64,000 nt of DNA. Source: Patescibacteria group bacterium. GTDB taxonomy: Bacteria; Patescibacteriota; Patescibacteriia; Magasanikbacterales; GWA2-37-8. Both the position numbers and the translations under genes were made by a program. The stretch is from NCBI GenBank assembly GCA_004321885.1, contig SCQK01000007.1, positions 1 to 64,000 on the forward strand. The letters run 5' to 3'. The notes beneath the pieces were generated by a model. That model had not been told where the DNA came from, ran no database searches, and saw nothing but the letters and a program-made list of their open reading frames with translations. Shown one piece after another: positions 1 through 64,000 of the stretch (positions within the stretch are counted from its first letter, which is position 1; the number at the start of each line of letters is the position of its first letter).

Positions 1-137
1 GAAATCACCTTACGAATGGATGAGCTATTACAATTTTGAACGAATACACATGTCCTTAAACGGACTCACACCGCAACAATTTTATTTACAAAAGTGTAAC
101 CCTTGACTGTTAACTATACATAGAGTTATCCACAGCC

Positions 138-166
138 TTGACAATTATAGCGAACTGTGCTATGGT
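138..166 (+). promoter_or_regulatory. Sigma70-like promoter: TTGACA, 17-bp spacer, TATGGT, with a TGTG extended -10
   Basis: TTGACA at 138-143 and TATGGT at 161-166 lie about 40 bp upstream of the CDS at 205. The motif ttgacaNNNNtagcNNNNtgtgctat is shared with the promoters at 36279 and 52513. Confidence 0.5.
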
Positions 167-204
167 GAAGTGTTTCCCAACAAAGTGCGGGAAATAATTT
201 AATT

Positions 205-1368
205 TTGCGTATGCGTATTGCCATGCTCGGACAAAAAGGCATTCCGGCAATCTACGGCGGCATTGAACGCCATGTAGAGGAATTGTCGGTGGAATTGGCC
301 AAAAAAGGCCATAATGTTTTGGTATACGCGCGCCAGTGGTACACCCCTGTTGATATCAAAAACTATAAAGGCGTTAAAGTGGTCCACACCCCTTCCATTC
401 ATACCAAACATTTGGACACCATCACGCATACCTTTTGCTCCGTTATCCACGCCCTGCGCCAAAAGCCCGACGTGATTCACTTTCACGGCGTGGGCCCGTC
501 TTTGCTTTCCTGGATTCCGCGCTTGCTGGCTCCCCGCGTCAGGGTTATCGCCAATGTCCATTCCTTGGACCGCTATCATCAGAAATGGGGCTGGTTTGCC
601 AAACTCATGCTGAAACTGGGCGAAAGGGCCGCCTACACTTTCCCGCATCAGACCATCGTGGTATCCAAAACCATGCAAAATTATTTTTTGAATGAATATC
701 AGACAATGACTTCGTATGTCCCGAACGGCGTGGCCATTTCGGAAATAGCCGGCCAATCCGCGCTCATTGAAGATAAATGGAACTTGACGCCGAAAAAATA
801 TTTACTGATGGTTTCCCGCCTGGTGCGCCACAAAGGCGCCCACTATTTGCTGGAGGCCTGGCAAATGGCGCGCCAGCAAAATCCGCATCTGCTCGGCGAT
901 TGGAAATTGGTGATTGTCGGCGGCACCGCCTATACCGATGACTATGCCGACGAACTGAAACACGCCGCTCGCGGTGATAACAGCGTCGTCTTTACCGGTT
1001 CACAGCACGGCCAGACTTTAGCTGAACTGTTTGCCAATGCCGGTTTGTTCGTGCACCCTTCGGAAAACGAGGGTCTGCCCATTGCCGTACTGCAGGCCAT
1101 GTCTTTTGGCAAGCCCGCTTTGGTCTCGGACATCTCGGAACACAAAGAATTGATTTTGGACAGCAACTTCTGGTTTGCCAACGGCAATATTATTTCGCTG
1201 GCGCGCAAAATCATCGCGCTTGTCAGCGATGGCTATGGTTTGGCTAAAGCCGGCGCTGTCAACCGCGCCATGGCGCAAAACTTCAACTGGAATGACATCG
1301 CGGATAAAACCGTTAAACTCTACGGATCCAAAGAAAACGCGGCTGAATACGAAACCGCCTCGGCCTAA
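205..1368 (+). CDS. Glycosyltransferase family 1 (GT4-like)
   Basis: 387-aa ORF. The N-terminus MRIAMLGQKGIPAIYGGIERHVEELSVELAKKGHNV and the C-terminal FVHPSENEGLPIAVLQAMSFGKPALVSD (E-x7-E-like motif) are typical of GT4 retaining glycosyltransferases. Confidence 0.8.
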   Translation: MRMRIAMLGQKGIPAIYGGIERHVEELSVELAKKGHNVLVYARQWYTPVDIKNYKGVKVVHTPSIHTKHLDTITHTFCSVIHALRQKPDVIHFHGVGPSLLSWIPRLLAPRVRVIANVHSLDRYHQKWGWFAKLMLKLGERAAYTFPHQTIVVSKTMQNYFLNEYQTMTSYVPNGVAISEIAGQSALIEDKWNLTPKKYLLMVSRLVRHKGAHYLLEAWQMARQQNPHLLGDWKLVIVGGTAYTDDYADELKHAARGDNSVVFTGSQHGQTLAELFANAGLFVHPSENEGLPIAVLQAMSFGKPALVSDISEHKELILDSNFWFANGNIISLARKIIALVSDGYGLAKAGAVNRAMAQNFNWNDIADKTVKLYGSKENAAEYETASA

Positions 1369-1408
1369 AAAATCCTCCGTTAGCGCGGGGGATTTTTTAT
1401 TTTTTTAT
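1366..1408. terminator. Bidirectional rho-independent terminator between convergent glycosyltransferase genes
   Basis: Hairpin aatcctccgttagcgcgggggatt at 1371-1394, flanked by an A-run upstream and a T-run at 1395-1408. Confidence 0.6.
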
Positions 1409-2620
1409 TACCTCCCCATATATTTTCTCCAGCCCCGCAAAGTAAGAGTCAATGTTGTGATTATCCATCACCCAGTTGCGCGCGTTAACGCCTATCTCCT
1501 GTGCCTGGGCCTCGCCCAAGCGCATGGCTTCGCGGATAAACAGGGCCAATGAATCCGGGTCTTCGGGCTCGGCCAAAAAACCGGTCTCGTCGGTTCGTAT
1601 CAGTTCGCTGTTTCCGCCGCGGTCCGCGGCCACCACCAGCCGGCCGTTGGCCATGGCTTCCAAAATCGTCATGGAGCAATTCTCGTAAACCAGCGACGGC
1701 GCCACCACCGCGCGGCTGGCGGCCATTAGCTCTTTCCAGCGCTCGCCACCCACCCAGCCCAGCCGCGACACGTGCGTCAGGCCGTATTGGCGGATATACT
1801 TGTCCACCCACGGCTCGTCCGGCCCCACGCCGGCCACGATAATTTGATATTCGCGCAAACTGCGCGCCGCGTCCATAAATATCCGTATCCCTTTTTCTTC
1901 ATGCAAGCGGCCGAAATACACAATTTTATCTCCCAGCGGCGGATACTGGGCCGGCGCCGCGAAAGGATTGCGCAAGAGCCGCAGTTTGGCCGGAGCAAAC
2001 CCCCAATTAGCCATTTCATCCATCATAAATTGGCTGGGGCAGATAAAAATATCAGTTAAATTCCAAATGCCGCGTAGCCAATAATAATAGGCTTCCAGGG
2101 CCCCGGCCGCGCTTTTTACGCGCGAATCATCAATGCACTTGTTGGCGAAACATTGATAATAGCGGTGGCGGTAACAGCGCTGGCAGATGGTGTGCTTCAC
2201 CAGGCGCCGATGATTGGGGCACATGGGCTGGACATCATGCACGGTCAAGACTATGGGGATGCCTATTTTTTTTAGGCTGGTAAAAATGGTGGCCGAGAGC
2301 TGGCGCGTTACGTTGTGCAAATGCGCCACTTGCGGCTCGGTCGCCAAAATCAGCGAACGCAATTTTTTTCTCACTTCGGCCGAGGAAAATAAATGCTTGA
2401 ACGCTTTCCAAGAGGCGGCCGCGTCCAAACCGCCTTCGGTGAGCTCGGTAACGGCGTTGACAAAATAGGCCGAATACTCGGACGGCAGATTTTTGGGATG
2501 AACGGCCGAAAACTCCGCCACCTCGTGCCCGCGCTGGCGCAGGCCGGCGATGGTGTCCAAAAAAACCATCTCGGCCCCGCCGCGGCGGTAAAAAAATTTG
2601 TTTGCCTGCAGGATGCGCAT
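1397..2620 (-). CDS. Glycosyltransferase family 1 (GT4-like)
   Basis: 407-aa ORF with MRILQANKFFYRRGGAEMVF at the N-terminus and a C-terminal GT1 motif region (NCSMTILEAMANGRLVVAADRGGNSELI). Confidence 0.75.
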   Translation of the reverse strand: MRILQANKFFYRRGGAEMVFLDTIAGLRQRGHEVAEFSAVHPKNLPSEYSAYFVNAVTELTEGGLDAAASWKAFKHLFSSAEVRKKLRSLILATEPQVAHLHNVTRQLSATIFTSLKKIGIPIVLTVHDVQPMCPNHRRLVKHTICQRCYRHRYYQCFANKCIDDSRVKSAAGALEAYYYWLRGIWNLTDIFICPSQFMMDEMANWGFAPAKLRLLRNPFAAPAQYPPLGDKIVYFGRLHEEKGIRIFMDAARSLREYQIIVAGVGPDEPWVDKYIRQYGLTHVSRLGWVGGERWKELMAASRAVVAPSLVYENCSMTILEAMANGRLVVAADRGGNSELIRTDETGFLAEPEDPDSLALFIREAMRLGEAQAQEIGVNARNWVMDNHNIDSYFAGLEKIYGEVIKK

Positions 2621-2621
2621 A

Positions 2622-3320
2622 TTATTTAACAGCGGCGGCGACTAAATTTTGTCCACCTTTATAATCTGACCAGGTTCCATTTTTGCCCACGAATTCCATT
2701 TTCTGCACTTTGAAACCGGCGCTCGTTAATAATTTTTTCAATTCAGCCGGAGTAAAGTGGTGATAATACCTCTCGGCCAGCAATTCGCCAGCCGGAGTTT
2801 TCCACGGAATCAAGAAGTCATTCTTGTCTATTTTTTTCCAACTCTTTTTGGCTTTGGCCTTTGCCCAATCGCTGTCCAAATTCCAAACCATCACAACAAG
2901 TTTTGCTCCTTTTTTCATTTCACGATAAAACTCGTTTAATACTTTTAATCGACTGGTTTGGTCGGGCAAATGAAACAGCGAGGAAATCGCGAAGACCAAA
3001 TCAAAATATTCGGACGGAAATTTCTTGGCGCGCGCGCCGGTGCAGAAAAATTTTATTGAGCCGTCTTTGGCCGTGAATTTCTTGCGCGCGATTTTGAGCA
3101 GTCCGGCGCTTTGGTCAATGCCGAAATATTTCACTTTTTTTCCTTTCAGACAAAAAACCATGCGTCCGTTGCCACATCCCCAATCCAAAATCTTTTGTCC
3201 GTCTTTTATGAACTTGCCGAAATACTTAAACTCGGGCCGGACATATTCCCTGGTGGCGGAAAAGTACTTGGCGATGCGGTTGTAATCATCGCGGGTTTTC
3301 TGTATAAGGTCTTCAACCAT
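2622..3320 (-). CDS. Class I SAM-dependent methyltransferase
   Basis: 232-aa ORF carrying the SAM-binding motif I ILDWGCGNGRM. Confidence 0.7.
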   Translation of the reverse strand: MVEDLIQKTRDDYNRIAKYFSATREYVRPEFKYFGKFIKDGQKILDWGCGNGRMVFCLKGKKVKYFGIDQSAGLLKIARKKFTAKDGSIKFFCTGARAKKFPSEYFDLVFAISSLFHLPDQTSRLKVLNEFYREMKKGAKLVVMVWNLDSDWAKAKAKKSWKKIDKNDFLIPWKTPAGELLAERYYHHFTPAELKKLLTSAGFKVQKMEFVGKNGTWSDYKGGQNLVAAAVK

Positions 3321-3329
3321 ATATACTCA

Positions 3330-3374
3330 TTCGCTCGGAAACAAGCGAGCAAGCTCGCTTGTTTCGCTCGCTCA
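3330..3374. promoter_or_regulatory. Palindrome (13-bp perfect stem gaaacaagcgagc/gctcgcttgtttc) in the divergent intergenic region, followed by TATAAT
   Basis: Seen directly. An operator-like inverted repeat sits between the divergent methyltransferase and elp3 genes. The -10-like tataat falls at 3382-3387, so the elp3 start may actually lie downstream of 3359. Confidence 0.4.
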
Positions 3375-5050
3375 TTTCGTATATAATGGCGGTGCTGTCT
3401 AACTTTGCTATGTTTTCCATGATAAAAAAATTTTTAATCAATTTAGCTAAAAATCCTCCGCGAAACGACGAGGAGCTGGAAAGCGCCAAGCGCCTGTTTT
3501 TGCGCGCTGACAAACAGCTTTCCCCTTCCCAAAGGGGGCTTTCCAAAAAAGATTTGCTGGCATTATACCACAAATTGCTGGCCAAAAACAAGGTTAAAAA
3601 AAGCCCGGCGCTGGAGCGCCTACTGACCAAGCGGGCGGTGCGCACCCTGTCGGGCGTGGCCATTATCACGGTGCTTACCAAGCCCTGGGCCTGCCCGGGC
3701 CGATGTGTCTACTGCCCCAGCGAACCAGGCATGCCAAAGAGCTACTTGTCCGATGAACCGGCGGCCGCCCGCGCCAAGATGCTAAAATTTGACCCATACG
3801 AACAAACGCGCCAACGTATTTTGGCCCTGGAAGCCAACGGCCACCCCACCGATAAAATAGAGCTGATCATCAAGGGCGGCAGCTGGAGCGCCTATCCCCT
3901 CGCCTACCAGCACTGGTTTATTTTGCGCTGTTTCCAGGCGGCGAATGGGAGAATCAGGAATAAAAAATCAGGAATAAAAAAAATTGACGCGTTAAAAAAG
4001 ACACTGGCCGAAGAGCAAAGAAAAAACGAGCTATCCAAGCACCGCATCGTCGGCTTGACTTTGGAAACGCGGCCGGATTTTATCACGGAAAAAACCGCGG
4101 CCGAGATGCGCGAGGTGGGATGCACGCGAGTGGAGATGGGAGCGCAAACCACCGACGATAAAATTCTAAAATTGATAAAACGCGGGCATGACGCGCGCCA
4201 AACCAAAACAGCCACGCGGCTTTTGAAAAATCACGGCTTCAAAGTGGACTATCATTTGATGCCCCAACTGCCCGGCTCCACGCCGGCGAAAGATTTGAAA
4301 ATGATGGAAGAAATTTTTAGCGACCCGGATTACCGTCCCGACATGCTAAAAATTTATCCTTGCACGGTGATAGAAAATTCCTTGCTTTATGATTGGCTCA
4401 AAAAAGGAAGGTACAAACCTTATCCCGACAAACAACTGATAGCGACGCTTATAAAATTCAAAACGCGAATCCCCGGCTACGCGCGCGTTTCGCGCTTGAT
4501 TCGAGATATTCCCGGGCACCACGTGAAAGCGGGAAATAAAATGACCAATCTGCGCCAGGTAATTCAGGCGCGGATGCGCGCGGAAGGATTAAAATGCCGC
4601 TGTCTCCGTTGCCGTGAGATTGGCCACAACGAAGAATTAGGAACAAAGAATAAAGAATTAAGGGTTAAATTGTTTATTGACAAATACAAAGCCAGTGGCG
4701 GCACAGAATATTTTTTGAGCTACGAAGACGTAAAAAGAAATGTCGTTTACGCCTTTTGCCGCCTTCGCATTCTCCCTCCCCTTTATAAGGGGAGGGTTAG
4801 GGAGGGGTATCGGGCCTTTATCCGCGAACTGCACACCTACGGCCATTTGGTCGGCATTGGCAAGAACGAAAAAAAAGCCAGCCAGCACACGGGCCTGGGC
4901 AAAAAATTGCTGGCCGAAGCGGAAAAAATTTGCGCGAAAAACAAGGTGCAGAAATTGGCCATCATCGCCGGCGTGGGCGTGCGAAATTATTACCGAAAAC
5001 TCGGGTATCGGCTGGAAAATACCTATATGGTAAAAAAATTGCGTAAATAA
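3359..5050 (+). CDS. elp3: Elp3-like radical SAM / GNAT acetyltransferase (tRNA wobble uridine modification family)
   Basis: 563-aa ORF. Radical SAM cluster motif CPGRCVYCP is present. The C-terminal GNAT region (HTGLGKKLLAEAEKICAKNKVQKLAIIAGVGVRNYYRKLGY) closely matches the eukaryotic/archaeal Elp3 C-terminus. The start is uncertain; alternative Mets lie at 3389 and 3419. Confidence 0.8.
   Translation: MFRSLISYIMAVLSNFAMFSMIKKFLINLAKNPPRNDEELESAKRLFLRADKQLSPSQRGLSKKDLLALYHKLLAKNKVKKSPALERLLTKRAVRTLSGVAIITVLTKPWACPGRCVYCPSEPGMPKSYLSDEPAAARAKMLKFDPYEQTRQRILALEANGHPTDKIELIIKGGSWSAYPLAYQHWFILRCFQAANGRIRNKKSGIKKIDALKKTLAEEQRKNELSKHRIVGLTLETRPDFITEKTAAEMREVGCTRVEMGAQTTDDKILKLIKRGHDARQTKTATRLLKNHGFKVDYHLMPQLPGSTPAKDLKMMEEIFSDPDYRPDMLKIYPCTVIENSLLYDWLKKGRYKPYPDKQLIATLIKFKTRIPGYARVSRLIRDIPGHHVKAGNKMTNLRQVIQARMRAEGLKCRCLRCREIGHNEELGTKNKELRVKLFIDKYKASGGTEYFLSYEDVKRNVVYAFCRLRILPPLYKGRVREGYRAFIRELHTYGHLVGIGKNEKKASQHTGLGKKLLAEAEKICAKNKVQKLAIIAGVGVRNYYRKLGYRLENTYMVKKLRK
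4771..4809. repeat. G-rich palindromic element (family B: CCCTCCCC-TTATAA-GGGGAGGG plus GGGAGGGG), in frame inside elp3
   Basis: Sequence ctccctcccctttataaggggagggttagggaggggta, encoding LPPLYKGRVREG. The same element recurs at 11847, 47016, 50769 and 59027. Confidence 0.7.
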
Positions 5051-5067
5051 TGTTTAGTGATATAATG

Positions 5068-5139
5068 ATATTGTGTTTGAGTGAAAGAAATTTGAACATA
5101 GAGCGAGCGTCGTTGAAATTTCTTTCACTCAAACAATAT
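5068..5139 (+). promoter_or_regulatory. Long near-perfect hairpin (about 26-bp stem) between elp3 and the nudix gene
   Basis: Arms atattgtgtttgagtgaaagaaatttgaac and gttgaaatttctttcactcaaacaatat around a 14-nt loop. No T-run follows the hairpin. Confidence 0.5.
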
Positions 5140-5142
5140 AAC

Positions 5143-5538
5143 AATATGCAACTACCAAACAAATCTATCATCGCCTCGGGGCCGGTGATTATAGAAAACA
5201 ATAAAGTGCTCTTGAACAAAGAAAAAAAAGAAGACGGCGGCGTTTCGCTTTGGATGTTTCCAGGTGGAGAAGTGGAGGATTTTGATGTTTCGCTGGAAGA
5301 AGCGTGCCAACGCGAAGCCAAAGAAGAACTGGGAATTGACGTAGAGATTGTCAAACCGCTTAAACCGATTATGTTAAACAAAGATGGCCGCGTGATTGTT
5401 TTGATACATTATCTCGCTAAACGGATAGGCGAAATCACGCCCGGCCCGCAGACAGCCGAATACGGCTGGCACGACATCAACAACCTGCCTCCCGACTGCG
5501 CGCCAAATGTTTATGAAGTTTTAAAAAATTTAATTTAA
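5143..5538 (+). CDS. NUDIX hydrolase
   Basis: Nudix box [25 protein letters not shown]. The start is taken at MQLPNKS, because the upstream part of the ORF is occupied by the long hairpin. Confidence 0.7.
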
Positions 5539-5588
5539 CCCCACCCTGCCCCTCCCCTAATAGGAGAGGAAAAATTAAGGTAAATACT

Positions 5589-6830
5589 ATGCACACGCAA
5601 GCCCTAAAGGAGTTTGACGGCGATATTTACGCGAGCATCGGACGTGAACTGAAACGTCAGGAAGAAGGATTAGAAATGATTCCTTCGGAAAATTTTGTTT
5701 CTCCGGCCGTGCTGGAAGCGCTCGGCTCAATACTCACCAACAAATACTCCGAGGGGTACGCGGGCAAGCGCTATTACGGCGGCTGTGAGTTTATTGACGA
5801 AGTGGAAACACTGGCCATAGACCGCGCCAAACAGCTATTCGGCGCCGAGCACGTCAATGTCCAGCCACTTTCGGGCGCGCCGGCCAATATCGCCGTCTAT
5901 TTCGCTTTGCTTTCGCCCGGCGACACGGTGCTGGGCATGGACTTGTCTCACGGCGGCCACCTCACCCACGGCCACCCGGTCACCTACATGGCCAAAATTT
6001 TTAACTTCGTGCGCTACAAAACCAATGCCGAGGGCTTGATTGATTTGGATAACTTGCGCCAGATGACCTTGGAACATAAACCAAAAATCATTCTGGTGGG
6101 CTATTCGGCCTATTCGCGCGAAATTGAATACGCGAAGATAAAAGCCATTGCCGATGAAGCGGGCGCCATCACCATGGCCGACATTGCCCATATCGCCGGG
6201 CTTATAGCCGCCGGCGAAATGAGCAACCCGGTGCCGATTTTTGACGTCGTCACCACCACCACGCACAAAACATTGCGCGGTCCGCGCGGCGGCATGATAA
6301 TGTGCAAAGAAAAATTCGCCAAAGCGATTGACAAGTCGGTATTCCCCGGCTTCCAGGGCGGGCCGCACGAAAACAACATCGCGGCCAAGGCCGTGGCATT
6401 TAAGGAAGCGCTGGAGCCGGCTTTCAAGGACTACGCCAAACAAATTAAAGCCAACGCCAAGATTCTGGAAGAAGAATTCAAAAAGCGGGATTATAAATTA
6501 TGTTTCGGCGGCACGGACAATCATCTTTTGCTCATAGACGTGACGCCGAAAAACTTATCCGGCAAAGAAGCCCAAATCGCGCTGGACAAGGCCGGCATTA
6601 CCGTGAACAAAAACATGATTCCCGATGACCCGCGCTCGCCCATGGACCCCTCGGGTATTCGCCTGGGCACGCCGGCCCTCACCACGCGCGGCATGAAAGA
6701 AAACGAAATGCGCCAAATAGCCGCCTGGATTGATGAAGCGATAATGAACTGGCAGGATGAAACAAAACTTGCCGACATTCGCCGGCAAGTCATTGAACTG
6801 ACGAAAAAATTCCCGCTTTATTCTATTTAA
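5589..6830 (+). CDS. glyA: Serine hydroxymethyltransferase
   Basis: 413 aa. The N-terminus matches the GlyA signature [42 protein letters not shown]. Confidence 0.9.
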
Positions 6831-8283
6831 TTTCTCTCACTTCCACCAAGTTGACGTTGCCGGCCTGCCCGACTGGTTCGCCGGCCACCACTATCATGCG
6901 CTCGCCTTTTTTGGCGATTTTATTTTTCTTAATGTAAGCGATGGCTCGCTCAATCAATTCTTCTATGGTGTGGCAAGGCACCAAAACAAACGGCACCACT
7001 CCCCAAGACAAATTTAACTGGCGCCGCACCCGTTCGCCGCCCGTGGCCACCAGTATCGGCAGCTGGGGGCGCACGTGGCTGATCAAACGACCCGTGTCGC
7101 CGGTCAGCGACGCGGCTAAAATAATTTTGGCGTCTACTTCTTCGGCGAGCACGCGCGACAATTCGCTTACCGCCGTATCCACCGAAGCGTTTCTTCTGTA
7201 AATTGCCGGCAAACTGGTGTCGTCGTAGGCCGACTTCTCGGTGGCGCGAATTATTTCCGACATTGTTTCCACGACCAGGGCCGGATGCTTGCCCACCGAG
7301 GTCTCGTTTGACAGCATCAAAGCGTCGGCGTGATCTATCACGGCGTTGGCCACGTCGGAAACCTCGGCGCGGGTGGGCCGACGGCTCTCACGCATGGAAT
7401 CCAGCATCTGGGTCGCCACCATTACCGGCTTGGCTATTTTTCTGGCCGAATCAATAATTCTTTTTTGCGCCAACGGCACTTCGGCGGCCGGAATTTCCAA
7501 ACCCAAATCCCCGCGCGCCACCATCGCGCCGTCGGCCGCTTCCAAAATCTCGGTAATATTCTCCACCCCTTCGTGGCGCTCTATTTTGGCGATTATTCTT
7601 ATTGGCTGTTCGCTCTTTCGGCCAAGCTCCTGCTCATACTGTTTTATCAAAAATTTCACGTCCAGAATATCCCTGGCGTTTTTCACGAAAGAAACCGCCA
7701 GCAGGTCAACCCCCAGCTTGACGGCGAACTTCAAATCGCTCTTGTCTTTCTCGCTTAAAGCAGTTACAGAGAGCGAACTGTCGGGCAAATTCAAACCTTT
7801 ATTGGAGGTAATGATTCCGCCCTCCACCACCTGGCCCGCGATTCTAGTGCCCTTCACTTCGGTTATCTTAATCTCAACGCGGCCGTCGTCTATCAAAATA
7901 CGCTCCCCGCTCTGCACGTATTTATGCAAATCGGCGAAATCAATCGGTAATTCTCCAGGACCGCTTTTATCTCCGCAGGTATTTAAGGAAACCGTCTGTC
8001 TTTCGCGCAAGGTCACTCCCTCTTTGGGCAAAACGCCCAGCCGAATTTTAGGCCCCTGCAAGTCGCCCATGATGGCCAGGGGCTCGCCGGTGGCTGCCTC
8101 GGCCCGGCGCAGATTATTGAATAATTTTTCGTGCTCTTCGTGGGTGCCATGGGAAAAATTAAGACGCGCCACGTTCATGCCCGCTCTTATCATTTTGACC
8201 TGGACCTTGACGTCGGCGCAGGCCGGCCCGATGGTGGCGCAAATTTTGGTTTTTTTCAGCATAGAACCACTAATCTTATTCAC
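6823..8283 (-). CDS. pyk: Pyruvate kinase
   Basis: 486 aa with N-terminal [34 protein letters not shown]. The ORF begins at a GTG; the ATG for MLKKTKI at about 8262 is an alternative start. Confidence 0.85.
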
Positions 8284-8311
8284 TAATCACACTAACTGAC
8301 GAACGATTGGC
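8270..8311 (-). promoter_or_regulatory. About 40-bp 5' motif with three ATTAGTG heptamers, shared with the gene starting at 13782
   Basis: catagaaccactaatcttattcactaatcacactaact here matches catagaaccactaattttatccactaatcgcactaatt at 13750-13791 at 38 of 42 positions. It spans the start codons and encodes (V)NKISGSM and (V)DKISGSM. Confidence 0.5.
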
Positions 8312-8314
8312 TTG

Positions 8315-8764
8315 TCACTTTAACAACCCTTTCGCCCTCTCTTGCTGTTCCGGATTTAAGTTAAGTATCTTCATCATCTCTTCAACAGAAGAAGCCGGGG
8401 CTTCCTGTCCGCTCTGGCCGCCGCCGATTATTCCCATCAGCTGGCCATATTGATTCAGGAGCCCTTTCAGATACGGCTGCAGATACCAGGCTCCGAGTAT
8501 CAACGAGCCGACAATAATTAAAAACTTAAACCAGCCGAGAAACGCGCTCCAAAAAAGCTTGCGGTTGATACGCCGATTCTGCTCGTAAATTATCTGCGAC
8601 CACTTCAAATTTTTCTCCACCAATTCTCTTAGCGCCTCCGGGCCATCGTGCGCAGGCTCCGCGGGCCGCGGAGCCGGCGCCGCGTTTTCCGCACCCTCTT
8701 TCTTTTCTTCATTTCTTTTCTCATCGCCTGCTTGCGGCTCGTCGTTATATTTATGCTTAAACAT
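8315..8764 (-). CDS. Hypothetical membrane protein
   Basis: ORF with a hydrophobic segment WSAFLGWFKFLIIVGSLILGAWYL. The start is trimmed to MFKHKY to avoid overlapping nrdR. Function is unknown. Confidence 0.45.
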   Translation of the reverse strand: MFKHKYNDEPQAGDEKRNEEKKEGAENAAPAPRPAEPAHDGPEALRELVEKNLKWSQIIYEQNRRINRKLFWSAFLGWFKFLIIVGSLILGAWYLQPYLKGLLNQYGQLMGIIGGGQSGQEAPASSVEEMMKILNLNPEQQERAKGLLK

Positions 8765-8765
8765 A

Positions 8766-9221
8766 TCATTTTTTCTTTGATAATTTATGGAGTTCGCGTT
8801 CAAAGGTTCGCACATCTTTGAAATCTCGGTACACGCTGGCAAAACGGATATAGGCCACCTTGTCAAACAGCCGCAAATGCTTCATCACAATCTCGCCGAT
8901 ATCCCCGCTGGCCAGCTCACGCGATTTGCGCTTGGAAATATCGCGCTCAATATCATGCACCAGGCGATGAAAATTTTCCTGCGTGTAAGGGCGCTTGGTC
9001 AGCGACCGCCTGATGCCGTTTTCTATCTTGTCGCGCATATAGCTTTCGCGGCCGCCGTTTCTTTTCACGACGATCACATCCAAGAGTTCCACCTCCTCAA
9101 CGGTGGAAAAACGATAGCGGCATTTGTCGCACTGCCGGCGGCGGCGAATAGACATATCATCGCCGGCCGGCCGGCTGTCCACTACCCTGGTGTCTTTGTT
9201 GTTGCAAACCGGACAGCGCAT
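8766..9221 (-). CDS. nrdR: Transcriptional repressor NrdR
   Basis: MRCPVCNNKDTRVVDSRPAGDDMSIRRRRQCDKCRYRFSTVEE carries the NrdR zinc ribbon followed by an ATP-cone. Confidence 0.9.
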   Translation of the reverse strand: MRCPVCNNKDTRVVDSRPAGDDMSIRRRRQCDKCRYRFSTVEEVELLDVIVVKRNGGRESYMRDKIENGIRRSLTKRPYTQENFHRLVHDIERDISKRKSRELASGDIGEIVMKHLRLFDKVAYIRFASVYRDFKDVRTFERELHKLSKKK

Positions 9222-9254
9222 AGTTGATATACTTTACCATTTTCCCAAAAAATA

Positions 9255-9283
9255 AACAACCCCGACTGAGTCGGGGTTGTTTC
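9255..9283 (-). terminator. Hairpin aacaaccccgactgagtcggggttgtt downstream of ftsZ (family A core CCCGACTNAGTCGGG)
   Basis: A 12-bp stem lying between the ftsZ stop and the nrdR start. Confidence 0.5.
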
Positions 9284-9291
9284 GCTTAAAA

Positions 9292-10485
9292 TCAGATGCC
9301 CATTTTCTTTCTAATGAACGCCGGTATTTCCAATTCCTCGTCATCGCCCTTGGGTTTGCTTTGGACGGACGCGAGCGGAGCGGCGGTTTTTTGAATTATC
9401 TGTTTGAATTTCTTTTCTTCCTCCTCTTCTTCCTTTTGTGTTTTTCTGGCAAAACTGCTTGACCCGAATTTGCCGGCCGAAAAAATGCCGGACGCGACCG
9501 CCGGTTCTTCCACGGCCGCGTAAGTCGGACGCCGATCGTCAAAGCCCGTGGCTACCACGGTGATGCGCACACTGTCCCCGGCCGCTTCGTCTATCACGGA
9601 CCCAAAAATAATTTTTGCGTCTTCGGCGGCCGAGCTGGTGATGATTTTGGCGGCCTCGCTCACTTCATTCATCGTCAAATCCGAACCGCCGGTGACCGTA
9701 AATAAAATCCCGCGCGCCCCGTCTATGGAAAGCTCCAAAAGGGGGCTGGAAATGGCGGCCTTGGCCGCGTCTGTGGCCCGGTTCTCGCCCGTGCCCACGC
9801 CAATGCCCATCAGGGCCGAACCGGCTTCGCGCATGATGGTTTTCACGTCCGCGAAATCCACATTTATCAGGCCCGGAATGGTGATAAGTTCGGCAATGCC
9901 CTGCACGCCCTGGCGCAAAACATCGTCCACGATTTTGAAAGAATCAAGCAGGGTGGTTTTTTTGTCAATGACCTGCAAAACGCGGTCGTTCGGAATGGTG
10001 ATAATCGCGTCTACGTTGCGAGCCAAGAGTTCCCAGCCCTTGTCCGCGATATCGCGCCTTTGCGGCCCCTCAAAACCAAACGGCTTGGTAACCACGGCCA
10101 CGGTAAGCGCGCCCAGCTCTTTGGCCACGGCCGCCACCACGGGCCCGGCGCCGGTGCCGGTGCCGCCGCCCAAACCGCAGGTGATAAAAACCATGTCTGA
10201 ATCCTTTAAGGTGTCGCGAATTTCATTCTGGGATTCCTCGGCCGCCTTGCGCCCCAAATCCGGGTCCATGCCCGCGCCCAGGCCGCGCGTGACACTTTTG
10301 CCGATATGCAATTTTTGCGGGGCCGCGTTGTGATGCAGGGCCTGCACATCGGTGTTCATCACGATAAAATCAACACCGCGAATTTTCCCCGAAATCATCC
10401 GGTTGACCGCCGAATTGCCCGACCCCCCCACGCCAACCACTTTTATTTTCGCGAAAGTTTCAATGTCCGGTTTTACTTGCGGCAT
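9292..10485 (-). CDS. ftsZ: Cell division GTPase FtsZ
   Basis: IKVVGVGGSGNSAVNRMI and the tubulin signature GLGGGTGTGAGPVVA are present. The C-terminal tail is acidic. Confidence 0.95.
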   Translation of the reverse strand: MPQVKPDIETFAKIKVVGVGGSGNSAVNRMISGKIRGVDFIVMNTDVQALHHNAAPQKLHIGKSVTRGLGAGMDPDLGRKAAEESQNEIRDTLKDSDMVFITCGLGGGTGTGAGPVVAAVAKELGALTVAVVTKPFGFEGPQRRDIADKGWELLARNVDAIITIPNDRVLQVIDKKTTLLDSFKIVDDVLRQGVQGIAELITIPGLINVDFADVKTIMREAGSALMGIGVGTGENRATDAAKAAISSPLLELSIDGARGILFTVTGGSDLTMNEVSEAAKIITSSAAEDAKIIFGSVIDEAAGDSVRITVVATGFDDRRPTYAAVEEPAVASGIFSAGKFGSSSFARKTQKEEEEEEKKFKQIIQKTAAPLASVQSKPKGDDEELEIPAFIRKKMGI

Positions 10486-10493
10486 ATCATTGT

Positions 10494-10523
10494 CATTAAA
10501 AATAGCGGAGACAATCTCCGCTA
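10494..10523 (-). terminator. Rho-independent terminator after ftsA
   Basis: Hairpin agcggagacaatctccgct. On the minus strand it is followed by a T-run (plus-strand A-run at 10496-10503). Confidence 0.55.
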
Positions 10524-10578
10524 TATATTTTATCTTTTCGCCAAATCGCTGTCAAGCAAGTATGAACACATTTTGTAT

Positions 10579-11838
10579 TCAAGGGATTAAAGTCTTTATC
10601 CACTTCTTCAATTTGCCGCCGGCACGTCCCATTGTCTTGTCCAAAAATGAAACTCCGCCGCTATGCTCGCCGGCCGCTTGCGCGCCCCATTTCACCATGC
10701 CGATGGCCGTGGCAAATCCCAGGTCGTTTACTTTATCAGTGACGCTCATCAGCCCGAGCGGATAGCCCAGGGCCGAGGGCAGGCGCAAGACCCGCTTGGA
10801 AAATTCCACCAAGCCGGCGAGCTTGGCGCCGGCGCCGGAAAAAATCACCCCGGCCGGCAACAGGCCCGAGCGCTGTACCTGACGCAGCTGCTCGTCCACC
10901 TTCTGCAAAATTTCTTCCATTCTGGCCGCCACGATTTCGCATAAATATTTTCTCTTCACGATTTCGTGCTTTTCCGAACCCAAATCAAACAAATCTATTT
11001 CTTCTTTTTTGGCCAGCGGCTCCAGCACGCATTCGCCGTATTCAATCTTTATCCGCTCGGCGATATCCACGGAGGTGCGCAAACCAATGGCAATATCATT
11101 GGTAATGTTGCCCGAACCCAGCGGCACCGAGGCCGTGTGCAAAAGCTCGCCTTCCTCAAACACGGCCAGACTGGTGGACGCTCCGCCGATGTTGACCACG
11201 GCCGTGCCCAATTCTTTTTGCCGCCGCGTGGCCGCGGCCTCGGCCACGGCCAAAATAGATAGGGCCAGGTCGTCTATCTCCAGGCCTGCCCGATAGACCG
11301 ATTTGGTGAGATTTTTTAATTGCGAAGAAGAACCCAGCACAATGCTGGTATCCACTTCCAGCCGCACGCCGGTCATGCCCACCGGGTCTTTGAGCGCGAG
11401 CTGGCCGTCCACGCCAAAACTGCGCGGCAAAACATGCAAAACCTCGTAATTAAGCGGCGTGGCGATGGATTTGGCCGCGTCCAGGGCTCTTTGCACGTCT
11501 TCTTCGGCGATTTCGCTGTTGGCTTTGGAGACAGCCACCACTCCCTTGCTCGGCTGAACCAGCACGTGTTGCGACGGCACGCCCACCCACACGCTGACAA
11601 TGGGCATGCCCACCATCCGCTCGCATCTTTCCAGGCAAGCTGAAATGGAAGACACCGCGTCTTCAATGCTTTCTATTTTTCCCTTATTCACTCCCTCGGA
11701 GCCGTATTCAGCCGCTCCTAAAATCTGCAGTTCTTTTTCACCGTCTTCTTTTTCCACCACTTGTCCCACGGCCATCCGCACCGCCGAAGAGCCTATGTCA
11801 AGACCGCCGATTAAATGGCTGTTTCTGTGTTTAGACAT
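10579..11838 (-). CDS. ftsA: Cell division protein FtsA
   Basis: 419 aa with an actin-like ATPase N-terminus LIGGLDIGSSAVRMAVGQV. It sits immediately upstream of ftsZ. Confidence 0.9.
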   Translation of the reverse strand: MSKHRNSHLIGGLDIGSSAVRMAVGQVVEKEDGEKELQILGAAEYGSEGVNKGKIESIEDAVSSISACLERCERMVGMPIVSVWVGVPSQHVLVQPSKGVVAVSKANSEIAEEDVQRALDAAKSIATPLNYEVLHVLPRSFGVDGQLALKDPVGMTGVRLEVDTSIVLGSSSQLKNLTKSVYRAGLEIDDLALSILAVAEAAATRRQKELGTAVVNIGGASTSLAVFEEGELLHTASVPLGSGNITNDIAIGLRTSVDIAERIKIEYGECVLEPLAKKEEIDLFDLGSEKHEIVKRKYLCEIVAARMEEILQKVDEQLRQVQRSGLLPAGVIFSGAGAKLAGLVEFSKRVLRLPSALGYPLGLMSVTDKVNDLGFATAIGMVKWGAQAAGEHSGGVSFLDKTMGRAGGKLKKWIKTLIP

Positions 11839-11846
11839 ATAATTTA

Positions 11847-11894
11847 CCCCTACCTTCCCTCCCCCTTAAAAAGGGGGGGGACAGGAGGGGGTAG
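11847..11894. repeat. G-rich palindromic element (family B) upstream of ftsA
   Basis: Sequence cccctaccttccctcccccttaaaaaggggggggacaggagggggtag. Confidence 0.65.
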
Positions 11895-11910
11895 ATTCAA
11901 ACATTATACA

Positions 11911-12273
11911 TTATCTCACTAAATTTATAAAGTGCGGAATAAAAATCATCAGCCCGATGACGGCCGCGAAAAGCGCCGTAAGCAAAACCGCGCCGGCTGT
12001 CGCATCTTTTATGTCGCGCACGTAATGATGCAAGCGCGGCTTGAGCAAATCATTAAAATACTCCAGGGCCGTATTTAAAATTTCCATCACCAACACCATC
12101 AATATCAAAAGCAGAATCAGGATACGCTCCCAGCGCGCCAGCGGAAAAATAATAGACAACGCGAAAACTATAACACCGGCCGCTGTTTGCGCGCGAAAAT
12201 TATATTGCGACCTAAAAACAAATTTTAATCCGCGGCCCGCGGCCGCGATGCTTTTTGTGAGACGCTTAAACAT
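11911..12273 (-). CDS. dgkA: Diacylglycerol kinase / undecaprenol kinase
   Basis: 120-aa polytopic membrane protein. VLVMEILNTALE matches the E. coli DgkA sequence VMIVEILNSAIE. Confidence 0.7.
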   Translation of the reverse strand: MFKRLTKSIAAAGRGLKFVFRSQYNFRAQTAAGVIVFALSIIFPLARWERILILLLILMVLVMEILNTALEYFNDLLKPRLHHYVRDIKDATAGAVLLTALFAAVIGLMIFIPHFINLVR

Positions 12274-12683
12274 ACAATTCTTTCCTGCAAGCCAAACATA
12301 ATTTTGGCTTCTTTTTTTGCGATATGGTCATAGCCGGCCAAATGCAAAAGGCCGTGAACCAAAACGCGCGCAAATTCTTCTTTTTCCAAAACTCCGCATT
12401 CCTTGGCTTGCCTTTTTATCCGCGCGGGCGACAAATAAATTTGTCCGAACGTTTCGCCCTTAATTTTTTTTTCTTCCTGCCAGGCAAAAGCCAAAACATC
12501 GGTAACCACGTTTCGCCCGCGCCACCGATAATTCAACTTTTTCATGGCCGCGTCTCCTATGATATTCACTTCGGCTTCGCCGCGCAATTTTTTTTCCAAT
12601 TTGGCCGCGGCCGCCGCTGTTTTGGAAATAAAACCGTCGCTCAACCGACACTGCGTTTCCCTGTTTATCACAAGCCGTATCAT
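12225..12683 (-). CDS. ybeY: rRNA maturation endoribonuclease YbeY
   Basis: Zinc-binding motif HGLLHLAGYDH. Confidence 0.85.
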   Translation of the reverse strand: MIRLVINRETQCRLSDGFISKTAAAAAKLEKKLRGEAEVNIIGDAAMKKLNYRWRGRNVVTDVLAFAWQEEKKIKGETFGQIYLSPARIKRQAKECGVLEKEEFARVLVHGLLHLAGYDHIAKKEAKIMFGLQERIVCLSVSQKASRPRAAD

Positions 12684-12684
12684 A

Positions 12685-13782
12685 TTATGGCGTGGGGGTG
12701 ACTGTGGCCGCGAATCTAAAACTGCGCGCGAGCATTTTAATCACGATGCCGTAATTTACCGCGGCCGCTTCCCCGGGATGATAAAGCAGAGCGTACATTC
12801 TGTTGCCGTCGGTGAAATAATAGACCAGCCAATCAGCCCGGCGCTTGGCCGGCAATTTGAAAAAGGTTTCAAAATCCACCACTTCGGCGTACTTTTCGCC
12901 GGGCGCCCACTTGGCAAACCAGTCCGCAAAAGTCCGTGTCTCGTCGTTCAGCTCAAACGCGCGCACCTCAATATTTTCTCCACCCAATGTGCTGAAAAGA
13001 ACATCGCTGTAAGTCTGGTCCGTGTCGCCCACAGCCCAATCATTGGGATAATACAGCGAATAGCCGTAGACCGGATTAGTGTATTCTTTGACAGTGCCGG
13101 CTTCAATCAATTTTTCCGGCTCCATGCCTTTGGGATTGTATAAATTGTAAACTTCGTGGCCGTCGTTGTGGCTGTCGCCGTCTTTGTCCGGGTTGTCCTT
13201 GTCCGTGCCAAAAATTGCTTCAGCCTCATCGGCAATGTCGTCTTTGTCCAAATCAAACGCCAGCGACAAAAAAGGCGAGGGGAAATTTAAGGCCGCTTCG
13301 CCGATGCTAATAGTGGTCGTCGGCTCGTTCACTGCCGTGCTCGTGGGCTCGGCCAAAACCAACACTGGTTCTTCCGCGACCGGTTCTGGCGCCGGCGCGA
13401 GAACCGGCGGAGGCGGCGCCACAGCTGTTTTTTGCTTCGTGGCCTGGTTCCAATAATACCAGCCGACCAGGCCAACGGCCAAAACAAACAAAACCGCGGC
13501 CGCCAGCGCCATAAATTTTTTACTGGCCAACAGATTGGCCGGATGCAAATTGTCGCCGGCGCCGGCCGCGGCGTCTTTATCCATCAATTTCTTTTCCGAC
13601 GCGGTCAGAACAGGCTTTTGTTCCAAAATTATTTCCTTTTCCACTTTTTTGAATTTGATGGCAGGATTCTGGCCCGCGTAAAAATCCGGCGGTATGGTTT
13701 GCACCTCCAATTTGGATTCTTCGGCTGAGATTGTCGGCTTTTTACCAAACATAGAACCACTAATTTTATCCACTAATCGCAC
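12685..13782 (-). CDS. Membrane-anchored protein with thrombospondin-type-3-like Ca-binding repeats (tandem paralog 3 of 3)
   Basis: N-terminal transmembrane segment, Pro/Ala-rich linker, DKDNPDKDGDSHNDGHEVYNLYNPKG and a C-terminal beta-rich domain. It shares the 5' motif with pyk. Confidence 0.6.
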   Translation of the reverse strand: MRLVDKISGSMFGKKPTISAEESKLEVQTIPPDFYAGQNPAIKFKKVEKEIILEQKPVLTASEKKLMDKDAAAGAGDNLHPANLLASKKFMALAAAVLFVLAVGLVGWYYWNQATKQKTAVAPPPPVLAPAPEPVAEEPVLVLAEPTSTAVNEPTTTISIGEAALNFPSPFLSLAFDLDKDDIADEAEAIFGTDKDNPDKDGDSHNDGHEVYNLYNPKGMEPEKLIEAGTVKEYTNPVYGYSLYYPNDWAVGDTDQTYSDVLFSTLGGENIEVRAFELNDETRTFADWFAKWAPGEKYAEVVDFETFFKLPAKRRADWLVYYFTDGNRMYALLYHPGEAAAVNYGIVIKMLARSFRFAATVTPTP

Positions 13783-13791
13783 TAATTGGCG
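13750..13791 (-). promoter_or_regulatory. Second copy of the ATTAGTG-triplet 5' motif
   Basis: The sequence cited at 8270 recurs here, spanning the start of the CDS at 13782. Confidence 0.5.
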
Positions 13792-14669
13792 ACTGTATTC
13801 GTTGCCGGCTGGGGTGCGAACAGTTTGCCCGGGCCCAAGGGATTGTAACCGTTCCTGACTTCTTTGCCGTCAACATAGCTGTCGCCGTCGGTGTCCGGAT
13901 TCAACGGGTCGGTTTTCCAGATAATCACTTCATCGCCGTCGGTCAGGCCGTCGCTATCGCTGTCTGTTTTTTCCGGGTCAGTGCCCAATTCTTTTTCCCG
14001 AACATCATCCAGGCCGTCTTTATCCGTATCCACGGCCTCGCCAAATAGTATTGTATCATTTTTCATCTTGTTTGGCACTTCCGTGGAAGTGGGAGGAGGC
14101 GCGGCGCCAGAGTCAGCGGCAGTTCCCACGCTGGCTCCATAGTCCCCCGCAGGGGGCGGCTGTGGAGCCGAAGTGCTGGCATTGGGCTCCACAGCCCCGA
14201 CTAAGTCGGGGACTATGGAGCCAGCCGGAGTGAGACTCGCGGGCTTGGCCGCAGGTTGTTTGATAAATTTTCCATAAGCCCACCAGCCGCCGCCCAAGAG
14301 CACGATAACAAGCGCTATGGCCAGTACCACCTTGCCGACTATCGGCGCCTTCATTTTGTAGGCCGGAATTTCACTGCTCAAATCTTCAAAACCAACCGGC
14401 GGGGTTTGCACGCGTAAATTCATCTCCCTGCCGCTGTCTTCCATCAATGGCTTCTTCTTCAAAAGCCCGGCGGATAAAGCGTCGGCTGTCGGCGCTGACG
14501 CGGTCGTTGTCGTTCCCCCCTTTATAAGAGCCTGCCCCGAACTTGTTTCGGGAGGGGACGCTGGGTGGTAATCCGCGTTTGCCTTCTTCTCCACCCCGTC
14601 AAAAATATCCACGGGCTCGCCGGGTAAATTGGCTGGCGGCGCGCTGGCCGCTTTTTGGTCGTCAAACAT
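13782..14669 (-). CDS. Membrane-anchored TSP3-repeat protein (tandem paralog 2 of 3)
   Basis: TDPEKTDSDSDGLTDGDEVIIWKTDPLNPDTDGDSYVDGKEVRNGYNPLGPG. The ORF extends to 14756 through a palindromic element; the start is taken at MFDDQK. Confidence 0.6.
   Translation of the reverse strand: MFDDQKAASAPPANLPGEPVDIFDGVEKKANADYHPASPPETSSGQALIKGGTTTTASAPTADALSAGLLKKKPLMEDSGREMNLRVQTPPVGFEDLSSEIPAYKMKAPIVGKVVLAIALVIVLLGGGWWAYGKFIKQPAAKPASLTPAGSIVPDLVGAVEPNASTSAPQPPPAGDYGASVGTAADSGAAPPPTSTEVPNKMKNDTILFGEAVDTDKDGLDDVREKELGTDPEKTDSDSDGLTDGDEVIIWKTDPLNPDTDGDSYVDGKEVRNGYNPLGPGKLFAPQPATNTVAN
14133..14226. repeat. Nested or compound palindrome (two family A elements in opposite orientation) in frame in the CDS
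   Basis: gctggctccatagtcccccgcagggggcggctgtggagcc, a spacer, then ggctccacagccccgactaagtcggggactatggagccagc. It encodes GSIVPDLVGAVEP. The second half is identical to 52830-52868. Confidence 0.7.
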
Positions 14670-14678
14670 AAATATTTT

Positions 14679-14760
14679 GTCATTGCGAGCGACCGGAGGG
14701 AGCGAAGCAATCCCATCCCTATCCAGGGGATTGCTTCGTCGCTTCGCTCCTCGCAATGAC
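14679..14760. repeat. Long palindromic element gtcattgcgag...ctcgcaatgac (about 35-bp arms)
   Basis: gtcattgcgagcgaccggagggagcgaagcaatccc forms one arm and gggattgcttcgtcgcttcgctcctcgcaatgac the other. It is related to 25805-25894 and 45765-45834. Confidence 0.7.
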
Positions 14761-14762
14761 GA

Positions 14763-15158
14763 TTATTTTTTCAACGGGTTCATCCCCCTTCTCACCTCAT
14801 AGCCGTCGGTTTTTCCGTCGCCATCTGTATCGGCCTTAAGCGGGTTGGTTTTGCGGGTTTTAATTTCATCAAAATCCAGAATACCGTCGCTGTCCGTGTC
14901 GGCCGAATCCGGGCTGGTGCCCAGTTTTTTTTCTTCTTCATTGGAAAGCCCGTCTAAATCCGAATCGGTTTCAGCCGCCTGTTTCACGCGGTCTTCAAAT
15001 TCCTTTTTTATTTTCTCGGCCTCGGTTGTTCTTTGCTGTTCCGAGAACGGCTGACTTGTTGGCGCATTTGATTTGCTTTGCCTAATTAGCCGATAGGCAA
15101 AAAAACCGCCGACCGCAAGCAAAATGATAATGCTCATTAATAAAAATTTTCTGCTCAT
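14763..15158 (-). CDS. Small membrane-anchored TSP3-repeat protein (tandem paralog 1 of 3)
   Basis: 131 aa with an N-terminal transmembrane segment, then TDSDLDGLSNEEE, DTDSDGILDFDE and DTDGDGKTDGYEVRRGMNPLKK. Confidence 0.6.
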   Translation of the reverse strand: MSRKFLLMSIIILLAVGGFFAYRLIRQSKSNAPTSQPFSEQQRTTEAEKIKKEFEDRVKQAAETDSDLDGLSNEEEKKLGTSPDSADTDSDGILDFDEIKTRKTNPLKADTDGDGKTDGYEVRRGMNPLKK

Positions 15159-15170
15159 AATGATATTAAA

Positions 15171-18100
15171 TTACTGACATCGCGGACCATCTGGTGTTTC
15201 AACACAGTTAAAATCACGCGAGCATTGCGGATTGCAACTACTATACACAGAACAACCATTATTCCATGTGCAAGTTTCTACGCATTTACCAGCGCATCTA
15301 GACCCCGTAAAGTTACAAGCATTTTGACACTGAACGCATTTGCCATATCTATTGCACTCATAACCAGAGTCACAACCTCCGCCACGACTTCCACATACGC
15401 CACCGCAACCGTTCGAACCACAGTCTTTACCCGAACAATCCGGCACGCAAGCAGAAACACATTGGCCATTGGTACAGCCGTACTCGCACCAAGAAGAGCC
15501 TAAGAATTCTTCATAGCATTTATCTGTATCCGCATCAGTAACACAACGAACAACGTAATCCCCGCCGCCGCTCCTCGGTCTACATTTTGGATAGCCCGAC
15601 CCCGGTGTACATTCGTCTGTGCAAGCCGGCGGCGGCGCTTTACATTGCCCGGAATCAATCTGACAATTGTTGCAGGTTAAATTTCCGGTAAATCCCGCGC
15701 CAAAACGACTCTCGCAGGTTTGCCCGGCCGGAACATTTCCTTCGCATTCTTCTCCTGCTTCAATTTTTCCATTGCCGCAAACCGGACCACTGGGCGCGTT
15801 TGACACGCAAGCCCCATAACCGTCGCATTTGCCGCTGCCGCCGCCCGCCGGAATGCAGGCGGCTCCGGACGGCTTAAACGAATCACCCGGACAATATTCA
15901 GACGCGCTGTCGCATTTTTCCACGACATCGCACTCGCCCACCGCGCCGCGGCACTCAACGCCGGCCTTATCCTTACAAAATCCGCTGGCAGTGGTGGCCC
16001 CACAGACGCTGTAATCAAAATACATTTTATCGGTTACTATTTTGTTTATATCCCGGATATTATCAACGCCAACATTGTTATTTAAGCTGACGCAAACATT
16101 AAACACCTGCCAATAGCTCGCTTTCGCGTTGGCCGACAACTGGGCACCACTCAAATAATATGTCTTGTCCGGCAAATCAAAATGGCGGTAATAGTGAGAA
16201 TCAGACCCGGCCCCGGCCTCGGGAAAATACACATCCACTTTTAATTTTGCTGATGCGCCAAAATTTTTGATTGACTCTCCAGGCAGGCGCACGTAAAAAC
16301 TGTACAGCTGATTCTTAGTCACCACCATGTCGCCGCCATTAGTGATTTTGGACGCGTCAACAGTAAAGGCCAGCTCGTTGGATTTGGCCAAAGTATTGCC
16401 AGAACCATGATACCAAATGCCATATGTGTCGGAATTAATATAGTATTCCGCGCCTTTAACCGGAGTAACTGAATTATCTTCAACCGGCGGCTTACCGACT
16501 CCGCCCGGTCCGTAAAAACCGCTGTTGAAACTGCGGTCTCCAATCCAGGTCGTAACAATGCGGACATCGTTGGGACGCGCCTTCGTCACCGGCTCAGTTG
16601 TTTTGGGGATCACAGGCGACAAAATCAAATCATAATGCCAAGGGTTTGTTTCGCTCTCTTTTTGCGAGTAAATCGGAAAATCACGATGGCGCGCGGCGAT
16701 ATCGCTGTTGATGTTCATCTGATACTTGCAGGCCGGATCGCTGTGTATGCGCGCCAATGGCGCCGGAGGCACATTCCCCCAACCTTCATGCAGGGAATAT
16801 TTTATATCAGATGATTGATTCCATTGCCTGCCGCTAATCAGTTTTTCCTCGCCGGTCATGGTTTTGATATACGTATAAAAACCGCCGTTCGTAGCACCAC
16901 CGTTTAATGGATTGGTTGATTTCGGATCCAGCACATTGATTATTTCCCCGCCCACCTCCACGCCATTGGCATTGTCCAAACCGCACTTCACGCAGTCATC
17001 GGACGGCGTTAGTTTCATGCAATTTTCAGAACAAGTTTTCTGCCCCACTTTATAAACACCGGGTTCCGGCGTGTTAACCGACTCCTCCTCGCAGGTATAC
17101 ACGGCATAGCCGTTAAAATTGGAATTTTTTATCATTTGTGTGGCGCCGGCCAGATATTCCGCGCTGTAAAGTGTTTTACCAACTGTCTCGCACTTTTCCG
17201 GCCCGTTAAGCAAACTGTCGCCGCAGTATTCTTTTGGCTGGACATCTATGGTATTTTTGCAATCAACTGAACAGTACGAACATGATTTTCCATAAGAGGG
17301 CGCGCAGGGCTTGCCGTTTTTGGCCGCGCCTTCGTCGCAGGCCTCACCCGTGGCCACTACTTTGTCCCCGCAAGAGCCGGCCGGGGCCGGTGTTTGCGCG
17401 GCCGCGGCGCAGGATACGCCAACCGTGTACCGACAGATCGCGTCGCAGACGCTTTTTACCCCGTCCACGCAGGTTGTTTCACTGCCCGGCGGGTCGCATT
17501 GCTCGTCGCTGACTTGCAAAAAATTATCCCCGCAATAAGGCCCGTATTTTTGGCAGTCGGCGGCGCAGGAATCAGTCTGTTTTAGGGCGTATTTTGCCTG
17601 GGCATTGCCCGGGTCGCAAATCTCGTATTTGGAATTTTTCACGCTGTCGCCGCAATAGCCCGGATAGTTCGCCAAATCAGCCGAATTAGCGGCCGGCACT
17701 TTTCCCGAACAAGTTGTATTACATTTGTTCCAAGTACCGTTAAGCTTGCCGTCATCGCACTGCTCGCCGAAATCAAGTTTGTTGTTGCCGCAATTTTTGA
17801 AAGTGGCGCAGTCTACCGGAGCCGCGGCCGACCACTGGCAATCGCTCTCGCATGTCTTCACGGTGCATGCCCCCTTGTCATACACCTTTTGCCCTGGCGG
17901 GTCGCACGCCTCTTTGCCGGCCGTCACATAACCGTCGCCGCAACTGCCCTGGGCCAGGCCCGTAATTTCGCCGCCACCATTGTACTGCAAACAGATGCCC
18001 GTGGGCTCCGAGGTTTTGAATCTGTTTTTATCCACAAAATCATCCACAAACTTAGTCCAATTACTGATACTCGCCCCAATGTCGCCGTCAAAAGGATTTT

Positions 18101-21100
18101 CAAATTTGGAACGCACTGTGTAGCCGCCGCTGTCGGAATAAATATAGCGATAGGCCAGGGAATTGGGATGGCAGGCAAAGCTAAAGCGCCGGTCGGCCAC
18201 GCTCCAGCCCGTAACCGGGTCGTGCAGGGTGCAGGTGGCCGGGTTTAGGCCTGCGCATTGCGTATCGGCCGTGCAAAATCTCGCCTGGCTCATATCAGTG
18301 CAACTGCCGCCCTGGGCCAGTTTGTTTATCGGGTCCACCGGCAAAGCGCCGCCCGCGGCCGCGCCCAAAACCGACCACGACGGCCAGGCGCTCACTGTCT
18401 GCCCGGCTAAATACGTGCCTGATTCCAATTTGGGGAAACTCTGTTTGCCCGCTGCACTGTTCATCAAATCCATCACCTCTTTATTCGTCAGCGCGCGATT
18501 GTAAACGCGCACGTCGTCTATCTGGCCATTCCAAAGCTGGCCGGCCGAAGCGCCGACCTGGGCACCGATGCGCGCCGCCTGCTTTGTCAAATTCCAATTC
18601 TTGGCTTCTGATTTAAGGAGAGCGCCGTCGGCGTACAATTTTGCCAGGGTGCCGTCATAAGTAAGACAAATGTGATGCCAAACCCCTGTTGTCCAAAATT
18701 TATCCACTTTTATATCATCGCTGTAACCGCCGCCCAGCAAACTCTCCCCCTGCCGTCCCAGATAAAACGCGCCGCCAGCGGACGGAGAACCATAAGCAAC
18801 GATAAAACCATAATCATTACTGACTGAACCTGTTTTCCCCCAGCTGCACAACGTCCTGGCCGCGTTGCCCCCGGCAAACAAAGCCGGATTGCCCAAATCA
18901 ACATAATCGCTCGTGCCGTTAAAATTCATGGCCTGGCCCAGCACGCCCGTGGAAAACACCGGATTATTTATCGCCGTTCCTTTATAATTATAGCCCGACT
19001 TGTCAAAAATCGTTTTGCCAGAGCGGTCTTCTTTATCCAAAGTATAATGTCCCACCAAACCCTTGTTGCCGCCCTCCAGCACATCTTCTATGGCCGCCAA
19101 ATCGCGCAGGCGCCGGTAATTGCGTTTGAGCTTGTCGGTTTGCGCCGAACAAACCTGTCCGCCCGGGCAATCAAAATCACTGACGCAGGTTTTGTCGCTA
19201 CCCGGGCTGGCAATACTGGTTCCACAAAATCCGCTGTTGGTCAGGTTGACGTTAAAACGCAAGTTCTCCATCAGTTGCGAAAAAACTTTTTTCATTTCAG
19301 GGCTCGCGTTGGCATTCAGGCTAAACAAATAGATATTGGAATACAAGTTTTTGCTGGGACCCGTGCCGTCTTCCCGCTTGTAATTCGCGTAGCTTAAAGC
19401 GTCCACATAATAATTGTAATCATCGGTGACCGCGCCATAGCCGTTGACCGATATGTCGCGCACCTGGCCGACAAAACCCTTGCCGCCGCTGGCCTTGTCG
19501 TTTTCATACCATTGCCGCGGAGTGAGATGCCCGGGATTGGAAAAAACCTGAATGCCGATGGCGTCTGGCCCGCGGTCGCTGGCCAGGAAAAATCGCTTCA
19601 GCGAGCCGGGCGTGACAATGGCCGCGGCCGTGGTTTGCACCGCCGGTTTCAAATATGGCAGGTCGTCGGCTTTGCCCGTGGCCCCGCTGTCAGCGCAATA
19701 ATAAGTGCTGAAATTAAAAAACCCGTCGCCGCTTGCCGCAGACGCCGGAATGTTGTCGTTGTTGCCGTACTTATCTTCATAAGGCAAAGTGAGGGTCGCG
19801 GGCCAGGGATTTTCGCACAAGAAAACAACCACGCGCGACTTGCCGGTGGCCGTTAGGCCGCTTTGCGCCGTATATTTATTGGACGTTATTTCAGCCGCGG
19901 CCGTAACATCTATTTCGCCATTGCGGTTTTGCGCCGTAATTTCGTTAAAATTCGCGGTCGTGTTTTGCAAAATCACATAGGGATTCACGCTCGTGCTTGT
20001 CGGCGCCCACCAATACTGCCAAGCGTAATAATTCGGTATGGGCTGAATTATTTGGTCTTTGTCGGTTTTCGCTATTGCTTCCAGGGTTTTTTTTTGGCCG
20101 TTCGCAGACAAATAAGCGAAGGCCGGATTTATTTCCACTTTTTTTACTTCGCAAATTTTGGTAGCCGTGGAAAATTTCCAGTTAATGTGTTTTTTATCCG
20201 CGGCCGGACTGGCATAGCCGATGCTTACGCCGGTTTTGTCGCGGATTTCGTTTTTTAAAATAATGGCGTAGGGCGAGCTGGTGGCCAGAGGCGCTGACAG
20301 CCGGGCGTAAACGCGCGAAGCCTCGGCCGTGGAAGAAGGAATGACCGTGGCTGCGGCCAGATTACTGCCGGCGCACCATTTAGCCGCCAAAGTTGATGCC
20401 GGCATTAAAGCGGCAACATCTTCATCGTCGGTCGGGCAGGCTTCGGTCGCTTTGACGCCGCGCGCGATAATAAAATTATTTTTCAAGGTCGCGTTATCTA
20501 TAATTTTATCAAACTCGGCTTCTATGACGGTATTCGGACAAATATCGGTTTGCGGAATACCGGTAAGCGCGCCCGGATACACCGTAATAATCGCCGGCCT
20601 TTTGTAGCAGCAGGTGTCAGAGCCAACGCCGTATTTGTCAAGCGCGTCCGCGTTGAGCGGGCATTCGGAATCTTTGGTATAGCCGCAGGGAATCTCAAAC
20701 TTGCCAATGCCTTTGGCAATGCCTGCCGCGGCTGAAATATCGGTTGACTGAATGGGCAGCCCGCCGCCTGTCGGCGCCGCAGCCGTGCCCAGACCTTTGC
20801 CAATGGCCAGCGACCACGGGTCTATGAGCCCTTTATGTTCCAATGAAAGTCCGCTTTCGCAAAAATCATCTTCGCCTGTTTCGGTTTTGCCATCAGCGCA
20901 GACCGATGGCGTGGTATATAATAAGGAAGAACCCAAATGCTGGCCGTTTTTGCCGCAACCTTCCAAGCCGGGCGTACATTCGGATTTATCAGCGCCTTTG
21001 TATGTGCTGGTACTCACCTGACACAAATCATTGCACCATTCCGCGCGCTTGCCCGCCCCCAAATCACAGCTAACATCTTCTTCCGGCCCTTCTATACCGT

Positions 21101-24100
21101 CGCCGCATTGGCTAAAAGCCGCGGCGCAGGCCGCGTTAAAATCGGCCTGGGCAAAGCCGCCAAAAGTCGCCTGATTGTCCCAGCACCATTTGCTGGCCAG
21201 TTTAGTGCCATTATGCAAACAACTCGCGTTGCATCCCAGCGCTGATTGCGGATTGGCCGGGTCCGGTGCAATGCCCAAATCGCAATCCTCATCATCGCCC
21301 ACGGTTCTGTTGCCGCAGATGGAAACGTTTATGGCGCCCGGCGGCGGGCTGGCCGACGAGCCTTTTTTGGTGTTATTTTTTGACCGACAGTCCAAATTGC
21401 AGGCAAAAGCCGACTGGGGGTTTGCGGCATTAGACGCAATACCCAAATCACAATCCTCGCCCGCTTCCACTTTGCCGTTGCCGCAGGCCGCGAGGAGCAT
21501 GCCGGCGCCCGCGGCCACGCCACTGCCTTTTTTCACGCAATGGCTGGTGCAAAATTGATTCTTGCCTTGGGTGCCGTAAAAATTTATCTGGGCCACCTTG
21601 TCGTCTGATGAGGCCCATGTCCAGCTGGTCTTCCAAGGATTTACTTTTTGGCCGCTCGGGTTGCATTTGTCCGGCGAGGAATACGCCAGCACATTGTAAA
21701 CCTCGCGCGAAGTAATGGTGGGCGCGATGTACTTGGCCGGCGCCACCTCGGCGCGCGCCACTTCGCATTTGGTTTTTTTGGTGCGGAAGCGCCAGGAAAA
21801 TTCTTTGGTATACGGCTTGCTGAAATTAGTAGCGTCATTGGCCTGGGAAAGGGTACGCAGAGACCACAACAAACGTTGGTCGCTCAAATTGGTGGCGCTG
21901 GCTGAAACAGTCGCCAAGTACAGGGTCTCGGGCTTTAATTCTACCGAGGTGTCTTTGGAATTAGCAACTTTCAAAATCGTGTAACCCCCGGCGCTGTCCA
22001 AAACCACATCCCCAGACGCGCCCACGGACTTCAGCTGTTTGCAATTTTCATCCAGACACTCGTAAAGTTTTACCGAGCCCTTTTCATTGGCGCCGGTCAG
22101 GTTGCGCATGGACATAGAGGTGCTCCAGCGCACAGCCACCTCGGCGTTGGTGCAGGCCTCCAAACAGTTGGGCCAAAAATCAATCGGCTTGGGGTCGCTT
22201 AAATCAATTTTCAAAATGCCATTGCCGCTAAAACTACCCTCGGCGTCCATGGCTCTGGCTATCAGGCTGACTGCGTCAAAAGGATTGGCCAGCCCAACCC
22301 CCACTGTGTTGGTCAAAGCGGAAAAACGCGCCTTTTTTTGCGTGGCGGCTCCGTCAAAAATTTCCGAGTAAGACGTGTCGCCCGAATTCCAGCTCCAATT
22401 AAAAGCGCTGGCGTCCATTAGCACGCATTTTTGCGTGGACAGGCCCGTGGCCGACCAATACTGGGAATTGCCCTTGTTTGTAATGGGCTTTTCCAAAACA
22501 CTGGTGTAATAATCATAGGGGGTGACCAGCACTTTTTTCATTTTGCAATCCGCGTCATCGGTTTTGAAGAAAAAACAATAGGCGCTGTTGGCAATGCCCG
22601 CGCCATCGCAGGGCTTGTCTTTTTGCAAATTTAAAACCGCCGGGCCCACGCCCGCTGAAATGTTGGCAGACAAAACAGCCTGATACCAGGTATTGTTTTT
22701 CCACAAACCGTTGTTGTAGCCGGACGTTGGTTTTAAGTTTACAAAAGAAGTGGCGCCATTGGCAGTCTGCGCGCCGATGGCCGGGGTAAACACGGCCGTG
22801 GCGTTGGTTTGGTCCGCGAGCGGCACGCCAACCGGATTAACGCACAAACCATTTTCCAGGCCCGCGCATTCGCGAAGCACGAAATCAGCCGGGCTAATGG
22901 GATTCATCAGCTTGGAAAACTCCACCGACACCAGGGCCTGACGGCAAACATTATGGTGGTCTCCGGACGCGCCCCCATCCCACGAAATATCAGGCGAAGG
23001 CGAGGGCAAAACAATGCCCGCGTCATCGCATCTTTCTATGACGCGGGGAAACTTGGGAATGTCGCGCGTGCTTATGCGCCAAACATAGCCCGAGGTTAGG
23101 GTCTCGCCGGCGCACAGCTCGGTGGCCGGCTTGCACAGGCCCTTGTCCGCGCCCGTGGCACAGCACTTGTCCGCGCCCGCGCATTTATTTCCGCTTTTCA
23201 CGCAGTCGTAGACATCAAAATTAGCTGGATTGCTCATTTTTTGCTCGGCCGAACGGTAGACCACCACGGGCCCGGTAATGGCGCCCGGGGGCGGCGAGGC
23301 AAAACTGGCGATTTGCGCCTTGCCAGAATTGGCCACGCTCACGCCCGCGGCCGGCACGCGCCCCACCACACTTGTGGACGAAGCCTGGGTTTTCCAAAAA
23401 TACACGCTCGGACTGGCGCCAAAATACTCGCCGGCGATTTTCATCTGCGAAGAAGCCGCGAACGGCACTGGCCCGGCCGTAGGGTCTATATTGCAAATGC
23501 CCGGCGCCGGACGGCCGTCGCCAAGCGTAAAGCCGTAAAAGGGCGCGCCCGCCTCCCCGCTGGCCGATACCACCTGCACCGCGTACTGGCCGTTTAATAG
23601 TTCGCTCGCGTTCGGAAACTTCACGATGATTCTGTCTGTTTTCCAAATATTATTTTTGCATTCTGGCGGAAAATCAAAGTCGCCCAGATTGGCCAGGCCC
23701 GAGCCGTTTAGCTTAAACCAAATTTTTCCCACTTTGTCGCCGAAATTTTTGCCGGTGATGGTAATATATTCCCCTCGCCCACCGTTTTCCGGACTAATGC
23801 CGGAAATCACCGGCGCGCCCTCGCCCATGCCGTCTATTACCGCAAAGCCCACCGAATTGCTTTCCGCTCCTTTGGTGTCTGTTAATTTTACCGGCGCCCA
23901 GCCCTGGCCCAGGCCAGGCACTTTGGCTTTGGCCGCGGTGTCGTTCCAGGCCAAAGGGTCTGCATACGCCGCCAGTTCGCCAAAAGTGATTTTGCTCGCG
24001 GCGCCGTAAGTACTAAAACTCTTGCCCGCGAGCGTTACCTCTTGCCCCACCACTCCGCTCGGCGGAATGGGCGGGCACAAACTGGGGCGTGTTTGCGTTG

Positions 24101-25796
24101 TAATGCTAAAATCCGGCACGCTCGGGCCAAAACTGTCGTTGGTCCGGTCAATAAACTGCCGTGGTGCGCCGTTTATTGTGTTGGTAGCCGTCACTACCAT
24201 CATTGGCCCGCTCACCGCTGTCCTTGGCGCTTCCACTAAAATTTGCGACGAAGACCAGCTGGAATTTAGACTGCCGCAGTTGGCCAAATCGGCTTTTATC
24301 CAGTCGCTCAAAACATCGGGCGAGGGATTGCTTTTGGCCGCCATATAGGCGGCGCCGGGTTTGACGCCAAAATAACTGCCAAAAATAGTAACATAGGAGC
24401 CGGGAGCGCCCGAGCCCGGAGAAACCGAGCGAATCATGGCGCGCTCCACGCACACACCCGTGGTTTGGCCTGATGGAATCTCGCAATAACCGCTGGCGCA
24501 ATCCGCGTCTTTGGCACACTGCCCCCCGGCGCAAGCCCCGCATTCACCCCCGCAGGCCGGCGGCCCTTTTTGTATTTCCCCCGGGTCCAGCACATTGTCA
24601 AAACAATGCTGGGGCCGCAAGTAAACCGGCAGGGTATCGCTGCCGTTTTGACCGGCCCAATCAATATCCAAGGCGTTCAGAGTATGGTTGCCAGCGGCCA
24701 GACCGGCTGTGGGCCAGTCTATTTGCGTGGTGCCGCTCTTTTGACAGCCGGCAAATGTCCGATACCCGACTTCCTGGCCATCGGCTTTGAGCGTCACATT
24801 TTGCACCCCCAAATCATCGGCAAAATTCATGTAAACCGGCACTTTCAATCCCAACTGCAACTGGTCTGGCGCGGGCGGCTGTATATATATGGTAGGCGGC
24901 TTGCGGTCCACCCCGTCGCCGGTGATAAATTCCACGTCTTTACAGCCGTCGCCAAGCTGATACGAGCAGTTCAAAGTTTTTTTGCCGTCGGCCGTGGTAA
25001 CAGCGCTTGGATTTTTGAAGCGCAAAATATAGGCCGTGGATGGCTCCAGACAATCACTGGGCGGGTCGCTGGCTCCGCAGGAACCCTTGGGCACGAACTC
25101 GGCGATTTTGGCGCTGCCGTTGGCCGGTTTCCAGTCGCCCGCCTGCTCGCTGTTGTCGCTTTTTTTGATTAGCACGATGTTGCCCTGGATAGAACTAAGG
25201 CCAAACTCCAAATTAAAAGCAACAGTCGGGTGAACATTGCGCAAGCAAAGCTGTCCCCCGCCCGGCAACTTGGCCACATAAAAAACATCGCCGGGCAAAT
25301 AGCCGCCTGGCCCGCCCCCGCCGCAGGCGGCGCAGCTGCCGCCGCAATCCACGCCGGTTTCGTCCTGGTCCTGCACCCCGTTGTAGCAATACTGGGGATA
25401 ACTGCCCGTGGCCGAAACCAATTTGCTGATGACAAAACTGGTGATGGCGTAAGACGCCAGAATAATGACCAGCCCGATGAGCGCGTTGAAAATAATTTTC
25501 TTGGCCGTGGCTATTTTTTCGTCATTGCCGCCGGCTGTCATCCACGCAAAACCGCCATAGAGCAAAAGTACCAGCGCCACGATGCCCAAAAGCCCCAGGG
25601 CCGTGCGGATAATTTTCGCCACCAGCACCCTGATGTCGGTATCCGGCAGGCCGCTCGCTTTGGCCTGTTCCAGGCCCACGTCAACCGGAGCGGCCGGCTG
25701 GGCAAAAACAAAATCCGAAAAAAAGAAAAGACCGACGGCTAAGAGAAGCGCGAACAGAGAATAAATAAAAATTTTTCTAAAAAATATTTTTTTCAT
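15171..25796 (-). CDS. Giant exported or surface protein (3541 aa) with a VirB2/TrbC-like N-terminal double-TM module, Cys-rich CxxCDxG repeats, a LamG/ConA-like lectin domain and Cys-knot-like repeats
   Basis: Uninterrupted 10.6-kb ORF. A signal peptide MKKIFFRKIFIYSLFALLLAVGLFFFSDFVFAQ is followed by the two-helix module ...ALVLLLYGGFAWMTAGGNDEKIATAKKIIFNALIGLVIILASYAI. Repeats include CGNGKVEAGEDCDLGIASNAANPQSAFACNLDC and a LamG-like stretch WHHICLTYDGTLAKLYADG...IDDVRVYNRALT. The C-terminus is Cys-rich. Confidence 0.8.
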   Translation of the reverse strand: MKKIFFRKIFIYSLFALLLAVGLFFFSDFVFAQPAAPVDVGLEQAKASGLPDTDIRVLVAKIIRTALGLLGIVALVLLLYGGFAWMTAGGNDEKIATAKKIIFNALIGLVIILASYAITSFVISKLVSATGSYPQYCYNGVQDQDETGVDCGGSCAACGGGGPGGYLPGDVFYVAKLPGGGQLCLRNVHPTVAFNLEFGLSSIQGNIVLIKKSDNSEQAGDWKPANGSAKIAEFVPKGSCGASDPPSDCLEPSTAYILRFKNPSAVTTADGKKTLNCSYQLGDGCKDVEFITGDGVDRKPPTIYIQPPAPDQLQLGLKVPVYMNFADDLGVQNVTLKADGQEVGYRTFAGCQKSGTTQIDWPTAGLAAGNHTLNALDIDWAGQNGSDTLPVYLRPQHCFDNVLDPGEIQKGPPACGGECGACAGGQCAKDADCASGYCEIPSGQTTGVCVERAMIRSVSPGSGAPGSYVTIFGSYFGVKPGAAYMAAKSNPSPDVLSDWIKADLANCGSLNSSWSSSQILVEAPRTAVSGPMMVVTATNTINGAPRQFIDRTNDSFGPSVPDFSITTQTRPSLCPPIPPSGVVGQEVTLAGKSFSTYGAASKITFGELAAYADPLAWNDTAAKAKVPGLGQGWAPVKLTDTKGAESNSVGFAVIDGMGEGAPVISGISPENGGRGEYITITGKNFGDKVGKIWFKLNGSGLANLGDFDFPPECKNNIWKTDRIIVKFPNASELLNGQYAVQVVSASGEAGAPFYGFTLGDGRPAPGICNIDPTAGPVPFAASSQMKIAGEYFGASPSVYFWKTQASSTSVVGRVPAAGVSVANSGKAQIASFASPPPGAITGPVVVYRSAEQKMSNPANFDVYDCVKSGNKCAGADKCCATGADKGLCKPATELCAGETLTSGYVWRISTRDIPKFPRVIERCDDAGIVLPSPSPDISWDGGASGDHHNVCRQALVSVEFSKLMNPISPADFVLRECAGLENGLCVNPVGVPLADQTNATAVFTPAIGAQTANGATSFVNLKPTSGYNNGLWKNNTWYQAVLSANISAGVGPAVLNLQKDKPCDGAGIANSAYCFFFKTDDADCKMKKVLVTPYDYYTSVLEKPITNKGNSQYWSATGLSTQKCVLMDASAFNWSWNSGDTSYSEIFDGAATQKKARFSALTNTVGVGLANPFDAVSLIARAMDAEGSFSGNGILKIDLSDPKPIDFWPNCLEACTNAEVAVRWSTSMSMRNLTGANEKGSVKLYECLDENCKQLKSVGASGDVVLDSAGGYTILKVANSKDTSVELKPETLYLATVSASATNLSDQRLLWSLRTLSQANDATNFSKPYTKEFSWRFRTKKTKCEVARAEVAPAKYIAPTITSREVYNVLAYSSPDKCNPSGQKVNPWKTSWTWASSDDKVAQINFYGTQGKNQFCTSHCVKKGSGVAAGAGMLLAACGNGKVEAGEDCDLGIASNAANPQSAFACNLDCRSKNNTKKGSSASPPPGAINVSICGNRTVGDDEDCDLGIAPDPANPQSALGCNASCLHNGTKLASKWCWDNQATFGGFAQADFNAACAAAFSQCGDGIEGPEEDVSCDLGAGKRAEWCNDLCQVSTSTYKGADKSECTPGLEGCGKNGQHLGSSLLYTTPSVCADGKTETGEDDFCESGLSLEHKGLIDPWSLAIGKGLGTAAAPTGGGLPIQSTDISAAAGIAKGIGKFEIPCGYTKDSECPLNADALDKYGVGSDTCCYKRPAIITVYPGALTGIPQTDICPNTVIEAEFDKIIDNATLKNNFIIARGVKATEACPTDDEDVAALMPASTLAAKWCAGSNLAAATVIPSSTAEASRVYARLSAPLATSSPYAIILKNEIRDKTGVSIGYASPAADKKHINWKFSTATKICEVKKVEINPAFAYLSANGQKKTLEAIAKTDKDQIIQPIPNYYAWQYWWAPTSTSVNPYVILQNTTANFNEITAQNRNGEIDVTAAAEITSNKYTAQSGLTATGKSRVVVFLCENPWPATLTLPYEDKYGNNDNIPASAASGDGFFNFSTYYCADSGATGKADDLPYLKPAVQTTAAAIVTPGSLKRFFLASDRGPDAIGIQVFSNPGHLTPRQWYENDKASGGKGFVGQVRDISVNGYGAVTDDYNYYVDALSYANYKREDGTGPSKNLYSNIYLFSLNANASPEMKKVFSQLMENLRFNVNLTNSGFCGTSIASPGSDKTCVSDFDCPGGQVCSAQTDKLKRNYRRLRDLAAIEDVLEGGNKGLVGHYTLDKEDRSGKTIFDKSGYNYKGTAINNPVFSTGVLGQAMNFNGTSDYVDLGNPALFAGGNAARTLCSWGKTGSVSNDYGFIVAYGSPSAGGAFYLGRQGESLLGGGYSDDIKVDKFWTTGVWHHICLTYDGTLAKLYADGALLKSEAKNWNLTKQAARIGAQVGASAGQLWNGQIDDVRVYNRALTNKEVMDLMNSAAGKQSFPKLESGTYLAGQTVSAWPSWSVLGAAAGGALPVDPINKLAQGGSCTDMSQARFCTADTQCAGLNPATCTLHDPVTGWSVADRRFSFACHPNSLAYRYIYSDSGGYTVRSKFENPFDGDIGASISNWTKFVDDFVDKNRFKTSEPTGICLQYNGGGEITGLAQGSCGDGYVTAGKEACDPPGQKVYDKGACTVKTCESDCQWSAAAPVDCATFKNCGNNKLDFGEQCDDGKLNGTWNKCNTTCSGKVPAANSADLANYPGYCGDSVKNSKYEICDPGNAQAKYALKQTDSCAADCQKYGPYCGDNFLQVSDEQCDPPGSETTCVDGVKSVCDAICRYTVGVSCAAAAQTPAPAGSCGDKVVATGEACDEGAAKNGKPCAPSYGKSCSYCSVDCKNTIDVQPKEYCGDSLLNGPEKCETVGKTLYSAEYLAGATQMIKNSNFNGYAVYTCEEESVNTPEPGVYKVGQKTCSENCMKLTPSDDCVKCGLDNANGVEVGGEIINVLDPKSTNPLNGGATNGGFYTYIKTMTGEEKLISGRQWNQSSDIKYSLHEGWGNVPPAPLARIHSDPACKYQMNINSDIAARHRDFPIYSQKESETNPWHYDLILSPVIPKTTEPVTKARPNDVRIVTTWIGDRSFNSGFYGPGGVGKPPVEDNSVTPVKGAEYYINSDTYGIWYHGSGNTLAKSNELAFTVDASKITNGGDMVVTKNQLYSFYVRLPGESIKNFGASAKLKVDVYFPEAGAGSDSHYYRHFDLPDKTYYLSGAQLSANAKASYWQVFNVCVSLNNNVGVDNIRDINKIVTDKMYFDYSVCGATTASGFCKDKAGVECRGAVGECDVVEKCDSASEYCPGDSFKPSGAACIPAGGGSGKCDGYGACVSNAPSGPVCGNGKIEAGEECEGNVPAGQTCESRFGAGFTGNLTCNNCQIDSGQCKAPPPACTDECTPGSGYPKCRPRSGGGDYVVRCVTDADTDKCYEEFLGSSWCEYGCTNGQCVSACVPDCSGKDCGSNGCGGVCGSRGGGCDSGYECNRYGKCVQCQNACNFTGSRCAGKCVETCTWNNGCSVYSSCNPQCSRDFNCVETPDGPRCQ

Positions 25797-25804
25797 GCGA
25801 CACT

Positions 25805-25894
25805 GTCATTGCGAGCGAGCCGCAGGCGAGCGCGGCAATCCCATCCGCAATTGCCAAGGATTGCTTCGGTCGCCAAAGGCGACCTCGCAATGAC
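25805..25894. repeat. Long palindromic element gtcattgcgag...ctcgcaatgac between the two large surface-protein genes
   Basis: gtcattgcgagcgagccgcaggcgagcgcggcaatcccatcc...ggattgcttcggtcgccaaaggcgacctcgcaatgac. Confidence 0.65.
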
Positions 25895-25895
25895 A

Positions 25896-27926
25896 TCACA
25901 AACTATTTTGTTTCAAATAATCCAAACACGTCGTTTGATTGTTCAAATTGGTCTTCACACTGCCATTACAGCAGAAATCATAATTTTTTATATTGACCAC
26001 GGCGCAACAAGCGGCCGCGTTAGCCTCGTCGCAAGATAGCGACTGTTTAGTGCCAACGTCTGCCTCGGTGTTGGGCCCTTTGCCCGGATAAAAACAATTA
26101 TAGTGCACGTCTTCCACGGCCGAAGGAATGAGCGGATAATAATATTCTTTGATTCCGCTCAAAAACGGGCAGTGAGACATTTCCACGCTGGTGGCATCGG
26201 CGCTGTACGTGGCGCGCGGCACATAGCATAGAGGCACGGGCTGGGCCGGATGCTGGTCTAAGCCGATGTTATAAAGCGACTCGGCGCGCATGCGCTTGCT
26301 GAAAGCCATACTCCATTCCTGGCTGGCGGAAATATTCTGCGCGTCCAGGCCCGGGGTAACGCGATTTAAGTACGGCGCGGTCAAATCAATTTCATCTTTA
26401 ATGGCAAAGCCCCAAAAATAGTTGTCGGGCGTTTCCTGGGTGGGGAAAACCGGCAGGCCGGTGGCCGCGAAGTTCACCGTATTATCGCGATTGCCGTCCA
26501 GGGCATTGCCAGACACATCCATGGCTCCGGAAAAGGGCACTGCTTCAAAAGACGCGGCGCCAATAGCGCGCGCGGCTTTAAGTAAAACACGGTAATTATC
26601 CTGCTTGCAGTTAGCGCCGGTCTTATCGCAAACCGGCAGACAAAAAATAGTGTTGCCGCAGGCGTTTTTGCCGCAGGCCTGGGATGAAGTAAATTCCAAA
26701 GTGCGGTAGCCGTTGGTAAGGGTGAACACGCCCAGGGGCACGGCGCTGTAGCTACTTTTCAAATAAATATTATCGCCTTCCAGCGCGTAATTTTCCGCGT
26801 TGTTTATAAACTTGCCTTGGATGCCAGTGGGGTCCATGGCTTCGCTAAAATTTATTTGAATGACGCTATTTTTGGCTTCGGCCGTGCTGGAGGCCGGAAA
26901 AACATCAGTCACAAAGGGCGGCGACAAGTCCAGCGCATTACCGGTGGTAAATTTCCATTCGTAATAATTATTGCCGTACATTGAAGAATTAAAGGCCGGC
27001 GGATTGCCATTGGGCGGGTCGTCTAATTTAATATCACTGCCCAGCCGCACCGTGTAGGCGATATTTTCCACGCTACTGCCCAAATACCCGCCGCCAACGT
27101 TGTTTAAGTCCGTGAGCGGCTTTATTACCAAAGTATATACCCCGTATACACCGCTGATACTGCTGGCGCTGCCGATAACGGCCGCGGCCGCGATGGTGCT
27201 GCTCGGAGTTTTGATATTGATAAACTTGTCACTTAAAAATCCGCTGGCGGTTTTAACGCGGTCGCAGTCGTTCACCCAGCTAACCATGTTGTCGCGGCAG
27301 TTGCCGAAAATGCCGTCGCCGGTGGTGTCGTCTATAAAGCTCTTGGTCAGCACGGGCCTACGGAAAGTAACGATGATTTTGGTGTTGCGCGGCACATCGG
27401 TCTGGTCGCGGGTGGGATAGTGGTCTTTCACGATTTTGCCGAGCGCGCCCGAACCCCAAAAATTCTGCTCGCCCGGGGCATTGGCCGAGCCGCCCTGGTC
27501 TCCGCCGCCCGCCCCAATGCCGAGCATTTTCATCACGAACAGCACGATGGCGTAAGAAGCCATTATAATAATCAACCCGACAATGGCGTTAATAATCACT
27601 TTTTTGGCCTTGCCGATTTGCTCGTCATTGCCGCCGGCCGTCATCCACAAAAAACCGCCGTATAAGATTAAAACAACGAGCACCATGCCGATAAGCGACA
27701 AAGCGATTCTAATGATACGCGCGGCAATCACCCGGATGTCGTCCGCGGGCAGGCCCAGGGGCTTTTCAATCACATCCAGGCCCTGGCCCACGGTTTGGCC
27801 GATGTCGCCGGTTTGCGCCAAAGCATTGCCCACGCCAAAAAAAACAGCGCCAAAAAACGCCATAACTACAACAAAATTTATAGCTTTTTTCGCGCTGTCA
27901 TTTTTCCCCTTTTTCCATTGTAGCAT
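25896..27926 (-). CDS. Exported protein (676 aa) with the same VirB2/TrbC-like N-terminal module as the giant protein, a beta-rich extracellular region and a Cys-rich C-terminus
   Basis: The N-terminus ...DIRVIAARIIRIALSLIGMVLVVLILYGGFLWMTAGGNDEQIGKAKKVIINAIVGLIIIMASYAI is paralogous to the N-terminus of the 15171..25796 protein. Confidence 0.75.
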   Translation of the reverse strand: MLQWKKGKNDSAKKAINFVVVMAFFGAVFFGVGNALAQTGDIGQTVGQGLDVIEKPLGLPADDIRVIAARIIRIALSLIGMVLVVLILYGGFLWMTAGGNDEQIGKAKKVIINAIVGLIIIMASYAIVLFVMKMLGIGAGGGDQGGSANAPGEQNFWGSGALGKIVKDHYPTRDQTDVPRNTKIIVTFRRPVLTKSFIDDTTGDGIFGNCRDNMVSWVNDCDRVKTASGFLSDKFINIKTPSSTIAAAAVIGSASSISGVYGVYTLVIKPLTDLNNVGGGYLGSSVENIAYTVRLGSDIKLDDPPNGNPPAFNSSMYGNNYYEWKFTTGNALDLSPPFVTDVFPASSTAEAKNSVIQINFSEAMDPTGIQGKFINNAENYALEGDNIYLKSSYSAVPLGVFTLTNGYRTLEFTSSQACGKNACGNTIFCLPVCDKTGANCKQDNYRVLLKAARAIGAASFEAVPFSGAMDVSGNALDGNRDNTVNFAATGLPVFPTQETPDNYFWGFAIKDEIDLTAPYLNRVTPGLDAQNISASQEWSMAFSKRMRAESLYNIGLDQHPAQPVPLCYVPRATYSADATSVEMSHCPFLSGIKEYYYPLIPSAVEDVHYNCFYPGKGPNTEADVGTKQSLSCDEANAAACCAVVNIKNYDFCCNGSVKTNLNNQTTCLDYLKQNSL

Positions 27927-27947
27927 GGTCCAATGGTCTTTTATAGT

Positions 27948-28196
27948 TTATCTGCGCCAGCCCTTTGGTTCTTCGGGTAAGCGTCCGATTTTTTTCAGAT
28001 ATTCCATTTTCTTTGCCACATCCAAGCGATGCAAGGCGCTTTTTTTGCGCATGTTTTTGTTTTTCTGCCTATCAAAAAACTGGTTCTTTTTAACCTGCAA
28101 TATTTTTCCGGACTGTTGCCATCGCTTTTTTACGCGGCGCAAGAATGCCTCAAATGATTCATTTTTCCTGCGCTTGATTTCTGCCACAAAATTCAC
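27948..28196 (-). CDS. rpsU: 30S ribosomal protein S21
   Basis: 82 aa. IKRRKNESFEAFLRRVKK and QVKKNQFFDRQKNKNMRKK parallel the E. coli S21 stretches KVRENEPFDVALRRFKR and EVRRREFYEKP. Confidence 0.65.
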   Translation of the reverse strand: MNFVAEIKRRKNESFEAFLRRVKKRWQQSGKILQVKKNQFFDRQKNKNMRKKSALHRLDVAKKMEYLKKIGRLPEEPKGWRR

Positions 28197-28343
28197 CTCC
28201 GTTTCATGATTTAAGAATTAAGAACAGAGAATTAAAGAATCAAGAATGCGAATCATATGTCGTCAAATCACCATTCGTGATTCTCTCTATTCTCTAATTC
28301 TTTGTATATATTTTACATCAATAGAGCACATTTTTCAATACCT

Positions 28344-29744
28344 TCACATTTTTCCCAATTTTTTCTTCAAGATATTATCAATCTTGCGCTGGTCCACGAT
28401 TTCCTGGGTGCCCGATTCCATGTCGCGAATCACCGCGGTGTTGTCTTGCACCTCTTTCTGGCCGATAATCAGGGCATAAGGCACCTGCAGGCTGTTAGCC
28501 GATTCCAGCTGGCTTTTGAGCGAATTTTTGGATAAATTAAAACTGACTTTCAGGCCTGATTTGCGTAGAACGTTTAGAAGGCGCAAAGCGCTCTGGCGGG
28601 CCGAATCGCCGAGCTGGGCCAGATACAAGTCGTATTTGGGGGCCGGCGGACGCAGGCCGTTGGCTTCGTTGAAAGCGCGGATGGCCGCCACCATGCGCTC
28701 AATGCCGATGGAAAATCCGGCCGCCGGCGTAGGCTTGCCGCCCATTTCCTCCACCAGCAAATCATAGCGGCCGCCGCCGCCCAGGGCGCTTTGGGCGCCG
28801 GCCTCGCCGGTAAGCGAGGGATAAATTTCAAAAACCGTGCGGGTATAATAGTCCAGCCCGCGCACTAATGTGTGGCGCAAGGTATAGGGCACGGTTAGTT
28901 CATCCAGATATTCCAGCACTTTCATAAAGTGGCTCTTGGATTCCTCGCCCAGCCAGTCGGTGATTTGCGGGGCTTCGTCTTTTACGGGCTGGCATTTTTC
29001 GTTTTTGCAATCCAGCAGGCGCAGCGGGTTTTTGTGCAGACGCGCCTTGCAGTCGTCGCACAGATAGCCGCGCTTGGCGCGGTAATAATCCACCAACGCG
29101 GTTTTGTAATTTTTTCTTTCCTCGGGCGTGCCGATGGAATTAAGGTGAATTTCCACGGGCACGCCGGCGTCTTGACAAAAATTATACGCGATTAGTATGA
29201 GTTCGGCGTCCACGGCCGGGCCGCCGTCGCCCAGGGTTTCATAGCCTACCTGATAAAACTGCCTATAGCGCCCGGCCTGCGGGCGATCATAGCGAAACAT
29301 GGGGCCCCAATACCACAGCTTCGTGGGCAGGGGCATGTTCCACATCCCGTGCATGATATAGGCGCGCGCGATGGCGGCGGTATTTTCCGGGCGCAGGCAG
29401 ATTTTGTTGCCATCGCGGTCTTCAAAAACATACATTTCTTTGTCCACAATATCAGTGCCGCGGCCGATGGAGCGAATAAACAGCCCCGCCTCTTCCATTA
29501 TCGGCGTTTCTATCCGGCTAAACTGAAAAAAATCAGCCAGCTCCAGGGCCGACTGATAAAGCGGCTTGCGGTATTTTTCTTCGCGCGGCAAAACATCGTG
29601 CATGCCGCGAAGCAGATTAAAAGTGCGCTTTGGCTTTTCCGCGCTTTCCGCCGCCGGCCTGGGCGCGCGCGGTTTGGCGCGGCGGATAAATTTTTTTAAC
29701 GGGTGTTTTTTTGTCTTTTGTTTTTTTGGCATATTGCTTGTCAT
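28344..29744 (-). CDS. hisS: Histidine--tRNA ligase
   Basis: 466-aa class II aaRS. LRGMHDVLP, RPENTA and GGGRYD motifs are present. Confidence 0.9.
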   Translation of the reverse strand: MTSNMPKKQKTKKHPLKKFIRRAKPRAPRPAAESAEKPKRTFNLLRGMHDVLPREEKYRKPLYQSALELADFFQFSRIETPIMEEAGLFIRSIGRGTDIVDKEMYVFEDRDGNKICLRPENTAAIARAYIMHGMWNMPLPTKLWYWGPMFRYDRPQAGRYRQFYQVGYETLGDGGPAVDAELILIAYNFCQDAGVPVEIHLNSIGTPEERKNYKTALVDYYRAKRGYLCDDCKARLHKNPLRLLDCKNEKCQPVKDEAPQITDWLGEESKSHFMKVLEYLDELTVPYTLRHTLVRGLDYYTRTVFEIYPSLTGEAGAQSALGGGGRYDLLVEEMGGKPTPAAGFSIGIERMVAAIRAFNEANGLRPPAPKYDLYLAQLGDSARQSALRLLNVLRKSGLKVSFNLSKNSLKSQLESANSLQVPYALIIGQKEVQDNTAVIRDMESGTQEIVDQRKIDNILKKKLGKM

Positions 29745-29770
29745 TCCCCCGACTAAGTCGGGGGAATCCG
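29740..29770. repeat. Family A palindromic element gtcattcccccgactaagtcgggggaatcc overlapping the hisS start codon
   Basis: The GGAATGAC end of the element supplies an ATG in the reverse complement. Confidence 0.7.
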
Positions 29771-29780
29771 TTTCAAAAAT

Positions 29781-30383
29781 TTAATATGTCGGCGCTTTGA
29801 AAAACTCTATTCTATTCAAGGGCCAGCCCCTGAACAAAGACCGGCCCACAATCAAACTCTTGTCTATGGCGCCAAACCGGCGCGAGTCATAACTGTTGGC
29901 GCGATTGTCGCCCAGCACGAAATATTGCTCGGGCCCGAGATTGGTGCTCTTTTCCCCGACCGTGATATCGCCCACCAGATACGGCTCGTCCAAAATTTTG
30001 CCCTCGGGAAATTCCTGATTGTATATCGTAATCTTGCCCTCGGCCACTTTCACGCGCTCGCCCGGCAGGCCCACTATCCGTTTCAGAAAAAAATCCTTGG
30101 GATTTTCCGGGTACTTGAACACAATCACCTCTCCCCTTTCCGGCGGCCTAAAACGATAAGTGAGCTCGTCTATGATAAGATACTCATGGTCGTAAAAATT
30201 GGGTTCCATGGAAGCGCCCTTCACGTAAAACGGCTTGAAGAGAAAATAGCGCACCAGGACGATAGTCACTCCGGCTAACACCAGCACCTTTATCAATTCC
30301 AGCAAAAACAAACCAACGGCGCCCAGCCAGGTTAAAATTTTGCGGCCGATTTTTGGTTTGTTTTCTTTGGGTGCATCGGTCAT
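29781..30383 (-). CDS. lepB: Signal peptidase I
   Basis: GASMEPNF and GDNRANSYDSRRFGAI boxes follow an N-terminal transmembrane segment. Confidence 0.9.
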   Translation of the reverse strand: MTDAPKENKPKIGRKILTWLGAVGLFLLELIKVLVLAGVTIVLVRYFLFKPFYVKGASMEPNFYDHEYLIIDELTYRFRPPERGEVIVFKYPENPKDFFLKRIVGLPGERVKVAEGKITIYNQEFPEGKILDEPYLVGDITVGEKSTNLGPEQYFVLGDNRANSYDSRRFGAIDKSLIVGRSLFRGWPLNRIEFFKAPTY

Positions 30384-30388
30384 ACCCG

Positions 30389-30462
30389 TGGGCGATTGAG
30401 GAATCGAACCTCAGACCTCGTCATTATCAGTGACGCGCTCTAACCATCTGAGCTAATCGCCC
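30389..30462 (-). tRNA. tRNA-Ile (anticodon GAU)
   Basis: The reverse complement gggcgattagctcagatggttagagcgcgtcactgataatgacgaggtctgaggttcgattcctcaatcgccca folds as a cloverleaf with anticodon loop ctGATaa. Confidence 0.85.
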
Positions 30463-30582
30463 GGTGATTTTTCCATTTTACATTATTATTACTAAAATTT
30501 CAAGGTTTGCTTTTGGGAAAGACGCGAAAGCCACGACTTCGCGTCTGTTTCCTCCTTCCCCCTTGTTATGCACGGCCGTTGT

Positions 30583-31131
30583 TCACGGCCACGGCCCGAA
30601 GCGGATTCTCGTGGGAACCGACTCCATGGGCACGGCCGCTCGCTGTGGCGGTTTCATGGGCTCTGGCTGAAAAATGCCAACCGCCTGCACTAACAAGCCG
30701 CGCACCACGTCTTCGTCCCCTATCCGGCAGACGAAGAATAGCTTCTGCCCCCACCTCTTGGTGGTGGCATAGCCGACCGTGTACCCGCGCCCTCCGGCGA
30801 GCGGAAAGGTGCGACATTGAGAGATAAGATGAATACACTTGACCAGCGCGAGGGCGCAGGCCATTTGTATCACATCACTCTCGTCTGGTGGACACAGATA
30901 GTCCACCACCTGCCCGCCGACGGTCTGGATTTCCGCTACCCTCTCCATTCTATTTCTCCTTTCTACCCTGTGGGATGGCCGGTAGGCGGCGTGATTTTGT
31001 TGCCGCGAGTTCTCCGATGGGCTTTCCGGAAAATCTCCGGCGACGAAGCCGCTTCTCTGACTCTGATAAAGCAGGCGGTTTCCCCCAACAGCTCCACCGG
31101 CGCCCTGTCTCTCTTGTCGCAGACGAACCAC
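30583..31131 (-). CDS. Hypothetical protein in the GC-rich islet (possibly the 3' part of a frameshifted gene)
   Basis: 182-aa ORF rich in G and C at codon third positions. It overlaps the ORF at 30963..31406 in another frame. No recognisable motifs. Confidence 0.35.
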   Translation of the reverse strand: MVRLRQERQGAGGAVGGNRLLYQSQRSGFVAGDFPESPSENSRQQNHAAYRPSHRVERRNRMERVAEIQTVGGQVVDYLCPPDESDVIQMACALALVKCIHLISQCRTFPLAGGRGYTVGYATTKRWGQKLFFVCRIGDEDVVRGLLVQAVGIFQPEPMKPPQRAAVPMESVPTRIRFGPWP

Positions 31132-31406
31132 ACCCCGGCGCCCTCTGCGGTGTTGGCGAAGAAATAATGCCAGCCATCTCCGTGAGGAATTGTGAGAACC
31201 CTTTCAAAGCCGGGCGGCCACCAGCGCCAGCGCCTTGTCCACTGTGCCGGCAACACATCAACCACAAACGACGTGAGAATCTCTCTCACCAGATCGTGAT
31301 TGTGCGCTTCACAATCAAACTCCAGGGCCTTGCCATTTATCCACAACAGGCTCATTTTTTTCTCCTGCCCCCTCAAAGAGGCGGTGAAGTGTCTTAATAA
31401 GGTCAA
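30963..31406 (-). CDS. Hypothetical protein in the GC-rich islet
   Basis: 147-aa ORF (MSLLWINGKALEFDCEAHNHDLVREILTSF...). Its composition is unlike that of the flanking genes. Confidence 0.35.
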   Translation of the reverse strand: MTLLRHFTASLRGQEKKMSLLWINGKALEFDCEAHNHDLVREILTSFVVDVLPAQWTRRWRWWPPGFERVLTIPHGDGWHYFFANTAEGAGVWFVCDKRDRAPVELLGETACFIRVREAASSPEIFRKAHRRTRGNKITPPTGHPTG

Positions 31407-31420
31407 TGAACGAACTCACG

Positions 31421-31494
31421 TGGGCAATAGAGGAGTTGAACCTCTGACCTCGGCAATGTCAATGCCGCGCTCTAACCAACTGAGCTAATTGCCC
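31421..31494 (-). tRNA. tRNA-Val (anticodon GAC)
   Basis: The reverse complement gggcaattagctcagttggttagagcgcggcattgacattgccgaggtcagaggttcaactcctctattgccca has anticodon loop ttGACat. Confidence 0.85.
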
Positions 31495-31580
31495 AAATTT
31501 TAACAAAGACACATCGCCAGTATAGCAAACAAAAAACAAAAAAACAAGAGTGGGGACCCTCTTGCCAAAAGACAAACTTG

Positions 31581-32069
31581 TTAAATTTTGGCCAAGTTAT
31601 CCAGTATCTCCACCGCGGCCAGACCGGCTTCGTAGCCTTTATTAAAGTCGTCATCGCCGGCGCGCGCCTTGGCCAGCTCCAAATTCGGGGTGGTAAGCAC
31701 GGCGAAAAGCACCGGCAGATTGAATTTTAACGCCACGTTCACGAGACCCATAGAGCAGGCGCTGGAAATATATTCGTCGTGCTTGGTCTCGCCTTTGATA
31801 ACCGCGCCCAGGCAAATGACAGCGTCGTATTTTTTTACCCGCCCGCCATGCGGGTTGGCCGCGGCTAATTTTTGCGCCGCCAAGGGCAACTCAAAAGACC
31901 CGGGCACTTCCAAAATTTTAATATTCTTATCTGAAACCGCGCACTCTTTCAGCGCGCGCAAACAGCCGGCCAGCAGGCCGCTGGTGATTTCCCCGTTAAA
32001 ATTCGCCTTGGCAATGGCGATTTTGTACTTGGCGCCGTATAGTTTTTTCCTTATTTTTTTGTTTCGCAT
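31581..32069 (-). CDS. ribH: 6,7-dimethyl-8-ribityllumazine synthase
   Basis: KIAIAKANFNGEITSGLLAGCLRAL and VPGSFELP are typical of RibH. Confidence 0.85.
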   Translation of the reverse strand: MRNKKIRKKLYGAKYKIAIAKANFNGEITSGLLAGCLRALKECAVSDKNIKILEVPGSFELPLAAQKLAAANPHGGRVKKYDAVICLGAVIKGETKHDEYISSACSMGLVNVALKFNLPVLFAVLTTPNLELAKARAGDDDFNKGYEAGLAAVEILDNLAKI

Positions 32070-32632
32070 AATTTTTCTAAATATCTGGCTATCACGTCCA
32101 CCTCAATATTCACCCTATCCCGGACTTTTATATTTTTCAAATTCGTTATCTCGCGCGTGTGGCTAATGAGCGCCACGCGAAACCGCTCGCCCATGTCCTC
32201 GGCAATAGTCAAACTGATGCCGTTTATCGCCACCGTGCCCTTGCGCGCCAAGTAAACGCGCAATTCCGGCGGCGAACTTATCACCAACTCGGCGTACTCG
32301 CCGACTGTTTTAATTTCTTCCACCGCGCCCACGCCGTCCACATGCCCCAGCACAAAATGCCCGTCCAGCCGCTCGCCGACTTTTAGCGACTTTTCCAGAT
32401 TTACGTCATCTCCAACTTTCAGCGCGGAAAAATTGGTCACGCGAAAGGTCTCGGGCATGATTTCTATTTGAAAACTGTCGCCGTCTAACGCGATTACTGT
32501 CGTACACACCCCGTTTACCGCGATGCTGTCGCCGATTTTTATATCCGCCAAAAAATTCTTCACGGTAATCGTAAAGATATGGTTGGAAATTTCTTTTACT
32601 ACGCCGACTGTTTCAATAATGCCGGTAAACAT
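32051..32632 (-). CDS. ribE: Riboflavin synthase alpha subunit
   Basis: MFTGIIETVG N-terminus, with a duplicated lumazine-binding fold. The start is taken at MFTG, since the upstream in-frame extension is the palindromic element. Confidence 0.85.
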   Translation of the reverse strand: MFTGIIETVGVVKEISNHIFTITVKNFLADIKIGDSIAVNGVCTTVIALDGDSFQIEIMPETFRVTNFSALKVGDDVNLEKSLKVGERLDGHFVLGHVDGVGAVEEIKTVGEYAELVISSPPELRVYLARKGTVAINGISLTIAEDMGERFRVALISHTREITNLKNIKVRDRVNIEVDVIARYLEKLCETKK

Positions 32633-32638
32633 ACAATT

Positions 32639-32668
32639 GTCATTCCCCCGACTTAGTCGGGGGAATCC
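32639..32668. repeat. Family A palindromic element gtcattcccccgacttagtcgggggaatcc immediately upstream of ribE
   Basis: A perfect inverted repeat lying between the ATPase gene stop and the ribE start. Confidence 0.7.
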
Positions 32669-32677
32669 ATCAACCAT

Positions 32678-34264
32678 TCAAAACAACGTTCGCTCGGCCC
32701 GCTGTTTGCTAAGCTCGGACAAAAACCGGCCCACAAATTCCTGGGGACTGCGGCCAAGCGCCACGAAATCGTATAGCAGAAGCGCCACCACCATGGCCGC
32801 GTGAAGCTCTTCCCAGCGCTGTTCTCGCGCGCGCGTCCAGGCCGGATGGCTGGTGTTGATATAGGCCGTGTCTTCAAAAATTCGGCCGAGCTGGTCTTTA
32901 TCAGCGCCGGTAAACGGCTCCAGCGCCAGCTTCAGGCCGGGCTTGCTTACCCGCTTTTGCCGCTCGCCATCGGGGTCGGATTTTAGGACTGAATTTTTTT
33001 CCCGCTCGCTATTTTTTTGTGCCGCATCGCCCAAACCCAAACGCAGCGTTTCTTCTTTTCCTTTTTTTTTCGCCTTTGAAGCATCAGCCCCAGCCGCCGC
33101 TTTTACCGTTAAGCGCCTCACACCGATGACGTCTTCCAGCTCCGGAAAATCACCGGCCAGATTTCCCAAAACATCTTCAATGCGCCTGGCTAGGGGTTTC
33201 ATGTTCGCCGGCGCTTTCACCGCGGCCTCGGTCGCGCTGTCTTCACCAAACATTTTAAGGATAGGTAAAATCGCTCCCTGAATCGCTTTACGGAAGCGAT
33301 AGTATTTTTTCAAACTGGCCGCGTCGGTCAAAAAACCGTCCTTGTTGGTGGTAAGCAACGTGGACAAAGCCGGAATTTCCACCAGCCCCACCAACTGATA
33401 GGCTGACTTGGGAGATACGCCCGCCCATTCCCAGCCGGTTTTAATCACTTTGCCGTAGGTGGAAACGGCCAGACCCGAAGCCAGGGAAAGCGGCGCCGGC
33501 TTGCCGCCGGTGATTTTATCCAGCCAGCCCGCCTCGCGGTCTTTGAAGGCGATAAATCCATACCCGATTGGTCTTCTTTGTTTGGGCAGGCGCACTTCAA
33601 ACCATTTGTCATTATGGCGGCCGATGTCATCGGGCAAAACCACGCGCCGGCCGTTCACGAAAAACTCCACGCCTTTTTTGTAAACGTGCCGCAAAATTTT
33701 TTCATTCATCCCATGGTTGAGCAGGGGATAAAAATGTTTGATGATGGCGCGTTCTATGAACCCTTCGCCCAAAATCTTTTCCGTCGGCGAACGCCCGCCG
33801 GCCGGACGAGCAGGTAAAACAATGCTCACGCTGGAGCCGCGCGGGTGCGGAATAGTATCGCTGGAGGGAACAAACTTCCACGGCGCGCGAAACAGACCCG
33901 ACAGCCGCCACTCCGAGGCGCAGCGGCCGCCATGGGGACCGCGCGTTTCCGTCACCACGCTGTCGGCTAAAATCAAAGACAGTTTGGCCCCCACGCCGGC
34001 AAAGCCGATGCCTTCGCCGCGCACTTTGTCCGAAGAAGCGATGTTGTGATATTCGCGAAACTGCGGCCGGCTCATGCCGCGCCCGTTGTCCACGCAGGTA
34101 ACGCGCGCCTGCCCCAGGTCGGTAAAAAAATCCACCCGCGTGGCGCCCGAATCCAGGGCGTTGGCCACTAACTCGGTGATAATCACTTCTTCTATCGGCG
34201 AACTATAGCTGTCGCGGATGTCTTCCAAGAGGTGCTTCAAATTTATCCGTGTTTCATTGGACAT
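32678..34264 (-). CDS. GHKL-superfamily ATPase (HATPase_c_3 / MORC- or Hsp90-like ATP-binding protein)
   Basis: 528 aa. N-box ELVANALDSGAT, G1 box DNGRGM and G2 IGFAGVGAKLS are present. The C-terminal half has no recognisable domain. Confidence 0.6.
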   Translation of the reverse strand: MSNETRINLKHLLEDIRDSYSSPIEEVIITELVANALDSGATRVDFFTDLGQARVTCVDNGRGMSRPQFREYHNIASSDKVRGEGIGFAGVGAKLSLILADSVVTETRGPHGGRCASEWRLSGLFRAPWKFVPSSDTIPHPRGSSVSIVLPARPAGGRSPTEKILGEGFIERAIIKHFYPLLNHGMNEKILRHVYKKGVEFFVNGRRVVLPDDIGRHNDKWFEVRLPKQRRPIGYGFIAFKDREAGWLDKITGGKPAPLSLASGLAVSTYGKVIKTGWEWAGVSPKSAYQLVGLVEIPALSTLLTTNKDGFLTDAASLKKYYRFRKAIQGAILPILKMFGEDSATEAAVKAPANMKPLARRIEDVLGNLAGDFPELEDVIGVRRLTVKAAAGADASKAKKKGKEETLRLGLGDAAQKNSEREKNSVLKSDPDGERQKRVSKPGLKLALEPFTGADKDQLGRIFEDTAYINTSHPAWTRAREQRWEELHAAMVVALLLYDFVALGRSPQEFVGRFLSELSKQRAERTLF

Positions 34265-34312
34265 ATCTCGTTTCTCTTTTTAATTACCAAAAACTGACTC
34301 ATTTCTAATATG

Positions 34313-35116
34313 TTAGAAACTCTGCGCCAATACCTTCCGTACTTCATCAACCAACTCCGAGGCGCTGTAATTAAATCCGAACTTTTTCCAGAGCGCGTCG
34401 CCGGCCGCGCCATTTGCGTAAAGCCCGGCGCCGGCGGCGAGTAGCGGCTCGTTTTTTGCCAATAGTCCCACGATGAGTCCGGAGAGCACATCGCCAGTTC
34501 CGCCTTTGGTCATTCCTTGGTTGCCGATAACATTACACCAAACCTTGCCATTTTGGCAAACATAGCTTTGCCAGCCTTTTAGTACGATGACGCCGGGATA
34601 TTTTTTGGAAATCAGCCGCGCGTTTTGGGCGGTCGCTTTTTTCTTAAACATTGCCTGAAATTCTCCGGCATGCGGGGCAAGCACGCAATTTTTGTGCAGC
34701 AATTTCAAATCCACCACGCGTAAAGCGCCGGCGTCCAGCACAATTTTCTTTTCCGGAAAAGCGCGCAAAATTCCATTGACCAATTTTTTTGTTTTCTCGT
34801 TTGGCATCAGCCCGGGCCCCAGCAGTATCGCATCACTGTTCCACACTGTCATCCCGACTGAGTCGGGATCCCTTTCTTCAACACGAATAAACTCCGCCAA
34901 CCCCTCGCGCAATTTTTTTATCAACGCAAAATTTTCTTTACTCGCATACACATACACCAAATCAACTAACTTGGCCGCCATCGTCGCGCACAAAATTAGA
35001 GAGCCGTGATATTTTTCCGAGCCGGCGGCAATCAAAACAATCCCGTTCTCGCCCTTGCGGCTCTTTCGCGGCGGCTGGTACAATTTTTTCAACCAGTTTT
35101 TATCTATCTTAATCAT
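34313..35116 (-). CDS. nnr: ADP-dependent NAD(P)H-hydrate dehydratase (YjeF C-terminal domain)
   Basis: 267 aa. GTGDVLSGLIVGLLAKN is a YjeF_C signature. Confidence 0.75.
   Translation of the reverse strand: MIKIDKNWLKKLYQPPRKSRKGENGIVLIAAGSEKYHGSLILCATMAAKLVDLVYVYASKENFALIKKLREGLAEFIRVEERDPDSVGMTVWNSDAILLGPGLMPNEKTKKLVNGILRAFPEKKIVLDAGALRVVDLKLLHKNCVLAPHAGEFQAMFKKKATAQNARLISKKYPGVIVLKGWQSYVCQNGKVWCNVIGNQGMTKGGTGDVLSGLIVGLLAKNEPLLAAGAGLYANGAAGDALWKKFGFNYSASELVDEVRKVLAQSF
34848..34871. repeat. Family A element gtcatcccgactgagtcgggatcc, in frame inside nnr
   Basis: It encodes RDPDSVGMTV within the CDS. Confidence 0.65.
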
Positions 35117-35124
35117 AACACATT

Positions 35125-35151
35125 GTCATTCCGGCCCAAGAGCCGGAATCC
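35125..35151. repeat. Family A element gtcattccggcccaagagccggaatcc (intergenic)
   Basis: Lies between the nnr start and the stop of the PEP-utilizer gene. Confidence 0.65.
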
Positions 35152-35153
35152 AG

Positions 35154-36248
35154 TCAATTTATTTTTCTCACAACTCCCTTCTCCGCGTCCACCTCCACCA
35201 TATCGCCGTCTTTGAAAACCTGCGTGGCGATTTTGGTGCCGATGACGCAGGGAATGCCGAGTTCGCGCGACAGAACCGCCGCGTGCGACAACACGCCTCC
35301 CTCGTCCGTTACTACTGCCGCGCTGTTTTTCACTATTTCCATCAGTTGAGGATTGGTAGAGCTGGCAACCAGAATATAATTATTTATTGCGATTTTTCCG
35401 GTGTTGTTCTCCAAAAGCAGAACCTTGCCTGCGGCTTTCCCGGCGCAGGCCGGATACCCTTTAATCAACTTCGGCGCTTCTTTTATCTTAAAAAATTCAT
35501 CGTCAATTTTTTTTACCATCGCCGGATTTGAAATAATAAGTTCGCGCTCGCCCCGCTCTACAAATAAATAAAAAAATCCGTTGCGCCGTTTATTCAGCTC
35601 ATTCAGTTCGCCCGCGCTCAATCGCTCTTTATCTAAAAATTTTTTCATTTCCGCGACAGAAAGCAAAGCCAGCAAATCGCCGCTAAACTTCTTTCGCCGC
35701 CCCACATTATTCGCCGCGTCCGCCAGCATTTTTTCTATTTCAGGATAAAATTGAGCCATTTTTTCGCGGTTACGACTAATAGTTTTTATATATTTCGGCA
35801 GGGCCTTTTCGTTATTCCCGACAAAACGCCAAAAACAATTGATAATGCCGATAGCGGCCATAAAATTCGGATACTGCGCGGTCAACGCTTTAAGAAATTT
35901 TTCCGGCCGTGAAGAAATATATCGCCTGTGCTTCAAAATTTCGTTTTGGCATCTGGCAAAAATTCTTTCTGCGGGTTCAAAAGCCATTTTAGTTAATTTG
36001 TCAAAATTCTTTTGCGCAAATTTTTTGGTGCGGTTGATTACTTTCTGCTCATCATACATGGAATGCCAAAAATTCACGCGCCCCTTGCCCGCCACGGCGC
36101 CATACGATATTTTTATCTGCTTTCTTAACAGCTTCGTGTAACCAAGCCCAACGGCGCTTAATGAAAACAACGACATGCATCTTTGAGTGGCAGGCCTCAA
36201 TTTATGCTTTTGAATCAATCTTTTTAGTTGGCCAAAATCAACGGCCAT
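35154..36248 (-). CDS. PEP-utilizing enzyme mobile (swivel phosphohistidine) domain protein, paralog 1
   Basis: 364 aa. The C-terminus VTDEGGVLSHAAVLSRELGIPCVIGTKIATQVFKDGDMVEVDAEKGVVRKIN matches the PEP-utilizers family. Confidence 0.7.
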   Translation of the reverse strand: MAVDFGQLKRLIQKHKLRPATQRCMSLFSLSAVGLGYTKLLRKQIKISYGAVAGKGRVNFWHSMYDEQKVINRTKKFAQKNFDKLTKMAFEPAERIFARCQNEILKHRRYISSRPEKFLKALTAQYPNFMAAIGIINCFWRFVGNNEKALPKYIKTISRNREKMAQFYPEIEKMLADAANNVGRRKKFSGDLLALLSVAEMKKFLDKERLSAGELNELNKRRNGFFYLFVERGERELIISNPAMVKKIDDEFFKIKEAPKLIKGYPACAGKAAGKVLLLENNTGKIAINNYILVASSTNPQLMEIVKNSAAVVTDEGGVLSHAAVLSRELGIPCVIGTKIATQVFKDGDMVEVDAEKGVVRKIN

Positions 36249-36278
36249 ATGCCGATAATATACACCACCCTGCTAAAT

Positions 36279-36307
36279 TTGACAAAAACGCGAATTTGTG
36301 CTATAAA
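36279..36307 (+). promoter_or_regulatory. Sigma70-like promoter TTGACA-17-TATAAA with an extended -10
   Basis: ttgacaaaaacgcgaatttgtgctataaaa is nearly identical to the promoter at 52513. A 240-nt ORF-less leader follows, sharing tgttttgt...aatgaaa with the 52548 locus. Confidence 0.55.
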
Positions 36308-36447
36308 AAACTGCTTGTTTTGTGTGAATGAAACACCACGGGCTTACGCCCGGGGAACTGCGTTAGAATATTAGCCAATCTTGGCTAACTTTCCCTAAAC
36401 AAGAGCACTTTGAAAAGGGAAAAGTACTCTTGAAAAGCATTTTGATT

Positions 36448-36474
36448 GTCATTCTTGCCCGTGAGCAGGAATCC
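36448..36474. repeat. Family A element gtcattcttgcccgtgagcaggaatcc
   Basis: Located in the leader upstream of the GC-rich phosphatase gene. Confidence 0.6.
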
Positions 36475-36552
36475 AGTCAGGATGCTTTTCAGGAGGATAG
36501 GAACCCCGATTAGTCCGGCAAGGAGCCGGACACCACTGACAAGGAGAGAGAA

Positions 36553-37149
36553 GTGAAGACAATCATCGTTGTGAGGCATCCCGAGAAGGACGGAGACAAG
36601 ATCACGGCACTCGGTGCCATGCAGGCCTTCGCGACCGCGCTGGCGCTCGGCGCCATGTTCCCGAAGATTACCCAGATCCTGTGGTCGGGCGCGAACCGCG
36701 CCTGGCAGGCAGCGATGGTGACCTTGGCCGCGCTCGGTGGCGATGGCCGCTGGCTCAAAGAGAGCCGCGGCTTCCACTTCGAACCGACATTCACGAACGT
36801 CTACGGCAAGGACGCCCCCGCGGCGTTCAAGGCCGAGACGGCCGCCATCAAGGAGCGACTCGGCAAGTCCGCCCTCACCGTCGCCGACGCATTGGAACAC
36901 AGCGAGTACGCGCGCCAGGGCCGAGTGGTTATGACGGACACACTCTTCAAGCTCGCCAGCACGATGAAGGACGACGACGTGGTGCTGGCCGTCAGTCACT
37001 CGCCGTGGTTGGAGCTCGCCGCACTCGACCCGGCGACCATGCCCTACGGCATCGGCGAGGCCGAAGCTGTGGCCTACCACATAGAGGACAGCAAAATCCT
37101 GACCATAGAGCGGGTGTTGTCCTCGCTGGCCGGCAAGGCCAACTGCTGA
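36553..37149 (+). CDS. Histidine phosphatase superfamily (phosphoglycerate mutase / SixA-like) protein; GC-rich, probably foreign
   Basis: GTG start preceded by the RBS aaggagag. IIVVRHPEKDGD and LAVSHSPWLE motifs are present. Its GC content and GC3 are clearly above those of neighbouring genes (judged by eye). Confidence 0.6.
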   Translation: MKTIIVVRHPEKDGDKITALGAMQAFATALALGAMFPKITQILWSGANRAWQAAMVTLAALGGDGRWLKESRGFHFEPTFTNVYGKDAPAAFKAETAAIKERLGKSALTVADALEHSEYARQGRVVMTDTLFKLASTMKDDDVVLAVSHSPWLELAALDPATMPYGIGEAEAVAYHIEDSKILTIERVLSSLAGKANC

Positions 37150-37268
37150 CAGCGGACGTCTCCCTCCCTCGCCGGCCCCGCCCGGCGGCCCATTTCCCAA
37201 AACTCAAAGTGCAACGCGCCCACGGTTTCCCGCGGGCGCTTTGTTTTTTTAAAAAATTATCTATCAAT

Positions 37269-37721
37269 TCAGCTTAATCCCAAAGCCGGCTTCATTTTGC
37301 TTACGTCCACTTCCAATTTTTCAACACGCTCTTCCAGTTTCGTGGTCGCGTGGACGGTTAAAGTAAGCTCTTGGTCTTTCTTTTCCATCAGACCAACAAT
37401 CTTATCCAGTGAATTTGATAACTTGCCAATGTCATTCTTGGTCGCCATTGTCTCTTCCATACGTTCCAACCGTTCCGTATGGTCAACAACCGTGCGCGCG
37501 ATTAAATCAAGCCGCTCCTCATGATCCGCGAGTTTTTTATCAATCTTATCAAACCTCTCATCGTGCTCTTTGAATTTGGCATCATGCTCAATGAATTTTT
37601 GGTTAATTTTTCCAAAATTTCCATCATGCTCAACGAGTTTCTGATTCACTTTTTCAAGATTGCCTCCGAGCTCGTTGAGTTTTTGCATTATAGCGTCGGT
37701 CATATGGTCGTATTGTATCAT
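37269..37721 (-). CDS. Coiled-coil protein with roughly 11-residue repeats (KxNQKxxEHDxxF)
   Basis: 150 aa: LEKVNQKLVEHDGNFGKINQKFIEHDAKFKEHDERFDKIDKKLADHEERLDL. Confidence 0.5.
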   Translation of the reverse strand: MIQYDHMTDAIMQKLNELGGNLEKVNQKLVEHDGNFGKINQKFIEHDAKFKEHDERFDKIDKKLADHEERLDLIARTVVDHTERLERMEETMATKNDIGKLSNSLDKIVGLMEKKDQELTLTVHATTKLEERVEKLEVDVSKMKPALGLS

Positions 37722-37782
37722 TCACCAAAAACCGTGTCAAACTTGTCATGCTGAACTTGTTTCAGCATCTCCGTTCGCGGTT

Positions 37783-39258
37783 TCATATTTTTCTCACAAT
37801 CCCCTTCTCCGCGTCCACTTCCACCATATCCCCGTCTTTGAAAATCTTTGTAGCTATTTTTGTAGCAATAACGCACGGCTTTTTCATCTCGCGAGCCACA
37901 ATGGCCGCGTGACAAATGAGACCGCCTTCGTCCGTCACAATGGCGGCCGCCCTTTTCATCGCCGGCACCATATCCGGATCAGTCATGGAACTGACCAAAA
38001 TTTCTCCTTCCAACAAATTCTGCGCTTGGTATTCCATTTTTATCACTCTCACCCTGCCTTTTACTTTTCCGCGATAAGCCACAGCTCCTTTCACTTCCTT
38101 AACTTCTTCATGTCCAAGTCCCAGAAACTTATCAACAAATTTTCTCGCCTTATCTCCGCTGCCATCAACTATTTTTCCCCTACTAAGAAGGCAATAATAA
38201 TAGCCGAACCGTTCATTGATTACTTTTTTCAACCGCGGTCTACTTTTTTCATTCATCAGATAATCTCCCATCTGACGATAATTTAACTGCCGCAAAGATA
38301 TAACATCCATTCCAACTCGGTCGGCAATCGCCTGAAACAAAGGATAGGACCAAAGAATCGCGCGGCTCATTGCCGCCTTTCTGCCGTCGTTTGATATATT
38401 GATTCCTCGTAAATATTCTAAGATATTAAGTTCGGCGCGCGAAAATTTGTATTTTTTTAACAATTTTTGTCTTGCCCGCGAAATTTCACCCGGACCATTC
38501 AAAAGATTTTTCAATTCAACGGAAAAATTATTGTCTGAAAATGTTTTTCTAACCCCGGCGATAGCCAGGTTCAAATTTAAGGGTTGAACATGGTGGCTGA
38601 CCGGAACCCAATCAAAATTTCTAACGTAATTTTCAATTTGGCAATACAAAGCGGGGTGAAAACGTCCCAACTGTTCTATAACTTCTTCGTCGGTTTTTTT
38701 GAACAAAGATTCTAATTCATGTTGACGAACTTTCTTGGCAATATTTAATAAAGCAATCCGCTCGCGATTGTATTCTCCGAGCTCGGTGGAAGAAATCAAA
38801 ATTGACATGTCATCGGCCGGTACCGCGCACTTTAGTATGGTCGGCAATAGTGCACTAATCGCGCCATCCATAATTTTCGGAAAAGGATATAGCCCGAATT
38901 TTGCCGACAATAGCGCGACAAATTTATTAAGCAACCGGCTCAAAACATTTTTGTCAGCTTGGAAGCAATCCCGGAAACGAACTGAATGACAAAACTTAAG
39001 GAGTAGGGAGTCGGCACCTTTAATTACCGCGAGAATACGTGGAATTGAAGTCTTTTTTAACAGCCGCGCAATCCAATTCTTCGCGGCCAAATCATTTTTT
39101 GGATGATAATAAATTGATGTCAACTGCTTGTCCGTAATTGACACCCATCCGTCTAACTTTAAACCAACTCTCAATCCTTGCTCGCGAAAGCCCTTAACAA
39201 AAATGCTCATGTAAAAAGGCATTCTAATTCCGGCGGACATGAATTTTTTCCACTGCAT
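37783..39258 (-). CDS. PEP-utilizing enzyme mobile-domain protein, paralog 2
   Basis: 491 aa. The C-terminus VTDEGGLICHAAIVAREMKKPCVIATKIATKIFKDGDMVEVDAEKGIVRKI is nearly identical to the C-terminus of the 35154 paralog, including at the DNA level. Confidence 0.7.
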   Translation of the reverse strand: MQWKKFMSAGIRMPFYMSIFVKGFREQGLRVGLKLDGWVSITDKQLTSIYYHPKNDLAAKNWIARLLKKTSIPRILAVIKGADSLLLKFCHSVRFRDCFQADKNVLSRLLNKFVALLSAKFGLYPFPKIMDGAISALLPTILKCAVPADDMSILISSTELGEYNRERIALLNIAKKVRQHELESLFKKTDEEVIEQLGRFHPALYCQIENYVRNFDWVPVSHHVQPLNLNLAIAGVRKTFSDNNFSVELKNLLNGPGEISRARQKLLKKYKFSRAELNILEYLRGINISNDGRKAAMSRAILWSYPLFQAIADRVGMDVISLRQLNYRQMGDYLMNEKSRPRLKKVINERFGYYYCLLSRGKIVDGSGDKARKFVDKFLGLGHEEVKEVKGAVAYRGKVKGRVRVIKMEYQAQNLLEGEILVSSMTDPDMVPAMKRAAAIVTDEGGLICHAAIVAREMKKPCVIATKIATKIFKDGDMVEVDAEKGIVRKI

Positions 39259-39263
39259 ATTTT

Positions 39264-39932
39264 TTAGATTATTTCCACTGGCACGGTTGCCAGATTCTGA
39301 AATTTCTCGCCTTCTTCTTTGGCACCTATTACTTTATCATTGTAAACAAAATCTCCATAATGAATTGGCATCGCCATTTTTGGATTTATCATGGCCACGG
39401 CTTCGGCCGCTTCCTCGGCCGTCATCGTAAAAACGCCCGAAATCGGCAGCATGGCCACGTCAATGTTTTTTAGATTGGCCATCTCCGGTATTTTATCAGT
39501 ATCCCCGGCCACGTAAATTCGTTTTCCATCCAATTCAACAACGTAACCGACTTTATTTTCCTGGGGCGGATGAAATGGCACACCCGGAGAGCGAAATTTA
39601 TCAATATTATACGCCGGCACAGTCTCTATTTTAATTTTACCCAAGGATAAAAAATCCCCGGGCTTGACGTATTTTATTTCTTTTACCTCGAGACCGACTA
39701 ACTTCTCTTCACATTGCGCGGAAGCGATAACAGTGGTTTCTTCGTCGCAAATCTTTTTAATTTCATCAGGACTGCAGTGATCTTGATGTTCATGGGTGAT
39801 AAAAATATAATCCGCTTTTTCTATTTCCGACTCGGGCAAATTGAACGGGTCAAAAAATATGGTCACTCCTCCCCCTTTAATTTTTACTGCCGCGTGAAAT
39901 ACTTTTTTGATTTCCAATCCTTGATAGTCCAT
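39264..39932 (-). CDS. MBL-fold metallo-hydrolase
   Basis: HxHxDH motif FITHEHQDHC. Confidence 0.8.
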   Translation of the reverse strand: MDYQGLEIKKVFHAAVKIKGGGVTIFFDPFNLPESEIEKADYIFITHEHQDHCSPDEIKKICDEETTVIASAQCEEKLVGLEVKEIKYVKPGDFLSLGKIKIETVPAYNIDKFRSPGVPFHPPQENKVGYVVELDGKRIYVAGDTDKIPEMANLKNIDVAMLPISGVFTMTAEEAAEAVAMINPKMAMPIHYGDFVYNDKVIGAKEEGEKFQNLATVPVEII

Positions 39933-39960
39933 ATGGGGGATGATTAAATTAATTTAGTAT

Positions 39961-40200
39961 TTTCCTCACCACTCCCTTCTCCGCATCCACCCCAGCGCCA
40001 AAACTCGCTTCGCTCATTTGGTGCGGGGCATGCTTCCACCATTACTGTTCTATTCTCTTCACTATACCCTTGTTCGCATCAACTTCAACGAGGTCCCCGT
40101 CCTTAAAAACCTGCGTGGCGATTTTGGTGCCAATGACGCAGGGCTTTTTCATTTCGCGCGCCACAATTGCGGTACGCAAATAGTATACCTTCGTAGCAGT
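39961..40200 (-). pseudogene. Degenerate fragment of a third PEP-utilizer swivel-domain copy
   Basis: 40060-40200 is homologous at the DNA level to 35165-35290 and 37795-37920 (cctgcgtggcgattttggtgccaatgacgcaggg). There is no intact ORF on the minus strand; the ORF track shows only an antisense shadow at 40018..40269. Confidence 0.5.
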
Positions 40201-40381
40201 GTTTTTGCAACAAAAAACCGCCTTTACAGACGGCTTTTTGTTAAAAAATCATTGACTTCACAAATGTGACTCCGCCAGAGGCGGATTGATAACTGACACA
40301 AAATTTATTTCGCTTGCGCTCTTAAATTTTGGTCGTTATCAAAAAAACGCACAATGTCTATTCCTTCATCTTTGGCGACTG

Positions 40382-40408
40382 TTACCGCGATGGATTCCTG
40401 CTTGCGCA
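40382..40408. repeat. Family A element (reverse orientation) ggattcctgcttgcgcaggaatgacag, just 3' of the 16S rRNA gene
   Basis: It translates as WIPACAGMT in the shadow ORF, the classic signature of this element class. Confidence 0.65.
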
Positions 40409-40518
40409 GGAATGACAGCGTGGACAATTTGCCAATCGACAGAGTATCACAGTGTTTCCACTGAGTATCTCCAGAAAGGAGGTGATCCATCCACAGCTTC
40501 CGCTACGGATGCCTTGTT

Positions 40519-41287
40519 CATGTTTCTCCCTATGTCGCCATAAGGCACGGACTATATCATCACCCGTTTTGAGAGAATTTTTTGCTTAGCCGGATGCCAT
40601 GAGCCGATAACTCGGATAAAATCTTGGAGCGAATTCGCTCTCACGAATATGCGCCAATAATCCGGGTCAACTCGCTTGCTGGGATTGTGAACTTTCCCGC
40701 AAACGATGCTCATTTTTTTCAACATCTGTTTAAGCTTGCATATCTTGGCTTTATCCTTTTGCACCAATTGTATATACAGCCGCGCTGTAATGTGGTGCGG
40801 AACGCCGCCTTCGGCGTCAAAGAATCCTCGAATATACGCTTTTTGTTCTTCGCGACTTTTTAGCCGCAATGGATCAAAACGGAAATCCAGAAATGACGCT
40901 AATGTTTCAAGAACATGGACATCTCTGTCTTTTCCTTCGCGATACATCCAAGACGAATAGCCAATCTTTTTTAGAAGTCGCTTTAGCGTTTTTAGCCAAC
41001 CGGTTCCCTTTTGTGAAAAACGGAATCTGCGGTTACTGCTAAATGTGCCGTCGTGCAATGCTCCTAAAAGATATGCTTTTATTTCTCCCCTTAACGGGGT
41101 TCGGCGTGTAGTCTCTGAGGGGTCAATCCCGACTAAGTCGGGACGACTTCCCTGCTGATTGACTGCACCGAAAACTTTTTCACTCATACTGCTATAGTGT
41201 AGCACAAGTAGTTTCGGATACACAGTGTTTCCAGCAAACAGCCGAATTTGTTTTTAGCGATTACTCGCTAAGAGTCGCAATTTGTTT
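40519..41287 (-). mobile_element. 16S rRNA intron 1 (about 769 nt, near E. coli position 1506) carrying a LAGLIDADG homing endonuclease ORF
   Basis: The exon sequence ccttgtt / acgactt is split by this insertion, which contains the ORF at 40552..41223. Confidence 0.7.
40552..41223 (-). CDS. LAGLIDADG homing endonuclease (intron-encoded)
   Basis: 223 aa with the motif IRGFFDAEGGV; a second motif lies near LLGALHDGTF. Confidence 0.75.
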   Translation of the reverse strand: MYPKLLVLHYSSMSEKVFGAVNQQGSRPDLVGIDPSETTRRTPLRGEIKAYLLGALHDGTFSSNRRFRFSQKGTGWLKTLKRLLKKIGYSSWMYREGKDRDVHVLETLASFLDFRFDPLRLKSREEQKAYIRGFFDAEGGVPHHITARLYIQLVQKDKAKICKLKQMLKKMSIVCGKVHNPSKRVDPDYWRIFVRANSLQDFIRVIGSWHPAKQKILSKRVMI

Positions 41288-41699
41288 ACGACTTTACCCT
41301 AGTCACTGACCCTGCCTTAATTCCCCGAAGGAAACTTTGGGCATTGCCAGCTCCCGTGGTATGACGGGCGGTGAGTACAAGACCCGAGAACGTATTCAAC
41401 GCGCCGTGGCTGATGCGCGTTTACTAGCGATTCCGACTTCATGAAGGCGAGTTGCAGCCTTCAATCTGAACTGGGGCCGGTTTTGATGGGATTGGCTCCG
41501 CCTCGCGGCTTAGCGACCCATTGTACCGGCCATTGTAGCATGTGTGTAGCCCTGGACGTAAGAGCCATGCTGATTTGACGTCGTCCACCCCTTCCTCCCG
41601 GCCCGCTGTTCGCTTGCTTTCGCAAACGCCCAAAGGGCCGGGCGGTCTCGCGTGAATATTTAACACGCGACGTGGGTTGCGCTCGTTTCCCAACTTAAT

Positions 41700-41992
41700 G
41701 GTACACCTCCGGATTATTATCTTCACGCAGACTATTCCTTCACCCTTTGCCGACTAAGTCGGCATGAGGGGCTGGCGTATTAGCGGAACTATAAATTCAA
41801 TCACATCCATGAATTCCGCTCTTGGCAAAATGCCTTAGTCGTTACAGGGTCAACCCACGATTTTATTTAAAATCGGGGCGACTTCCCTCGGAGTTCCCAA
41901 ATTCATATGGTATATTTTACCATTTTTACATGAATTTGATAATGAGGTTCTCCGATATGAGCCAGATTTCTCATATCTCTTTTCAGAGATAG
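41700..41992 (-). other. ORF-less insertion of about 290 nt in the 16S rRNA (near E. coli position 1090): a degenerate intron or expansion segment
   Basis: The conserved sequence cccaacttaa...catctcacgacacgagctgac is interrupted. The insert has no ORF. It contains ccgactaagtcgg and the ggcgacttccctcgg motif shared with the other insertions. Confidence 0.55.
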
Positions 41993-42118
41993 GCCGCGAG
42001 ATGTTCACGGCACGAGCTGACGGCAACCATGCAGCACCTATCTAGCACCCTCGAAGGCGGCGGCCGTTTCCGGCAGCTTGCAGCTAGTAGTTGAGCCCAG
42101 GTAAGGTTCCTCGTTTGT

Positions 42119-42163
<45 letters not shown>

Positions 42164-42299
42164 TATTCCTTTGAGTTTTAACCTTGCGGCCGTACTCCCC
42201 AGGCGGCGCACTTAACGCGTTAGCTTTTTTGAACGGCACTGACAGGGTCGATACTGCCAATACCTAGTGCGCATAGTTTAGGGCGTGGACTACCAGGGT

Positions 42300-43330
42300 C
42301 ATTTCACTTTACATTTCTGTAAAGATTGGACTATATCATTTTCTGTAAGCTTTCCACTTGCTTTTCTTGAGATTGACATACTCTCGTATTTTTTCCAAAG
42401 AAAAGCCCGTGTTTTTCGCTATTTCAGAAATCCAGCGTTCTTGAAGTTGAACATCGTTATACATCAGAATCACTTTGGGCAAAACTTCTTCAACCTTCGT
42501 ATAAGGCAGAATAATGCGAAGAAGTTTTTTTAGTTCCTCGGTGGAACGCAACCAAATTCTGAAGTATTTTTCTTTTTTTCCATTAACCTTTGTAATGGAT
42601 GCCACTCTGACCTTGATTTTCCAGACTGTTTGAAGATATTTGGCTAAAACTTGCACGGCTTTTTCATCAAAGCCATCGGTGCAGATGACGCCTTTTCTAC
42701 CATTTGAAATGATAGAACCGTCGTCAAACCACCAGATTGCCAGTGATAATGGGCTCATGAAATTTAACCACTTTCTTCGTATTTCCAATCTGTTGTTTTT
42801 ACAGGTCAGATTGTGCATTTCCGTCAATGCTTCCAGGGCCTTGCTTTGATAACGAAGTTTTGCTTGTTTGCTAAACCCGTTATCTTGTTCTTGAAGCCAG
42901 ACCGACTTATCCGAGGATATCTCGGACAGCTGCCTGACCTTCCAGTCAAAGTAGGCTTTCTGAATGACGGAGTGCCTGAAAGAAAATCTGGCGTTTTTGT
43001 ATGGCCGATGGATTTTTAACGACCCGTCGCCCAACAAAGAGCCGAGGATTATTTCTTTCACGCCATTTGACAAAGGCACATTAGAATAATTATTCATAAT
43101 TTATGAATGATAATTAAATGCGCCAACTATCTTTCATCAACTTCATAGTCTCTACGGGGTCGAACCGCATTTGGCGGACGACTTCCCTCGGGATTGTCCA
43201 AACTGATGGTAGTATTTTTTTGTTTGGAGTTTCCCCGATATAGCTGAATGCTCATCTCAACATTGCTGTTGAGAGGGACACCGTTTATGCCGACTTGTTC
43301 CGCCTTAGGCGAACAAGCGACAAAGGATCT
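42300..43330 (-). mobile_element. 16S rRNA intron 3 (about 1.03 kb, near E. coli position 790) carrying a LAGLIDADG homing endonuclease ORF
   Basis: The exon sequence ggactaccagggt / atctaatcctgtt is split. The insertion contains the ORF at 42336..43097 and about 230 nt of flanking intron core. Confidence 0.7.
42336..43097 (-). CDS. LAGLIDADG homing endonuclease (intron-encoded, two-motif type)
   Basis: 253 aa. Motif 1 is ILGSLLGDGSL and motif 2 is IWWFDDGS. Confidence 0.8.
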   Translation of the reverse strand: MNNYSNVPLSNGVKEIILGSLLGDGSLKIHRPYKNARFSFRHSVIQKAYFDWKVRQLSEISSDKSVWLQEQDNGFSKQAKLRYQSKALEALTEMHNLTCKNNRLEIRRKWLNFMSPLSLAIWWFDDGSIISNGRKGVICTDGFDEKAVQVLAKYLQTVWKIKVRVASITKVNGKKEKYFRIWLRSTEELKKLLRIILPYTKVEEVLPKVILMYNDVQLQERWISEIAKNTGFSLEKIREYVNLKKSKWKAYRK

Positions 43331-44475
43331 ATCTAATCCTGTTCGCTCCCCACGCTTTCGTCCATGAGTGTCAGAAACGTACCAGCAAGCTGCCTTCGCC
43401 TTTGGTGTTCTTGCGGATATCAACGCTTATTACGACTACACCCGCAATTCCGCTTGCCTCTTCCGTCCTCAAGTTTGGTAGTTTCAAAGGCAATCTTAGA
43501 GTTAAGCTCTAAGTTTTGACCCCTGACCCGCCAAACCACCTGCGGACGCTTTACGCCCAATAAATCCGGATAACGCTTGAGGTCTCTGTATTACCGCTAC
43601 TGCTGGCACAGAGTTAGTAACCTCTTATTCACGAAGTACCGTCACGAATTCTTCCCTCGTAAAAGCGGTTTACGACCCGAAGGCCTTCATCCCGCACGCG
43701 GCGTCGCTCCATCAGGCTTTCGCCCATTGTGGAATATTCTCGACTGCAGCCTCCCGTAGGAGTCTGGGCAGTGTCTCAGTCCCAGTGAGGCAGGTCACGC
43801 TCTCACGCCTGCTACTGATCATCGCCTTGGTGAGCCATTACCTCACCAACTAGCTAATCAGACATAGGCCCCTCTCCAAGCAGCTTGCGCTTTTAAATGC
43901 GAATGACTTTTGTCCCCGCATTGCCATCGGGTTTTAATTCGCCTTTCGGCGAGCTATCCCCGTCTCGGAGGTAGGTTACCAATGTGTTACTCACCCGTTT
44001 GCCGCTCGTAATTCCCTTGCGGGAACACGTCGCTCGACTTGCATGCCTTAAACACGCCGCCAGCGTTCATCCTGAGCTAGGATCAAACTCTTAAAAAGAG
44101 TTGATCTCGTTCTACCCGACTTCGCCAAAGCTACATCGGGTAAGATGAACGAGTTAATATATACGGATTTATTTATTTATACTCGGTCGCCTCTTCGGCA
44201 GCCGAGTTTCGAATAGACTTTATTTTGTGGTTTTTGTCACGTTTGTGTTGTCAATGAACTTCTTACCCTGTTCGCAGAGTAAGAAAAAAGAGTAATCAAA
44301 TCTTGATTCCTCTTTTCTCTTACCAGTATCCACCGAAGGCGGACTTAGAAGACAAGCTGAATTGTCGGAGGTGCTTTTGCTGAAGGATTTATATTAAATC
44401 TTAGCTTTCGCATTTTATCATATACCAAAATTTTGTCAAGGGGGTGGGTGTGGGCAGAATGTGGATAAAAAAACA

Positions 44476-44504
44476 ATAAAAACCTGCTCTGTATTGACAT
44501 CTGC
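44476..44504 (+). promoter_or_regulatory. Candidate promoter TTGACA-17-TATGTT for the GC-rich nudix gene
   Basis: Sequence ttgacatctgcgctattttgatgtatgtt. Confidence 0.35.
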
Positions 44505-44593
44505 GCTATTTTGATGTATGTTTATCGGTCCGCTAAAGTGGCCCACGATTAGCCGCTTGAGCGGCCCAAAACACACAAACAGGAGAACTTCTT

Positions 44594-45291
44594 TGAAAAC
44601 TGCATACGGCTACCCAATCGTAACCACCCGCAACATTCACCTGATTCTCAAGAAGCTTGGCATCAAACCGTGGGAAAAAACGGCCCCGGACACGACACTG
44701 GAAGAATACGCGAAGCGCGATCTGAACGATAAGCAGAGGGCGGAACTGCGCTTCGCGCCAAAACCAGACGTGGTTCGGTTCTACAAGAACCCCGCGACCG
44801 AGGAGCCCTTCACTGGCTTCTGCAATGTGGGGGATCCGTGGCTCACGGTCTTCGCGCTGGTGCCGTGGGACCCCGAGCCGTTGGTCGTCGTCACCGTGGA
44901 GTTCAAGCACGGCTTCGGGAAGGTCGTGCTGGTACCGCCCAGCGGAAACATCTCCCAGAAGGATCGCGGTTCATGGCCTCGCGCGGCCAAACGTGAGTTT
45001 GAGGAAGAGACCGGCTTCAAGCTGGCGCGGATTATCGCCCTCGCAAGTGGTAAGGAACAGGGAGCGAGCGTCCGCCAGTACACCGCGGGAATCTACTCCT
45101 TCCTGGGAATCCTAAAAGACCCGGTGGAGCGCCGGCCATCGCGGCTGGACGACAACGAACTGCTCAAGGTCGTCCTGGTACCCTTGTCGGATTGGCTAGA
45201 TATCATCGACAGAGGGGACACCTACGACATCGCGGCCGTCGTCCCCACCCACCTCGGCGTGCGCAAGCTCCAAAAACTCCGCATGCTATAG
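44594..45291 (+). CDS. NUDIX hydrolase; GC-rich, probably foreign
   Basis: Nudix box REFEEETGF. Start is taken at a TTG (LKTAYGY) preceded by aggaga; the ORF track starts at 44518. GC3 is very high compared with neighbouring genes. Confidence 0.6.
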
Positions 45292-45368
45292 TAACGCCGC
45301 GCCACTCCCCATACTCCTATGTGTGCTGTCCCCCCGCCGCAAGCGATTCCTCGCCCGGCGGATTTTTT

Positions 45369-46064
45369 TTAAGAAGAATGTCTCTTTCGCCACTCGGCGA
45401 TTTTTTTATGAGCGCCGGAGAGAAGAATTTTCGGCACTTTCCAGCCGTTGAAATCTTCGGGTCTGGTGTACTGCGGGTATTCAATCACTCCTTTAACAAA
45501 AGTTTCTTCCTTGAGAGAATCTTTGTTCCCCAAAACTCCCGGCGTCAAACGCGCGGTCGCTTCCACCACTGCCAGCGCGGCCAACTCGCCGCCGGCCAAA
45601 ACATAGTCCCCCACGGAAATTTTTTCGTCCGCGAGTTTATAGACGCGTTCGTCAAATCCCTCGTAGCGCCCACAAATCAAAATCAGGCGGTCAAGTTTGG
45701 AAAATTTCTCGGCCATCCGCTGGTCAAATTTTTTTCCTGCTGGATCTAAAACGATAATCCGCGTGTCATTGCGAGGAGCGGAGCGACGCGGCAATCCCAT
45801 GGGTTTGCTTCGGCCTTTCAGGCCTCGCAATGACAATGCGCCAATCGCTTTCAGACAATCAAAAATCGGCTGAACCTGTAAAACCATTCCCGCGCCGCCG
45901 CCATAGGGAGAATCGTCCACGTGGCCGTGCTTATCCAAAGTATGGTCGCGAAAATTACGCGCCCGCACCGAAATCGCGCCCGCTTTTTGCGCCCGCCCTA
46001 AAATACTCCGCGAGCAGTAGTCGTTTATTATTTCCGGAAAAATTGTGAGCACGTCAAATTTCAT
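45369..46064 (-). CDS. trmD: tRNA (guanine37-N1)-methyltransferase
   Basis: MKFDVLTIFPEI...YGGGAGMVL...ILICGRYEGFDERV. It carries an in-frame insertion of about 20 aa encoded by a palindromic element. Confidence 0.9.
   Translation of the reverse strand: MKFDVLTIFPEIINDYCSRSILGRAQKAGAISVRARNFRDHTLDKHGHVDDSPYGGGAGMVLQVQPIFDCLKAIGALSLRGLKGRSKPMGLPRRSAPRNDTRIIVLDPAGKKFDQRMAEKFSKLDRLILICGRYEGFDERVYKLADEKISVGDYVLAGGELAALAVVEATARLTPGVLGNKDSLKEETFVKGVIEYPQYTRPEDFNGWKVPKILLSGAHKKIAEWRKRHSS
45765..45834. repeat. Palindromic element gtcattgcgagg...cctcgcaatgac, inserted in frame in trmD
   Basis: It encodes SLRGLKGRSKPMGLPRRSAPRND. Alignment with E. coli TrmD ([22 protein letters not shown]) shows about 19 extra residues at this point. 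Confidence 0.75.
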
Positions 46065-46122
46065 ATCTTTCTAACAAAACCGGCCGCCTGAGGCGACCGG
46101 TCTAAATGTCTATTGCTTCAGC

Positions 46123-46437
46123 TTAGATGTTCAAGCTGTCCACAGAGCTGGTGTCCACCGTTTGAGAAACGGGGTTGCGCGACATGCGGCCGCCTTCCGG
46201 TTCGTTGATTTTCAAGTTCACGCGGGCGTTGTTCTTGGCCCCCACGATCTTGAGCAACGTGCGGATGGAACGAGCCGTCTGTCCTTGGCGTCCGATCACG
46301 TATCCCATATCGGCTTGGTTGATGTCCAGAGTTATCAGGACTCCCCGTTCGTCTATGGTTCTCGTGGTCTTGACGTCACCAGGATTGTTGACTATCGCTT
46401 TCACGATTGTCTCCACAAACTGTTGGTCGGTTTCCAT
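46123..46437 (-). CDS. khpA: KH-domain RNA-binding protein (KhpA/YlqC-like)
   Basis: DMGYVIGRQGQTARSIRTLL carries the GxxG KH motif. It sits between rpsP and trmD, the canonical context. Confidence 0.75.
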   Translation of the reverse strand: METDQQFVETIVKAIVNNPGDVKTTRTIDERGVLITLDINQADMGYVIGRQGQTARSIRTLLKIVGAKNNARVNLKINEPEGGRMSRNPVSQTVDTSSVDSLNI

Positions 46438-46553
46438 AGTGTATCGGTATATCTTTATAATTCGCAGCCTGTCGACATGTGGTCGCCTTAGGCGGCCACC
46501 AGTGCTACTGTATAAAATATTAACACAAAAATTCTTTATCAGTCAATCTTGGT

Positions 46554-46922
46554 TTAAGCGGCCGGCTCGCCCGCCGGAGCTTCAGCGGAGGCGGGAGCGG
46601 CTTTTGGTTCGTTGGCCTTTTTCTTTTCCGCCAATTTGGCCGCACGCTTCTTGGAAATATACACGGCTTTTTTCTTCGGAGCGGCTGTGATTATCCCCTT
46701 GCTCAAAAATAAATTATGCACGGTGTCCGAGGTCTGCGCGCCCTGGCCGAGCCAGTATTTTATCCTGTCGGCTTTGACGACAAAACCATCCTCTTTGTGC
46801 GGATTAAAGTCGCCCAAATTCTCCAAAATTCTGCCCTGCGTGTCGCGGGCCTTTTCGGAAATTATCAGGCGGTATGTCGCGAAGTTTTTCTTTCCCACTC
46901 GTTGTAAACGGATTGTTAACAT
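46554..46922 (-). CDS. rpsP: 30S ribosomal protein S16 (with a Lys/Ala-rich C-terminal extension)
   Basis: N-terminus MLTIRLQRVGKKNFATYRLIISEKARDTQGR. Confidence 0.9.
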   Translation of the reverse strand: MLTIRLQRVGKKNFATYRLIISEKARDTQGRILENLGDFNPHKEDGFVVKADRIKYWLGQGAQTSDTVHNLFLSKGIITAAPKKKAVYISKKRAAKLAEKKKANEPKAAPASAEAPAGEPAA

Positions 46923-46934
46923 AAATAAAGATAT

Positions 46935-46963
46935 GGATTCCGGCTCTGCGGCCGGAATGACAG
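46935..46963. repeat. Family A element ggattccggctctgcggccggaatgacag upstream of rpsP
   Basis: Its core is similar to the core of the copy in nrnA (51115). Confidence 0.65.
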
Positions 46964-47015
46964 ACGGAATTTGAGAGCGTGACTATCTTATTACAAAGCC
47001 GCTTGTTTGTCAACT

Positions 47016-47064
47016 TACCCCTCCCTTACCCTCCCCTTATCAAGGGGAGGGGGCGGGAGGGGTA
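47016..47064. repeat. G-rich palindromic element (family B) overlapping the smc stop codon
   Basis: Sequence tacccctcccttaccctccccttatcaaggggagggggcgggaggggta. It encodes the smc C-terminal residues PPAPSP. Confidence 0.7.
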
Positions 47065-50000
47065 TCGTATTGCTCGGCTTCTTCCATTTTCACGCTAAGC
47101 AGTTTGGAAACGCCGTCGCTGCCCATCACCACGCCGTAAAGCGCGTCGGCCGCGTGCATGGTCACGCGGTTGTGAGTGATGATAATAAACTGCGACTGCG
47201 ACGACAGTTCAGCCATAATCTGCGCGAAACGGCGAGTGTTGGTTTCGTCCAAAGCCGCCTCCACTTCGTCCAGTACCACAAATGGCGCCGGATTGAAATT
47301 GAGCACCGCGCAAATGAGGGCGATGGAGGCCAGGGTGCGTTCGCCGCCCGACAAAGCGTTGATATTGCGGATTTTTTTACCAGGTGGATTAATCGTGATA
47401 TCTATACCAGTAAGAACTTTTTTCACGCTGGATTCCTGCTCCCTGTTCGGAGCCAGGGACAAGTTTCGCGGGAATGACAATGTTGGGTCGGACTCAACTT
47501 GCCCTACTTCAACTACGTCTGCATTATTTTCTTCCTCGCCATACACTTCTTTCATATCAGCGCTGCCTCCTCCGAACAAGAGCTTCACGTAACGCTCAAA
47601 TTCTTTTCTTATTTTCTTAAACGCGGCGGCGCGTTTCTTTTTCATGATGTCGTCCAGTTCCTCTATCATTTTTTCCAAATCTTCAATAGCCGCGCGCAAA
47701 TCAGTAATCTGGCCGTCCAAAAAGTCAAACTTTTCCTTGGTGTCGGCGTGCTCTTTCACCACTTCCTCATCTATGCCGCCTATCAAACTTAATTGGTATT
47801 TTAATTTTTGTATCTCGGCCAGCGCCTCACCCATTTTTTCCGGCTCAATCTCTGGCGGACGGCGCTCAATCAACGCCTCCACCGACGCGTTCATTTCGGC
47901 GCGCGCCTCGGCAACAATGGCATCCTGGCGCGTGTCCAGTTTGGCCTGTTCTATTTTCAAATCATTACGGGTTGTCAAAATACCGTTAAGGGTATTCTGC
48001 TTTTTTTGCATTTCTTCCTGCAAAGAAAAGACGCGTTGTTTTTTCTCTTCTTCGCTCGCGTTAAATTTAGAAATTTTTTCCGCCAATTTGTCTATCTCAT
48101 CCTGTTTGGCGCTGATTTGCTTATCCAAAGCGGATTTTTCCAGAGACAATCCGGAAACAATCTCGCCATATTCTTTCGGGTCGGCTTCTTGCAGGGCCAA
48201 TTCTTGTTCCAAGCCCGCGATTTCCGCCTCCGCGGCGTTGGTTTCCGCGGCCAAAAGAGCGGCGCGGCCGTCGGCCGCGTCTTTTTTTGTCTGCGATTTG
48301 AGCGCCTCGGCCCGTTCGCTTTCTAGCCGCGTTTCCAGCTCAACCATTTTTTCTTTGGCCATTTTTATTTCCAATTGATATTCCGCGAATCTGTCCGGCC
48401 CCATGTAAAACTTGCGCGAAAAACCCAGCCCGGCCCTTTTCTGCTGGCGCCAGCCGCCCTTCATCACGCCGCTTTTTTCCACCAAATCGCCATCCAAAGT
48501 CGCCATACGCGCCCGGCCCACGCCCACGTGGTTGGCCGTTGCCAAATCATTCACAATAATGGTCTGTCCGAAAACAAAAGAAAAAATTTCGGCGAATTTC
48601 GCTTCGTATCTCACCAATTCGCTGGCCAGTCCCAAAACGCCGGCTTCTCGCAAAATCTTATCATCCGGCGGCGCTTCCCTGCCGGATATTTTTGTCAAAG
48701 GCAAAAAAGTGGCCACGCCCAGCCGGTTGGCGCGCAAAAATTCTATGGCCTGGCGCGCGGTCTCTTCGTCTTCCACTACAATGGCCGAGAGATACGAACC
48801 CGCGGCCACCTCCAAAGCCGGACGGTATTTTTCCTCGGCGCCGCCCAATTCAGAAATTAGCCCGTACACCTTGCCGAATTTATTTTTATTTTCCAAAACC
48901 GCCTGCACAGCCAAGAGGCCGGTGAACTGCCGGTAGTGTTTTTCCGACTGGTCGTCCAGCGCTTGTTTTTCCAGCCGCGTCACTTCCATCTGGGTATCCG
49001 CGCGCTCTTGCGCCAGCGCGTCCAGTTGTTTTTGTTTTTGCAAAAGCGCCCGCAGGGCCGCGGCCGACTCGCCGCGAATGGCGGCCAAGTCCTTGGTCAA
49101 AAAATCTTTTTTCAATTTCAGTTCGGCCAGCTTGTTCCGCAACCAACCCACGTTCTGCTTGCCAGCCAGGTTGTATTGCGCCTGCATCTGGCCTTCCTTG
49201 ATGGCGCGCTGGCGCTCCAAATCATTTTTTTCTTTGAGAACCATTTCGTAGCCGGATTGCAATTCGCCAAAAACTTCCTGACGTGATTTGGTGTGCGCCA
49301 AAGACGCCAGTTCGGTTTGCGCTGTTTCCAATTCACCAAAAGCCCGGCGGTATTCGCTTTCAACCCCGACCAACGAAGCGGCCAGCCGGTCAAGTTCTTT
49401 TTTATTCGCCAGATAAGCCGAGCTGTAATACCGTTCCTGCCACTCGCGCAAAGAGCGCTCCACTTCCTGCCTCTTCTCCAGTTTCTTCACCTGTCTGGAC
49501 AAAATTTTCAAGCGCGGCTCCACCTCTTGCATCAAGCGCCCGGCCTGTTCTATGTTCTCGCGCGTGCGCGCCAATTTAAGTTCGGCCTGGTGCTGTTTGA
49601 TTTGAAATTCTTTTATGCCCGAGGCTTCGTCCAAAAAATCCTTGCGCTCGGCCGGCCCCACGGTAAGCAAGCGGTCTATCATCCCCTGGCCGATGATGCT
49701 GTAAGAATGCTGGGCGAACTGGGCTTTGGCCAAAAGCAAATGCACGTCCAGCAAGCGCGCGGGGCGGTTGTTTATCAGATACTCGCCCTCGCCCGAACGA
49801 AACATCCGGCGCGTGATGGCGATTTCCGGATACTCGGACAATACTTTGCCGTCGCTGTTATCCAAAACCATGGTAACCTCGGCCGCGGATAACTGGCCTT
49901 TGGCTTCCGAACCGCCGAAAATTATGTCTTCATTTTTTTTGCCGCGCAAATTTTTCAAACTCTGTTCGCCCATCACCCAGCGCAAGGCGTCGGAGACATT

Positions 50001-50150
50001 GGACTTGCCGGCGCCGTTGGGGCCCACGATAGCTGTAACGTTGTTTCGCGCAGGCTCCCCAAAAGTGGCGCCAGTGGGCGCCATAAATTCAAAAACAGCC
50101 TTGTCGGCGAAAGACTTAAAACCTTTAATTTCCAGACGTTTCAGATACAT
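47040..50150 (-). CDS. smc: Chromosome partition protein Smc
   Basis: N-terminus MYLKRLEIKGFKSFADK...GPNGAGKSN (Walker A), long coiled coils, a hinge, a C-terminal LSGGERTLASIAL signature and a Walker B VLDEVEAALD. Confidence 0.9.
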   Translation of the reverse strand: MYLKRLEIKGFKSFADKAVFEFMAPTGATFGEPARNNVTAIVGPNGAGKSNVSDALRWVMGEQSLKNLRGKKNEDIIFGGSEAKGQLSAAEVTMVLDNSDGKVLSEYPEIAITRRMFRSGEGEYLINNRPARLLDVHLLLAKAQFAQHSYSIIGQGMIDRLLTVGPAERKDFLDEASGIKEFQIKQHQAELKLARTRENIEQAGRLMQEVEPRLKILSRQVKKLEKRQEVERSLREWQERYYSSAYLANKKELDRLAASLVGVESEYRRAFGELETAQTELASLAHTKSRQEVFGELQSGYEMVLKEKNDLERQRAIKEGQMQAQYNLAGKQNVGWLRNKLAELKLKKDFLTKDLAAIRGESAAALRALLQKQKQLDALAQERADTQMEVTRLEKQALDDQSEKHYRQFTGLLAVQAVLENKNKFGKVYGLISELGGAEEKYRPALEVAAGSYLSAIVVEDEETARQAIEFLRANRLGVATFLPLTKISGREAPPDDKILREAGVLGLASELVRYEAKFAEIFSFVFGQTIIVNDLATANHVGVGRARMATLDGDLVEKSGVMKGGWRQQKRAGLGFSRKFYMGPDRFAEYQLEIKMAKEKMVELETRLESERAEALKSQTKKDAADGRAALLAAETNAAEAEIAGLEQELALQEADPKEYGEIVSGLSLEKSALDKQISAKQDEIDKLAEKISKFNASEEEKKQRVFSLQEEMQKKQNTLNGILTTRNDLKIEQAKLDTRQDAIVAEARAEMNASVEALIERRPPEIEPEKMGEALAEIQKLKYQLSLIGGIDEEVVKEHADTKEKFDFLDGQITDLRAAIEDLEKMIEELDDIMKKKRAAAFKKIRKEFERYVKLLFGGGSADMKEVYGEEENNADVVEVGQVESDPTLSFPRNLSLAPNREQESSVKKVLTGIDITINPPGKKIRNINALSGGERTLASIALICAVLNFNPAPFVVLDEVEAALDETNTRRFAQIMAELSSQSQFIIITHNRVTMHAADALYGVVMGSDGVSKLLSVKMEEAEQYDTPPAPSP

Positions 50151-50176
50151 AACGCGTTTTATTATACCATAAATGC

Positions 50177-50205
50177 TTGCTGATAAAAAGGTCTTGTGAT
50201 ATAAT
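50177..50205 (+). promoter_or_regulatory. Promoter TTGCTG-17-TATAAT with a TGTG extended -10
   Basis: Sequence ttgctgataaaaaggtcttgtgatataat, upstream of the small gene at 50298. Confidence 0.5.
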
Positions 50206-50297
50206 ATAAACAATGTTTTGCCATACAAAACACTATATCTCTAACTTAATTTTATATGAGAGGTCGTGAATCCGACGGTTTGCCAGGAGAAGAAACA

Positions 50298-50660
50298 ATG
50301 ATAACCAAAAAAGGTGATGACAAAAAGAATCCTTGGAAAAAACCACTAATCGCGGCGGGGATAGCGGCGGCAGGAGCAGCAGGAGCAATTGGCGGAGCGG
50401 AACTACATCGACATAGAGTAGATGCTGCCCATCAGCAAGGATTTCAGGAAGGAATTAAAGCAGGAATAAAACAAGAAAGGGAAGTAGTCGAAAAATCCAA
50501 GCAAGAGGCGGATTTGAAAGCGCTGAAAGAAGCTAACGTTGAAGTACCCTCTACGCGGCCAACTCAAGAAGCCGCCCTTAAAGTTCCTAAAAAAATCAAA
50601 CCCCGCCGCGCAACACCGCGGCCTGATGATGGATACGGTCCCCGCAAGGGTGGCTTGTAA
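50298..50660 (+). CDS. Hypothetical small membrane protein
   Basis: Start taken at MITKKG. A Gly/Ala-rich transmembrane segment is followed by a charged helical tail. Confidence 0.5.
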   Translation: MITKKGDDKKNPWKKPLIAAGIAAAGAAGAIGGAELHRHRVDAAHQQGFQEGIKAGIKQEREVVEKSKQEADLKALKEANVEVPSTRPTQEAALKVPKKIKPRRATPRPDDGYGPRKGGL

Positions 50661-50670
50661 ACAATCGTTC

Positions 50671-50707
50671 AAAAGACAGCCACAAGCAACTGTGGCTGTC
50701 TTTTATT
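50671..50707 (+). terminator. Rho-independent terminator
   Basis: Perfect hairpin gacagccacaagcaactgtggctgtc followed by ttttatt. Confidence 0.7.
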
Positions 50708-50720
50708 AACTAAATCACCC

Positions 50721-50749
50721 TTGACATCCCGCGCCAAGCGTAATATAAT
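50721..50749 (+). promoter_or_regulatory. Consensus sigma70 promoter TTGACA-17-TATAAT upstream of nrnA
   Basis: Sequence ttgacatcccgcgccaagcgtaatataat. Confidence 0.65.
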
Positions 50750-50768
50750 GAAAAATTCTGATTGACTT

Positions 50769-50804
50769 TACCCCCTCTTAATCTCCCCCTTATCAAGGGG
50801 GAGA
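50769..50804. repeat. Family B-like palindrome tctccccc-ttatcaa-gggggaga in the nrnA 5' UTR
   Basis: Sequence taccccctcttaatctcccccttatcaagggggaga. Confidence 0.6.
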
Positions 50805-50817
50805 CAAACGACAAACT

Positions 50818-51807
50818 ATGCAGGCGAAATTTCAAGAACTAAACAATCTACTCCTTAAAGCTGAAAACATAGTTATCGCCATTCACCAAAATCCGGACGG
50901 CGATGCTTTGGGTTCGGCCGCGGCCCTGGCCGAGTATCTCTCTGACAAAGGAAAAAATTTCTCCATATATTGCGCCACCGCGCACCCGGAAAATTTCAAA
51001 TTTTTATCCCACGTCAATGCCATTACCGCGGAGGCCGCGGTTTTAAGCTTGGCTAATTTAATCGTGGTAATGGACTCAGGCGATTTGCGCTACGCCGGTC
51101 TGGATTCCCGCGATGGATTCCGGCTCCTGGGCCGGAATGACAGAAAGGGAGGGGGGAATGACAATCCAAAAATCATTAACATTGACCACCACATCAGCAA
51201 CGAGCAATTCGGATTTTTGAATATCACGGACAGCCAGGCCTCGGCCACGGCGCAGATAGTTTATGATTTTTTTCGCAGTGAGCGCGTGGCGATTTCACCG
51301 GCCATGGCCACGGCGCTACTCACCGGCCTGGTTTGCGATACGGACAACTTTACCAACGGCGGCACCACGCCCGCGTCTCTGGAAGCCGCCGGCCACCTCT
51401 TGCGCTCGGGGGCCAATCTGCCGCTGGTGCACAGATGGGTGATAAAAAATTCCTCGCTCAATCTGCTCAAACTCTGGGGCATTGTGCTGGAGCGGCTGGA
51501 AAAAATTGAGGAAAAAAATCTGGCCTACACCTATATCACCAACGAAGATTACTTGCGCTATGGCATCACCGAGCTAGGGGCCGAAGGCATTGCCAATTTG
51601 CTGAACAAGCTGGGCGGGGTGCAAATCTCCCTGCTTATCCGCGAAACCATGGACGGCAAAATCAAAGGCAGTTTTAGAACCACCTCGGACAATACCGACG
51701 TTTCGGCGCTGGCCAAAAAACTGGGCGGCGGCGGGCATGCCAAGGCGGCCGGTTTTACGACTGAAGGCACCATAGAAGACGTGCTCAACAAAATTTTGAC
51801 GATGTGA
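50818..51807 (+). CDS. nrnA: DHH-family phosphoesterase (NrnA-like nanoRNase / pAp phosphatase)
   Basis: IAIHQNPDGDALGS (DHH motif I), IDHH, GGGH and a DHHA1 C-terminus are present. It carries an in-frame palindromic-element insertion. Confidence 0.8.
   Translation: MQAKFQELNNLLLKAENIVIAIHQNPDGDALGSAAALAEYLSDKGKNFSIYCATAHPENFKFLSHVNAITAEAAVLSLANLIVVMDSGDLRYAGLDSRDGFRLLGRNDRKGGGNDNPKIINIDHHISNEQFGFLNITDSQASATAQIVYDFFRSERVAISPAMATALLTGLVCDTDNFTNGGTTPASLEAAGHLLRSGANLPLVHRWVIKNSSLNLLKLWGIVLERLEKIEEKNLAYTYITNEDYLRYGITELGAEGIANLLNKLGGVQISLLIRETMDGKIKGSFRTTSDNTDVSALAKKLGGGGHAKAAGFTTEGTIEDVLNKILTM
51115..51143. repeat. Family A element ggattccggctcctgggccggaatgacag, in frame inside nrnA
   Basis: It encodes GFRLLGRND. 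It is followed by a partial second unit, aaagggaggggggaatgacaatcc. Confidence 0.7.
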
Positions 51808-51833
51808 TAAAAATCTGCTAAACTAAACTAACG

Positions 51834-51863
51834 GATTCCCCCGACTAAGTCGGGAGAATGACA
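51834..51863. repeat. Family A element ggattcccccgactaagtcgggagaatgac between nrnA and clpP
   Basis: It ends 6 bp before the clpP ATG. Confidence 0.7.
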
Positions 51864-51868
51864 ATTAT

Positions 51869-52459
51869 ATGGAACCAAAATCCCAATATCTTATCCCCAC
51901 GGTCATAGAAAAAACCCACTACGGCGAGCGGGCCTACGACATCTATTCGCGGCTCTTGCAAGACCGCATTGTTTTTTTGGGCACGCCCATAGACGACGGC
52001 GTGGCCAACACGGTCATTGCCCAGCTCTTGTTTTTGGACAATCAAAGCCCGGAAAAAGACATCAAGCTCTATATCAATTCCCCGGGCGGCTCGGTGACCG
52101 CCGGCATGGCCATCTACGATACGATTCGCTATATCAAAGCCGAGGTTTCCACCATTTGCATTGGCCTGGCCGCCAGCATGGCCTCGGTGATTTTGGCCGC
52201 CGGCGACAAAGGCAAGCGCTTTGCCCTGCCCAACGCCGAAATTATGATGCACCAGGTAATGGGCGGCATGGAAGGCCAGGCCAGCGACATCAAAATCCGT
52301 TCCGAGCGCATTTTGCGCATCAAGGACCGGCTAAACCAAATTTTGGCCAGCCACACCGGCAAAACCATACAGCAAATTGAAAAAGATACGGACCGCGACT
52401 ACTTTATGACGGCCCAAGAGGCCTTAAACTACGGCTTGATTGATAAGGTGATTGAATAG
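51869..52459 (+). CDS. clpP: ATP-dependent Clp protease proteolytic subunit
   Basis: Ser-His-Asp triad context [17 protein letters not shown], with a [12 protein letters not shown] stretch. Confidence 0.95.
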
Positions 52460-52512
52460 AAACGAATTTTTAGCTAAAATTAGCAAAATTTAAGCATTTC
52501 TGCCCTGCCCCC

Positions 52513-52541
52513 TTGACAAAAATAGCCATTTGTGCTATACT
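52513..52541 (+). promoter_or_regulatory. Near-consensus promoter TTGACA-17-TATACT with a TGTG extended -10
   Basis: ttgacaaaaatagccatttgtgctatact drives the terminator-bounded locus that has no conventional gene. Confidence 0.65.
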
Positions 52542-52547
52542 GTTTTG

Positions 52548-52815
52548 TTACGTACAATGAAAAGGCGGGTATATGAATTGCCCCGCCAACACAGTCGGAC
52601 ACGGATTTATGCATGCTATCCAGTTGTTCCAGACCCATATAGTATGTATCAACCCGTATCCACGACAAGCATGGAGGTGTGTTAGAGGGTGGCACTGGCG
52701 CAAGCTCGTCTGCTTCTTTAACACATCTTCTTGGATGCGGTTTCTAAGGGGGGGTTTCACTCCCCCAAAAACTATTAAAACCCCGTTGCCTTAATTGGCA
52801 ACGGGGTTTGTTTTC
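52548..52815 (+). ncRNA. Candidate small RNA of about 265 nt (identity unknown), or an mRNA for a 73-aa Cys/His-containing small protein
   Basis: It is bounded by a strong promoter and a bidirectional terminator. It contains imperfect long-range complementarity and a gggggggtttcactccccc hairpin. The ORF at 52573..52794 (MNCPANTVGHGFMHAIQ...) has a weak SD. Its 5' region is paralogous to the leader at 36308. Confidence 0.35.
52777..52814. terminator. Bidirectional rho-independent terminator
   Basis: aaaaccccgttgccttaattggcaacggggtttgtttt serves both the plus-strand locus and the convergent VanW-like gene. Confidence 0.7.
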
Positions 52816-52820
52816 GCGCA

Positions 52821-54773
52821 CTATGGCTCCACAGCCCCGACTAAGTCGGGGACTATGGAGCCAGCGGCTGTCGTTCCATCAATCGTACTGGTGGCTCCGC
52901 CAGCCGGCGGATCCGGCCCCACCATGCAAATCTGGGGCAAGGGCCGGTAATAGCTGTCAAACACCCGCTCAATCTGTTCCGAAGACGAGGTGACGCGCGT
53001 GTAAGTAAAACTGGCCACTGCCCCGCGGAACGCGTTCTGGCATTTTTTCTCGCCTGGTTTCAGCTTGTCGCTCTCAACTGTTTGCGGCTCGCCGGCCGGA
53101 ATCCACTTGCTTACCTTGGGGTGGTCATACCAGCCCTTGCGCCCGTCGCTCTTGCCCCACAAAGTAAAAACCAGACGCTGTTTCACATAGTCAATTTCGG
53201 TTTGCAAAAGCAGGTAGCCACCCGTGTCGTTTAAGAACCGAAAATCAATATCCGGCTCGTAAAGCGTGGCGTCCGTGCCCGGATTGCCGTTGACCGGGTC
53301 CGCGTAATAACCCACCACCAGGGAATGGTTGCGCCTTTGCGTTATCGGCATGCCCGAGTTCATGGCCATTCTAAAAAGCGTGGTGCCTATTTGGCACATG
53401 CCGCCGCCGATTTCGTTTTTTATTTCTTTGCCTTTTATCACGGCCTCGGGCAAAAAACCGACCGCGGCCGTGAACGGCCCGGCGAATTTAATGGCGGAAA
53501 ATTCTTCGCCGGGCGCGATGATAACCCCGTTTAGCCGCCGCACTGCCAAGGCGATATTTTTTATCCGGTTGGTGTGGCTGTCGCGAAAAGTGGAGACGCC
53601 GGCGCCGAGCCTGTCGGTGATGCCCAAATTGTTGGCGTCGGAAACTTTTATATCCGGCTCCATGATACTGACCGATAATGTCAGGGTCTGGGCCCGGCCT
53701 GCCCCTTCGTAATTGCGGGCGCGGAAAATAGCGTCAAGTTCGGCGTAGGTTTTTTCCATATCCAGACTGACGCCCGACTGACTGGCCTGAAATTCTTTCA
53801 CTTTGCCGTCCTCCATCAAAAATTTTGCGTTTTTGGCGGCCACATCCACCGCGGGCTTCACAAAATTCTCCAAATAGGCAAAAACCCTTTCTTTATTCAA
53901 GGCAAACACAAACTCATTGTCAGCCGCGCGCGTTTCCAGCCAATCGGCGTAAACGTTGTTTTTTATGTTCCAATCGCGCCGCTCCTTGGTGCGCGAATCA
54001 ATATAGTTCAAATTCAAATCTCCGGCTGTCAAAACCGCCGGTAATTTTGCCAGTATGGATTCCACGTCCGCTTTATTCACCGAGGGAGAAAAACCGCTTT
54101 GTTTTATTTCAATCGGCGCCAGGGTCAGAGCGGCCATTTTTTGCTCCATTTCCGCGCGCGCTTTGGCTATTTCAAAAATGGCGCCTTTTTTGGCCGGAAC
54201 AATTTCATAGGCGAGCGGCGACAGACTCGTAACTTTCACGTTGGCGTCGCGCGGATTTTCGGCCGCCGGGGCCAAATCGCTTTTAAGCTGTTCAACTAAT
54301 TTATTATCCGTCTGAATTTGCGCCTGAATTTTTTCCTTAAAAATCAAAAAAGAAGGCGGCAATAAAAGGTCTTTCCACCACGGCCCGCCCCGCCCGGCGC
54401 CGAACGCCAAGGCGGCGGTTTCGGCGCTTTTGACGCTGGCCAGCTCCACCGAAGAATCGCCGGCCGGCACCGCGTCTATTTTTAAATCAATTTTCTCGCC
54501 GCTTTTGGGATGATAATAAAAAAAATCAATGCCGTCTTTGGCGATTTTGTCGTTGTAAATTTCCAAAAATTCTGTCGCCTTTTCCGCGCTTAGGCCGCCC
54601 AAGTGATATTGGCCGATGTAAACGCCCGGATAAACTTTATTTTTATAAATCTGCTGATAGGCAAAAGCCGAGGCAACCGCAAAGAGCGCCAAACCAACCA
54701 GCGCAATGAGTGCGAACAGCGCGCTTTTGAGCATGGAATTTTTCTTTTCTGCGGGAGGATTTTTTTCAACCAT
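52821..54773 (-). CDS. VanW-family protein with an N-terminal membrane anchor
   Basis: 650 aa. The C-terminal VanW-like region reads MPITQRRNHSLVVGYYADPVNGNPGTDATLYEPDIDFRF. The last 15 aa are encoded by a family A palindromic element. Confidence 0.65.
   Translation of the reverse strand: MVEKNPPAEKKNSMLKSALFALIALVGLALFAVASAFAYQQIYKNKVYPGVYIGQYHLGGLSAEKATEFLEIYNDKIAKDGIDFFYYHPKSGEKIDLKIDAVPAGDSSVELASVKSAETAALAFGAGRGGPWWKDLLLPPSFLIFKEKIQAQIQTDNKLVEQLKSDLAPAAENPRDANVKVTSLSPLAYEIVPAKKGAIFEIAKARAEMEQKMAALTLAPIEIKQSGFSPSVNKADVESILAKLPAVLTAGDLNLNYIDSRTKERRDWNIKNNVYADWLETRAADNEFVFALNKERVFAYLENFVKPAVDVAAKNAKFLMEDGKVKEFQASQSGVSLDMEKTYAELDAIFRARNYEGAGRAQTLTLSVSIMEPDIKVSDANNLGITDRLGAGVSTFRDSHTNRIKNIALAVRRLNGVIIAPGEEFSAIKFAGPFTAAVGFLPEAVIKGKEIKNEIGGGMCQIGTTLFRMAMNSGMPITQRRNHSLVVGYYADPVNGNPGTDATLYEPDIDFRFLNDTGGYLLLQTEIDYVKQRLVFTLWGKSDGRKGWYDHPKVSKWIPAGEPQTVESDKLKPGEKKCQNAFRGAVASFTYTRVTSSSEQIERVFDSYYRPLPQICMVGPDPPAGGATSTIDGTTAAGSIVPDLVGAVEP
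52830..52868. repeat. Family A element ggctccacagccccgactaagtcggggactatggagcc, in frame at the C-terminus of the VanW-like protein
   Basis: Identical to 14187-14226. It encodes GSIVPDLVGAVEP in both proteins. Confidence 0.75.
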
Positions 54774-54774
54774 A

Positions 54775-55206
54775 CTATTCCCCTATCACCAAAATAGGGA
54801 TTTCGCGCTTGGCGCCGGCCTTGGGCAGGCGCACTGTCAAAACGCCGTTTTTGTATTCGGCTTTGGTCAGTTCCGCCTTCACGTCCACTGGCAAAACAAT
54901 GGTGCGCGAAAATTTTCCCCAATAGCACTCGCGGCAAAAATGCTCGGAACCGGCCGGAGACGGGTCGCGCCGCCAGCCGCGTATAGTAAGCAAATCATTG
55001 TGCAAATGCAACTCTATGTCGCCCGGCTCGGTGCCGGCCATGGTCGCTATTATTACCAGCTCGTCGTCTGTTTGCGCCACGTCCAAGACCAACTGGCCCT
55101 CGCTGTCCTGCTCTTCCCAGGCGCCGCTGTCTGGCGGACGCAAAAGAGAAAGGATGGACAGGTCGTCACCCTCGGCGCTAATCGGCAATTGTTTTTTTTC
55201 AAACAT
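54775..55206 (-). CDS. Hsp20 / alpha-crystallin family small heat-shock protein
   Basis: IELHLHNDLLTIRGWR...AEYKNGVLTVRLPKA. Start taken at MFEKKQ; the ORF extends to 55251. Confidence 0.8.
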   Translation of the reverse strand: MFEKKQLPISAEGDDLSILSLLRPPDSGAWEEQDSEGQLVLDVAQTDDELVIIATMAGTEPGDIELHLHNDLLTIRGWRRDPSPAGSEHFCRECYWGKFSRTIVLPVDVKAELTKAEYKNGVLTVRLPKAGAKREIPILVIGE

Positions 55207-55207
55207 A

Positions 55208-56107
55208 TTATTTTTGGCAGTTTCCACAAAAACTCGTTCCCCGGCCCGCAATTTTCCTTTTTTGAATTATACCCTTTTTGCACCGCAGGCACTTCATGCC
55301 CTGGCGGCCGTAGACTTTAAGAAACTCGGTAAACTTGCCTTTTTGCCCGCGCGCGTTCGCGTAATTCCTGAATGTCGTGCCACCGTATTTAAGGGCCTGG
55401 CGCAAAACCGATTTTATCGCCCTAAACAGCGCGGCCTTTTCTTTTTCCGTCAAACTCGCCGCCGGCCTTCCTGGCAAAACACCGGCGCTAAAACATATCT
55501 CATCGGCGTAAATGTTTCCGATGCCGGCGATAAGCGCCTGGTCCAAAAGCGCGGCTTTGAGCAGGGATTTTTCCCGGCCGGCCAGAATCCTCTTAAATTC
55601 CGCTAAATTAAACTTTTTTGAAAACGGCTCAATTCCGTAGGCGCGCTCAACTTTATTTTTCTCGGCTTCACCCGCCAAGCGCAAATAGCCGAAACGTCTC
55701 ATGTCATTAAAATACAACTTGGAGTCGTCGGAAAACACAAACGCGGCGCGCGTGTAAGCCGTTGGCAAAGTGTCCGGATTAATTACCGGCAAATTATGCC
55801 CGCCCCCACACCAAAATTTTTGGTGTGGGGGCCCGCCGGCTACTACTTTCTTCCCTGCCGCGTAGATTAGCTGTCCAGTCATTTTCAAGTGAACCAGCAA
55901 ATATTTTTTGGCCGACAGGCTAAATACCAACAGCTTTCCCAGCCGCTCTATTCTTACAAATTTTTTCCCTTTAATTTCAGAAACAAACTTTTCCGCATTT
56001 CCTTTTACCGGACTTTTTTTTGCAATCTCAATCTGCACGATTTTCTTGTTCAAAATACTCTTTTCCAGACCCTTGCGTATTGTTTCCACTTCGGGCAGTT
56101 CGGGCAT
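55208..56107 (-). CDS. mutM: Formamidopyrimidine-DNA glycosylase
   Basis: N-terminus MPELPEVETIRKGL and a C-terminal zinc finger CLRCKKG...CGNCQ. It carries an in-frame palindrome insertion. Confidence 0.9.
   Translation of the reverse strand: MPELPEVETIRKGLEKSILNKKIVQIEIAKKSPVKGNAEKFVSEIKGKKFVRIERLGKLLVFSLSAKKYLLVHLKMTGQLIYAAGKKVVAGGPPHQKFWCGGGHNLPVINPDTLPTAYTRAAFVFSDDSKLYFNDMRRFGYLRLAGEAEKNKVERAYGIEPFSKKFNLAEFKRILAGREKSLLKAALLDQALIAGIGNIYADEICFSAGVLPGRPAASLTEKEKAALFRAIKSVLRQALKYGGTTFRNYANARGQKGKFTEFLKVYGRQGMKCLRCKKGIIQKRKIAGRGTSFCGNCQK
55803..55831. repeat. Perfect 14-bp-arm palindrome cccccacaccaaaa-t-ttttggtgtggggg, in frame inside mutM
   Basis: It encodes GGPPHQKFWCGGG. Confidence 0.65.
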
Positions 56108-56187
56108 ATTTTTTCTGACTATAAGTTTGGCGAGCAAACTCATGTATTCCCGATAACTATATAATATCAAATATTGTTTCTGCCGTA

Positions 56188-56227
56188 AAGAAAAACTGGT
56201 CGCCTGCGGCGACCAGTTTTTCTTTTA
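56188..56227 (-). terminator. Rho-independent terminator (GGTCGCC-N3-GGCGACC hairpin family)
   Basis: aaaaactggtcgcctgcggcgaccagtttttc. Similar hairpins occur at 46082-46104 and 46468-46490. Confidence 0.65.
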
Positions 56228-56229
56228 GT

Positions 56230-58917
56230 TTACCAATCTTTCACCAGATAACTCCTCCACACGCTGGACTTGGCTTTGCTCGTCGTAATCACGCTTTGAA
56301 ACAGCGCCAACTGCGACGCAGGCCGGCGGAAGAAACTGGCCACGCGATAAGCGCGCAGTACCTGCTCCTCCACGGCCGGCACGTCAAACTTTTTCAAATT
56401 CGCCTTGTTCAAACCGCTGCGGAGCTGCTTTTCCAAATCCGATGGCACGCTTATCTTGAGCGAATCTTCTATCTGCTCCTGCAGGTTCGCGGCCGCGTCC
56501 CAATTATCCATCACATCGCTCGCGTTCATTTCGTCAAGCCTCACCTTGGCCGCTTCCCTTAAATTTTCAGTCCGGTCTTTCAAATCCTCAAGCAGGGCTT
56601 TCAGCTCGCTGACGTCTTTTTTGCTCTTGGCCAGGCGGTTAATTCTCGCCTCATAGCGCTTGATGGCGGCCGCCAATTTATTCACCGAAGCCTTCAAACT
56701 GGTCATGCCGCGCAAGCCGGACATAGACGCGTCGGCCTCTTGCAGCTTGTCAATAATCTGCTCCTGCACAAAATCAAACGGCTCTTGCTCCAGATAGTCG
56801 TTGGTTTTTAATTTGTCATAGGCCGTGCGCGCCTCGGCGATTTTATCGCCGATGACTTTAAGCTGGGCCTCGGCGTCCACGTTTAATTTTTCCATCAAAA
56901 CAACCACGCGCTTGTATTCTTTCTCGCGCCGCGCGATATTTTGCGTAATCATCGGGGCCACTTTCAGCAAACGGCTAAGCTGTTCCAGCCGCACCAGCCA
57001 TTCGTTCAGGCCGTCAAAAATATCAGCCAATGCTTCGCCGGCATCGCGCGCCTCTTCAAAGGTTTTGGCTTCTTTTATCTGCTCCACCAATTTCTGGCCG
57101 CTGTCCAGCAATTCTTTCAAAGATTGCGGCAGGCTGTAGCCGCGCTTTTCCAAGAGTGTGGCGCGATTTTTAAGCGATATGAATTGCCGCGACACCTCGG
57201 CCATCTTGCGCTTCAATTGCTTCAAGGCCTTCTCCTGCATTTCTCTGTCGCGCTCGGACATGTCGGTGTCGTTGTTGGAAATCAGCTCGTTCTTCAGGTC
57301 GCGCAAAATCTGCACATCGTCGCTAATCGCTTCCAAAGTGTCAAAGGCCGTCATATCCAGGGGCGTATTCTGTATTTTTTCGCGCAAGCCCGTGATTTTA
57401 TCCATGGACGCGGAGTCGCTCAATTTTTTGAACGTGCCCCACAAGGAATCCAATGTTCTGTTTAATGATTTCTTCTTTTGCTCTATGGTTTTAATTTGAT
57501 GCTCGGTTAATAGTTCTTTTACCTCAACCACAGTCTTGCACACGCCCGAAGACGAGCAATAGCCCGTACTGCCCTCGGTTTTATCCAGACACCAGGTGCC
57601 GCCCTTGGCCGCGCAAACCGCGATGGGGTCTTCGGTTTTTACCGGGCAGGCCGTGCCTTCGGTTACCTTTGAGCCATCGGAACAAATAATATAGGTAACG
57701 GGCTTGGGACAGACAGCCGTGCTTTCCACCGAAGAACCATCCGGACAAGTCTTGTAAGTGATGACCGGAATGATTTGAAGACTCGCGGTCGGACAGGCGG
57801 ATAATTTAGTTACCGCAGTGAAGTTATCCGGACAGATCATTTGGCCCGTTGGCGCGGCTTTCATGCAAACACTGCCGGCGCTCATGCACCAGCCGCTCAT
57901 GGCCGTACTACTATAGGTACCGGTAAATTCGCACCAAGTGGCGCCCTTGGCCTTGCAGTCCGTGGAATTAGACGGCGTCATCGGGCAAGCCCCCCAGCTA
58001 TCGGCAAAGCTGTTGTCCCAGCAGGTAACTTTGCCGCTGGGCGCGGCAGGCGCGCAAGTACTACCTTTTGGATTGCAGTAGCCGCCTGAACTCATGGAAC
58101 CGGAATAATTTGATTTGCACCAAACCCCCTGAAATTTTGTACAGTCAGATTCATTGCTGGGCCAGGTCATTGTTTCGTAATTCGTGGGGCATTTGGACCA
58201 GTCTGTCACTTTGGTAACTCCATCGGAACAAGTCATGGTAGTTGCCGGGCATTTAGAGCTGTCGGTTACCTTGGTGCCGTCGGAGCAAGTATAACTGTTG
58301 TCCGGACAAGAACTGCCCGCGGTTTGACACCAGCCCCCGCCATAAGAACTTGTACACCAACTTCGGCCCTTGGCCGTGCAGGTGGCCTGGTCATAAATAG
58401 GACAGGTGGTATTGTTTGTGGCGCACCAGCCAGTGCCGCCGCTGGTGCTCGCGCACCACTCCCCGTTTTGAGCCTTGCAGGACGCTTCATCATTGGCCGG
58501 ACAATTTTCGCCGGTATTCGCGCACCAGCCCGAACCGCCGTAAGAGCTCGTGCACCATTTTCTGCTTTTAGCCACGCAGGTCGCTTCGTCGTTTATCGGG
58601 CACCCATAGCCGCCGGTGGAACACCAGCCGCCCGTGGCCCCGCCGCTGTACGTGCACCATTCGCCGCTTTGGGCCGTGCACGAAGCCGCGTCATAAGCCG
58701 GGCACGGACTGGTGGAATATGAACACCAGCCAGTAACGCCGTCGGAATTCTTGCACCATTTACCATTGCCCGTGGTACAGGTGGTTTCCGGGCTCGTGGT
58801 GGTACCGCTGTTTGTGGAGGTGTCGGTTTGGGCCAAAACTACCCCGACCAAAAAAAGCGCTGACAAAATAAAACTTAGCGATATTAAAAAAAATCGCTTC
58901 CTGATGCCATTGTGCAT
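56230..58917 (-). CDS. Secreted protein (895 aa) with N-terminal Cys-rich tandem repeats and a long C-terminal coiled coil
   Basis: Signal peptide, then a roughly 36-aa repeat about six times (C.A..G.WC..S.GG.GWC...G..CP..D.A.C), then CSDGTKVTDxSKCP repeats, then about 450 aa of heptad-rich sequence. Confidence 0.7.
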   Translation of the reverse strand: MHNGIRKRFFLISLSFILSALFLVGVVLAQTDTSTNSGTTTSPETTCTTGNGKWCKNSDGVTGWCSYSTSPCPAYDAASCTAQSGEWCTYSGGATGGWCSTGGYGCPINDEATCVAKSRKWCTSSYGGSGWCANTGENCPANDEASCKAQNGEWCASTSGGTGWCATNNTTCPIYDQATCTAKGRSWCTSSYGGGWCQTAGSSCPDNSYTCSDGTKVTDSSKCPATTMTCSDGVTKVTDWSKCPTNYETMTWPSNESDCTKFQGVWCKSNYSGSMSSGGYCNPKGSTCAPAAPSGKVTCWDNSFADSWGACPMTPSNSTDCKAKGATWCEFTGTYSSTAMSGWCMSAGSVCMKAAPTGQMICPDNFTAVTKLSACPTASLQIIPVITYKTCPDGSSVESTAVCPKPVTYIICSDGSKVTEGTACPVKTEDPIAVCAAKGGTWCLDKTEGSTGYCSSSGVCKTVVEVKELLTEHQIKTIEQKKKSLNRTLDSLWGTFKKLSDSASMDKITGLREKIQNTPLDMTAFDTLEAISDDVQILRDLKNELISNNDTDMSERDREMQEKALKQLKRKMAEVSRQFISLKNRATLLEKRGYSLPQSLKELLDSGQKLVEQIKEAKTFEEARDAGEALADIFDGLNEWLVRLEQLSRLLKVAPMITQNIARREKEYKRVVVLMEKLNVDAEAQLKVIGDKIAEARTAYDKLKTNDYLEQEPFDFVQEQIIDKLQEADASMSGLRGMTSLKASVNKLAAAIKRYEARINRLAKSKKDVSELKALLEDLKDRTENLREAAKVRLDEMNASDVMDNWDAAANLQEQIEDSLKISVPSDLEKQLRSGLNKANLKKFDVPAVEEQVLRAYRVASFFRRPASQLALFQSVITTSKAKSSVWRSYLVKDW

Positions 58918-59026
58918 ATTTCAATAAGTTAAATAAATACGCGTTCGCGAAAAGCGAACGGATATATTATACCACACTTTCCCGCGGCCTGCATGCAGGG
59001 TCGGATGACCCTGTGGATAAGTTTTA

Positions 59027-59064
59027 TCCCTCCCCTTGATAAGGGGAGGGTTGGGGAGGGGTAA
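59027..59064. repeat. G-rich palindromic element (family B) immediately 3' of ahcY
   Basis: Sequence tatccctccccttgataaggggagggttggggaggggta. Confidence 0.7.
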
Positions 59065-60366
59065 TCAATACCGGTAATGGCCGGGCTTATACGGCCCGTC
59101 CAGCGGCACGCCCAGATAATCGGCCTGCTCTTTCGTCATTTTAGTGAGTTTGACACCGATTTTTTCCAAATGCAAACGCGCCACTTCCTCGTCCATTTCC
59201 TTTGGCAGCATGTGCACGCCGATTTCATATTTTTTAGTCCAGAGTTCTATTTGCGCCAAAACCTGGTTGGAAAAAGAATTGCTCATCACAAAGCTGGGAT
59301 GGCCCGTGGCGCAACCCAAATTCACCAGCCGGCCTTCGGCCAATATATATATGGAATGACCTGGCCCGCCCGCCTTTGGCGGAAAATCATACCTGTCTAC
59401 CTGGGGTTTGATGTTGATTTTTTTCGCGTCCGAAGCGTTCAGTTCCGCCATTTGTATTTCATTATCAAAATGGCCGATGTTGCACACAATGGCCTGGTCT
59501 TTCATTTTTTTAATATGCTCCAGGGTGATGACATCGCGATTGCCCGTGGCCGTAACATAAATGTCGGCGCGGCCGAGCGTGTCTTCCACGGTCGCCACTT
59601 CATAACCCTCCATGGCCGCCTGCAAAGCGCAAATTGGGTCAATCTCGGTCACAATCACTCGGCACCCCTGCCCTCGCAAGGCCTGGGCGCTGCCCTTGCC
59701 CACTTCGCCGAAACCACACACCACCGCCACTTTACCGCCGATCATCACGTCAGTGGCGCGGTTGATGCCGTCTATCAAAGAATGACGACAGCCGTAAATA
59801 TTATCAAATTTGCTTTTAGTAACAGAGTCGTTGACATTAATAGCCGGGAAAAGCAACTTGCCTTGCTCAAAGCGCTGATACAAACGGTGCACGCCCGTGG
59901 TGGTTTCTTCAGACACGCCTTTTATTTCTTTCGCGAGTTCAGGGTGTTTTTCGTGCACAAGCAATGTCACATCGCCCCCATCATCTAAAAGCAAACTCGG
60001 CCCTTTGCCGCCGGTAAATTTCAACGTCTGCTCGGTGCACCACCAATATTCATCCTCGGTTTCACCTTTCCAGGCAAATACCGGCACGCCCGCCTCGGCC
60101 ATAGCCGCGGCCGCGTGGTCTTGGGTGGAAAAAATATTACAGCTGGCCCAGCGTACCTCGGCACCCAGCGCTCGTAGGGTTTCAATCAGCACAGCGGTTT
60201 GGATGGTCATGTGCAAAGAACCGGCAATGCGCGCGTTCGCGAGCGGCTTACTCGCCGAATATTTCTCGCGAATGGCCATCAGCCCGGGCATTTCTTTTTC
60301 CGCCATTTCAATTTCCTTTCTCCCCCACTCGGCCAACGAAATATCTTTTACTTTGTAATCGGACAT
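59065..60366 (-). CDS. ahcY: Adenosylhomocysteinase
   Basis: [30 protein letters not shown] and the NAD-binding motif GFGEVGKG are present. Start taken at MSDYK. Confidence 0.9.
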
Positions 60367-60374
60367 ACGAAATT

Positions 60375-61316
60375 TTATTCTAATTTTAACTCCTCCCCAA
60401 ACGCTTTTTTGTAACGCTCGCAAAATTCTTTTTTGGTAAAATTATGCGCCTGGGTGCCGAAGGTTTCTATGGCGTAGCTGGCGGCCACGGCCCCCATCTG
60501 ACCGCACATTTTCCAGTTGTAGCCGCGCTCAAATCCGACTAAAAATCCGGCGCGATAAGCATCGCCGGCGCCGGTCGGGTCGTCAAACGACAACGGCGGG
60601 CAAGAACCTACTTTCACCTCCTCGCCTTCGGCTGTCTTGATGATAGACCCGCGCTCGCCCAAAGTGACAATCAGCACCTTGGCGTTTTTCAAAATCTCGT
60701 TCGCGTCCCAGCCCGTGCGCTCTTCCAATAATTTTATTTCATAGTCATTGCCAATCACGAAATGCGCCTGGCTGAGCATTTTTTGCAATTCTTCGCCGGT
60801 AAAGGCCGTGATTTGCTGACCCGGGTCAAACATGGCCTTGGCGCCGAAAGTGGCGCATTCGTGCATGTGCTTTTGCATGGCTTCTTTTTGCGTGGGCGAC
60901 ACGATGGCCAGCTCAAACTTTTCTTTCACCGCTTCCAGCGAATCCACGTTGGCCAGTGGGCCGTTGTAAAAAGCAGTAATCTGGTTGTCGTCGGCGTCAG
61001 TGGTGATATAGGCCGAAGCCGTGGATTGTTTTTTATCAATTTTAATATTGGCCGCGTCAATACCGTTTTTTTTCAAATAATCCAAATAATCACTACCGTC
61101 GGCGCCGACAGCCGACACCACCAACGGTTCCGCGCCGAGCAATTTCATGGTGTAAGCAATGTTACCGGCCGTGCCTCCCCAGCTACGTTCCAACCTATCC
61201 ACCACAAAACAAACATTCAAAATATGAATGTTGTCCGGCATGATGTGGTTCTTAAAGCTGTCCGGAAAATTCATGATGTTATCGTAAACCAACGACCCGG
61301 AAACGAGTATGGGCAT
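60375..61316 (-). CDS. PfkB-family carbohydrate/nucleoside kinase (adenosine kinase-like)
   Basis: GGTAGNIAY and [16 protein letters not shown] motifs. Its position next to ahcY suggests adenosine salvage. Confidence 0.7.
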
Positions 61317-61325
61317 AAATAAAAG

Positions 61326-61526
61326 TTAAGCTACTTTTTCTCCACTTTGCTCCTGCATTTCTTGTTGTGCTCTCCGCAAACGCTCTTGACCTTCAACTCT
61401 CATTTGTCTATCAATCGCTGTCTCGGGCTTCTCTTCCTTATGTCCTTGTTCTTCCGGCTCATGCCAGGCAGCGTCTTTTAACCTTATCCTTCTCATACCT
61501 TCGGGTGTAAATCTTTTTCCTATCAT
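61326..61526 (-). CDS. Hypothetical small charged protein
   Basis: 66-aa ORF in an operon-like position. No recognisable motifs. Confidence 0.35.
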   Translation of the reverse strand: MIGKRFTPEGMRRIRLKDAAWHEPEEQGHKEEKPETAIDRQMRVEGQERLRRAQQEMQEQSGEKVA

Positions 61527-61552
61527 AAAAATTTAAGTTAAAAAATTAATAG

Positions 61553-62896
61553 CTATGGAATCGTAATGTCGCCAGACCAAATATTGTTCGGTCCGTATTC
61601 AAAATACGGCTGTTTGTCGGTCGTCACTTCTATATCAAAATGGTAGGTCTGCCCGGAAACAAACGGGTCAATGACGCGTGGCGCGCCTGAAGAGGACCGG
61701 CCGCGATAAAAGAAAAAAGACTTGGTTGAAAGGCGGTTTATTCTGGCCGCGAAAGTGGCGTCGTAATAATAGCAATCGCCGCACCCGCCATCAATGTCTA
61801 TCACGCCCAAAAAGTCGGCCCCGCCCGCATTACGCAAAATCATTTTTACATTGCCGTATCCCCTCTGCCCGCTAAACGTGCCCGGATTATCCGGCTCCAG
61901 GCGGTCAATAATAATATCCGGCAAAAGCACGCTGACGTAAATTTGACGGGTGACGGTCTGGCCGTAAAAATTTTTGGCGAATAGGCGATAATATCCGCTG
62001 TGGCTGGGACTGACTTCTGTATTGCCTGTGCCGGAAGTCGCCGATGAAGACGAATACACCTCTCTCGCTTCGCCGGCATCCCCAAGCCGGTCTTCTTCTA
62101 CGGCTATGCTTTGCGCGTCTCTCACTTCCCAAGACAAGCGCACCGGCCCGTATTCACGCTCCAACCGCTCGGGACTGGCGGAAAAAGACGCTATGGTCGG
62201 CACCGGATAATCCGGCAAACTGTATTCCTGCGGCGCGACCGCAATCATGAAAACGGCCCCGTCTTTATCATCTTTATCATAAACCGCGGCGGCGGAGGAA
62301 AGGCGCGCGCCAAGGGCCGCGTACCACGGCGATTTCTGGCTTAAAATCTTGCCGCTGTCCGCGCTCACCGCGTATTCTGTCTTGACGCTCCAAGGAATAA
62401 AATAAAACAGCTTAAAAGGTTCTTTGAGCGCCACTTTGTAAACCGGTTTGCCGTTTTGCGCGGCCAAAGACAGGCTGGCCACCTCGGCTTTGGCTTGTCT
62501 GGCTACGGCCAAAGCCCGGGCGTAAAATTCCGGCGGCGCGAGTTTCACCGCCATTTTCTTGCCGTCTTTGGTTAAATAAAGCTTGCCTTTTTCTATGGCC
62601 GCTGTTCCGTCAATCAATACCCCCGCTTCTTTGCCGGCAACATTAAATCGCGCGCTTGTTTGCCCGTTGTTTTTTGACACTGTCATTTCGTAAAACACAT
62701 TTTTATTCTGGGAAAGCAATAACGCCGGCCTGGGGGCTTGAACCGCCGCTACCGGCGCCGCTAACTTGGCCGCGGCTTTGATTTGAGCTCGTATCGGAAC
62801 CAGCGAAGGCGCCTTGGGCGCGAGGGTAATGGCAGACGCCAGACCGGGCGCGAATGCCGCCGCGAAAAATACGGATAAAATTATGATTGTCTGCAT
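61553..62896 (-). CDS. Hypothetical secreted protein
   Basis: Signal peptide MQTIIILSVFFAAAFAPGLASA. Function is unknown. Confidence 0.55.
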   Translation of the reverse strand: MQTIIILSVFFAAAFAPGLASAITLAPKAPSLVPIRAQIKAAAKLAAPVAAVQAPRPALLLSQNKNVFYEMTVSKNNGQTSARFNVAGKEAGVLIDGTAAIEKGKLYLTKDGKKMAVKLAPPEFYARALAVARQAKAEVASLSLAAQNGKPVYKVALKEPFKLFYFIPWSVKTEYAVSADSGKILSQKSPWYAALGARLSSAAAVYDKDDKDGAVFMIAVAPQEYSLPDYPVPTIASFSASPERLEREYGPVRLSWEVRDAQSIAVEEDRLGDAGEAREVYSSSSATSGTGNTEVSPSHSGYYRLFAKNFYGQTVTRQIYVSVLLPDIIIDRLEPDNPGTFSGQRGYGNVKMILRNAGGADFLGVIDIDGGCGDCYYYDATFAARINRLSTKSFFFYRGRSSSGAPRVIDPFVSGQTYHFDIEVTTDKQPYFEYGPNNIWSGDITIP

Positions 62897-63018
62897 ATAT
62901 TTTGTATATATCTTATATCTTACCATTAAAAGAAAAAATAGGCAAAAGGCGAATTTTGTGGTATATTATAGCCGCTCATTTTAACATATTTATTTCAACA
63001 TATTAAAATATCAATACT

Positions 63019-64000
63019 ATGGGGAGGAAAAAACACGGGGCGTTTGATAATTACAAAAAAATTGTTATTTTGAGCTGTCTGGCAGTGGCTTTAATCGCGG
63101 CGGCGGCCATCGCGACCAGATTTCTGACATACGGCGCCAACGCGAAAAGCGCGGCCGAATTCAGGGCAGCGGCCAACCAATATCTGGAAAGCGGCGACAA
63201 GTCGGCCAATCCGATTAATATCAGATACGGAAAGGCCTTTTATTATTACGTGCCGATACAAGTAAACGGCAAAATTAGTTTGGAATTTCCCGGCATCATG
63301 CTGGACAATAAAGCCAACCCCGTAACCAATGAATTGATTTTAAAAGAATTGTTCAAGTACCCGGCATTGGTGATGGAATTCGCCACTACGTTCAAAAAAT
63401 TTGACGCCGCGGCCAAAAGCAAAACAACGGCGGTCAGGCAATATTGCGGCATTGTCACGCGCGAAAAAATAAAACTCGGAGAAATAGTTTATTCCGGCAA
63501 TGTCGTAGGCGTTCTTTACCAGGGAACCAAACTATCTTTTGACGCCGTTTCTTTGGTTAAAAACGTGCCGGCCGGTTTGGCGGCCTTAGTCAAGGACCTA
63601 GCCAAAAGCGAGGTGCAGGACGCGATTGTTTCGTATTTTGTTCCGGCTGATTCCCGAGCGGCGTTGGACGCGGCTCAGAAAGCGTACGACAGCGCGGAAA
63701 AAGCCGCTAAGGCGTGCGCCGGATTGACTGACGCGTGGAACGTCATGCATTCAACCAGCGGCAAAATTGAAACCTTGAAAGCGGCGCTGGCGGTCCATAA
63801 TTTATCTGCAGTATTCAGCAATGAAGCCGAGGCAATGGCCAACCTGCGCGACGCGCTGGACAAAGTCAATAATTATCCGACTTTAATCACAAAAATAAGC
63901 AAAAAGGACTATGCGGCCGGAATGGCGGCGCTGGACAAATTGATAGAAAAGCTTGAGGCCGAACGGGATTATTGGCAAGCAAGAGACGTGAGCGTCGTCA
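63019..64000 (+). CDS. Hypothetical membrane-anchored protein (3' partial; runs off the end of the window)
   Basis: An open frame from the ATG at 63019 to the end of the window with no stop. It has an N-terminal transmembrane segment ILSCLAVALIAAAAIA. Confidence 0.5.
   Translation, partial: MGRKKHGAFDNYKKIVILSCLAVALIAAAAIATRFLTYGANAKSAAEFRAAANQYLESGDKSANPINIRYGKAFYYYVPIQVNGKISLEFPGIMLDNKANPVTNELILKELFKYPALVMEFATTFKKFDAAAKSKTTAVRQYCGIVTREKIKLGEIVYSGNVVGVLYQGTKLSFDAVSLVKNVPAGLAALVKDLAKSEVQDAIVSYFVPADSRAALDAAQKAYDSAEKAAKACAGLTDAWNVMHSTSGKIETLKAALAVHNLSAVFSNEAEAMANLRDALDKVNNYPTLITKISKKDYAAGMAALDKLIEKLEAERDYWQARDVSVV

Follow-up and report, generated by a model that had tools for sequence, protein, structure and literature searches.

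Within 64 kb of a Patescibacteria genome (hereafter the window), a family of G-rich palindromes occupies six loci (Table 1). The first copy lies in frame within elp3 (ORF 3359-5050, plus strand) as ILPPLYKGRVREGY and encodes PPLYKGRVREGY in a loop of variable length flanked by CRLR and FIRELHTYG, which agrees with the variable Elp3 site named in the first-pass annotation. The second overlaps the NUDIX stop codon (5536-5538), with the glyA ATG (5589) 19 nt downstream, and the third occupies most of the spacer from dgkA (11911-12273, minus strand) to ftsA (10579-11838, minus strand). The fourth overlaps the smc stop codon (47040-47042), so that the SMC C-terminus reads ...TPPAPSP*, and adjoins a -35-like TTGACA (47013-47008, minus strand) upstream of rpsP. 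The fifth is found between a perfect TTGACA-17-TATAAT promoter-like site (50721-50749) and the nrnA ATG (50818). The sixth, which is 93% identical to the 4770 copy, ends 1 nt from the stop codon of ahcY (59065-60423, minus strand); the next ORF on the minus strand starts at 58917, and the copy is 110 nt upstream of it.

Five of these copies had been listed in the first-pass annotation and all were found at the positions given there; the copy at 5538-5569 was absent from that list. Its statement that most copies sit at gene boundaries is also upheld, as the window is approximately 91% genic, yet five of the six loci are in or at spacers (binomial probability ~3e-5), and at four loci the repeat is 0-17 nt from the stop codon of the upstream gene.

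Table 1. Position, strand, composition and predicted RNA folding of the repeat copies in the window
Position	Strand	Type	Blocks and loops	RNA fold (kcal/mol)
4774..4809	+	single module	CCCTCCCCTT-TAT-AAGGGGAGGG-TTA-GGGAGGGGTA; 10/3/10/3/10, no mismatches	
5538..5569	-	degenerate module, 8-nt blocks	CCTCTCCT-ATT-AGGGGAGG-GGCAG-GGTGGGGT (minus-strand reading)	-9.6
11845..11893	+ 11858-11893, - 11845-11880	palindromic double module, imperfect		-35.6 (z -3.8)
47016..47064	+ 47029-47064, - 47016-47051	palindromic double module, perfect		-42.1 (z -5.8)
50769..50804	-	single module, variant blocks	TCTCCCCCTT-GAT-AAGGGGGAGA-TTA-AGAGGGGGTA (minus-strand reading)	
59028..59063	+	single module	CCCTCCCCTT-GAT-AAGGGGAGGG-TTG-GGGAGGGGTA	

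Architecture of the repeat unit

The repeat module is 36 nt long and is composed of a pyrimidine block (CCCTCCCCTT, 10 nt), 3 nt, the purine complement (AAGGGGAGGG), a further 3 nt, and a G-rich third block (GGGAGGGGTA, 10 nt). This last block mirrors the purine block and sets A or T against each A. Blocks of 10 nt and a 3-nt loop are present at five of the six loci, the exception being the degenerate locus at 5538. Two details of the first-pass annotation require correction. The ttataa or ttatcaa described there as a loop comprises an actual loop of 3 nt, the flanking TT/AA being stem, and the "duplicated GGGAGGGG" is in fact a mirrored version of the purine arm, the feature by which an intrastrand triplex motif is defined. 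The blocks are of low complexity, and mirror symmetry and a shifted direct repeat differ in them at only one or two positions.

As in class II TMs, the pyrimidine and purine blocks are Watson-Crick paired at 6/6 loci, and the second loop is followed by an antiparallel 3' block (G*G:C, A/T*A:T) with 0 Hoogsteen-rule mismatches in five units and 1 in the others. Judged by architecture, the window repeats appear to be a class II purine-motif intrastrand triplex motif. The purine arm of the 11858 copy is GGGGGGGG. The 50769 copy has variant arms (TCTCCCCC/GGGGGAGA) and keeps 10/10 triads despite alterations in all three blocks and, as these alterations brought no mismatches, the blocks have changed together. 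In four stem classes from loci totalling ~1 Mb, the purine arm and the third block are interrupted at mirrored places, although this covariation rests on few independent stem classes because many copies share descent. The modal geometry among 234 matches in 978 kb of related loci is 10/3/3. A conserved TA follows the last G run of the units, which may be explained by two further triads on AA:TT pairs; the window copies end in GGGGTAT or GGGGTAA, except at 11893, where the end is GGGGGTAG.

By chance, no copy would be expected in the window. The pattern CCTCCCCN7GGGGAGG, with <=2 mismatches, gave 4 matches against 0.16 expected, and 0/100 shuffles reached 4. A search for all three blocks (pyrimidine, its complement, mirrored G) recovered the window copies and gave 0 sites in 100 Markov shuffles, while a relaxed form of the search, at 0.07 matches per shuffle, found no further copies in the window. 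The dispersed repeat family proposed in the first pass is borne out; it is multi-copy and exceeds its frequency in scrambled sequence, with 6 loci in the 64 kb and 0 in shuffles. At gathering score no Rfam family was found at the copies, and a relaxed threshold returned only sub-threshold miRNA-hairpin noise; a literature text search with exact sequence strings of the unit returned no bacterial report.

Termination, quadruplex formation and protein binding

The family had been put forward as factor-independent terminators, and one reading of it is that of intrinsic terminators or mRNA 3'-end stabilising hairpins recycled across the genome. Consistent with this are the very stable RNA hairpins predicted at five of the six loci (MFE -17 to -42 kcal/mol in comparison with shuffles, z down to -5.8), the four loci close to an upstream stop codon, and the location of the E. 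coli elements in the 3'-UTR and between operons according to Kaplan et al. The expected hairpin potential was found at five loci, but the degenerate 5538 copy folded no better than shuffles. No T/U tract lies 3' of any copy in the flanks of the six loci read on either strand, and a terminator scan of 44000-62000 left the copies at 47016, 50769 and 59028 unflagged. Several positions are also unlike those of terminators, namely a 5' leader (50769), sites just 5' of start codons (5538, 11845) and the interior of elp3 (4774). In the account of earlier work given by Holder et al. 2015 (PMC4666352), the E. coli PIT/BoxC elements, which have the same architecture, are without promoter or terminator activity. 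On the lack of a U-tract in the flanks and of a flag in the 44000-62000 scan we rejected the terminator reading, which we consider very unlikely; the variant in which the hairpins stabilise mRNA 3' ends is still conceivable.

The four G tracts of the purine arm and third block could instead build a quadruplex (GGGG-A-GGG-TTA-GGG-A-GGGG) that competes with the C-arm hairpin, the repeats then being a G-quadruplex/hairpin regulatory switch at gene boundaries. The quadruplex potential noted in the first pass holds for four of the six loci, where a canonical (G3+N1-7)x4 run is present (4774, 47016/47029, 59028 and 5538). The same E. coli elements have been described, with CD evidence, as a G4-hairpin-duplex switch (PMC5100583), and an archaeal analogue turns into G4 upon annealing in K+ (PMC8044849). 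However, the copies at 50769 (GGGGGAGATTAAGAGGGGG) and 11858 have no canonical motif, lacking four G3 tracts, and they retain the triad rule. Both the mirror-placed interruption and the terminal TA are conserved, though a G4 needs neither, and for the E. coli element NMR pointed to a triplex and not to G4 (PMC4666352). A quadruplex switch is on this evidence improbable.

The palindrome might also be recognised by a sequence-specific nucleoid or regulatory protein, a proposal that draws on the strong conservation of the core sequence across phyla and on the promoter-like sites that adjoin the copies at 47016 and 50769. The conserved third block, however, is asymmetric, and a palindromic operator would have no need of it. 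One of the copies is in coding sequence, and no candidate protein is known. The genes adjoining the copies are functionally unrelated, as has likewise been reported for E. coli (PMC4666352). We regard a binding site as extremely improbable.

Instead, the repeats are probably units of the BoxC/PIT/TM class that are structure-prone and selfish or neutral, and not intrinsic terminators. When a DNA strand is transiently single, its first and second blocks would, from sequence and fold prediction, pair as a hairpin, and the third block may then lie antiparallel in the major groove as G*G:C and A/T*A:T triads. We infer this third-strand triplex because of the exact triad rule and because of what published in-vitro studies report for the analogues from E. 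coli and archaea. Holder et al. 2015 reported that triplexes form in vitro and that cyanobacteria have many G/C-rich TMs; they found no in-vivo triplex footprint in E. coli. Double-stranded DNA stays duplex, and purine-motif triplexes do not arise in RNA (PMC4666352). The units would be gained and lost rapidly and would survive only at tolerant sites such as short spacers, gene ends and permissive protein loops. As a unit is exactly 36 nt, or 12 codons, the reading frame is kept.

Distribution in other genomes and mobility

The same core was found in Cyanobacteria, Proteobacteria, Bacteroidota, Turneriella, Nitrospinota and Patescibacteria (at least 120 loci) and on plasmids of several phyla. 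Among the matches listed, many copies of the core CCCTCCCCTTNNNAAGGGGAGGG with TTAGGGTGGGGTA after it come from Nostoc, Microcoleus, Pseudanabaena and Chamaesiphon, and the copy at 4773-4809 is identical at 37/37 nt to a Desmonostoc locus (L112). We considered a simple long palindrome, with the outer arm as the remnant of a full hairpin, and rejected it because 113 of 127 cross-phylum copies among the matches listed have one, highly conserved, outer arm.

Presence of the unit varies among close relatives. The closest Elp3 relative (L121; 81% amino-acid and 82% nucleotide identity) is without the insert and is ~30 nt shorter there, and a related Patescibacteria locus (L122) has no unit in elp3 or in the NUDIX-SHMT spacer and carries an in-frame pair of units in EamA. 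Genomes of other phyla carry the unit in frame in pheT, within the B5 domain, and in the linker of MacB. No clean empty-versus-filled site or target duplication was visible in the Elp3 comparison, in which divergence blurs the alignment, and homologous Nostoc loci compared for such sites differ by heptamer tandem repeats and not by the unit.

This variable presence, the REPIN-like inverted doublets, the GGGGTAG that terminates some copies (in the window, 11893), the plasmid copies, and the occurrence of the core within differing MITE-like frames in cyanobacteria would all be expected of a non-autonomous REP/REPIN- or MITE-like element moved in trans by a RAYT or an IS200/IS605-type single-strand transposase that recognises the hairpin and a flanking guide. 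Nevertheless, no transposase or Y1 domain, including RAYT, was found among the ~55 ORFs of the 64-kb window. GTAG is missing from 5/6 window copies and, where found, is 3' of the hairpin and not 5' as in tagged REPs (PMC3733652). The Elp3 comparison shows no visible target-site duplication, Holder et al. report no tie of TMECO to transposons, phages or plasmids (PMC4666352), and a scan of IMG/VR matched 6 stretches and no more, so viruses are no obvious vehicle. The REP/RAYT reading was rejected for want of the 5' tag and of a transposase in the window, and an element mobilised in this way seems rather unlikely.

A model of neutral junk does not account for a unit that is nearly identical across phyla. 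The phyla concerned are Patescibacteria, Cyanobacteria, Proteobacteria, Bacteroidota and Spirochaetota, in addition to plasmids. It is conceivable, though doubtful, that the 36-nt unit is a self-contained horizontal element whose near-identity reflects active cross-phylum transfer and structure-specific insertion, either triplex- or hairpin-guided or by an unknown enzyme. If so, a 12-codon cassette (PPLxKGRxxxG) could enter the essential genes elp3, pheT, macB, eamA and the smc 3' end, and the unit would parallel, on a much smaller scale, the palindromic elements that lie in frame in Rickettsia genes.

For annotation, the window sites should carry no terminator label, and the unusual peptides in Elp3 and SMC are to be read as repeat-derived. 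The real potential for discovery is limited to the cross-phylum identity and the mirrored third block.

Comparison with known systems

The Rickettsia palindromic elements of Ogata et al. 2000 are reportedly small palindromic repeats that lie in frame at permissive sites of conserved genes and leave the ORF intact, and they are said to be ~100-150 bp long and unrelated in sequence to the window unit. They are not known to have a triplex architecture; the likeness is in the palindrome and in the in-frame insertion at permissive protein sites.

REP/REPIN elements are likewise small G/C-rich palindromes outside genes, present as singlets and inverted doublets in variable copy number (PMC3116915, PMC3733652), but they have no mirrored third block, and their 5' GTAG/CGTC tag (PMC3733652) is not conserved in the window copies. 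The PQS and C-tract repeats of Methanomicrobiaceae, which are archaeal, share the block types (GGGGTGGGG, GGGGAGGGG, CCCCTCCCC) and an intergenic location near gene ends, and experiments show that they interconvert between hairpin, antiparallel triplex and G4 (PMC8044849). Their order is reversed, however, with the third block 5' and the C block 3' (class I), whereas the window repeats have the class II order. Cyanobacterial units usually form part of longer composite repeats, which have terminal inverted repeats of their own, whereas the window units stand alone.

The closest correspondence is with the BoxC/PIT/TMECO elements of E. coli (Hoyne et al. 2000 and Hoyne & Maher 2002, as cited in Holder et al. 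2015, NAR 43:10126, PMC4666352). Shared features are the order of blocks (C-rich, loop, complementary G-rich, a 3-nt loop that is often TTA, mirrored G-rich), T or A opposite A in the mirrored third block, a length of ~34-37 nt, multiple dispersed copies that are mostly intergenic near gene ends, the occurrence of single units and inverted pairs, and presence that differs between related genomes. The block order, TTA second loop and inverted pairs listed for TMECO (PMC4666352 Table 1), and seen also at an E. coli locus (L124), are those of the window. The window stems (CCCTCCCCTT) nevertheless depart from the strict TMECO consensus 5'-CCCTCNCCC N3-6 GGGNGAGGG N3 GGGNGAGGG-3', against which the window blocks read CCCTCCCC(TT)/GGGGAGGG/GGGAGGGG. 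TMECO has 9 triads (CCCTCNCCC/GGGNGAGGG/GGGNGAGGG) as opposed to 10 in the window (CCCTCCCCTT/AAGGGGAGGG/GGGAGGGGTA), and the third block has mostly A in the window copies and T in TMECO. TMECO is reported to be always intergenic (PMC4666352), whereas the window copies include 4774-4809 inside elp3 and 47016-47064 over the smc 3' end, so that, contrary to the strictly intergenic picture in E. coli, conserved proteins tolerate the unit in frame. The BoxC or intrastrand triplex class has already been described in E. coli and cyanobacteria. Here it is found in the different host background of a Patescibacteria genome, once in frame in a gene, which extends the BoxC/PIT/TM class to the candidate phyla radiation and sets apart a 10-triad CCCTCCCCTT variant, which many phyla share with hardly any change.

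Architecture of the repeat unit

Direct reading of the five sites in the first-pass annotation found their content as described, with one correction: alignment of the copies shows that the GGGAGGGG taken for a duplicate is no direct repeat; it mirrors the purine arm. Repeat finding places all copies in one family (D5 and D8), to which it assigns a sixth, degenerate member at approximately 5536-5569. The pattern CCTCCCCN7GGGGAGG, with at most 2 mismatches, occurs 4 times in the window against 0.16 expected, and none of the shuffles reaches 4. We used a three-block finder that requires, in order, a pyrimidine block, a loop of 3-7 nt, its Watson-Crick complement as the purine block, a loop of 1-6 nt and a third block that runs antiparallel to the purine block and places G against G and either A or T against A (the triad rule). 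Every window locus fits this layout, and 100 Markov shuffles gave 0 matches. The sole addition from a relaxed search, at 0.07 matches per shuffle, was a minus-strand unit at 11845-11880. As they hold two opposed units each, 11845-11893 and 47016-47064 are palindromic doubles; the remaining four loci are singles.

Genes around the repeat copies, and three-block units, in the window
Feature	Positions	Strand	Source
elp3	3359-5050	+	Pfam
NUDIX	5050-5538	+	Pfam
glyA	5589-6830	+	Pfam
ftsA	10579-11838	-	Pfam
dgkA	11911-12273	-	Pfam
rpsP	46554-46922	-	Pfam
smc	47040-50228	-	Pfam
nrnA-like DHH protein	50818-51807	+	Pfam
ahcY	59065-60423	-	Pfam
unit	4774-4809	+	finder
unit	11858-11893	+	finder
unit	47029-47064	+	finder
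unit	59028-59063	+	finder
unit	50769-50804	-	finder
unit	47016-51	-	finder
unit, 8-nt blocks, degenerate	5538-5569	-	finder

Five window loci have blocks of 10 nt and two 3-nt loops. These blocks take in the loop-adjacent TT/AA and a conserved TA 3' of the last G run, which the triad rule accounts for. At 50769 the blocks deviate (TCTCCCCCTT / AAGGGGGAGA / AGAGGGGGTA) with all ten triads still satisfied, a three-way compensatory change. The hairpins proposed earlier are borne out by RNA fold prediction, which gives strong structures (-17 to -42 kcal/mol, z down to -5.8) except for the degenerate 5538 copy (-9.6 kcal/mol, z -0.8). The G-quadruplex potential proposed with them is present at four loci and absent at 50769 and 11858, both of which keep the triad rule without it. 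On single strands the units probably fold as triplexes.

The gene setting was confirmed by Pfam scans. Although genes occupy about 91% of the window, five of the six loci are situated within or next to spacers. Immediately upstream of the 50769 unit and nrnA is a perfect sigma-70 consensus (TTGACA-17-TATAAT, 50721-50749), and a perfect, terminator-like, bidirectional 14-bp hairpin occupies 50671-50704.

Distribution beyond the window

The non-random occurrence of the units is shown, as is their distribution. The exact pattern CCCTCCCCTTNNNAAGGGGAGGG (20 specified bases), scanned over one genome per GTDB species, gave at least 120 loci, with a chance expectation estimated at less than 1 match in 596 Gb. 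The matches listed include Nostoc, Microcoleus, Pseudanabaena, Chamaesiphon, Cellvibrio, Alphaproteobacteria, Bacteroidota, Melioribacteraceae, Turneriella, Nitrospinota, Chthonomonadaceae and Patescibacteria, and their flanks are conserved although outside the search pattern. Among them, 113 of 127 copies carry TTAGGGTGGGGTA on one side, or its complement on the other, and only 3 of 127 have both arms; the unit is therefore the one-armed form and not the remnant of a longer palindrome. In stem classes 4,3; 2,4; 5,2; and 5-AA-2, the interruption of the third block mirrors that of the purine arm. Applied to 978 kb of loci, the finder returned 234 units with a modal geometry of 10/3/3. Window positions 4773-4809 match a Desmonostoc copy at 37/37 nt. 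The core is also found on plasmids of Nostoc, Dolichospermum, Pseudanabaena, Photobacterium, Aeromonas, Pelobacter and Sphingobium, and is rare in IMG/VR.

Tail-to-tail unit pairs occur in several MAGs, and in Nostocales and Microcoleus the unit sits within longer composite repeats with inverted ends of their own. In Nostocales (loci L005, L014, L021, L083 and others) the longer repeat, bounded by inverted ends GTGTACACACAAGT, also holds a CCCCCC-loop-GGGGGG hairpin; in Microcoleus (L024, L028, L038, L066) TATAGCAATCCTAAAT inverted ends enclose the unit. The loops of the two hairpins often match one another.

Variable presence, coding copies and other repeats

The first-pass annotation placed the elp3 copy at a length-variable position, and an alignment of Elp3 homologs confirms this: the unit lies in a loop of variable length, which in some homologs holds other repeat-derived peptides. 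The window comes from a Patescibacteria MAG. At the unit site the closest Elp3 relative (81% amino-acid, 82% nucleotide identity) is shorter by about 30 nt; exact removal of the 36-nt unit leaves the frame intact because 36 nt equals 12 codons. In L122, a locus of related groundwater Patescibacteria, elp3 and the NUDIX-SHMT spacer lack the unit, and an EamA transporter carries an in-frame tail-to-tail pair (4146-4224) in its central loop. From these comparisons, unit presence differs between relatives. Other phyla also have in-frame copies, in a gammaproteobacterial MAG (a pair at L076 207-295 in the PheT B5 domain, 90 residues against a 67-position profile) and in the MacB linker of Turneriella (L119 1799-1836), and the unit encodes the last seven residues of the window SMC. 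The unit is thus tolerated in permissive protein regions. The units are probably selfish or neutral.

Elp3 of two other Patescibacteria (P0058, P0077) carries long inserts in the same loop, including ...RDSSVTSLPQNDN..., which resembles the peptide of a further palindromic repeat family; inserts seem to have landed in this loop repeatedly. A separate family forms a 72-nt palindrome (TGTCATTGCGAGG...CCTCGCAATGACA, 45764-45835) in frame in trmD (45369-46064, minus strand), encoding LSLRGLKGRSKPMGLPRRSAPRND, with about 23 extra residues there in the Pfam match. The unit GGATTCCGGCTC..GGCCGGAATGACAGA is in frame in the nrnA DHH domain (approximately 51100-51160; peptide DSRDGFRLLGRNDRKGGGND), followed by a GGGAGGGGGG fragment, and recurs in the rpsP-smc spacer (46933-46964). 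Gene boundaries also harbour a third family of small palindromes, TGTCATTCCCCCGACTAAGTCGGGGGAATCC (29738-29769, 32637-32668, 51830-51861), of which the 51835-51859 copy was flagged terminator-like on the minus strand.

Two minus-strand ORFs, pyruvate kinase (6823-8283) and 12685-13782, each have a start overlapped by a copy of a 43-nt direct repeat (8260-8302 and 13750-13792, 88% identical), which could be a leader or N-terminus common to both. A 120-nt segment present three times (35160-35279, 37786-37905, 40051-40170; 77% identical) lies at the 3' end of ORFs carrying PEP-utilizers mobile domains, the third copy in a spacer; these are paralogous gene ends. One minus-strand ORF of 3541 residues (15171-25796), its neighbours with bacterial TSP3 repeats (13782-15158) and matches to T4SS-pilin and Big_5 (25896-27926) look like a cell-surface gene cluster.

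Terminators, mobile elements and the BoxC/PIT/TMECO class

The suggestion that the copies are factor-independent terminators failed: terminator features are absent from the units, none of the copies leads into a T run, and a consensus terminator scan of 44000-62000 flagged none of the three copies there. Placement also argues against it, as the 50769 copy sits downstream of the perfect promoter-like site and ahead of the nrnA start, start codons follow closely after the 5538 and 11845 copies, and one copy is within an ORF. Pfam found no transposase domain in the approximately 55 window ORFs, where LAGLIDADG endonucleases in rRNA introns are the sole mobile-element proteins. The window copies show no conserved GTAG tag of the REP type, and no Rfam family matches them.

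Within 40528-44098 (minus strand), the 16S rRNA match is 2861 nt long for a 1533-position model, so it contains insertions, one with a LAGLIDADG_2 ORF (42336-43097). The 3' end of the 16S match (41238-41297) is shared with a group I intron (40528-41297), which continues past it and contains a LAGLIDADG_3 ORF (40552-41223). Such insertions are typical of candidate-phyla-radiation rRNA genes.

The window repeats are a genuine family of an already described kind, the BoxC / PIT / intrastrand triplex motif. An archaeal repeats paper (PMC8044849) led us to Holder et al. (2015, PMC4666352), which treats the BoxC repeat of E. coli, described anew first as the PIT element and then as TMECO, with the consensus CCCTCNCCC-N3-6-GGGNGAGGG-N3-GGGNGAGGG and a typical copy CCCTCTCCCTTGAGGGAGAGGGTTAGGGTGAGGGT. 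TMECO forms a class II purine-motif intrastrand triplex in vitro (CD, NMR), in vivo detection failed, the elements are linked to local sequence instability, and G/C-rich motifs are very frequent in cyanobacteria (PMC4666352). The E. coli elements are reported to lack promoter or terminator activity (PMC4666352). Kaplan et al. (2016, PMC5100583) treat these sequences as a G4-hairpin-duplex switch. The window family has the architecture that defines the class, and shares with TMECO the block order, the second loop TTA, T or A opposite A, and inverted pairs, an occurrence we checked in the hrpB-mrcB spacer of E. coli MG1655. It departs from the strict TMECO consensus, and whereas the E. coli elements are reported as "always intergenic", the present family also lies in frame in genes. 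New here are Patescibacteria as host, the CCCTCCCCTT 10-triad variant, nearly unchanged across phyla, and the in-frame coding copies.

Follow-up and report, generated by a model that had tools for sequence, protein, structure and literature searches.

In the window, as the whole 64,000-nucleotide stretch of patescibacterial DNA analyzed here is called, two minus-strand tRNA genes, for valine and isoleucine, enclose a segment of 957 bp that harbors two small genes, referred to below as ORF A and ORF B (Table 1). The two tRNAs had already been recognized in a first-pass annotation of the sequence, and ARAGORN and Rfam agree with both assignments. Each of the ORFs is equipped for its own translation. 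The start codon of ORF A is preceded at a distance of 6 nt by the ribosome-binding site AGGAG (31366-31362), which is located in the leader that follows tRNA-Val, and ORF B has an AGGAG (30960-30956) 7 nt 5' of its ATG, within the short spacer that separates the two genes. The same two proteins are found, as hypothetical proteins, in the NCBI annotation of this Patescibacteria group metagenome-assembled genome (MAG).

Table 1. The tRNA-Val to tRNA-Ile interval and its flanking signals, given as positions in the window
Feature	Position	Strand	Description	Basis
Putative tRNA-Val promoter	31519..31547	-	TTGTTT - 17 nt - TATACT	Read from sequence; candidate
tRNA-Val(GAC)	31420-31494	-	CCA not encoded	ARAGORN; Rfam tRNA, 72.3 bits
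Leader between tRNA-Val and ORF A	31356..31419	-	64 nt	Read from sequence
ORF A	30963..31355	-	130 aa; NCBI EPN28_01630; ATG 31355, TAG 30963	Translation; identical to P0001
Spacer between ORF A and ORF B	30949..30962	-	14 nt	Read from sequence
ORF B	30583..30948	-	121 aa; NCBI EPN28_01625; ATG 30948, TGA 30583	Translation; identical to P0002
Hairpin 3' of ORF B	30521..30545	-	GACGCGAA, 9-nt loop, TTCGCGTC, then TTTCCC	Sequence; MFE structure
Promoter-like site	30475..30503	-	TTGAAA - 17 nt - TAAAAT	Promoter scan, 10/12 matches
tRNA-Ile(GAU)	30388-30462	-		ARAGORN; Rfam tRNA, 71.9 bits

In the first-pass annotation, the segment had been read as a pair of overlapping minus-strand ORFs of 147 and 182 aa in different frames. 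These ORFs exist mechanically, but they overlap because each had been extended to the furthest upstream TTG or GTG. When the ATG codons of Table 1 are used, both of which follow a ribosome-binding site and recur in a second locus (L082, described below), the overlap disappears and the genes lie 14 nt apart. Translation of the part added upstream of ORF B yields a low-complexity sequence rich in R, G and Q. Both ORFs display the order GC3 > GC1 > GC2, a coding signature, and the antisense ORFs are not kept intact when the sequence is compared with L082. The segment between the tRNAs is very probably an intact two-gene operon that encodes two lineage-specific soluble proteins.

The segment had also been described as a GC-rich islet with many G or C residues in third codon positions, and both descriptions hold in part. 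The GC content of the inter-tRNA region is 0.557, compared to a window mean of 0.511 (sd 0.039 for stretches of the same size), which places it at the 88th percentile, and equal or higher values are reached at 18 other places in the window. The core has a GC content of 0.58-0.61 versus 0.44-0.50 in the immediate flanks. The local contrast is real, yet the region is not an outlier and appears to lie within the normal variation of the genome. GC3 is 0.68 and 0.72 in the two ORFs versus 0.586 +/- 0.083 for 45 ORFs of the window, 1.1-1.6 sd above the mean and below the maximum of 0.75. Much of the excess GC falls at codon positions 1 and 2 and is thus a matter of amino-acid composition.

A second locus, selection and the encoded proteins

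When 1.84 billion cluster representatives were searched in full by HMMER with a profile of A and B, a single true homolog was identified, P0003, a protein of 131 aa that is 60% identical to ORF A over 106 aa. It is encoded on L082, a 1475-nt contig from a metagenome of another sample and sequencing run (SRR22388194), where the order is partial nnrD, which encodes NAD(P)H-hydrate dehydratase, then tRNA-Val(GAC), A' and B'. The contig stops within B', whose product shares 71% identity with ORF B over 100 aa. At the DNA level, a stretch of 776 nt, which runs from the post-tRNA leader into ORF B, has 70% identity between the window and L082, and the leader itself is partly kept, in the elements GAGTTCGTTCrTTGAC and ACCGCCTC. 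The start codons are the same, the ATG of A among them. As in the window, A' and B' occupy different frames and are separated by a stop, here with a spacer of 1 nt, and neither genome has internal stops.

The pair of loci also allows an estimate of selection. By the Nei-Gojobori method, codons 1-95 of ORF A give a dN of 0.285, a dS of 1.00 and a dN/dS of 0.29, and 100 codons of ORF B give a dN of 0.215, a dS of 1.13 and a dN/dS of 0.19, values that represent one pairwise comparison between two loci with dS near saturation. The low ratios, together with frames that are intact in L082 up to the contig end, indicate that ORF A and ORF B are two functional protein genes under purifying selection, and the earlier description of the ORFs as decaying is not upheld.

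Among about 15 billion proteins, the family of the two proteins is so rare that its known loci number two, both in related uncultured bacteria. When 5.8 billion proteins were searched by word index, the query proteins alone came back, and a four-sequence profile used in the same way added only P0003. Scans of JGI metagenomes and IMG/VR gave no relatives of the cassette, as the two-gene segment is called from here on, and tblastn against GenBank phages and PLSDB plasmids gave no match to it. Paralogs were sought in the rest of the window and in 80 related loci, and none were found.

Each protein consists of a core of around 95 aa, acidic or neutral with a pI of 5.4-6.5, that is followed by a basic, hydrophilic and poorly conserved tail. 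In ORF A, pI and charge distinguish an acidic core of about 95 aa from a basic, non-conserved C-terminal tail, the last 35 residues not being conserved in L082. Neither protein has a transmembrane segment. Searches of Pfam, NCBIfam, PHROG and PADLOC with A and B gave no match, and neither did sequence searches of the PDB with single sequences and profiles. The two proteins share the motif G-x-x-L-x-F-x-C-(5)-D-x-V-x-x-L, which is found once or twice in each. Their likeness to one another is associated with a BLASTP E value of 0.002, a shuffle p of about 0.01 and a global identity of 25%; hhalign gives an E value of 0.012 and a probability of 3.5% over 31 columns, with a best match that is non-colinear. 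Paralogy of A and B is thus suggestive but weak.

AlphaFold2, run on two-sequence alignments, returns strand-strand-helix units with an unreliable pLDDT of 45-47, and a Foldseek comparison of these models with the PDB gave no match at E<=0.001. The top Foldseek matches, Pur-alpha (E 0.06) and RnlA (E 0.16), have a TM of <=0.32 and are meaningless at this pLDDT.

Membership of the ankyrin repeat family was also considered and rejected. The profile search with A and B returned three giant ankyrin proteins with E values of 2e-19 to 2e-7, but the underlying scores accumulate across as many as 21 near-identical repeats, at 4-10 bits per repeat, and they drop to 0-7 bits or -0.8 bits once true homologs are included in the profile. 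The Pfam Ank models give no match at E<=1. In some respects, the motif of about 25 aa in A and B, G-x-x-L-x-F-x-C-x-x-G-x-x-D-x-V-x-x-LL, does resemble the ankyrin consensus G-x-T-x-L-H-x-A-x-x-x-G-x-x-x-x-V-x-x-LL. The models, at their low confidence, give beta strand for its first half, and the copies in ORF B are around 55 residues apart (G12 and G67), where ankyrin repeats, as helix-turn-helix units of 33 residues, would give 33 or 66. The cores of A and B may be built of strand and helix units that have the motif in common. A low-confidence best guess is that A and B form a cytoplasmic hetero-oligomeric pair that is possibly nucleic-acid-binding, the latter property being suggested by the basic character of the tails and by the setting in a tRNA operon.

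The coding interpretation has to be weighed against the idea that the region, or its ORF B half, is a structured RNA, either instead of or besides coding, and this is unlikely. The ORF B half folds with a z of -4.4 in the sense and -3.4 in the antisense direction relative to dinucleotide shuffles, and the whole inter-tRNA region with a z of -4.6 to -5.8, compared to about -0.4 to -1.2 for ORF A. The 174 tiles of the window have a mean z of -1.1 (sd 1.7), and only 5% of them, mostly rRNA, reach -4.4, which places the signal in the top 5%. B' in L082 is stable too (z -2.8), and in both homologs none of 200 synonymous permutations folds as well as the native codon order, with a z of -3.3 for ORF B and -3.7 for L082. 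Compensatory changes are seen in 5 of 68 consensus pairs, a count from two sequences that is too small to establish covariation.

Against this, the purifying selection at the protein level and the conserved starts mark the segment as coding. The antisense signal was judged equal or stronger, the housekeeping gene ribE, one of four control genes in the permutation test, reaches a z of -3.0, and the z of the whole region is inflated by the mixing of AT-rich flanks with a GC-rich core. An Rfam 15 scan of 30300-31600 matches the two tRNAs, all other scores being far under the gathering scores, and yields no match to the cassette even at E<=10. A purely non-coding RNA is ruled out by the dN/dS values and the absent Rfam match. 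As an observation in its own right, the mRNA structure of ORF B may be under selection, and this does not amount to evidence for a separate RNA gene.

Insertion into a tRNA spacer and its origin

The history of the cassette becomes apparent from its neighborhood in related genomes. With HisRS as probe, 80 loci were fetched from GTDB species representatives, the closest of which have a HisRS that is 65-73% identical and carry the labels Magasanikbacteria, Parcubacteria or Patescibacteria. Among the first 26 loci, 17 have tRNA-Val(GAC) and tRNA-Ile(GAU) as a pair upstream of lepB-hisS, with either tRNA first (Val-Ile or Ile-Val), and in 16 of these 17 the two are only 6-160 nt apart, which identifies the cassette as a lineage-specific insertion. 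The first-pass annotation had named the presence of this sequence in related genomes as grounds against its own reading; the segment is present in the closest relative, where it lies beside tRNA-Val in L082, and missing from the more distant ones.

The point of insertion can be placed with some precision. The Val-Ile spacers of five relatives (L002, L008, L010, L011 and L022) carry TTGATT-17-TATTNT, which is positionally equivalent to the promoter-like site between ORF B and tRNA-Ile in the window. This equivalence places a cassette of about 0.9 kb between the 3' end of tRNA-Val and the native tRNA-Ile promoter. The insertion into the short tRNA-Val/tRNA-Ile spacer took place in a common ancestor of this Magasanikbacteria-like organism and at least one close relative, that of L082, of which the tRNA-Val side alone is covered since the contig ends inside B'. 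Purifying selection has preserved the operon from then on.

Other lineages have gained different genes in the same neighborhood. In L004, the same place is occupied by another insert of 1731 nt, which encodes a 423-aa coiled-coil protein and a 91-aa protein. Elsewhere, unrelated lineage-specific ORFs are located between the tRNA pair and lepB, such as the paralogous proteins of 168 and 169 aa in L002. The variety of this lineage-specific cargo, seen in L004, L002, L009 and L008, indicates that the tRNA-Val/tRNA-Ile-lepB neighborhood is a recurrent gene-gain site.

Such a setting invites the thought that a module of two genes with a selfish or defensive role, for instance a toxin-antitoxin or abortive-infection pair of a new type, has landed in a variable, tRNA-linked region, where addiction or pressure from phages maintains it. 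The genes are small and co-directional (130 and 121 aa) and lie 1-14 nt apart, their distribution is extremely narrow, the cargo near the tRNA pair differs among lineages, and a HATPase_c_3 protein is encoded 1.2 kb upstream. However, none of the searches of PADLOC, Pfam, NCBIfam, PHROG and PDB sequences brought up a toxin, antitoxin or defense domain, and two proteins that are weakly alike do not resemble a toxin and its antidote. No promoter or operator of the cassette's own was detected, no mobility gene or att repeat was found, and the two genomes have the cassette at one and the same site, diverged to about the extent of a housekeeping gene. Such a module is quite improbable.

A horizontally acquired remnant at a tRNA gene, as had been proposed in the first-pass annotation, is a reading of which one part stands, in that the cassette is an insertion relative to 16 of 17 relatives, and the other, a horizontal origin, is not supported, at least as a recent event. 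Searches with the 3' end of tRNA-Val (22-mer and 15-mer, <=3 mismatches) matched the tRNAs themselves and nothing else, and a repeat search of the region found no att-like direct repeat, so the repeats of tRNA 3' ends that would mark attachment sites are not found. The cassette itself consists of ORF A and ORF B alone, neither of which matches any family, and a Pfam scan of ten flanking genes (25.9-37.7 kb) found no recombinase domain. These genes include hisS, lepB, ribH, ribE, the HATPase_c_3 protein, nnrD and a PEP-utilising enzyme; eight have housekeeping, cell-surface or ATPase domains, and the two others (36385-37200 and 37269-37721) have no Pfam match.

Divergence and composition bear on the same question. 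The nnrD gene of the window (34313-35116) is located 3 kb upstream of tRNA-Val and is 73.5% identical to the nnrD fragment of L082, compared to 60-71% amino-acid identity for the cassette proteins. As the divergence of the cassette is around that of housekeeping nnrD, it fits one ancestral gain that was followed by vertical descent. GC3 is raised in both genomes, at 0.68 and 0.72 in the window and 0.73 and 0.76 in L082, versus 0.58 for nnrD in both. Simple vertical inheritance is no explanation for this shared elevation, and its presence at a dS of around 1 counts against a recent import that has merely not ameliorated. A recent horizontal origin is not supported by the repeats, the recombinase scan, the composition or the divergence. 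The ultimate source of the cassette could be an unsampled donor, by transfer, or it could have originated locally.

The fuller form of this proposal, in which the segment is one horizontally acquired gene that has been frameshifted and is decaying at a tRNA integration hot spot, is very improbable. In its favor are the overlap of the maximal ORFs in different frames, the lack of the segment in most relatives and first searches that gave no homologs. It is contradicted by the ribosome-binding site and ATG of each ORF, by the low-complexity R/G/Q nature of the ORF B extension, by dN/dS values of 0.19-0.29, by the same layout of two ORFs in two frames with a stop between them in L082, and by the fact that no fused single-ORF homolog is found in the 1.84 billion cluster representatives. 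A programmed frameshift between A and B was likewise rejected, as each has its own start and ribosome-binding site, the spacer is 14 nt in one genome and 1 nt in the other, and there is no shared slippery site.

The weakest alternative, a metagenome misassembly in which a foreign fragment was joined through the conserved tRNA sequences, is scarcely credible: a Logan contig (L001, 1022 nt) does break inside both tRNAs, meaning that the assembly graph branches there, and the GC of the segment differs from that of its immediate flanks, but such branching is to be expected where a community holds many related genomes, the source sample was assembled twice independently, as the NCBI MAG contig and by Logan, with concordant results, and misassembly is excluded because L082, from another sample, physically ties the cassette and tRNA-Val to a host gene, nnrD.

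Proposed transcription of the gene pair and comparison with known systems

With the cassette taken as an intact pair of protein genes, its expression can be modeled from the signals in Table 1. The putative tRNA-Val promoter overlaps the T-tract of the ribH terminator. It scores below the threshold of the consensus scan, and the same hexamers with the same spacing are found upstream of tRNA-Val in L082. A promoter scan of the leader between tRNA-Val and ORF A detected no promoter-like site. Since this leader shows no consensus promoter, both ORFs most likely depend on read-through transcription that starts at the predicted tRNA-Val promoter. Cleavage at the 3' end of the CCA-less tRNA-Val would then set free a bicistronic mRNA, from which ORF A and ORF B would each be translated from their own AGGAG site.

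The transcript that spans tRNA-Val, A and B would terminate at the hairpin 3' of ORF B. This hairpin is GC-rich and was missed by the terminator scan on account of its loop length and short T-run, the T-tract being poor, and it is probably a weak terminator or a 3' stabilizer. Beyond it, the promoter-like site appears to be the retained native spacer promoter for tRNA-Ile-lepB-hisS, and these genes would continue to be driven by that original promoter.

A more ambitious functional proposal is that A and B, as an undescribed family of a small patescibacterial clade, act on tRNA, RNA processing or translation, with their expression hard-wired into the tRNA operon and with the conserved and unusually stable fold of the ORF B mRNA serving as a functional RNA element that, for example, controls the processing or stability of the co-transcript. 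This proposal must be considered very doubtful.

The main value of the analysis lies in a correction, through which an apparently decaying foreign remnant becomes an intact and constrained pair of orphan genes. The cassette represents a clean, dated gene gain inside a conserved tRNA-tRNA spacer of a reduced CPR genome. It touches no long-standing open question and is a fairly ordinary lineage-specific insertion. If ORF A and ORF B are expressed on the tRNA-Val transcript, they would provide a convenient case for the study of mixed tRNA-mRNA operons in Patescibacteria.

In several respects, the cassette mirrors the tRNA-associated islands. Like these, it directly abuts the 3' end of a tRNA (it starts at 31419), at a site whose equivalent is empty in 16 of 17 relatives, and it carries genes without other homologs in a neighborhood where other lineages hold varied cargo. 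In contrast to such islands, it is not bordered by a direct copy of the tRNA 3' sequence, its ten scanned flanking genes yielded no recombinase, it is only 0.9 kb in length with a composition that appears to lie within the host range, and it is apparently inherited vertically at one fixed site.

Protein genes are known within tRNA operons, an example being tufB of E. coli in the thrU-tyrU-glyT-thrT-tufB operon. ORF A and ORF B likewise follow a tRNA gene of the same orientation and have no detectable promoter of their own, an arrangement by which their expression would be coupled to the transcription and processing of the tRNA. However, co-transcription is in this case a prediction, and the genes are orphans from two known genomes only, rather than genes for a translation factor.

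Finally, the proteins can be compared with the orphan families of the CPR/Patescibacteria. Like the members of these families, they are small, belong to no detectable family and are annotated as hypothetical in the source MAG. What distinguishes the present pair is that its coding nature and constraint have been demonstrated by means of a second locus, and that its insertion site has been resolved.

The tRNA-Ile and tRNA-Val genes and their neighbors

The tRNA-Ile(GAU) and tRNA-Val(GAC) genes (30387-30462 and 31419-31494) are themselves alike, with 84% identity over 76 nt, and their order varies among relatives, being Val-Ile in some and Ile-Val in others. Related genomes, represented here by loci fetched with HisRS as the probe, harbor differing lineage-specific ORFs inside or beside the same tRNA pair (L002, L004, L008 and L009 in the table). 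The genes upstream of tRNA-Val also vary. In L082 (1-640), a metagenome contig from a close relative, tRNA-Val directly follows nnrD, whereas in the window nnrD is separated from tRNA-Val by three genes (31581-34264): that for a 528-aa HATPase_c_3 protein, ribE and ribH. The three genes are a second gain/loss difference at the same tRNA. Genes for riboflavin synthesis are unusual in Patescibacteria.

Starts of lepB and hisS

On the other side of the pair, the annotated ATG of lepB (30383) is found just 4 nt past the 3' end of tRNA-Ile (30388), and hence there is no space for a ribosome-binding site. Either the lepB mRNA is effectively leaderless once the 3' end of the tRNA has been processed, or the true start lies further downstream. 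The junction between lepB and hisS harbors a perfect 12-nt palindrome, ATTCCCCCGACT/AGTCGGGGGAAT (29743-29767), which overlaps the first ATG of hisS. Termination or attenuation is a possible role for this palindrome; alternatively, translation of hisS may begin at the downstream ATG.

Strong folds, rRNA introns and large ORFs elsewhere in the window

Features around the tRNA pair in related genomes and elsewhere in the window
Feature	Position	Strand	Remarks
423-aa coiled-coil protein and 91-aa protein	L004 7284-9014		between the tRNAs
Two paralogous Cys-containing proteins, 168 and 169 aa	L002 3482-4780		between tRNA-Ile and lepB
Short relative of the L002 168/169-aa Cys-containing proteins	L008 1896-2415		
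207-aa ORF	L009 525-1433		
3541-aa giant ORF	window 15171-25796		T4SS_pilin, Ig-like, TIG and Laminin_G_3 domains
676-aa ORF	window 25896-27926		beside the 3541-aa ORF; T4SS_pilin and Big_5 domains
16S rRNA gene and adjoining group I intron region	window 40528-44098		
Group I intron match	window 40528-41297		adjoins and slightly overlaps 3' end of 16S rRNA gene
LAGLIDADG_3 ORF	window 40552-41223		within group I intron match
LAGLIDADG_2 ORF	window 42336-43097		inside 16S rRNA gene
clpP	window 51869-52459	+	
VanW/PG_binding_4 gene	window 52821-54773	-	

When folding stability was compared with dinucleotide shuffles, the strongest z-score of the window (-8.5) belonged to tile 52705-53070, where several long hairpins of the terminator type are clustered between clpP and the VanW/PG_binding_4 gene, which converge on each other. 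No credible match to this tile was found in Rfam. Among non-rRNA tiles on the minus strand, 13909-14274, 50509-50874 and 46849-47214 have z-scores of -4.6 to -5.4.

The 16S rRNA gene extends over 2861 nt in the window, versus 1533 nt for the model. Such intron-rich rRNA is typical of CPR bacteria. The products of the 3541-aa and 676-aa ORFs look like the large surface proteins that are typical of CPR episymbionts.

Follow-up and report, generated by a model that had tools for sequence, protein, structure and literature searches.

Two genes in the window (the whole 64,000-nucleotide stretch of Patescibacteria DNA analysed here), designated A and B, probably encode acceptor subunits, of the H type, for a small-molecule dikinase divided between two proteins; they would be comparable to HpeH, CreH and PpsA and be charged by a separate ATP-grasp protein. 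We place the probability of this reading at roughly 0.6. In the proposed mechanism, an ATP-grasp protein of ~315 aa consisting of PPDK_N only would bind ATP and hand the ATP beta-phosphate to the swivel-domain histidine (His322 for A and His450 for B). Swinging back to its own N-terminal domain, which resembles part of rifampin phosphotransferase (RPH), the swivel domain would then pass the phosphate to a small molecule bound there. The partner would be encoded elsewhere in this genome, and the chemistry would be that of RPH, shared out between two proteins. Split RPH-like dikinases are a known architecture, and in the best reading what is new here is a family variant from CPR bacteria and from DPANN archaea.

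Gene A (35154..36248, minus strand) encodes a 364-aa protein, the short acceptor module, and gene B (37783..39258, minus strand) a 491-aa protein, the long acceptor module, as the earlier note had described the two reading frames. In A, a helical/beta N-terminal domain of ~260 aa precedes a phosphohistidine swivel domain (TDEGGVLSH322AA); in B, an N-terminal domain of ~385 aa that is similar to the rifampin-binding domain of RPH precedes the swivel domain (TDEGGLICH450AA). Pfam confirms that both genes end in a swivel domain, the C-termini matching PF00391 (PEP-utilizers) with E-values of 5.7e-23 for A (80.8 bits) and 1.5e-25 for B (89 bits) against a gathering score of 23.1. The histidine of the TDEGGxxxH motif is invariant in all 42 aligned A-family sequences and all 46 aligned B-family sequences. 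Neither protein matches PF01326 (PPDK_N) or contains an ATP-grasp domain, and both polypeptides terminate with the swivel domain, with no TIM barrel following it in Pfam analysis.

The predicted structure models are confident (pLDDT 90 and 94.3), and the N-terminal 260–390 aa form a well-folded predicted domain that is homologous to the RPH rifampin-binding domain; the two proteins are thus not the stand-alone swivel proteins that they had been taken for. Full-length relatives occur in many genomes (38–53% identity at 97–100% coverage for B, 33–41% identity for A). The proposal that the genes are remnants of PEP synthase or of an RPH-like enzyme is therefore correct as to the link with RPH, but not as to their being remnants. 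The A and B proteins are also found in NCBI, from a 214,539-nt contig, and the NCBI annotation gives B in a truncated form of 362 aa. Gene A is labelled P0121, and the third paralog P0216.

The ATP-binding half is missing from the window, as is a PEP-binding barrel, both as stated earlier. The best tblastn hit to the window with a CPR PPDK_N domain has an E-value of 1.4, the PPDK_N HMM gives no score above 2.3 bits in all six frames, and tblastn with the PpsA C-terminal domain for the PEP-binding TIM barrel gives E 9.5. An otherwise unexplained gap of ~950 nt at 30463-31420, about as long as a PPDK_N gene would be, was searched for an ATP-grasp gene or pseudogene by tblastn and six-frame HMM, and nothing was found in it.

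HpeHI of Rhodococcus is a two-component RPH homolog in which HpeI is the ATP-grasp protein and HpeH carries the substrate-binding and swivel domains; CreHI of Corynebacterium and the phenylphosphate synthase PpsAB of Thauera and Aromatoleum are built in the same way (PMC12167813). Sequence relatedness among HpeH, CreH and PpsA is about 45%. By the described architecture, A and B resemble the H or A subunit of these systems (HpeH, CreH, PpsA), with an RPH-like domain and a swivel domain but no ATP-grasp. The histidine motif T/S-x-x-G-G-x-x-x-H is common to these systems and to A and B, and a separate ATP-grasp protein of ~315–340 aa is common to these systems and the CPR family. With masses of 41 kDa for A and 56 kDa for B, the two proteins fall far short of the 71 kDa of HpeH, and the NCBIfam PRK08296 models (~570–630 aa) match only their swivel region. 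HpeHI, CreHI and PpsAB come from free-living bacteria, in which one H and one I subunit are paired in an operon for aromatic catabolism, with the ATP-grasp subunit normally adjacent. A locus of the CPR/DPANN family, in contrast, can contain as many as 12 H-type genes that have diverged strongly, as well as multi-module polyproteins, but no more than one ATP-grasp gene; this gene is often unlinked, and none was found in the present 64 kb.

The A and B families are large and occur both in CPR bacteria and in DPANN archaea. Across 68 related loci, 244 modules were counted, with up to 12 modules per 20 kb; single ORFs with 3 to 8 modules exist, B-A fusions are present (P0026, L008), and three loci (L002, L009 and L019) give 15–20 kb to a dozen diverged module copies. 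Within arrays, N-domain identity is ~23% and swivel identity is 49–58%. At E<1e-30, the N-domains of the 244 modules form 137 clusters, mostly with one member per locus, and clustering indicates that N-domain types are conserved as orthologs across CPR and DPANN. In the literature on CPR and DPANN, no description of this module family was found; the sole mention is that of rph-like matches in CPR genomes, listed by an in-silico resistome survey (PMC8651080).

PPDK_N is encoded within 10 kb in 25 of the 68 loci, as a stand-alone gene in 15 and fused to modules in 10; among loci of at least 15 kb, ATP-grasp linkage is seen in 15 of 37. A stand-alone PPDK_N gene is located directly upstream of the module array in L004, and in L006 and L007 it comes after the array and the genes for flavokinase, RibE and RibH. 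The PPDK_N-fused modules (P0108, P0110, L048) are complete RPH-like enzymes. No ATP-grasp is found within 10 kb in the other 43 loci, and in L087 the stand-alone ATP-grasp gene adjoins no module, indicating that linkage is frequent but not obligatory. With the PPDK_N domain of P0110 as a query, ~8000 matches were obtained; the best 120, at 60–69% identity to the query, carry PF01326 only, ~100 of these 120 being roughly 310–345 aa in length, and those of the 120 whose source is named are all from Patescibacteria. The stand-alone ATP-grasp of this lineage also matches PpsA-type PPDK_N.

In sequence, the paralogs have next to nothing in common in their N-domains, while their swivel domains are strongly conserved, suggesting that a single ATP-grasp charger probably supplies many modules that have separate acceptors. 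Arrays of as many as a dozen diverged copies, frequently with a single separate ATP-binding half next to them, point in the same direction. A tentative extension to CPR and DPANN in general, to which we give somewhat less than even odds, is that one highly conserved stand-alone ATP-grasp protein phosphorylates the swivel histidines of as many as a dozen or more RPH-like modules, accompanied by a recurrent partner of the histidine-phosphatase family; the modules, in tandem arrays or polyproteins of up to ~8, would each act on a different small molecule, and the window would be a decaying instance of this organisation. With such a system, genome-reduced episymbionts would have a small set of tools to trap, activate or neutralise metabolites that come from the host. 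CPR and DPANN genomes are ~1 Mb in size and contain few recognisable metabolic enzymes. If the modules are substrate-specific dikinase halves, they would be among the larger unexplained enzyme repertoires of these organisms and would be directly relevant to the question of what the symbionts obtain from their hosts or defend themselves against there. Taken by itself, the window is a modest finding: it has two relics besides the two intact members, and a partner gene was not found within its 64 kb.

The absence of ATP-grasp from the window and from the 10-kb surroundings of the 43 loci counts against the acceptor-subunit reading and is what would be expected if A and B were ATP-grasp-independent phosphotransferases, which shuttle phosphate from a phospho-donor to the histidine and on to an acceptor with no ATP-binding partner. 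Such a reaction has a precedent in HpeH, which by itself transfers phosphate from 4-phosphoacetophenone to acetovanillone (PMC12167813), and the recurrence in arrays of a gene of the histidine-phosphatase/mutase family is also consistent with it. An episymbiont with such enzymes could reuse host-derived phosphorylated compounds. However, linkage or fusion to ATP-grasp in 25 of 68 loci is far above the expectation for an unrelated gene, and a conserved swivel domain together with a conserved stand-alone ATP-grasp protein fits a shared docking partner, which makes an ATP-independent shuttle unlikely.

The homology of the N-domains with RPH bears on a further alternative. The B-family profile aligns over ~400 positions with residues 456-866 of RPH-Lm (rifampin-binding domain and swivel domain) with an E-value of 5e-30; the structures of RPH-Lm are PDB 5FBS, 5FBT, 5FBU and 5HV1-3. 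As in RPH, the rifampin-binding-domain fold is followed by the swivel domain in A and B, whereas RPH is a three-domain enzyme with a fused N-terminal ATP-grasp, which the A and B chains lack. Since RPH is the only structural homolog, and since CPR rph-like genes were counted in the resistome survey mentioned above, A and B might be regarded as kinases for resistance to antibiotics or toxins, functional counterparts of RPH that would inactivate compounds made by hosts or competitors, whether rifamycin-like or not. But identity to RPH is only 14–21%, and with the NCBIfam rifamycin-phosphotransferase model NF041857, whose cut-off is 999, A scores 50.2 bits and B 63.6 bits, with mainly the swivel region covered. 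In addition, a dozen very different N-domains per genome, conserved as orthologs in both CPR and DPANN, agree better with a range of housekeeping acceptors than with a single class of antibiotics, and PADLOC defence-system models match neither A and B nor their neighbours, save for generic coiled-coil matches. A role in resistance thus seems rather improbable, and automated annotation should not count such genes as 'rifampin resistance' or 'PEP synthase'.

Arg666, Glu667 and Lys670 are residues of the RPH catalytic helix (PMC4844700). In B, a near-invariant Arg293-Lys294 pair is located on the helix that aligns with this catalytic helix. In the HMM alignment, Lys294 corresponds to RPH Lys670, Arg293 lies three residues after the Arg666 position, and the Arg666-Glu667 positions are occupied by Asn290-Asp291, so that by this alignment the dyad is not conserved in place. 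This difference counts against the acceptor-subunit reading, as do the size of A, which is ~150 aa short, and the smaller size of both proteins relative to HpeH.

The proteins could also be non-catalytic regulators or decoys whose swivel domains dock on PEP synthase, PPDK or another enzyme and whose N-domains act as sensors; the extra swivel domain of Geobacillus pyruvate kinase provides a parallel. This would hardly explain why the phospho-accepting histidine and the TDEGG loop are invariant, why the N-domain retains an RPH-type fold with the conserved Arg-Lys pair on the catalytic helix, or why fusions with ATP-grasp yield complete RPH-like enzymes, and we consider such a role quite improbable.

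The swivel domains of A and B have their closest counterparts in the PEP synthases of archaea and bacteria (E 4e-51 to 8a8e, ~60% swivel identity), but PEP synthase and PPDK have PPDK_N and a PEP/pyruvate TIM barrel, neither of which is present in A or B, and the fold of the second substrate domain differs. The NCBIfam PEP synthase scores of A and B are 91 and 119 bits, respectively, against a cut-off of 598. CPR bacteria also have RPH-like dikinases of full length, such as P0108 and P0110 of Nomurabacteria (~836 aa), with a middle domain and a swivel domain homologous to those of B, the tblastn E-values of P0110 against B being 2e-6 for the middle region and 6e-36 for the swivel; they differ from A and B in carrying ATP-grasp in the same chain.

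Sequence comparison shows that A and B are paralogs that diverged long ago and belong to ancient subfamilies; the paralog expansion noted earlier is not a recent local one. Their N-domains are ~23% identical and their swivel domains ~52%. Homology is not limited to ~50 aa, as had been assumed: BLASTP gives 41% identity over 177 aa, and the whole proteins align in the profile–profile comparison by hhalign (probability 100%, E 2.5e-67), in which A lacks ~150 aa of helical domain relative to B. At the DNA level, 'nearly identical' is an overstatement, the copies being 77% identical over 120 nt and 73% over 173 nt, with 91% reached only over the last 34 nt. This similarity is largely accounted for by protein conservation and codon bias. 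When identical amino acids within the last 42 codons were examined with expectations from local codon usage, identical codons were found at 19 of 31 positions between A and B (13.2 expected, P ~0.03) and at 15 of 32 between B and relic 1, described below (13.6 expected). The idea that the repeats promote recombination or gene conversion between copies thus finds marginal support only.

Three to four stretches with 77–91% DNA identity within 5 kb, together with the marginal excess of identical codons, could suggest that the copies arose recently, or that they are PpsA fragments from a collapsed or faulty assembly, with recombination maintaining their similarity, but this is already contradicted, and very improbable, because the N-domains have diverged so far, B is closer to full-length relatives elsewhere (≤53%) than to A (41%, partial), the best relatives of A elsewhere also show ~41% but over the full length, both ORFs are intact with confident predicted folds and recur in the NCBI contig, and the window contains no PPDK_N or TIM-barrel sequence.

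The broken third copy placed earlier at ~39961-40200 does exist, and there is also a relic of a fourth. Relic 1 (40042..40176, minus strand) consists of the last 44 codons and stop of a third swivel gene (RTAIVAREMKKPCVIGTKIATQVFKDGDLVEVDANKGIVKRIEQ*); it belongs to direct repeat family D1, with 77% identity to B over 120 nt (tblastn E 1.6e-15). Its similarity begins at AIVAREM, past the position of the catalytic histidine, so that this residue and everything upstream are missing, and relic 1 is thus a pseudogene fragment. Relic 2 (39949..39993, minus strand), just upstream of an MBL-fold gene, consists of the last 14 codons and stop of a fourth swivel gene (GVDAEKGVVRKILN*) and belongs to repeat family D3, in which it is 91% identical over 34 nt to the 3' end of A. 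The two 3' relics, next to the two intact genes, point to a small local array that is eroding and was formerly longer.

Between A and B, on the opposite strand, lies a conserved gene (36553..37149, plus strand; 198 aa) of the histidine-phosphatase superfamily. The protein itself has no Pfam or NCBIfam match, and the assignment was reached by searching the full database and then scanning the homologs against Pfam: there are 101 representative homologs (60 at E<=1e-10), 21 of 42 aligned members match PF00300 (His_Phos_1), the family profile matches phosphoglycerate mutase and SixA structures (best E 1.9e-6), and R8, H9, R49 and H149 are near-invariant. His_Phos genes recur in arrays elsewhere, as in L002 and, on the opposite strand, L003, and an array-associated His_Phos family of ~300 aa is present in seven loci, along with short forms; BLASTP and small local HMMs gave no tie between these and the 36553-37149 gene (E 0.07 to 5). 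The protein may have an accessory role, as a phosphatase or mutase acting on the products of A and B, which it would dephosphorylate or isomerise, or as a phosphohistidine phosphatase like SixA that would reset the phosphohistidine.

The MBL-fold and coiled-coil genes near A and B are not among the recurrent accessory clusters of related arrays and are therefore not counted as components. The MBL-fold hydrolase gene (39264..39932, minus strand) matches PF13483 (E 7e-27) and, below the cut-off, an NCBIfam metal-dependent hydrolase model. Its end is separated from the start of B by only 5 nt, suggesting that the two genes are probably co-transcribed.

In this metagenome-assembled Patescibacteria (CPR) genome, two intact genes on the minus strand, A (35154-36248; 364 aa) and B (37783-39258; 491 aa), each end in a phosphohistidine swivel domain (PF00391; E 5.7e-23 and 1.5e-25, respectively). 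Beside them lie the 3' remnants of two further copies: a third of 44 codons (relic 1; 40176->40042, minus strand), in which similarity begins past the position of the catalytic His, and a fourth of 14 codons (relic 2; 39993->39949, minus strand). The instance in the window is thus small, and the ORFs, PF00391 matches and relics bear out, with corrections, the earlier note, which had described two genes ending in swivel domains plus a broken copy. In the NCBI annotation, both genes lie on one 214,539-nt contig; EPN28_01660 is identical to A, and EPN28_01675 (362 aa) is a shortened B beginning at Met130. As homologs align with B from residue 1 and its N-terminal strands are modeled confidently, the 491-aa ORF with a predicted start at 39258, rather than at Met130, is supported.

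The AlphaFold2 models are confident (pLDDT 90.0 for B from a 46-sequence alignment and 94.3 for A from a 42-sequence alignment). The B-family profile aligns over ~400 positions with residues 456-866 of the rifampin phosphotransferase RPH-Lm, which comprise most of the rifampin-binding domain and the swivel (E 5e-30), and for the A family the matching RPH span is residues 701-866 (E 5e-26). The top Foldseek matches are six RPH entries (E 2.5e-14 to 1.6e-11; TM 0.43-0.58). Given these models and matches, the N-terminal parts are neither disordered leaders nor PpsA fragments, and, among the options in the earlier note, remnants of PEP synthase give way to a link with RPH-like enzymes. Profile-profile comparison shows homology between A and B along their whole length, with an extra helical insert of ~150 aa in B. 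The near-invariant Arg293-Lys294 of B is located on the helix aligning with the RPH catalytic helix, Lys294 aligning with Lys670; in this alignment, the RPH Arg666-Glu667 pair is not conserved at the corresponding positions.

Two-component small-molecule dikinases were defined in a 2025 study: HpeI is a stand-alone ATP-grasp protein homologous to that of RPH, HpeH contains RPH-like substrate-binding and swivel domains, and CreHI and PpsAB are built like HpeHI (PMC12167813). The conserved His is essential, and HpeH alone transfers phosphate between phospho-product and substrate (PMC12167813). The domain layout of A and B is exactly that of the H-type proteins HpeH, CreH and PpsA, and it is for this reason that we read them as the putative acceptor components of a split dikinase. 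The swivel His would receive phosphate from ATP on an ATP-grasp partner, the swivel domain would swing back to its own N-domain, and the phosphate would then pass to the small molecule bound there. Split RPH-like dikinases are already known as a kind of system; in the literature, no description was found of this CPR/DPANN branch, in which H-type subunits are short, arrays are large, polyproteins occur and the ATP-grasp is mostly single. One resistome survey does no more than give counts of 'rph-like' genes for genomes of CPR bacteria.

The families are large (B, >3100 matches; A, about 1700), and their annotation goes no further than 'PEP-utilizing enzyme' or 'phosphohistidine swiveling domain-containing protein'; where a source is named, it is nearly always a member of the Patescibacteria or the DPANN archaea. 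Matches of 700-850 aa without the ATP-grasp domain PPDK_N (PF01326) carry two swivel domains and represent tandem fusions of two modules (N-domain plus swivel), including B-A fusions, and the related proteins P0108 and P0110 are complete enzymes with ATP-grasp, middle and swivel domains. A survey of one genome per GTDB species with purpose-built HMMs yielded 244 modules in 68 loci, mostly labelled as CPR and DPANN, with a few bins labelled otherwise; at least three modules are present in 33 of the 68 loci, at least five in 22 and at least eight in 11, the maximum being 12. PF00391 occurs in 14 of 18 consecutive genes in a Paceibacterota locus (L002; 428-kb contig), in nine genes within 22 kb in a Moraniibacteriota complete genome (L003; CP064975.1), and in six genes within 12 kb at L001, the parent contig of which has eight in about 20 kb. 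Some genomes encode giant polyproteins of repeated modules, such as a single open ORF of 2937 aa with eight swivel domains in an archaeal MAG (L016, 1-8811) and a 1383-aa protein with three in Paceibacterota (L004, 2574-6725). N-domain lengths are trimodal (about 240, 330 and 375 aa), and clustering of the 244 N-domains at E<1e-30 gives 137 clusters, mostly one per locus; within arrays, N-domains are ~23% identical and swivels 49-58%. The most recurrent non-module array neighbour is an HTH protein of ~250 aa (10 related loci; e.g., L025, 848-1609, minus strand), the N-terminus of which may resemble that of TrmB-type regulators.

With the PPDK_N domain of P0110 as a query, about 8000 matches were obtained; the best 120 contain PF01326 only, about 100 of these being roughly 310-345 aa long, and all source-named proteins among the 120 are from Patescibacteria (60-69% identity to the P0110 domain). 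A stand-alone PPDK_N gene lies directly upstream of the array in L004, and comes last in L006 and L007, after the array, flavokinase, RibE and RibH. Such a gene is present within 10 kb in 15 of 68 loci, PPDK_N is fused to modules in 10 of 68, and in L087 a stand-alone ATP-grasp gene sits amid housekeeping genes; linkage of ATP-grasp and modules is not obligatory. The near-random N-domains, as opposed to the conserved swivels and the conserved single ATP-grasp, would fit one charger serving many acceptors. In the window, the RibE/RibH synteny (31581-32677) is present but without PPDK_N, and neither an ATP-grasp domain nor a PEP-binding barrel was found anywhere in the 64 kb, in agreement with the earlier note. 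The riboflavin genes themselves (lumazine synthase RibH and riboflavin synthase RibE; minus strand) adjoin arrays in several Patescibacteria (L003, L006 and L007), elsewhere with flavokinase included, and lie between array and ATP-grasp in L006 and L007; this may reflect retained synteny or, alternatively, a functional connection.

It is mainly this lack of a partner gene in the window, together with the precedent of HpeH alone, that makes ATP-independent transphosphorylation by the modules possible. A dedicated role in antibiotic resistance is unlikely, given 14-21% identity to RPH, scores far under the NCBIfam RPH cut-off and the dozen mutually unrelated N-domains within a genome. If the role were purely regulatory, the invariance of the His loop would be difficult to explain, as would the fusions in which a full RPH-like enzyme is restored.

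The copies have diverged in a way that contradicts both misassembly and recent duplication, and the paralog expansion proposed in the earlier note is not supported as a recent local event. A and B are 41% identical over the last 177 residues (BLASTP) and, globally, 23% in the N-terminal and 52% in the swivel domains. Full-length relatives of B in other genomes reach 53% identity, above its 41% partial match to A; the best relatives of A elsewhere are also ~41% identical, but across the full length. The 3' ends do share DNA (77% identity over 120 nt), but near-identity (91%) is limited to the last 34 nt. Over the final 42 codons, codon matches at positions with the same amino acid were compared with expectation from local codon usage: A and B share 19 of 31 versus 13.2 expected (P about 0.03), and B and relic 1 share 15 of 32 versus 13.6. 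These counts indicate that the DNA similarity mostly reflects codon bias and the strong conservation of the encoded peptide (consensus of the family, ...GTKIATKVFKDGDxVEVDAxxGIVRK). A and B are thus, as judged from sequence, not young, and the relics suggest a longer array that is eroding at this site rather than expanding. A short intergenic repeat flanks the swivel genes in three copies, one inverted (35122-35167, 36445-36490 and 40401-40422); its perfect hairpin, ATTCCGGC-CCAAGA-GCCGGAAT, looks REP-like or terminator-like.

Between A and B, the ORF 36553-37149 (plus strand; 198 aa) is a genuine gene, conserved in other genomes and belonging to the histidine phosphatase superfamily; such genes recur in other module arrays. 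SixA resets phospho-His; by analogy, this product may do likewise or process phospho-products. Between this gene and B lies a gene for a 150-aa coiled-coil protein (37269-37721, minus strand), within which 42 nt are duplicated in tandem (37573-37656); just upstream of this gene is a strong promoter-like site, TTGACA-17-TGnTACAAT (37740-37712). A 528-aa GHKL/HATPase_c_3 (sacsin/MutL-like) protein with an N-terminal ATPase domain and no domain assigned to the rest (32678-34264, minus strand), without a PADLOC match, is encoded with the riboflavin genes on one side and the gene for NAD(P)HX dehydratase on the other.

The 16S rRNA gene (40473-44098, minus strand) has two interruptions, a typical feature in CPR bacteria, and no 23S gene follows it in the window. 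Whereas the Rfam SSU model is 1533 nt long, the match to it extends over 2861 nt and includes a LAGLIDADG_2 ORF (42336-43097). Near the 3' end, a group I intron (RF00028; 40528-41297) carries a LAGLIDADG_3 ORF (40552-41223). As the anti-Shine-Dalgarno end GGATCACCTCCTTTCT (40488->40473) is located beyond this intron, the Rfam end coordinate 41238 is probably wrong. The ~950 nt between tRNA-Ile(GAT) and tRNA-Val(GAC) (30463-31420) hold only overlapping spurious-looking ORFs. Neither an Rfam match (E<=0.1) nor any remnant of a PPDK_N gene was found there, and the stretch could encode a structured RNA of divergent sequence. On the minus strand, 15171-25796 is taken up by a giant ORF (3541 aa).

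Follow-up and report, generated by a model that had tools for sequence, protein, structure and literature searches.

OLE and raiA RNAs are lineage-specific orphan structured non-coding RNAs, a class discovered through comparative genomics. Patescibacteria (CPR), which have tiny genomes and are nearly all uncultivated, account for a large part of bacterial diversity. A search of the literature on non-coding RNA, structured RNA, and 6S RNA in Patescibacteria, CPR, and Magasanikbacteria found no description of an RNA between the genes clpP and vanW. The RNA described here occupies that position in a 64,000-nt stretch of patescibacterial DNA (hereafter the window). It shares with OLE, raiA, and the lineage-named motifs of Weinberg et al. 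2010 (PMC2864571) the properties of being stand-alone, lineage-restricted, conserved, covarying, and non-coding. Set against these orphan RNAs, it has no sequence or structure match in Rfam 15, is patescibacterial, is fixed between clpP and vanW, and displays conserved, mutually exclusive helices.

Better-known RNAs also offer points of comparison. The strong promoter, the single copy, and the long irregular hairpin, whose internal loop is conserved, are reminiscent of 6S RNA (ssrS, RF00013), and the RNA may likewise sequester a protein and probably belongs to the abundant, stable type; unlike 6S RNA, it lacks a stem closing its ends, has a one-sided loop and several extra hairpins, and matches RF00013 at none of the thresholds applied. 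A hairpin of ∼95–100 nt, with an asymmetric loop containing AAGCA and a stable tetraloop, is a feature in common with SRP (4.5S) RNA, but the tetraloop varies between UUCG and GCAA instead of being a conserved GNAR, the loop lies ∼25 bp from the apex on the 5′ strand, the symmetric loop is missing, and no SRP model of Rfam matches. Bistable regulatory RNAs, such as riboswitch platforms and attenuators, are similar in that one strand (here called M) can pair with either of two near-identical conserved partners. In contrast to riboswitches and attenuators, neither the terminator nor a downstream ribosome-binding site takes part in the alternative helices. There is no gene downstream of the RNA, and none of the ligand-binding families matches it.

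The site of the RNA is a gap of 361 nt between clpP (51869–52459, plus strand) and the convergent vanW, which encodes a VanW-family protein of 650 amino acids (52821–54773, minus strand). This protein is 100% identical to EPN28_01740, annotated as hypothetical in a Patescibacteria group bacterium, and the window belongs to a patescibacterial MAG. In the window the RNA unit lies 53 nt downstream of the clpP stop codon and has the same direction. We consider it highly probable (about 0.9) that positions 52547–52814 of the plus strand are a gene in their own right, encoding a stable and highly structured non-coding RNA whose family is absent from Rfam 15. Because Rfam 15, ARAGORN, and the literature yielded no family to which it could belong, we regard it as a new lineage-specific structured RNA. 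The generic marks of a stand-alone bacterial non-coding RNA gene are present together, namely a promoter, a terminator, conservation, compensatory changes, and no coding signal. The original prediction had proposed a candidate novel sRNA of about 265 nt between promoter and terminator; the region is real, with a length of ∼268 nt, and the RNA is conserved, independently transcribed as judged from its signals, structured, covarying, and without an Rfam match. The segment 52548–52815 folds at −111.3 kcal/mol, compared to −74.0 ± 4.7 kcal/mol for dinucleotide shuffles (z = −8.0; 0 of 200 as good), and the long-range complementarity that had been noted is present in this fold. Estimated transcript lengths across members range from 158 to 522 nt, with a median of ∼313 nt.

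Transcription is predicted to be driven by a sigma-70-type promoter at 52513–52541 (plus strand), composed of a −35 element TTGACA (52513–52518), a 17-nt spacer, a TG (52533–52534), and a −10 element TATACT (52536–52541). With 11 of 12 consensus matches and the TG at −15/−14 (extended −10), it is the near-consensus promoter that had been described originally. Unique promoters of the RNA (n = 107) have the exact TTGACA in 97 cases, the 17-nt spacer in 100, and the TG in 92. The promoter of the 16S gene in the window (44439, minus strand) has CCCCTTGACAAAA in common with that of the RNA, which is the reason for expecting high expression; the promoter of the RNA appears to be of the stable-RNA type and highly active. 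Promoter geometry places the start of the transcript near a conserved GUUAC, located 6 nt past the −10 element in the window, so that the predicted transcript would run from 52547 into the U-tract of the terminator at 52814. A GTYRY motif follows directly after the −10 element in 67 of the 107 promoters.

Further upstream, an element with the sequence TTAGCTAAAATTAGCAAAA is found at 52470–52488 (plus strand), and contains the palindrome GCTAA-AA-TTAGC (52473–52484). Its conserved half-site is TTAGC(C/A)AAAA, which in the window reads TTAGCAAAA (52480–52488) and lies 33 nt before the −35 element. The element TTAGCCAAAA is often one half of a GGCTAA-N2-4-TTAGCC palindrome. The motif T[TA]AGCNA occurs in 70 of 115 unique upstream regions, and in 46 of those it is located 34–35 nt before the −35 element. 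Within 1.1 Mb of fetched loci, TTAGCCAA followed by TTGACA was encountered 57 times, 52 of them at the promoter of the RNA. The element may be the binding site of a factor or an UP-like element. At the other end of the gene, an intrinsic terminator (52778–52814, plus strand) consists of an A-tract, a 13-bp stem, and a U-tract. The G+C-rich hairpin (52778–52809; 13 bp, 8 of them GC) is followed by GTTTT, and the A-tract that precedes it makes the terminator bidirectional, in agreement with the original prediction of a strong bidirectional terminator. It also serves the convergent vanW, which ends at 52821, and equivalent sites with a hairpin and a T-run are found in relatives.

Known RNA families were searched with the 4227 models of Rfam 15, using the gathering threshold of each family as the criterion. 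In the whole window, only the 16S rRNA, two tRNAs, and a group I intron reached it. At the locus, a relaxed cutoff of E ≤ 10 produced only terminator-like or miRNA-like chance matches far below threshold, and none to 6S RNA, tmRNA, RNase P RNA, or SRP RNA, the families that the original prediction had singled out. The gathering threshold was reached only by tRNAs in 18 relatives, and in 13 relatives no model matched at the RNA at E ≤ 1. ARAGORN detected no tmRNA in the window.

Candidate identities were rejected on individual grounds. A link to tmRNA was suggested by the clpP neighbourhood and by a weak hit beside a group I intron in one relative (L089), but this match to the tmRNA model (945–962, 12.8 bits) is the T-arm of a separate tRNA gene, which carries an intron in its anticodon loop, lies downstream of the RNA terminator, and has its own promoter. 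An rRNA fragment or mimic was discarded, since no rRNA model matched at E ≤ 10 and duplex energies with the 16S region equalled those of shuffles; blastn against all complete E. coli genomes, rRNAs included, likewise returned no match at E ≤ 10. For RNase P RNA there was no Rfam match at E ≤ 10, and the P4 strand CCGGCUUA is missing; CCACGACA has what we take to be an 8-nt resemblance to the 3′ region of E. coli M1. SRP RNA was set aside as there is no GNAR domain IV with adjacent loops, the apical loop being UUCG, UCCG, UACG, or GCAA closed by GGC:GCU. A 6S RNA fold is contradicted by MFE and centroid structures with multiple hairpins, by ends without convincing pairing, and by a loop of 10 nt facing 1 nt. 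Finally, a cis-regulatory leader or riboswitch was dismissed because the RNA is followed by a terminator and then by a convergent gene, and because both orientations of the RNA occur.

An unbiased set of relatives was assembled from contigs encoding VanW homologues (50–59% identical), the RNA sequence not being used. All loci retrieved in this way (about 7–8, of which L002–L004 and L033–L036 are listed) contain the RNA element in the gap. The gene order in the listed loci is hsp20, vanW, a stretch of 390–590 nt without a called gene, clpP, and DHH. The first four sequences were identical in the 20-mer CCACGACAAGCATGGAGGTG, in the motif CATCTTCTTGG, and in the promoter CTTGACAAA, and had diverged over the remainder of the gap. 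The exact 20-mer matches 28 GTDB species-representative genomes, about half of which are labelled Magasanikbacteria/Magasanikiibacteriota or Patescibacteria/Parcubacteria/Paceibacter, and one Udaeobacter; the remaining genomes are labelled ‘uncultured Gammaproteobacteria’ and were taken to be mislabelled. At least 120 metagenome contigs, among them ‘Hain-H41/H43/H51’ assemblies, match a relaxed two-anchor pattern, and all of the 100 metagenome loci tested match the covariance model of the core described below (63–107 bits), with one sense-strand copy each. Loci L005–L032 and L037–L156 were retrieved with exact core patterns and are for that reason invariant by construction at the pattern positions, leaving 8 unbiased loci. 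In these 8 sequences, which have a mean pairwise identity of 75%, 44 core positions are invariant, and include ACAAGCATGG, CATCTTCTT, GGC...GCTC, and CGGTTT. The known range of the family, as sampled, is Magasanikbacteria-type Patescibacteria, and as far as sampled the gene is single-copy.

The genomic position is equally constant. Throughout the 156 loci, the RNA adjoins clpP and/or vanW wherever flanks are present, and does so in two orientations. In 54 complete and 23 partial loci it shares the direction of clpP, which is the arrangement of the window, and in 32 complete and 33 partial loci it is inverted and shares the direction of vanW; its own promoter is kept in both.

From 5′ to 3′, the RNA comprises a variable 5′ domain, a conserved core hairpin of 95 nt, a variable hairpin termed H4, and the terminator. 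The 5′ domain measures 56–379 nt among relatives and in the window contains a hairpin, H1 (52564–52587, plus strand; GGCGGG...CCCCGCC), predicted from the MFE structure. Counting of k-mers detected no universal motif in this domain beyond one strand of helix (b), described below, and the semi-conserved AGUAAGUA. H4 (52748–52766, plus strand; GGGGGGG-UUUCACU-CCCCC) corresponds to the G7/C5 hairpin of the original prediction. By inspection, nearly all of 123 unique sequences have a hairpin at this position, with stems that are unrelated between members (for example GGUCGC/GCGACC, GUCCCGAC/GUCGGGGC, and AAGGAC/UCCUU).

In the conserved core hairpin (52654–52740, plus strand), helix (a) encloses an invariant loop and a second helix, P2. 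Helix (a) is formed by 9 bp between the M strand CCGUAUCCA (52654–52662) and UGGAUGCGG (52732–52740). The asymmetric internal loop CGACAAGCAU (52663–52672) faces a single U at 52731. P2 (52673–52730) pairs GGAGGUGUGU (52673–52682) with ACACAUCUUC (52721–52730) and holds the apical stem GGC-GCAA-GCU (52697–52706), whose GCAA tetraloop in the window is UUCG, UCCG, UACG, or UUAG in relatives. RNAalifold, applied to structure-blind MAFFT alignments, gave the consensus CYGUAUCCA:UGGRURCRG for helix (a), GGRGRUGUGU:ACAYCUUC for P2, and C(G/U)ACAAGCAU for the loop, again with 10 nt facing 1 nt. In the 8 loci that were obtained without use of the RNA sequence, ACAAGCATGG is unchanged, and the only variants of the loop among 127 unique cores are C(G/T)ACAAGCAT and the loss of one C.

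A covariance model of the 95-nt core with 24 bp (R1) matches the window at 52649–52743 with 98 bits (E = 7.5e-21). The antisense strand scores 18.7 bits, and this difference, together with invariant G-U pairs, assigns the RNA to the plus strand. In a structure-blind MAFFT alignment of 31 sequences (A3), standard pairs fill 99.3% of cells and compensatory changes are seen in 8 pairs; none of 500 shuffles reached any of these measures, and sliding the 3′ partners by 1–3 columns reduced pairing to 40–52%. A larger alignment of 88 distinct sequences (A5), which was aligned to R1 and is thus fitted to the structure of the model, has 99.1% of cells paired and 13 of 24 pairs compensatory, with examples such as CG 39/UA 39, GC 40/AU 32, and AU 53/GC 28. 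The core is conserved and has compensatory changes in 8–13 of its 24 pairs, the two comparative properties that the original prediction had named as checks. Apical pairs covary as well (AU 53, GC 28; CG 67, UA 13), and in one locus of the unbiased set (L035) helix (a) is altered from CCA:UGG to CU(U):(U)AG.

The M strand has a second potential partner. Hairpin (b) (52597–52662, plus strand) pairs GGACACGG (52597–52604) with CCGUAUCC, the part of M lying within 52654–52662, and encloses an inner hairpin at 52606–52652. In general the upstream strand of helix (b) reads GGRNRYRG, a close likeness of the 3′ strand of helix (a). Most members can form either helix, at similar duplex energies of −11 to −22 kcal/mol for (a) and −7 to −20 kcal/mol for (b). 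Among 124 unique sequences, 54% have an upstream complement to M that outperforms 95% of shuffles, against an expectation of 5%, and 33% have one that outperforms 99% of shuffles; the own M strand pairs better than an M strand of the other class in 73% of sequences. When full-length sequences are folded, (b) is preferred to (a), with a median difference of 4.5 kcal/mol, and its advantage exceeds 2 kcal/mol in 86 of 113 sequences; despite this preference, covariation is clear for helix (a). Part of the joint covariation of (a) and (b) is not independent, since M is the shared strand of both. Not every member has helix (b), which is significant in about half of the sequences; two members (L010 and L019) are without it and have helix (a) lengthened to 12 perfect pairs. 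Four others (L007, L011, L016, and L029) carry a second, partial or complete, CUGUAUCCACGAC motif upstream.

These properties can be accommodated in a model in which the RNA would be abundant and work in trans, either by binding or as a scaffold. A conserved partner, a protein or an RNP, would recognise a platform made up of the invariant loop and the adjacent pairs of invariant sequence. Such a platform would exist only when helix (a) is formed and presents the loop between two helices, whereas the loop and the 3′ strand would be kept unpaired once helix (b) is formed. The active fold would then depend on displacement of helix (b), brought about by the partner, by co-transcriptional folding, or by temperature. 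A two-state device is predicted because the platform needs helix (a) while the upstream strand pairs with the same M. No gene for an RNA-binding protein is encoded beside the RNA gene. We put forward this trans-acting, protein- or RNP-binding RNA, with the invariant loop as its platform and gated by the choice between (a) and (b), as a tentative proposal; the invariant loop might just as well make contact with another RNA, be catalytic, or bind a ligand. Identity and mechanism taken together, the explanation given here is in our judgement the best one and probably correct.

A bolder reading, to which we give somewhat less credence than to the gated platform, is that of an unrecognised housekeeping RNA of a major CPR lineage, either an essential RNP component or a catalytic or sensor RNA, in which the loop would be the active or recognition site and the helices a conformational switch. 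If true, it would rank with 6S or OLE RNA, yet be Magasanikbacteria-specific. The invariant core, the rRNA-like promoter, and the single locus in more than 150 sequences make the RNA a strong candidate for an important lineage-defining function. In the core, 44 of ∼95 positions are invariant; the neighbouring VanW protein has drifted to 36–59% identity. The covariance model is also a practical marker, as members score at least 63 bits and background less than 31 bits, and the hypothesis raised by the alternative helices is concrete and open to testing in vitro, with no need to grow the organism.

Among competing functions, a trans-acting base-pairing sRNA survives best, although we hold it to be unlikely. 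The linker ACGACAAGCAUGG and/or the 3′ strand CUUCUUGGRURCRGUUU would serve as single-stranded seeds in the (b) conformer, and would control translation or stability of mRNAs with, for example, CCAUGCUUGU around the start codon or an SD-like AAGAAGG. The invariant stretches are indeed predicted to be single-stranded in the thermodynamically favoured conformer, a structured body followed by an intrinsic terminator is typical of bacterial sRNAs, and CUUCUU has the look of an anti-SD-like seed. However, helix (a), which sequesters the 3′ strand, has compensatory changes, and the 95-nt core, invariant at 44 positions in the unbiased set, is constrained far beyond what is typical of an sRNA made of a seed and its scaffold. 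Nor were targets indicated: the initiation regions of DHH, clpP, vanW, and hsp20 performed no better than shuffles (z from −1.35 to +0.62), and complementarity to the 16S region of the window was not above that of shuffles.

It is improbable that the RNA is a divergent form of a known housekeeping RNA which Rfam has missed. The most plausible variant would be 6S-like and bind the RNA polymerase holoenzyme, its asymmetric loop taking the place of the open-promoter bubble. Besides the stable hairpin, the conserved internal loop, and the single copy, this reading can invoke a strong promoter of constitutive type, and the literature searched contained no paper on 6S RNA in Patescibacteria. Furthermore, 6S sequences are poorly conserved between phyla. 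Against it stand the lack of any Rfam match to 6S, SRP, RNase P, or tmRNA on the locus (E ≤ 10) or in relatives, the absence of a tmRNA call by ARAGORN, and a multi-hairpin fold without a stem closing the 5′ and 3′ ends. The loop, with 10 nt opposite 1 nt, does not make a two-sided bubble, and the apical UUCG or GCAA is not accompanied by SRP-type loops.

We regard a cis-acting UTR element, whether a clpP 3′ UTR or a structured region controlling clpP or vanW, as very improbable. The RNA always lies between these two genes, and in the window it follows the clpP stop at a distance of 53 nt in the same direction, as such an element would. Yet it has a near-consensus promoter of its own that is conserved in 107 unique promoters, and in ∼40% of loci the RNA is inverted relative to clpP and vanW, with the promoter and the upstream element moving along. 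There is no downstream gene for it to control in cis, because the gene beyond its terminator is convergent.

Just as little remains of the idea of a duplicated or mobile promoter-leader cassette common to 52513, 36279, and 138. The original prediction had the promoter core and a downstream leader recurring at 36279 and the promoter alone at 138, as the sign of a family of regulatory RNAs or leaders, or of a mobile cassette. The core is in fact common to 36279 and 52513, in the form TTGACAAAAA-N5-ATTTGTGCTATA, with exactly 2 matches in the window, 0 expected, and 22 specified promoter positions identical; the spacing was misjudged, as the pattern with N7 has 0 matches in the window. Site 138 does have TTGACA and TGTGCTAT (the −35 hexamer and the extended −10), but shares only those. 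The proposed common leader did not hold up: the best local alignment of the transcribed regions after 36279 and 52513 scores 15, compared to 13.7 ± 2.1 for shuffles (p ∼0.3), and 369 of 1270 other segments of the window align as well as the leader at 36279. With filters off, R1 finds one copy of the RNA in the window, and none near 36279 or 138. Neither repeats nor mobility genes are present, and no copies were found in viral contigs. The identity spans only the −35 element with its A-tract and the extended −10, which is the lineage consensus, since the core recurs in promoters of the RNA family-wide and in the 16S promoter. The likeness of the promoters reflects convergence on the consensus for strong promoters rather than a cassette, and neither a family of related RNAs or leaders nor a mobile element is needed. 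The promoter at 36279 heads a separate, strongly structured leader of 250 nt.

The small Cys/His protein of the original prediction, finally, is refuted by the comparative data. The 73-aa frame does exist (52573–52794), is the longest on the same strand, and is the sole ATG-initiated frame of more than 70 aa within the transcript, but it meets stops 4–8 codons into the core in six relatives (L003, L004, L008, L009, L020, and L034), lacks a start codon in five (L002–L004, L009, and L030), varies from 0 to 155 aa in open length, begins in a region that is not alignable, and has no Pfam match. Variable sites of the core are spread over codon positions 1, 2, and 3 as 20, 23, and 20, with equal entropies and no third-position bias, and the substitutions keep base pairs instead.

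The promoter of the structured RNA gene between clpP and vanW (RNA at 52547) is preceded by a conserved TTAGCCAAAA element, located at 52470-52488 in the window and at homologous positions in the related loci (L002-L156). It lies 34-35 nt 5' of the -35 box, often forms a GGCTAA-N2-4-TTAGCC palindrome, and is almost exclusive to this promoter; it may serve as a binding site for a transcription factor or as an UP-like element. The promoter also has CCCCTTGACAAAA in common with a near-consensus promoter on the minus strand upstream of the 16S rRNA gene (position 44439), which reads CCCCTTGACAAAATTTTGGTATATGATAAAAT.

Rfam matches place the 16S rRNA gene and a group I intron region at 40528-44098 (minus strand). 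The 16S match covers 2861 nt compared to a model length of 1533 nt, indicating large insertions inside the gene. At its 3' end, the 16S match overlaps with a match to a group I intron (40528-41297, 69 bits), an arrangement that is typical of intron-rich rRNA genes of CPR bacteria. Rfam reported no 23S match in the 64-kb window.

A further promoter (TTGACA-17-TATAAA) opens a plus-strand unit at 36279-37149, in which a leader of ∼250 nt is followed by an ORF of 198 aa with a GTG start. The leader is strongly structured (fold z = -7.5) and contains a long hairpin with imperfect pairing as well as, at 36371-36388, the perfect palindrome TTAGCCAA-TC-TTGGCTAA. Rfam gave no match to the leader, and homology to the RNA at 52547 was considered and rejected. 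The ORF is located in an island of 65% G+C, compared to ∼42% in the flanks. In the original prediction it was labelled a phosphatase; a Pfam scan returned no match to the 198-aa product and thus lends this label no support. The island is bordered by two minus-strand ORFs, one of 364 aa (35154-36248) with a PEP-utilizers mobile domain (Pfam scan of this ORF) and one of 491 aa (37783-39258), which share a near-identical C-terminal stretch (...FKDGDMVEVDAEKG.VRKI).

In the relative L089, the terminator of the RNA gene is directly followed by a tRNA gene with a separate promoter (526-970). A group I intron at 618-924 (110 bits) splits the anticodon loop of this tRNA, and ARAGORN did not call the interrupted tRNA in this locus. 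In four relatives (L007, L011, L016, and L029), the 5' domain carries a second CUGUAUCCACGAC motif, partial or complete, upstream of the core hairpin, which suggests that the helix (b) module has been tandemly duplicated in one subclade.

A palindromic 13-mer, CCGACTWAGTCGG, occurs seven times in the window (14197, 29749, 32648, 41129, 41750, 51841, and 52837), with zero copies expected. Copies lie, among other places, in the spacer between DHH and clpP, in the 16S/intron region, and at the 3' end of vanW; the vanW copy is embedded in a longer inverted repeat (52823-52863) with a sub-threshold Rfam match to ncr1175. In relatives (e.g. L026, L031, L050, L087, and L127), the same hairpin is also found inside the RNA, in its variable regions. 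It appears to be a stable, REP-like hairpin that is typical of the lineage.
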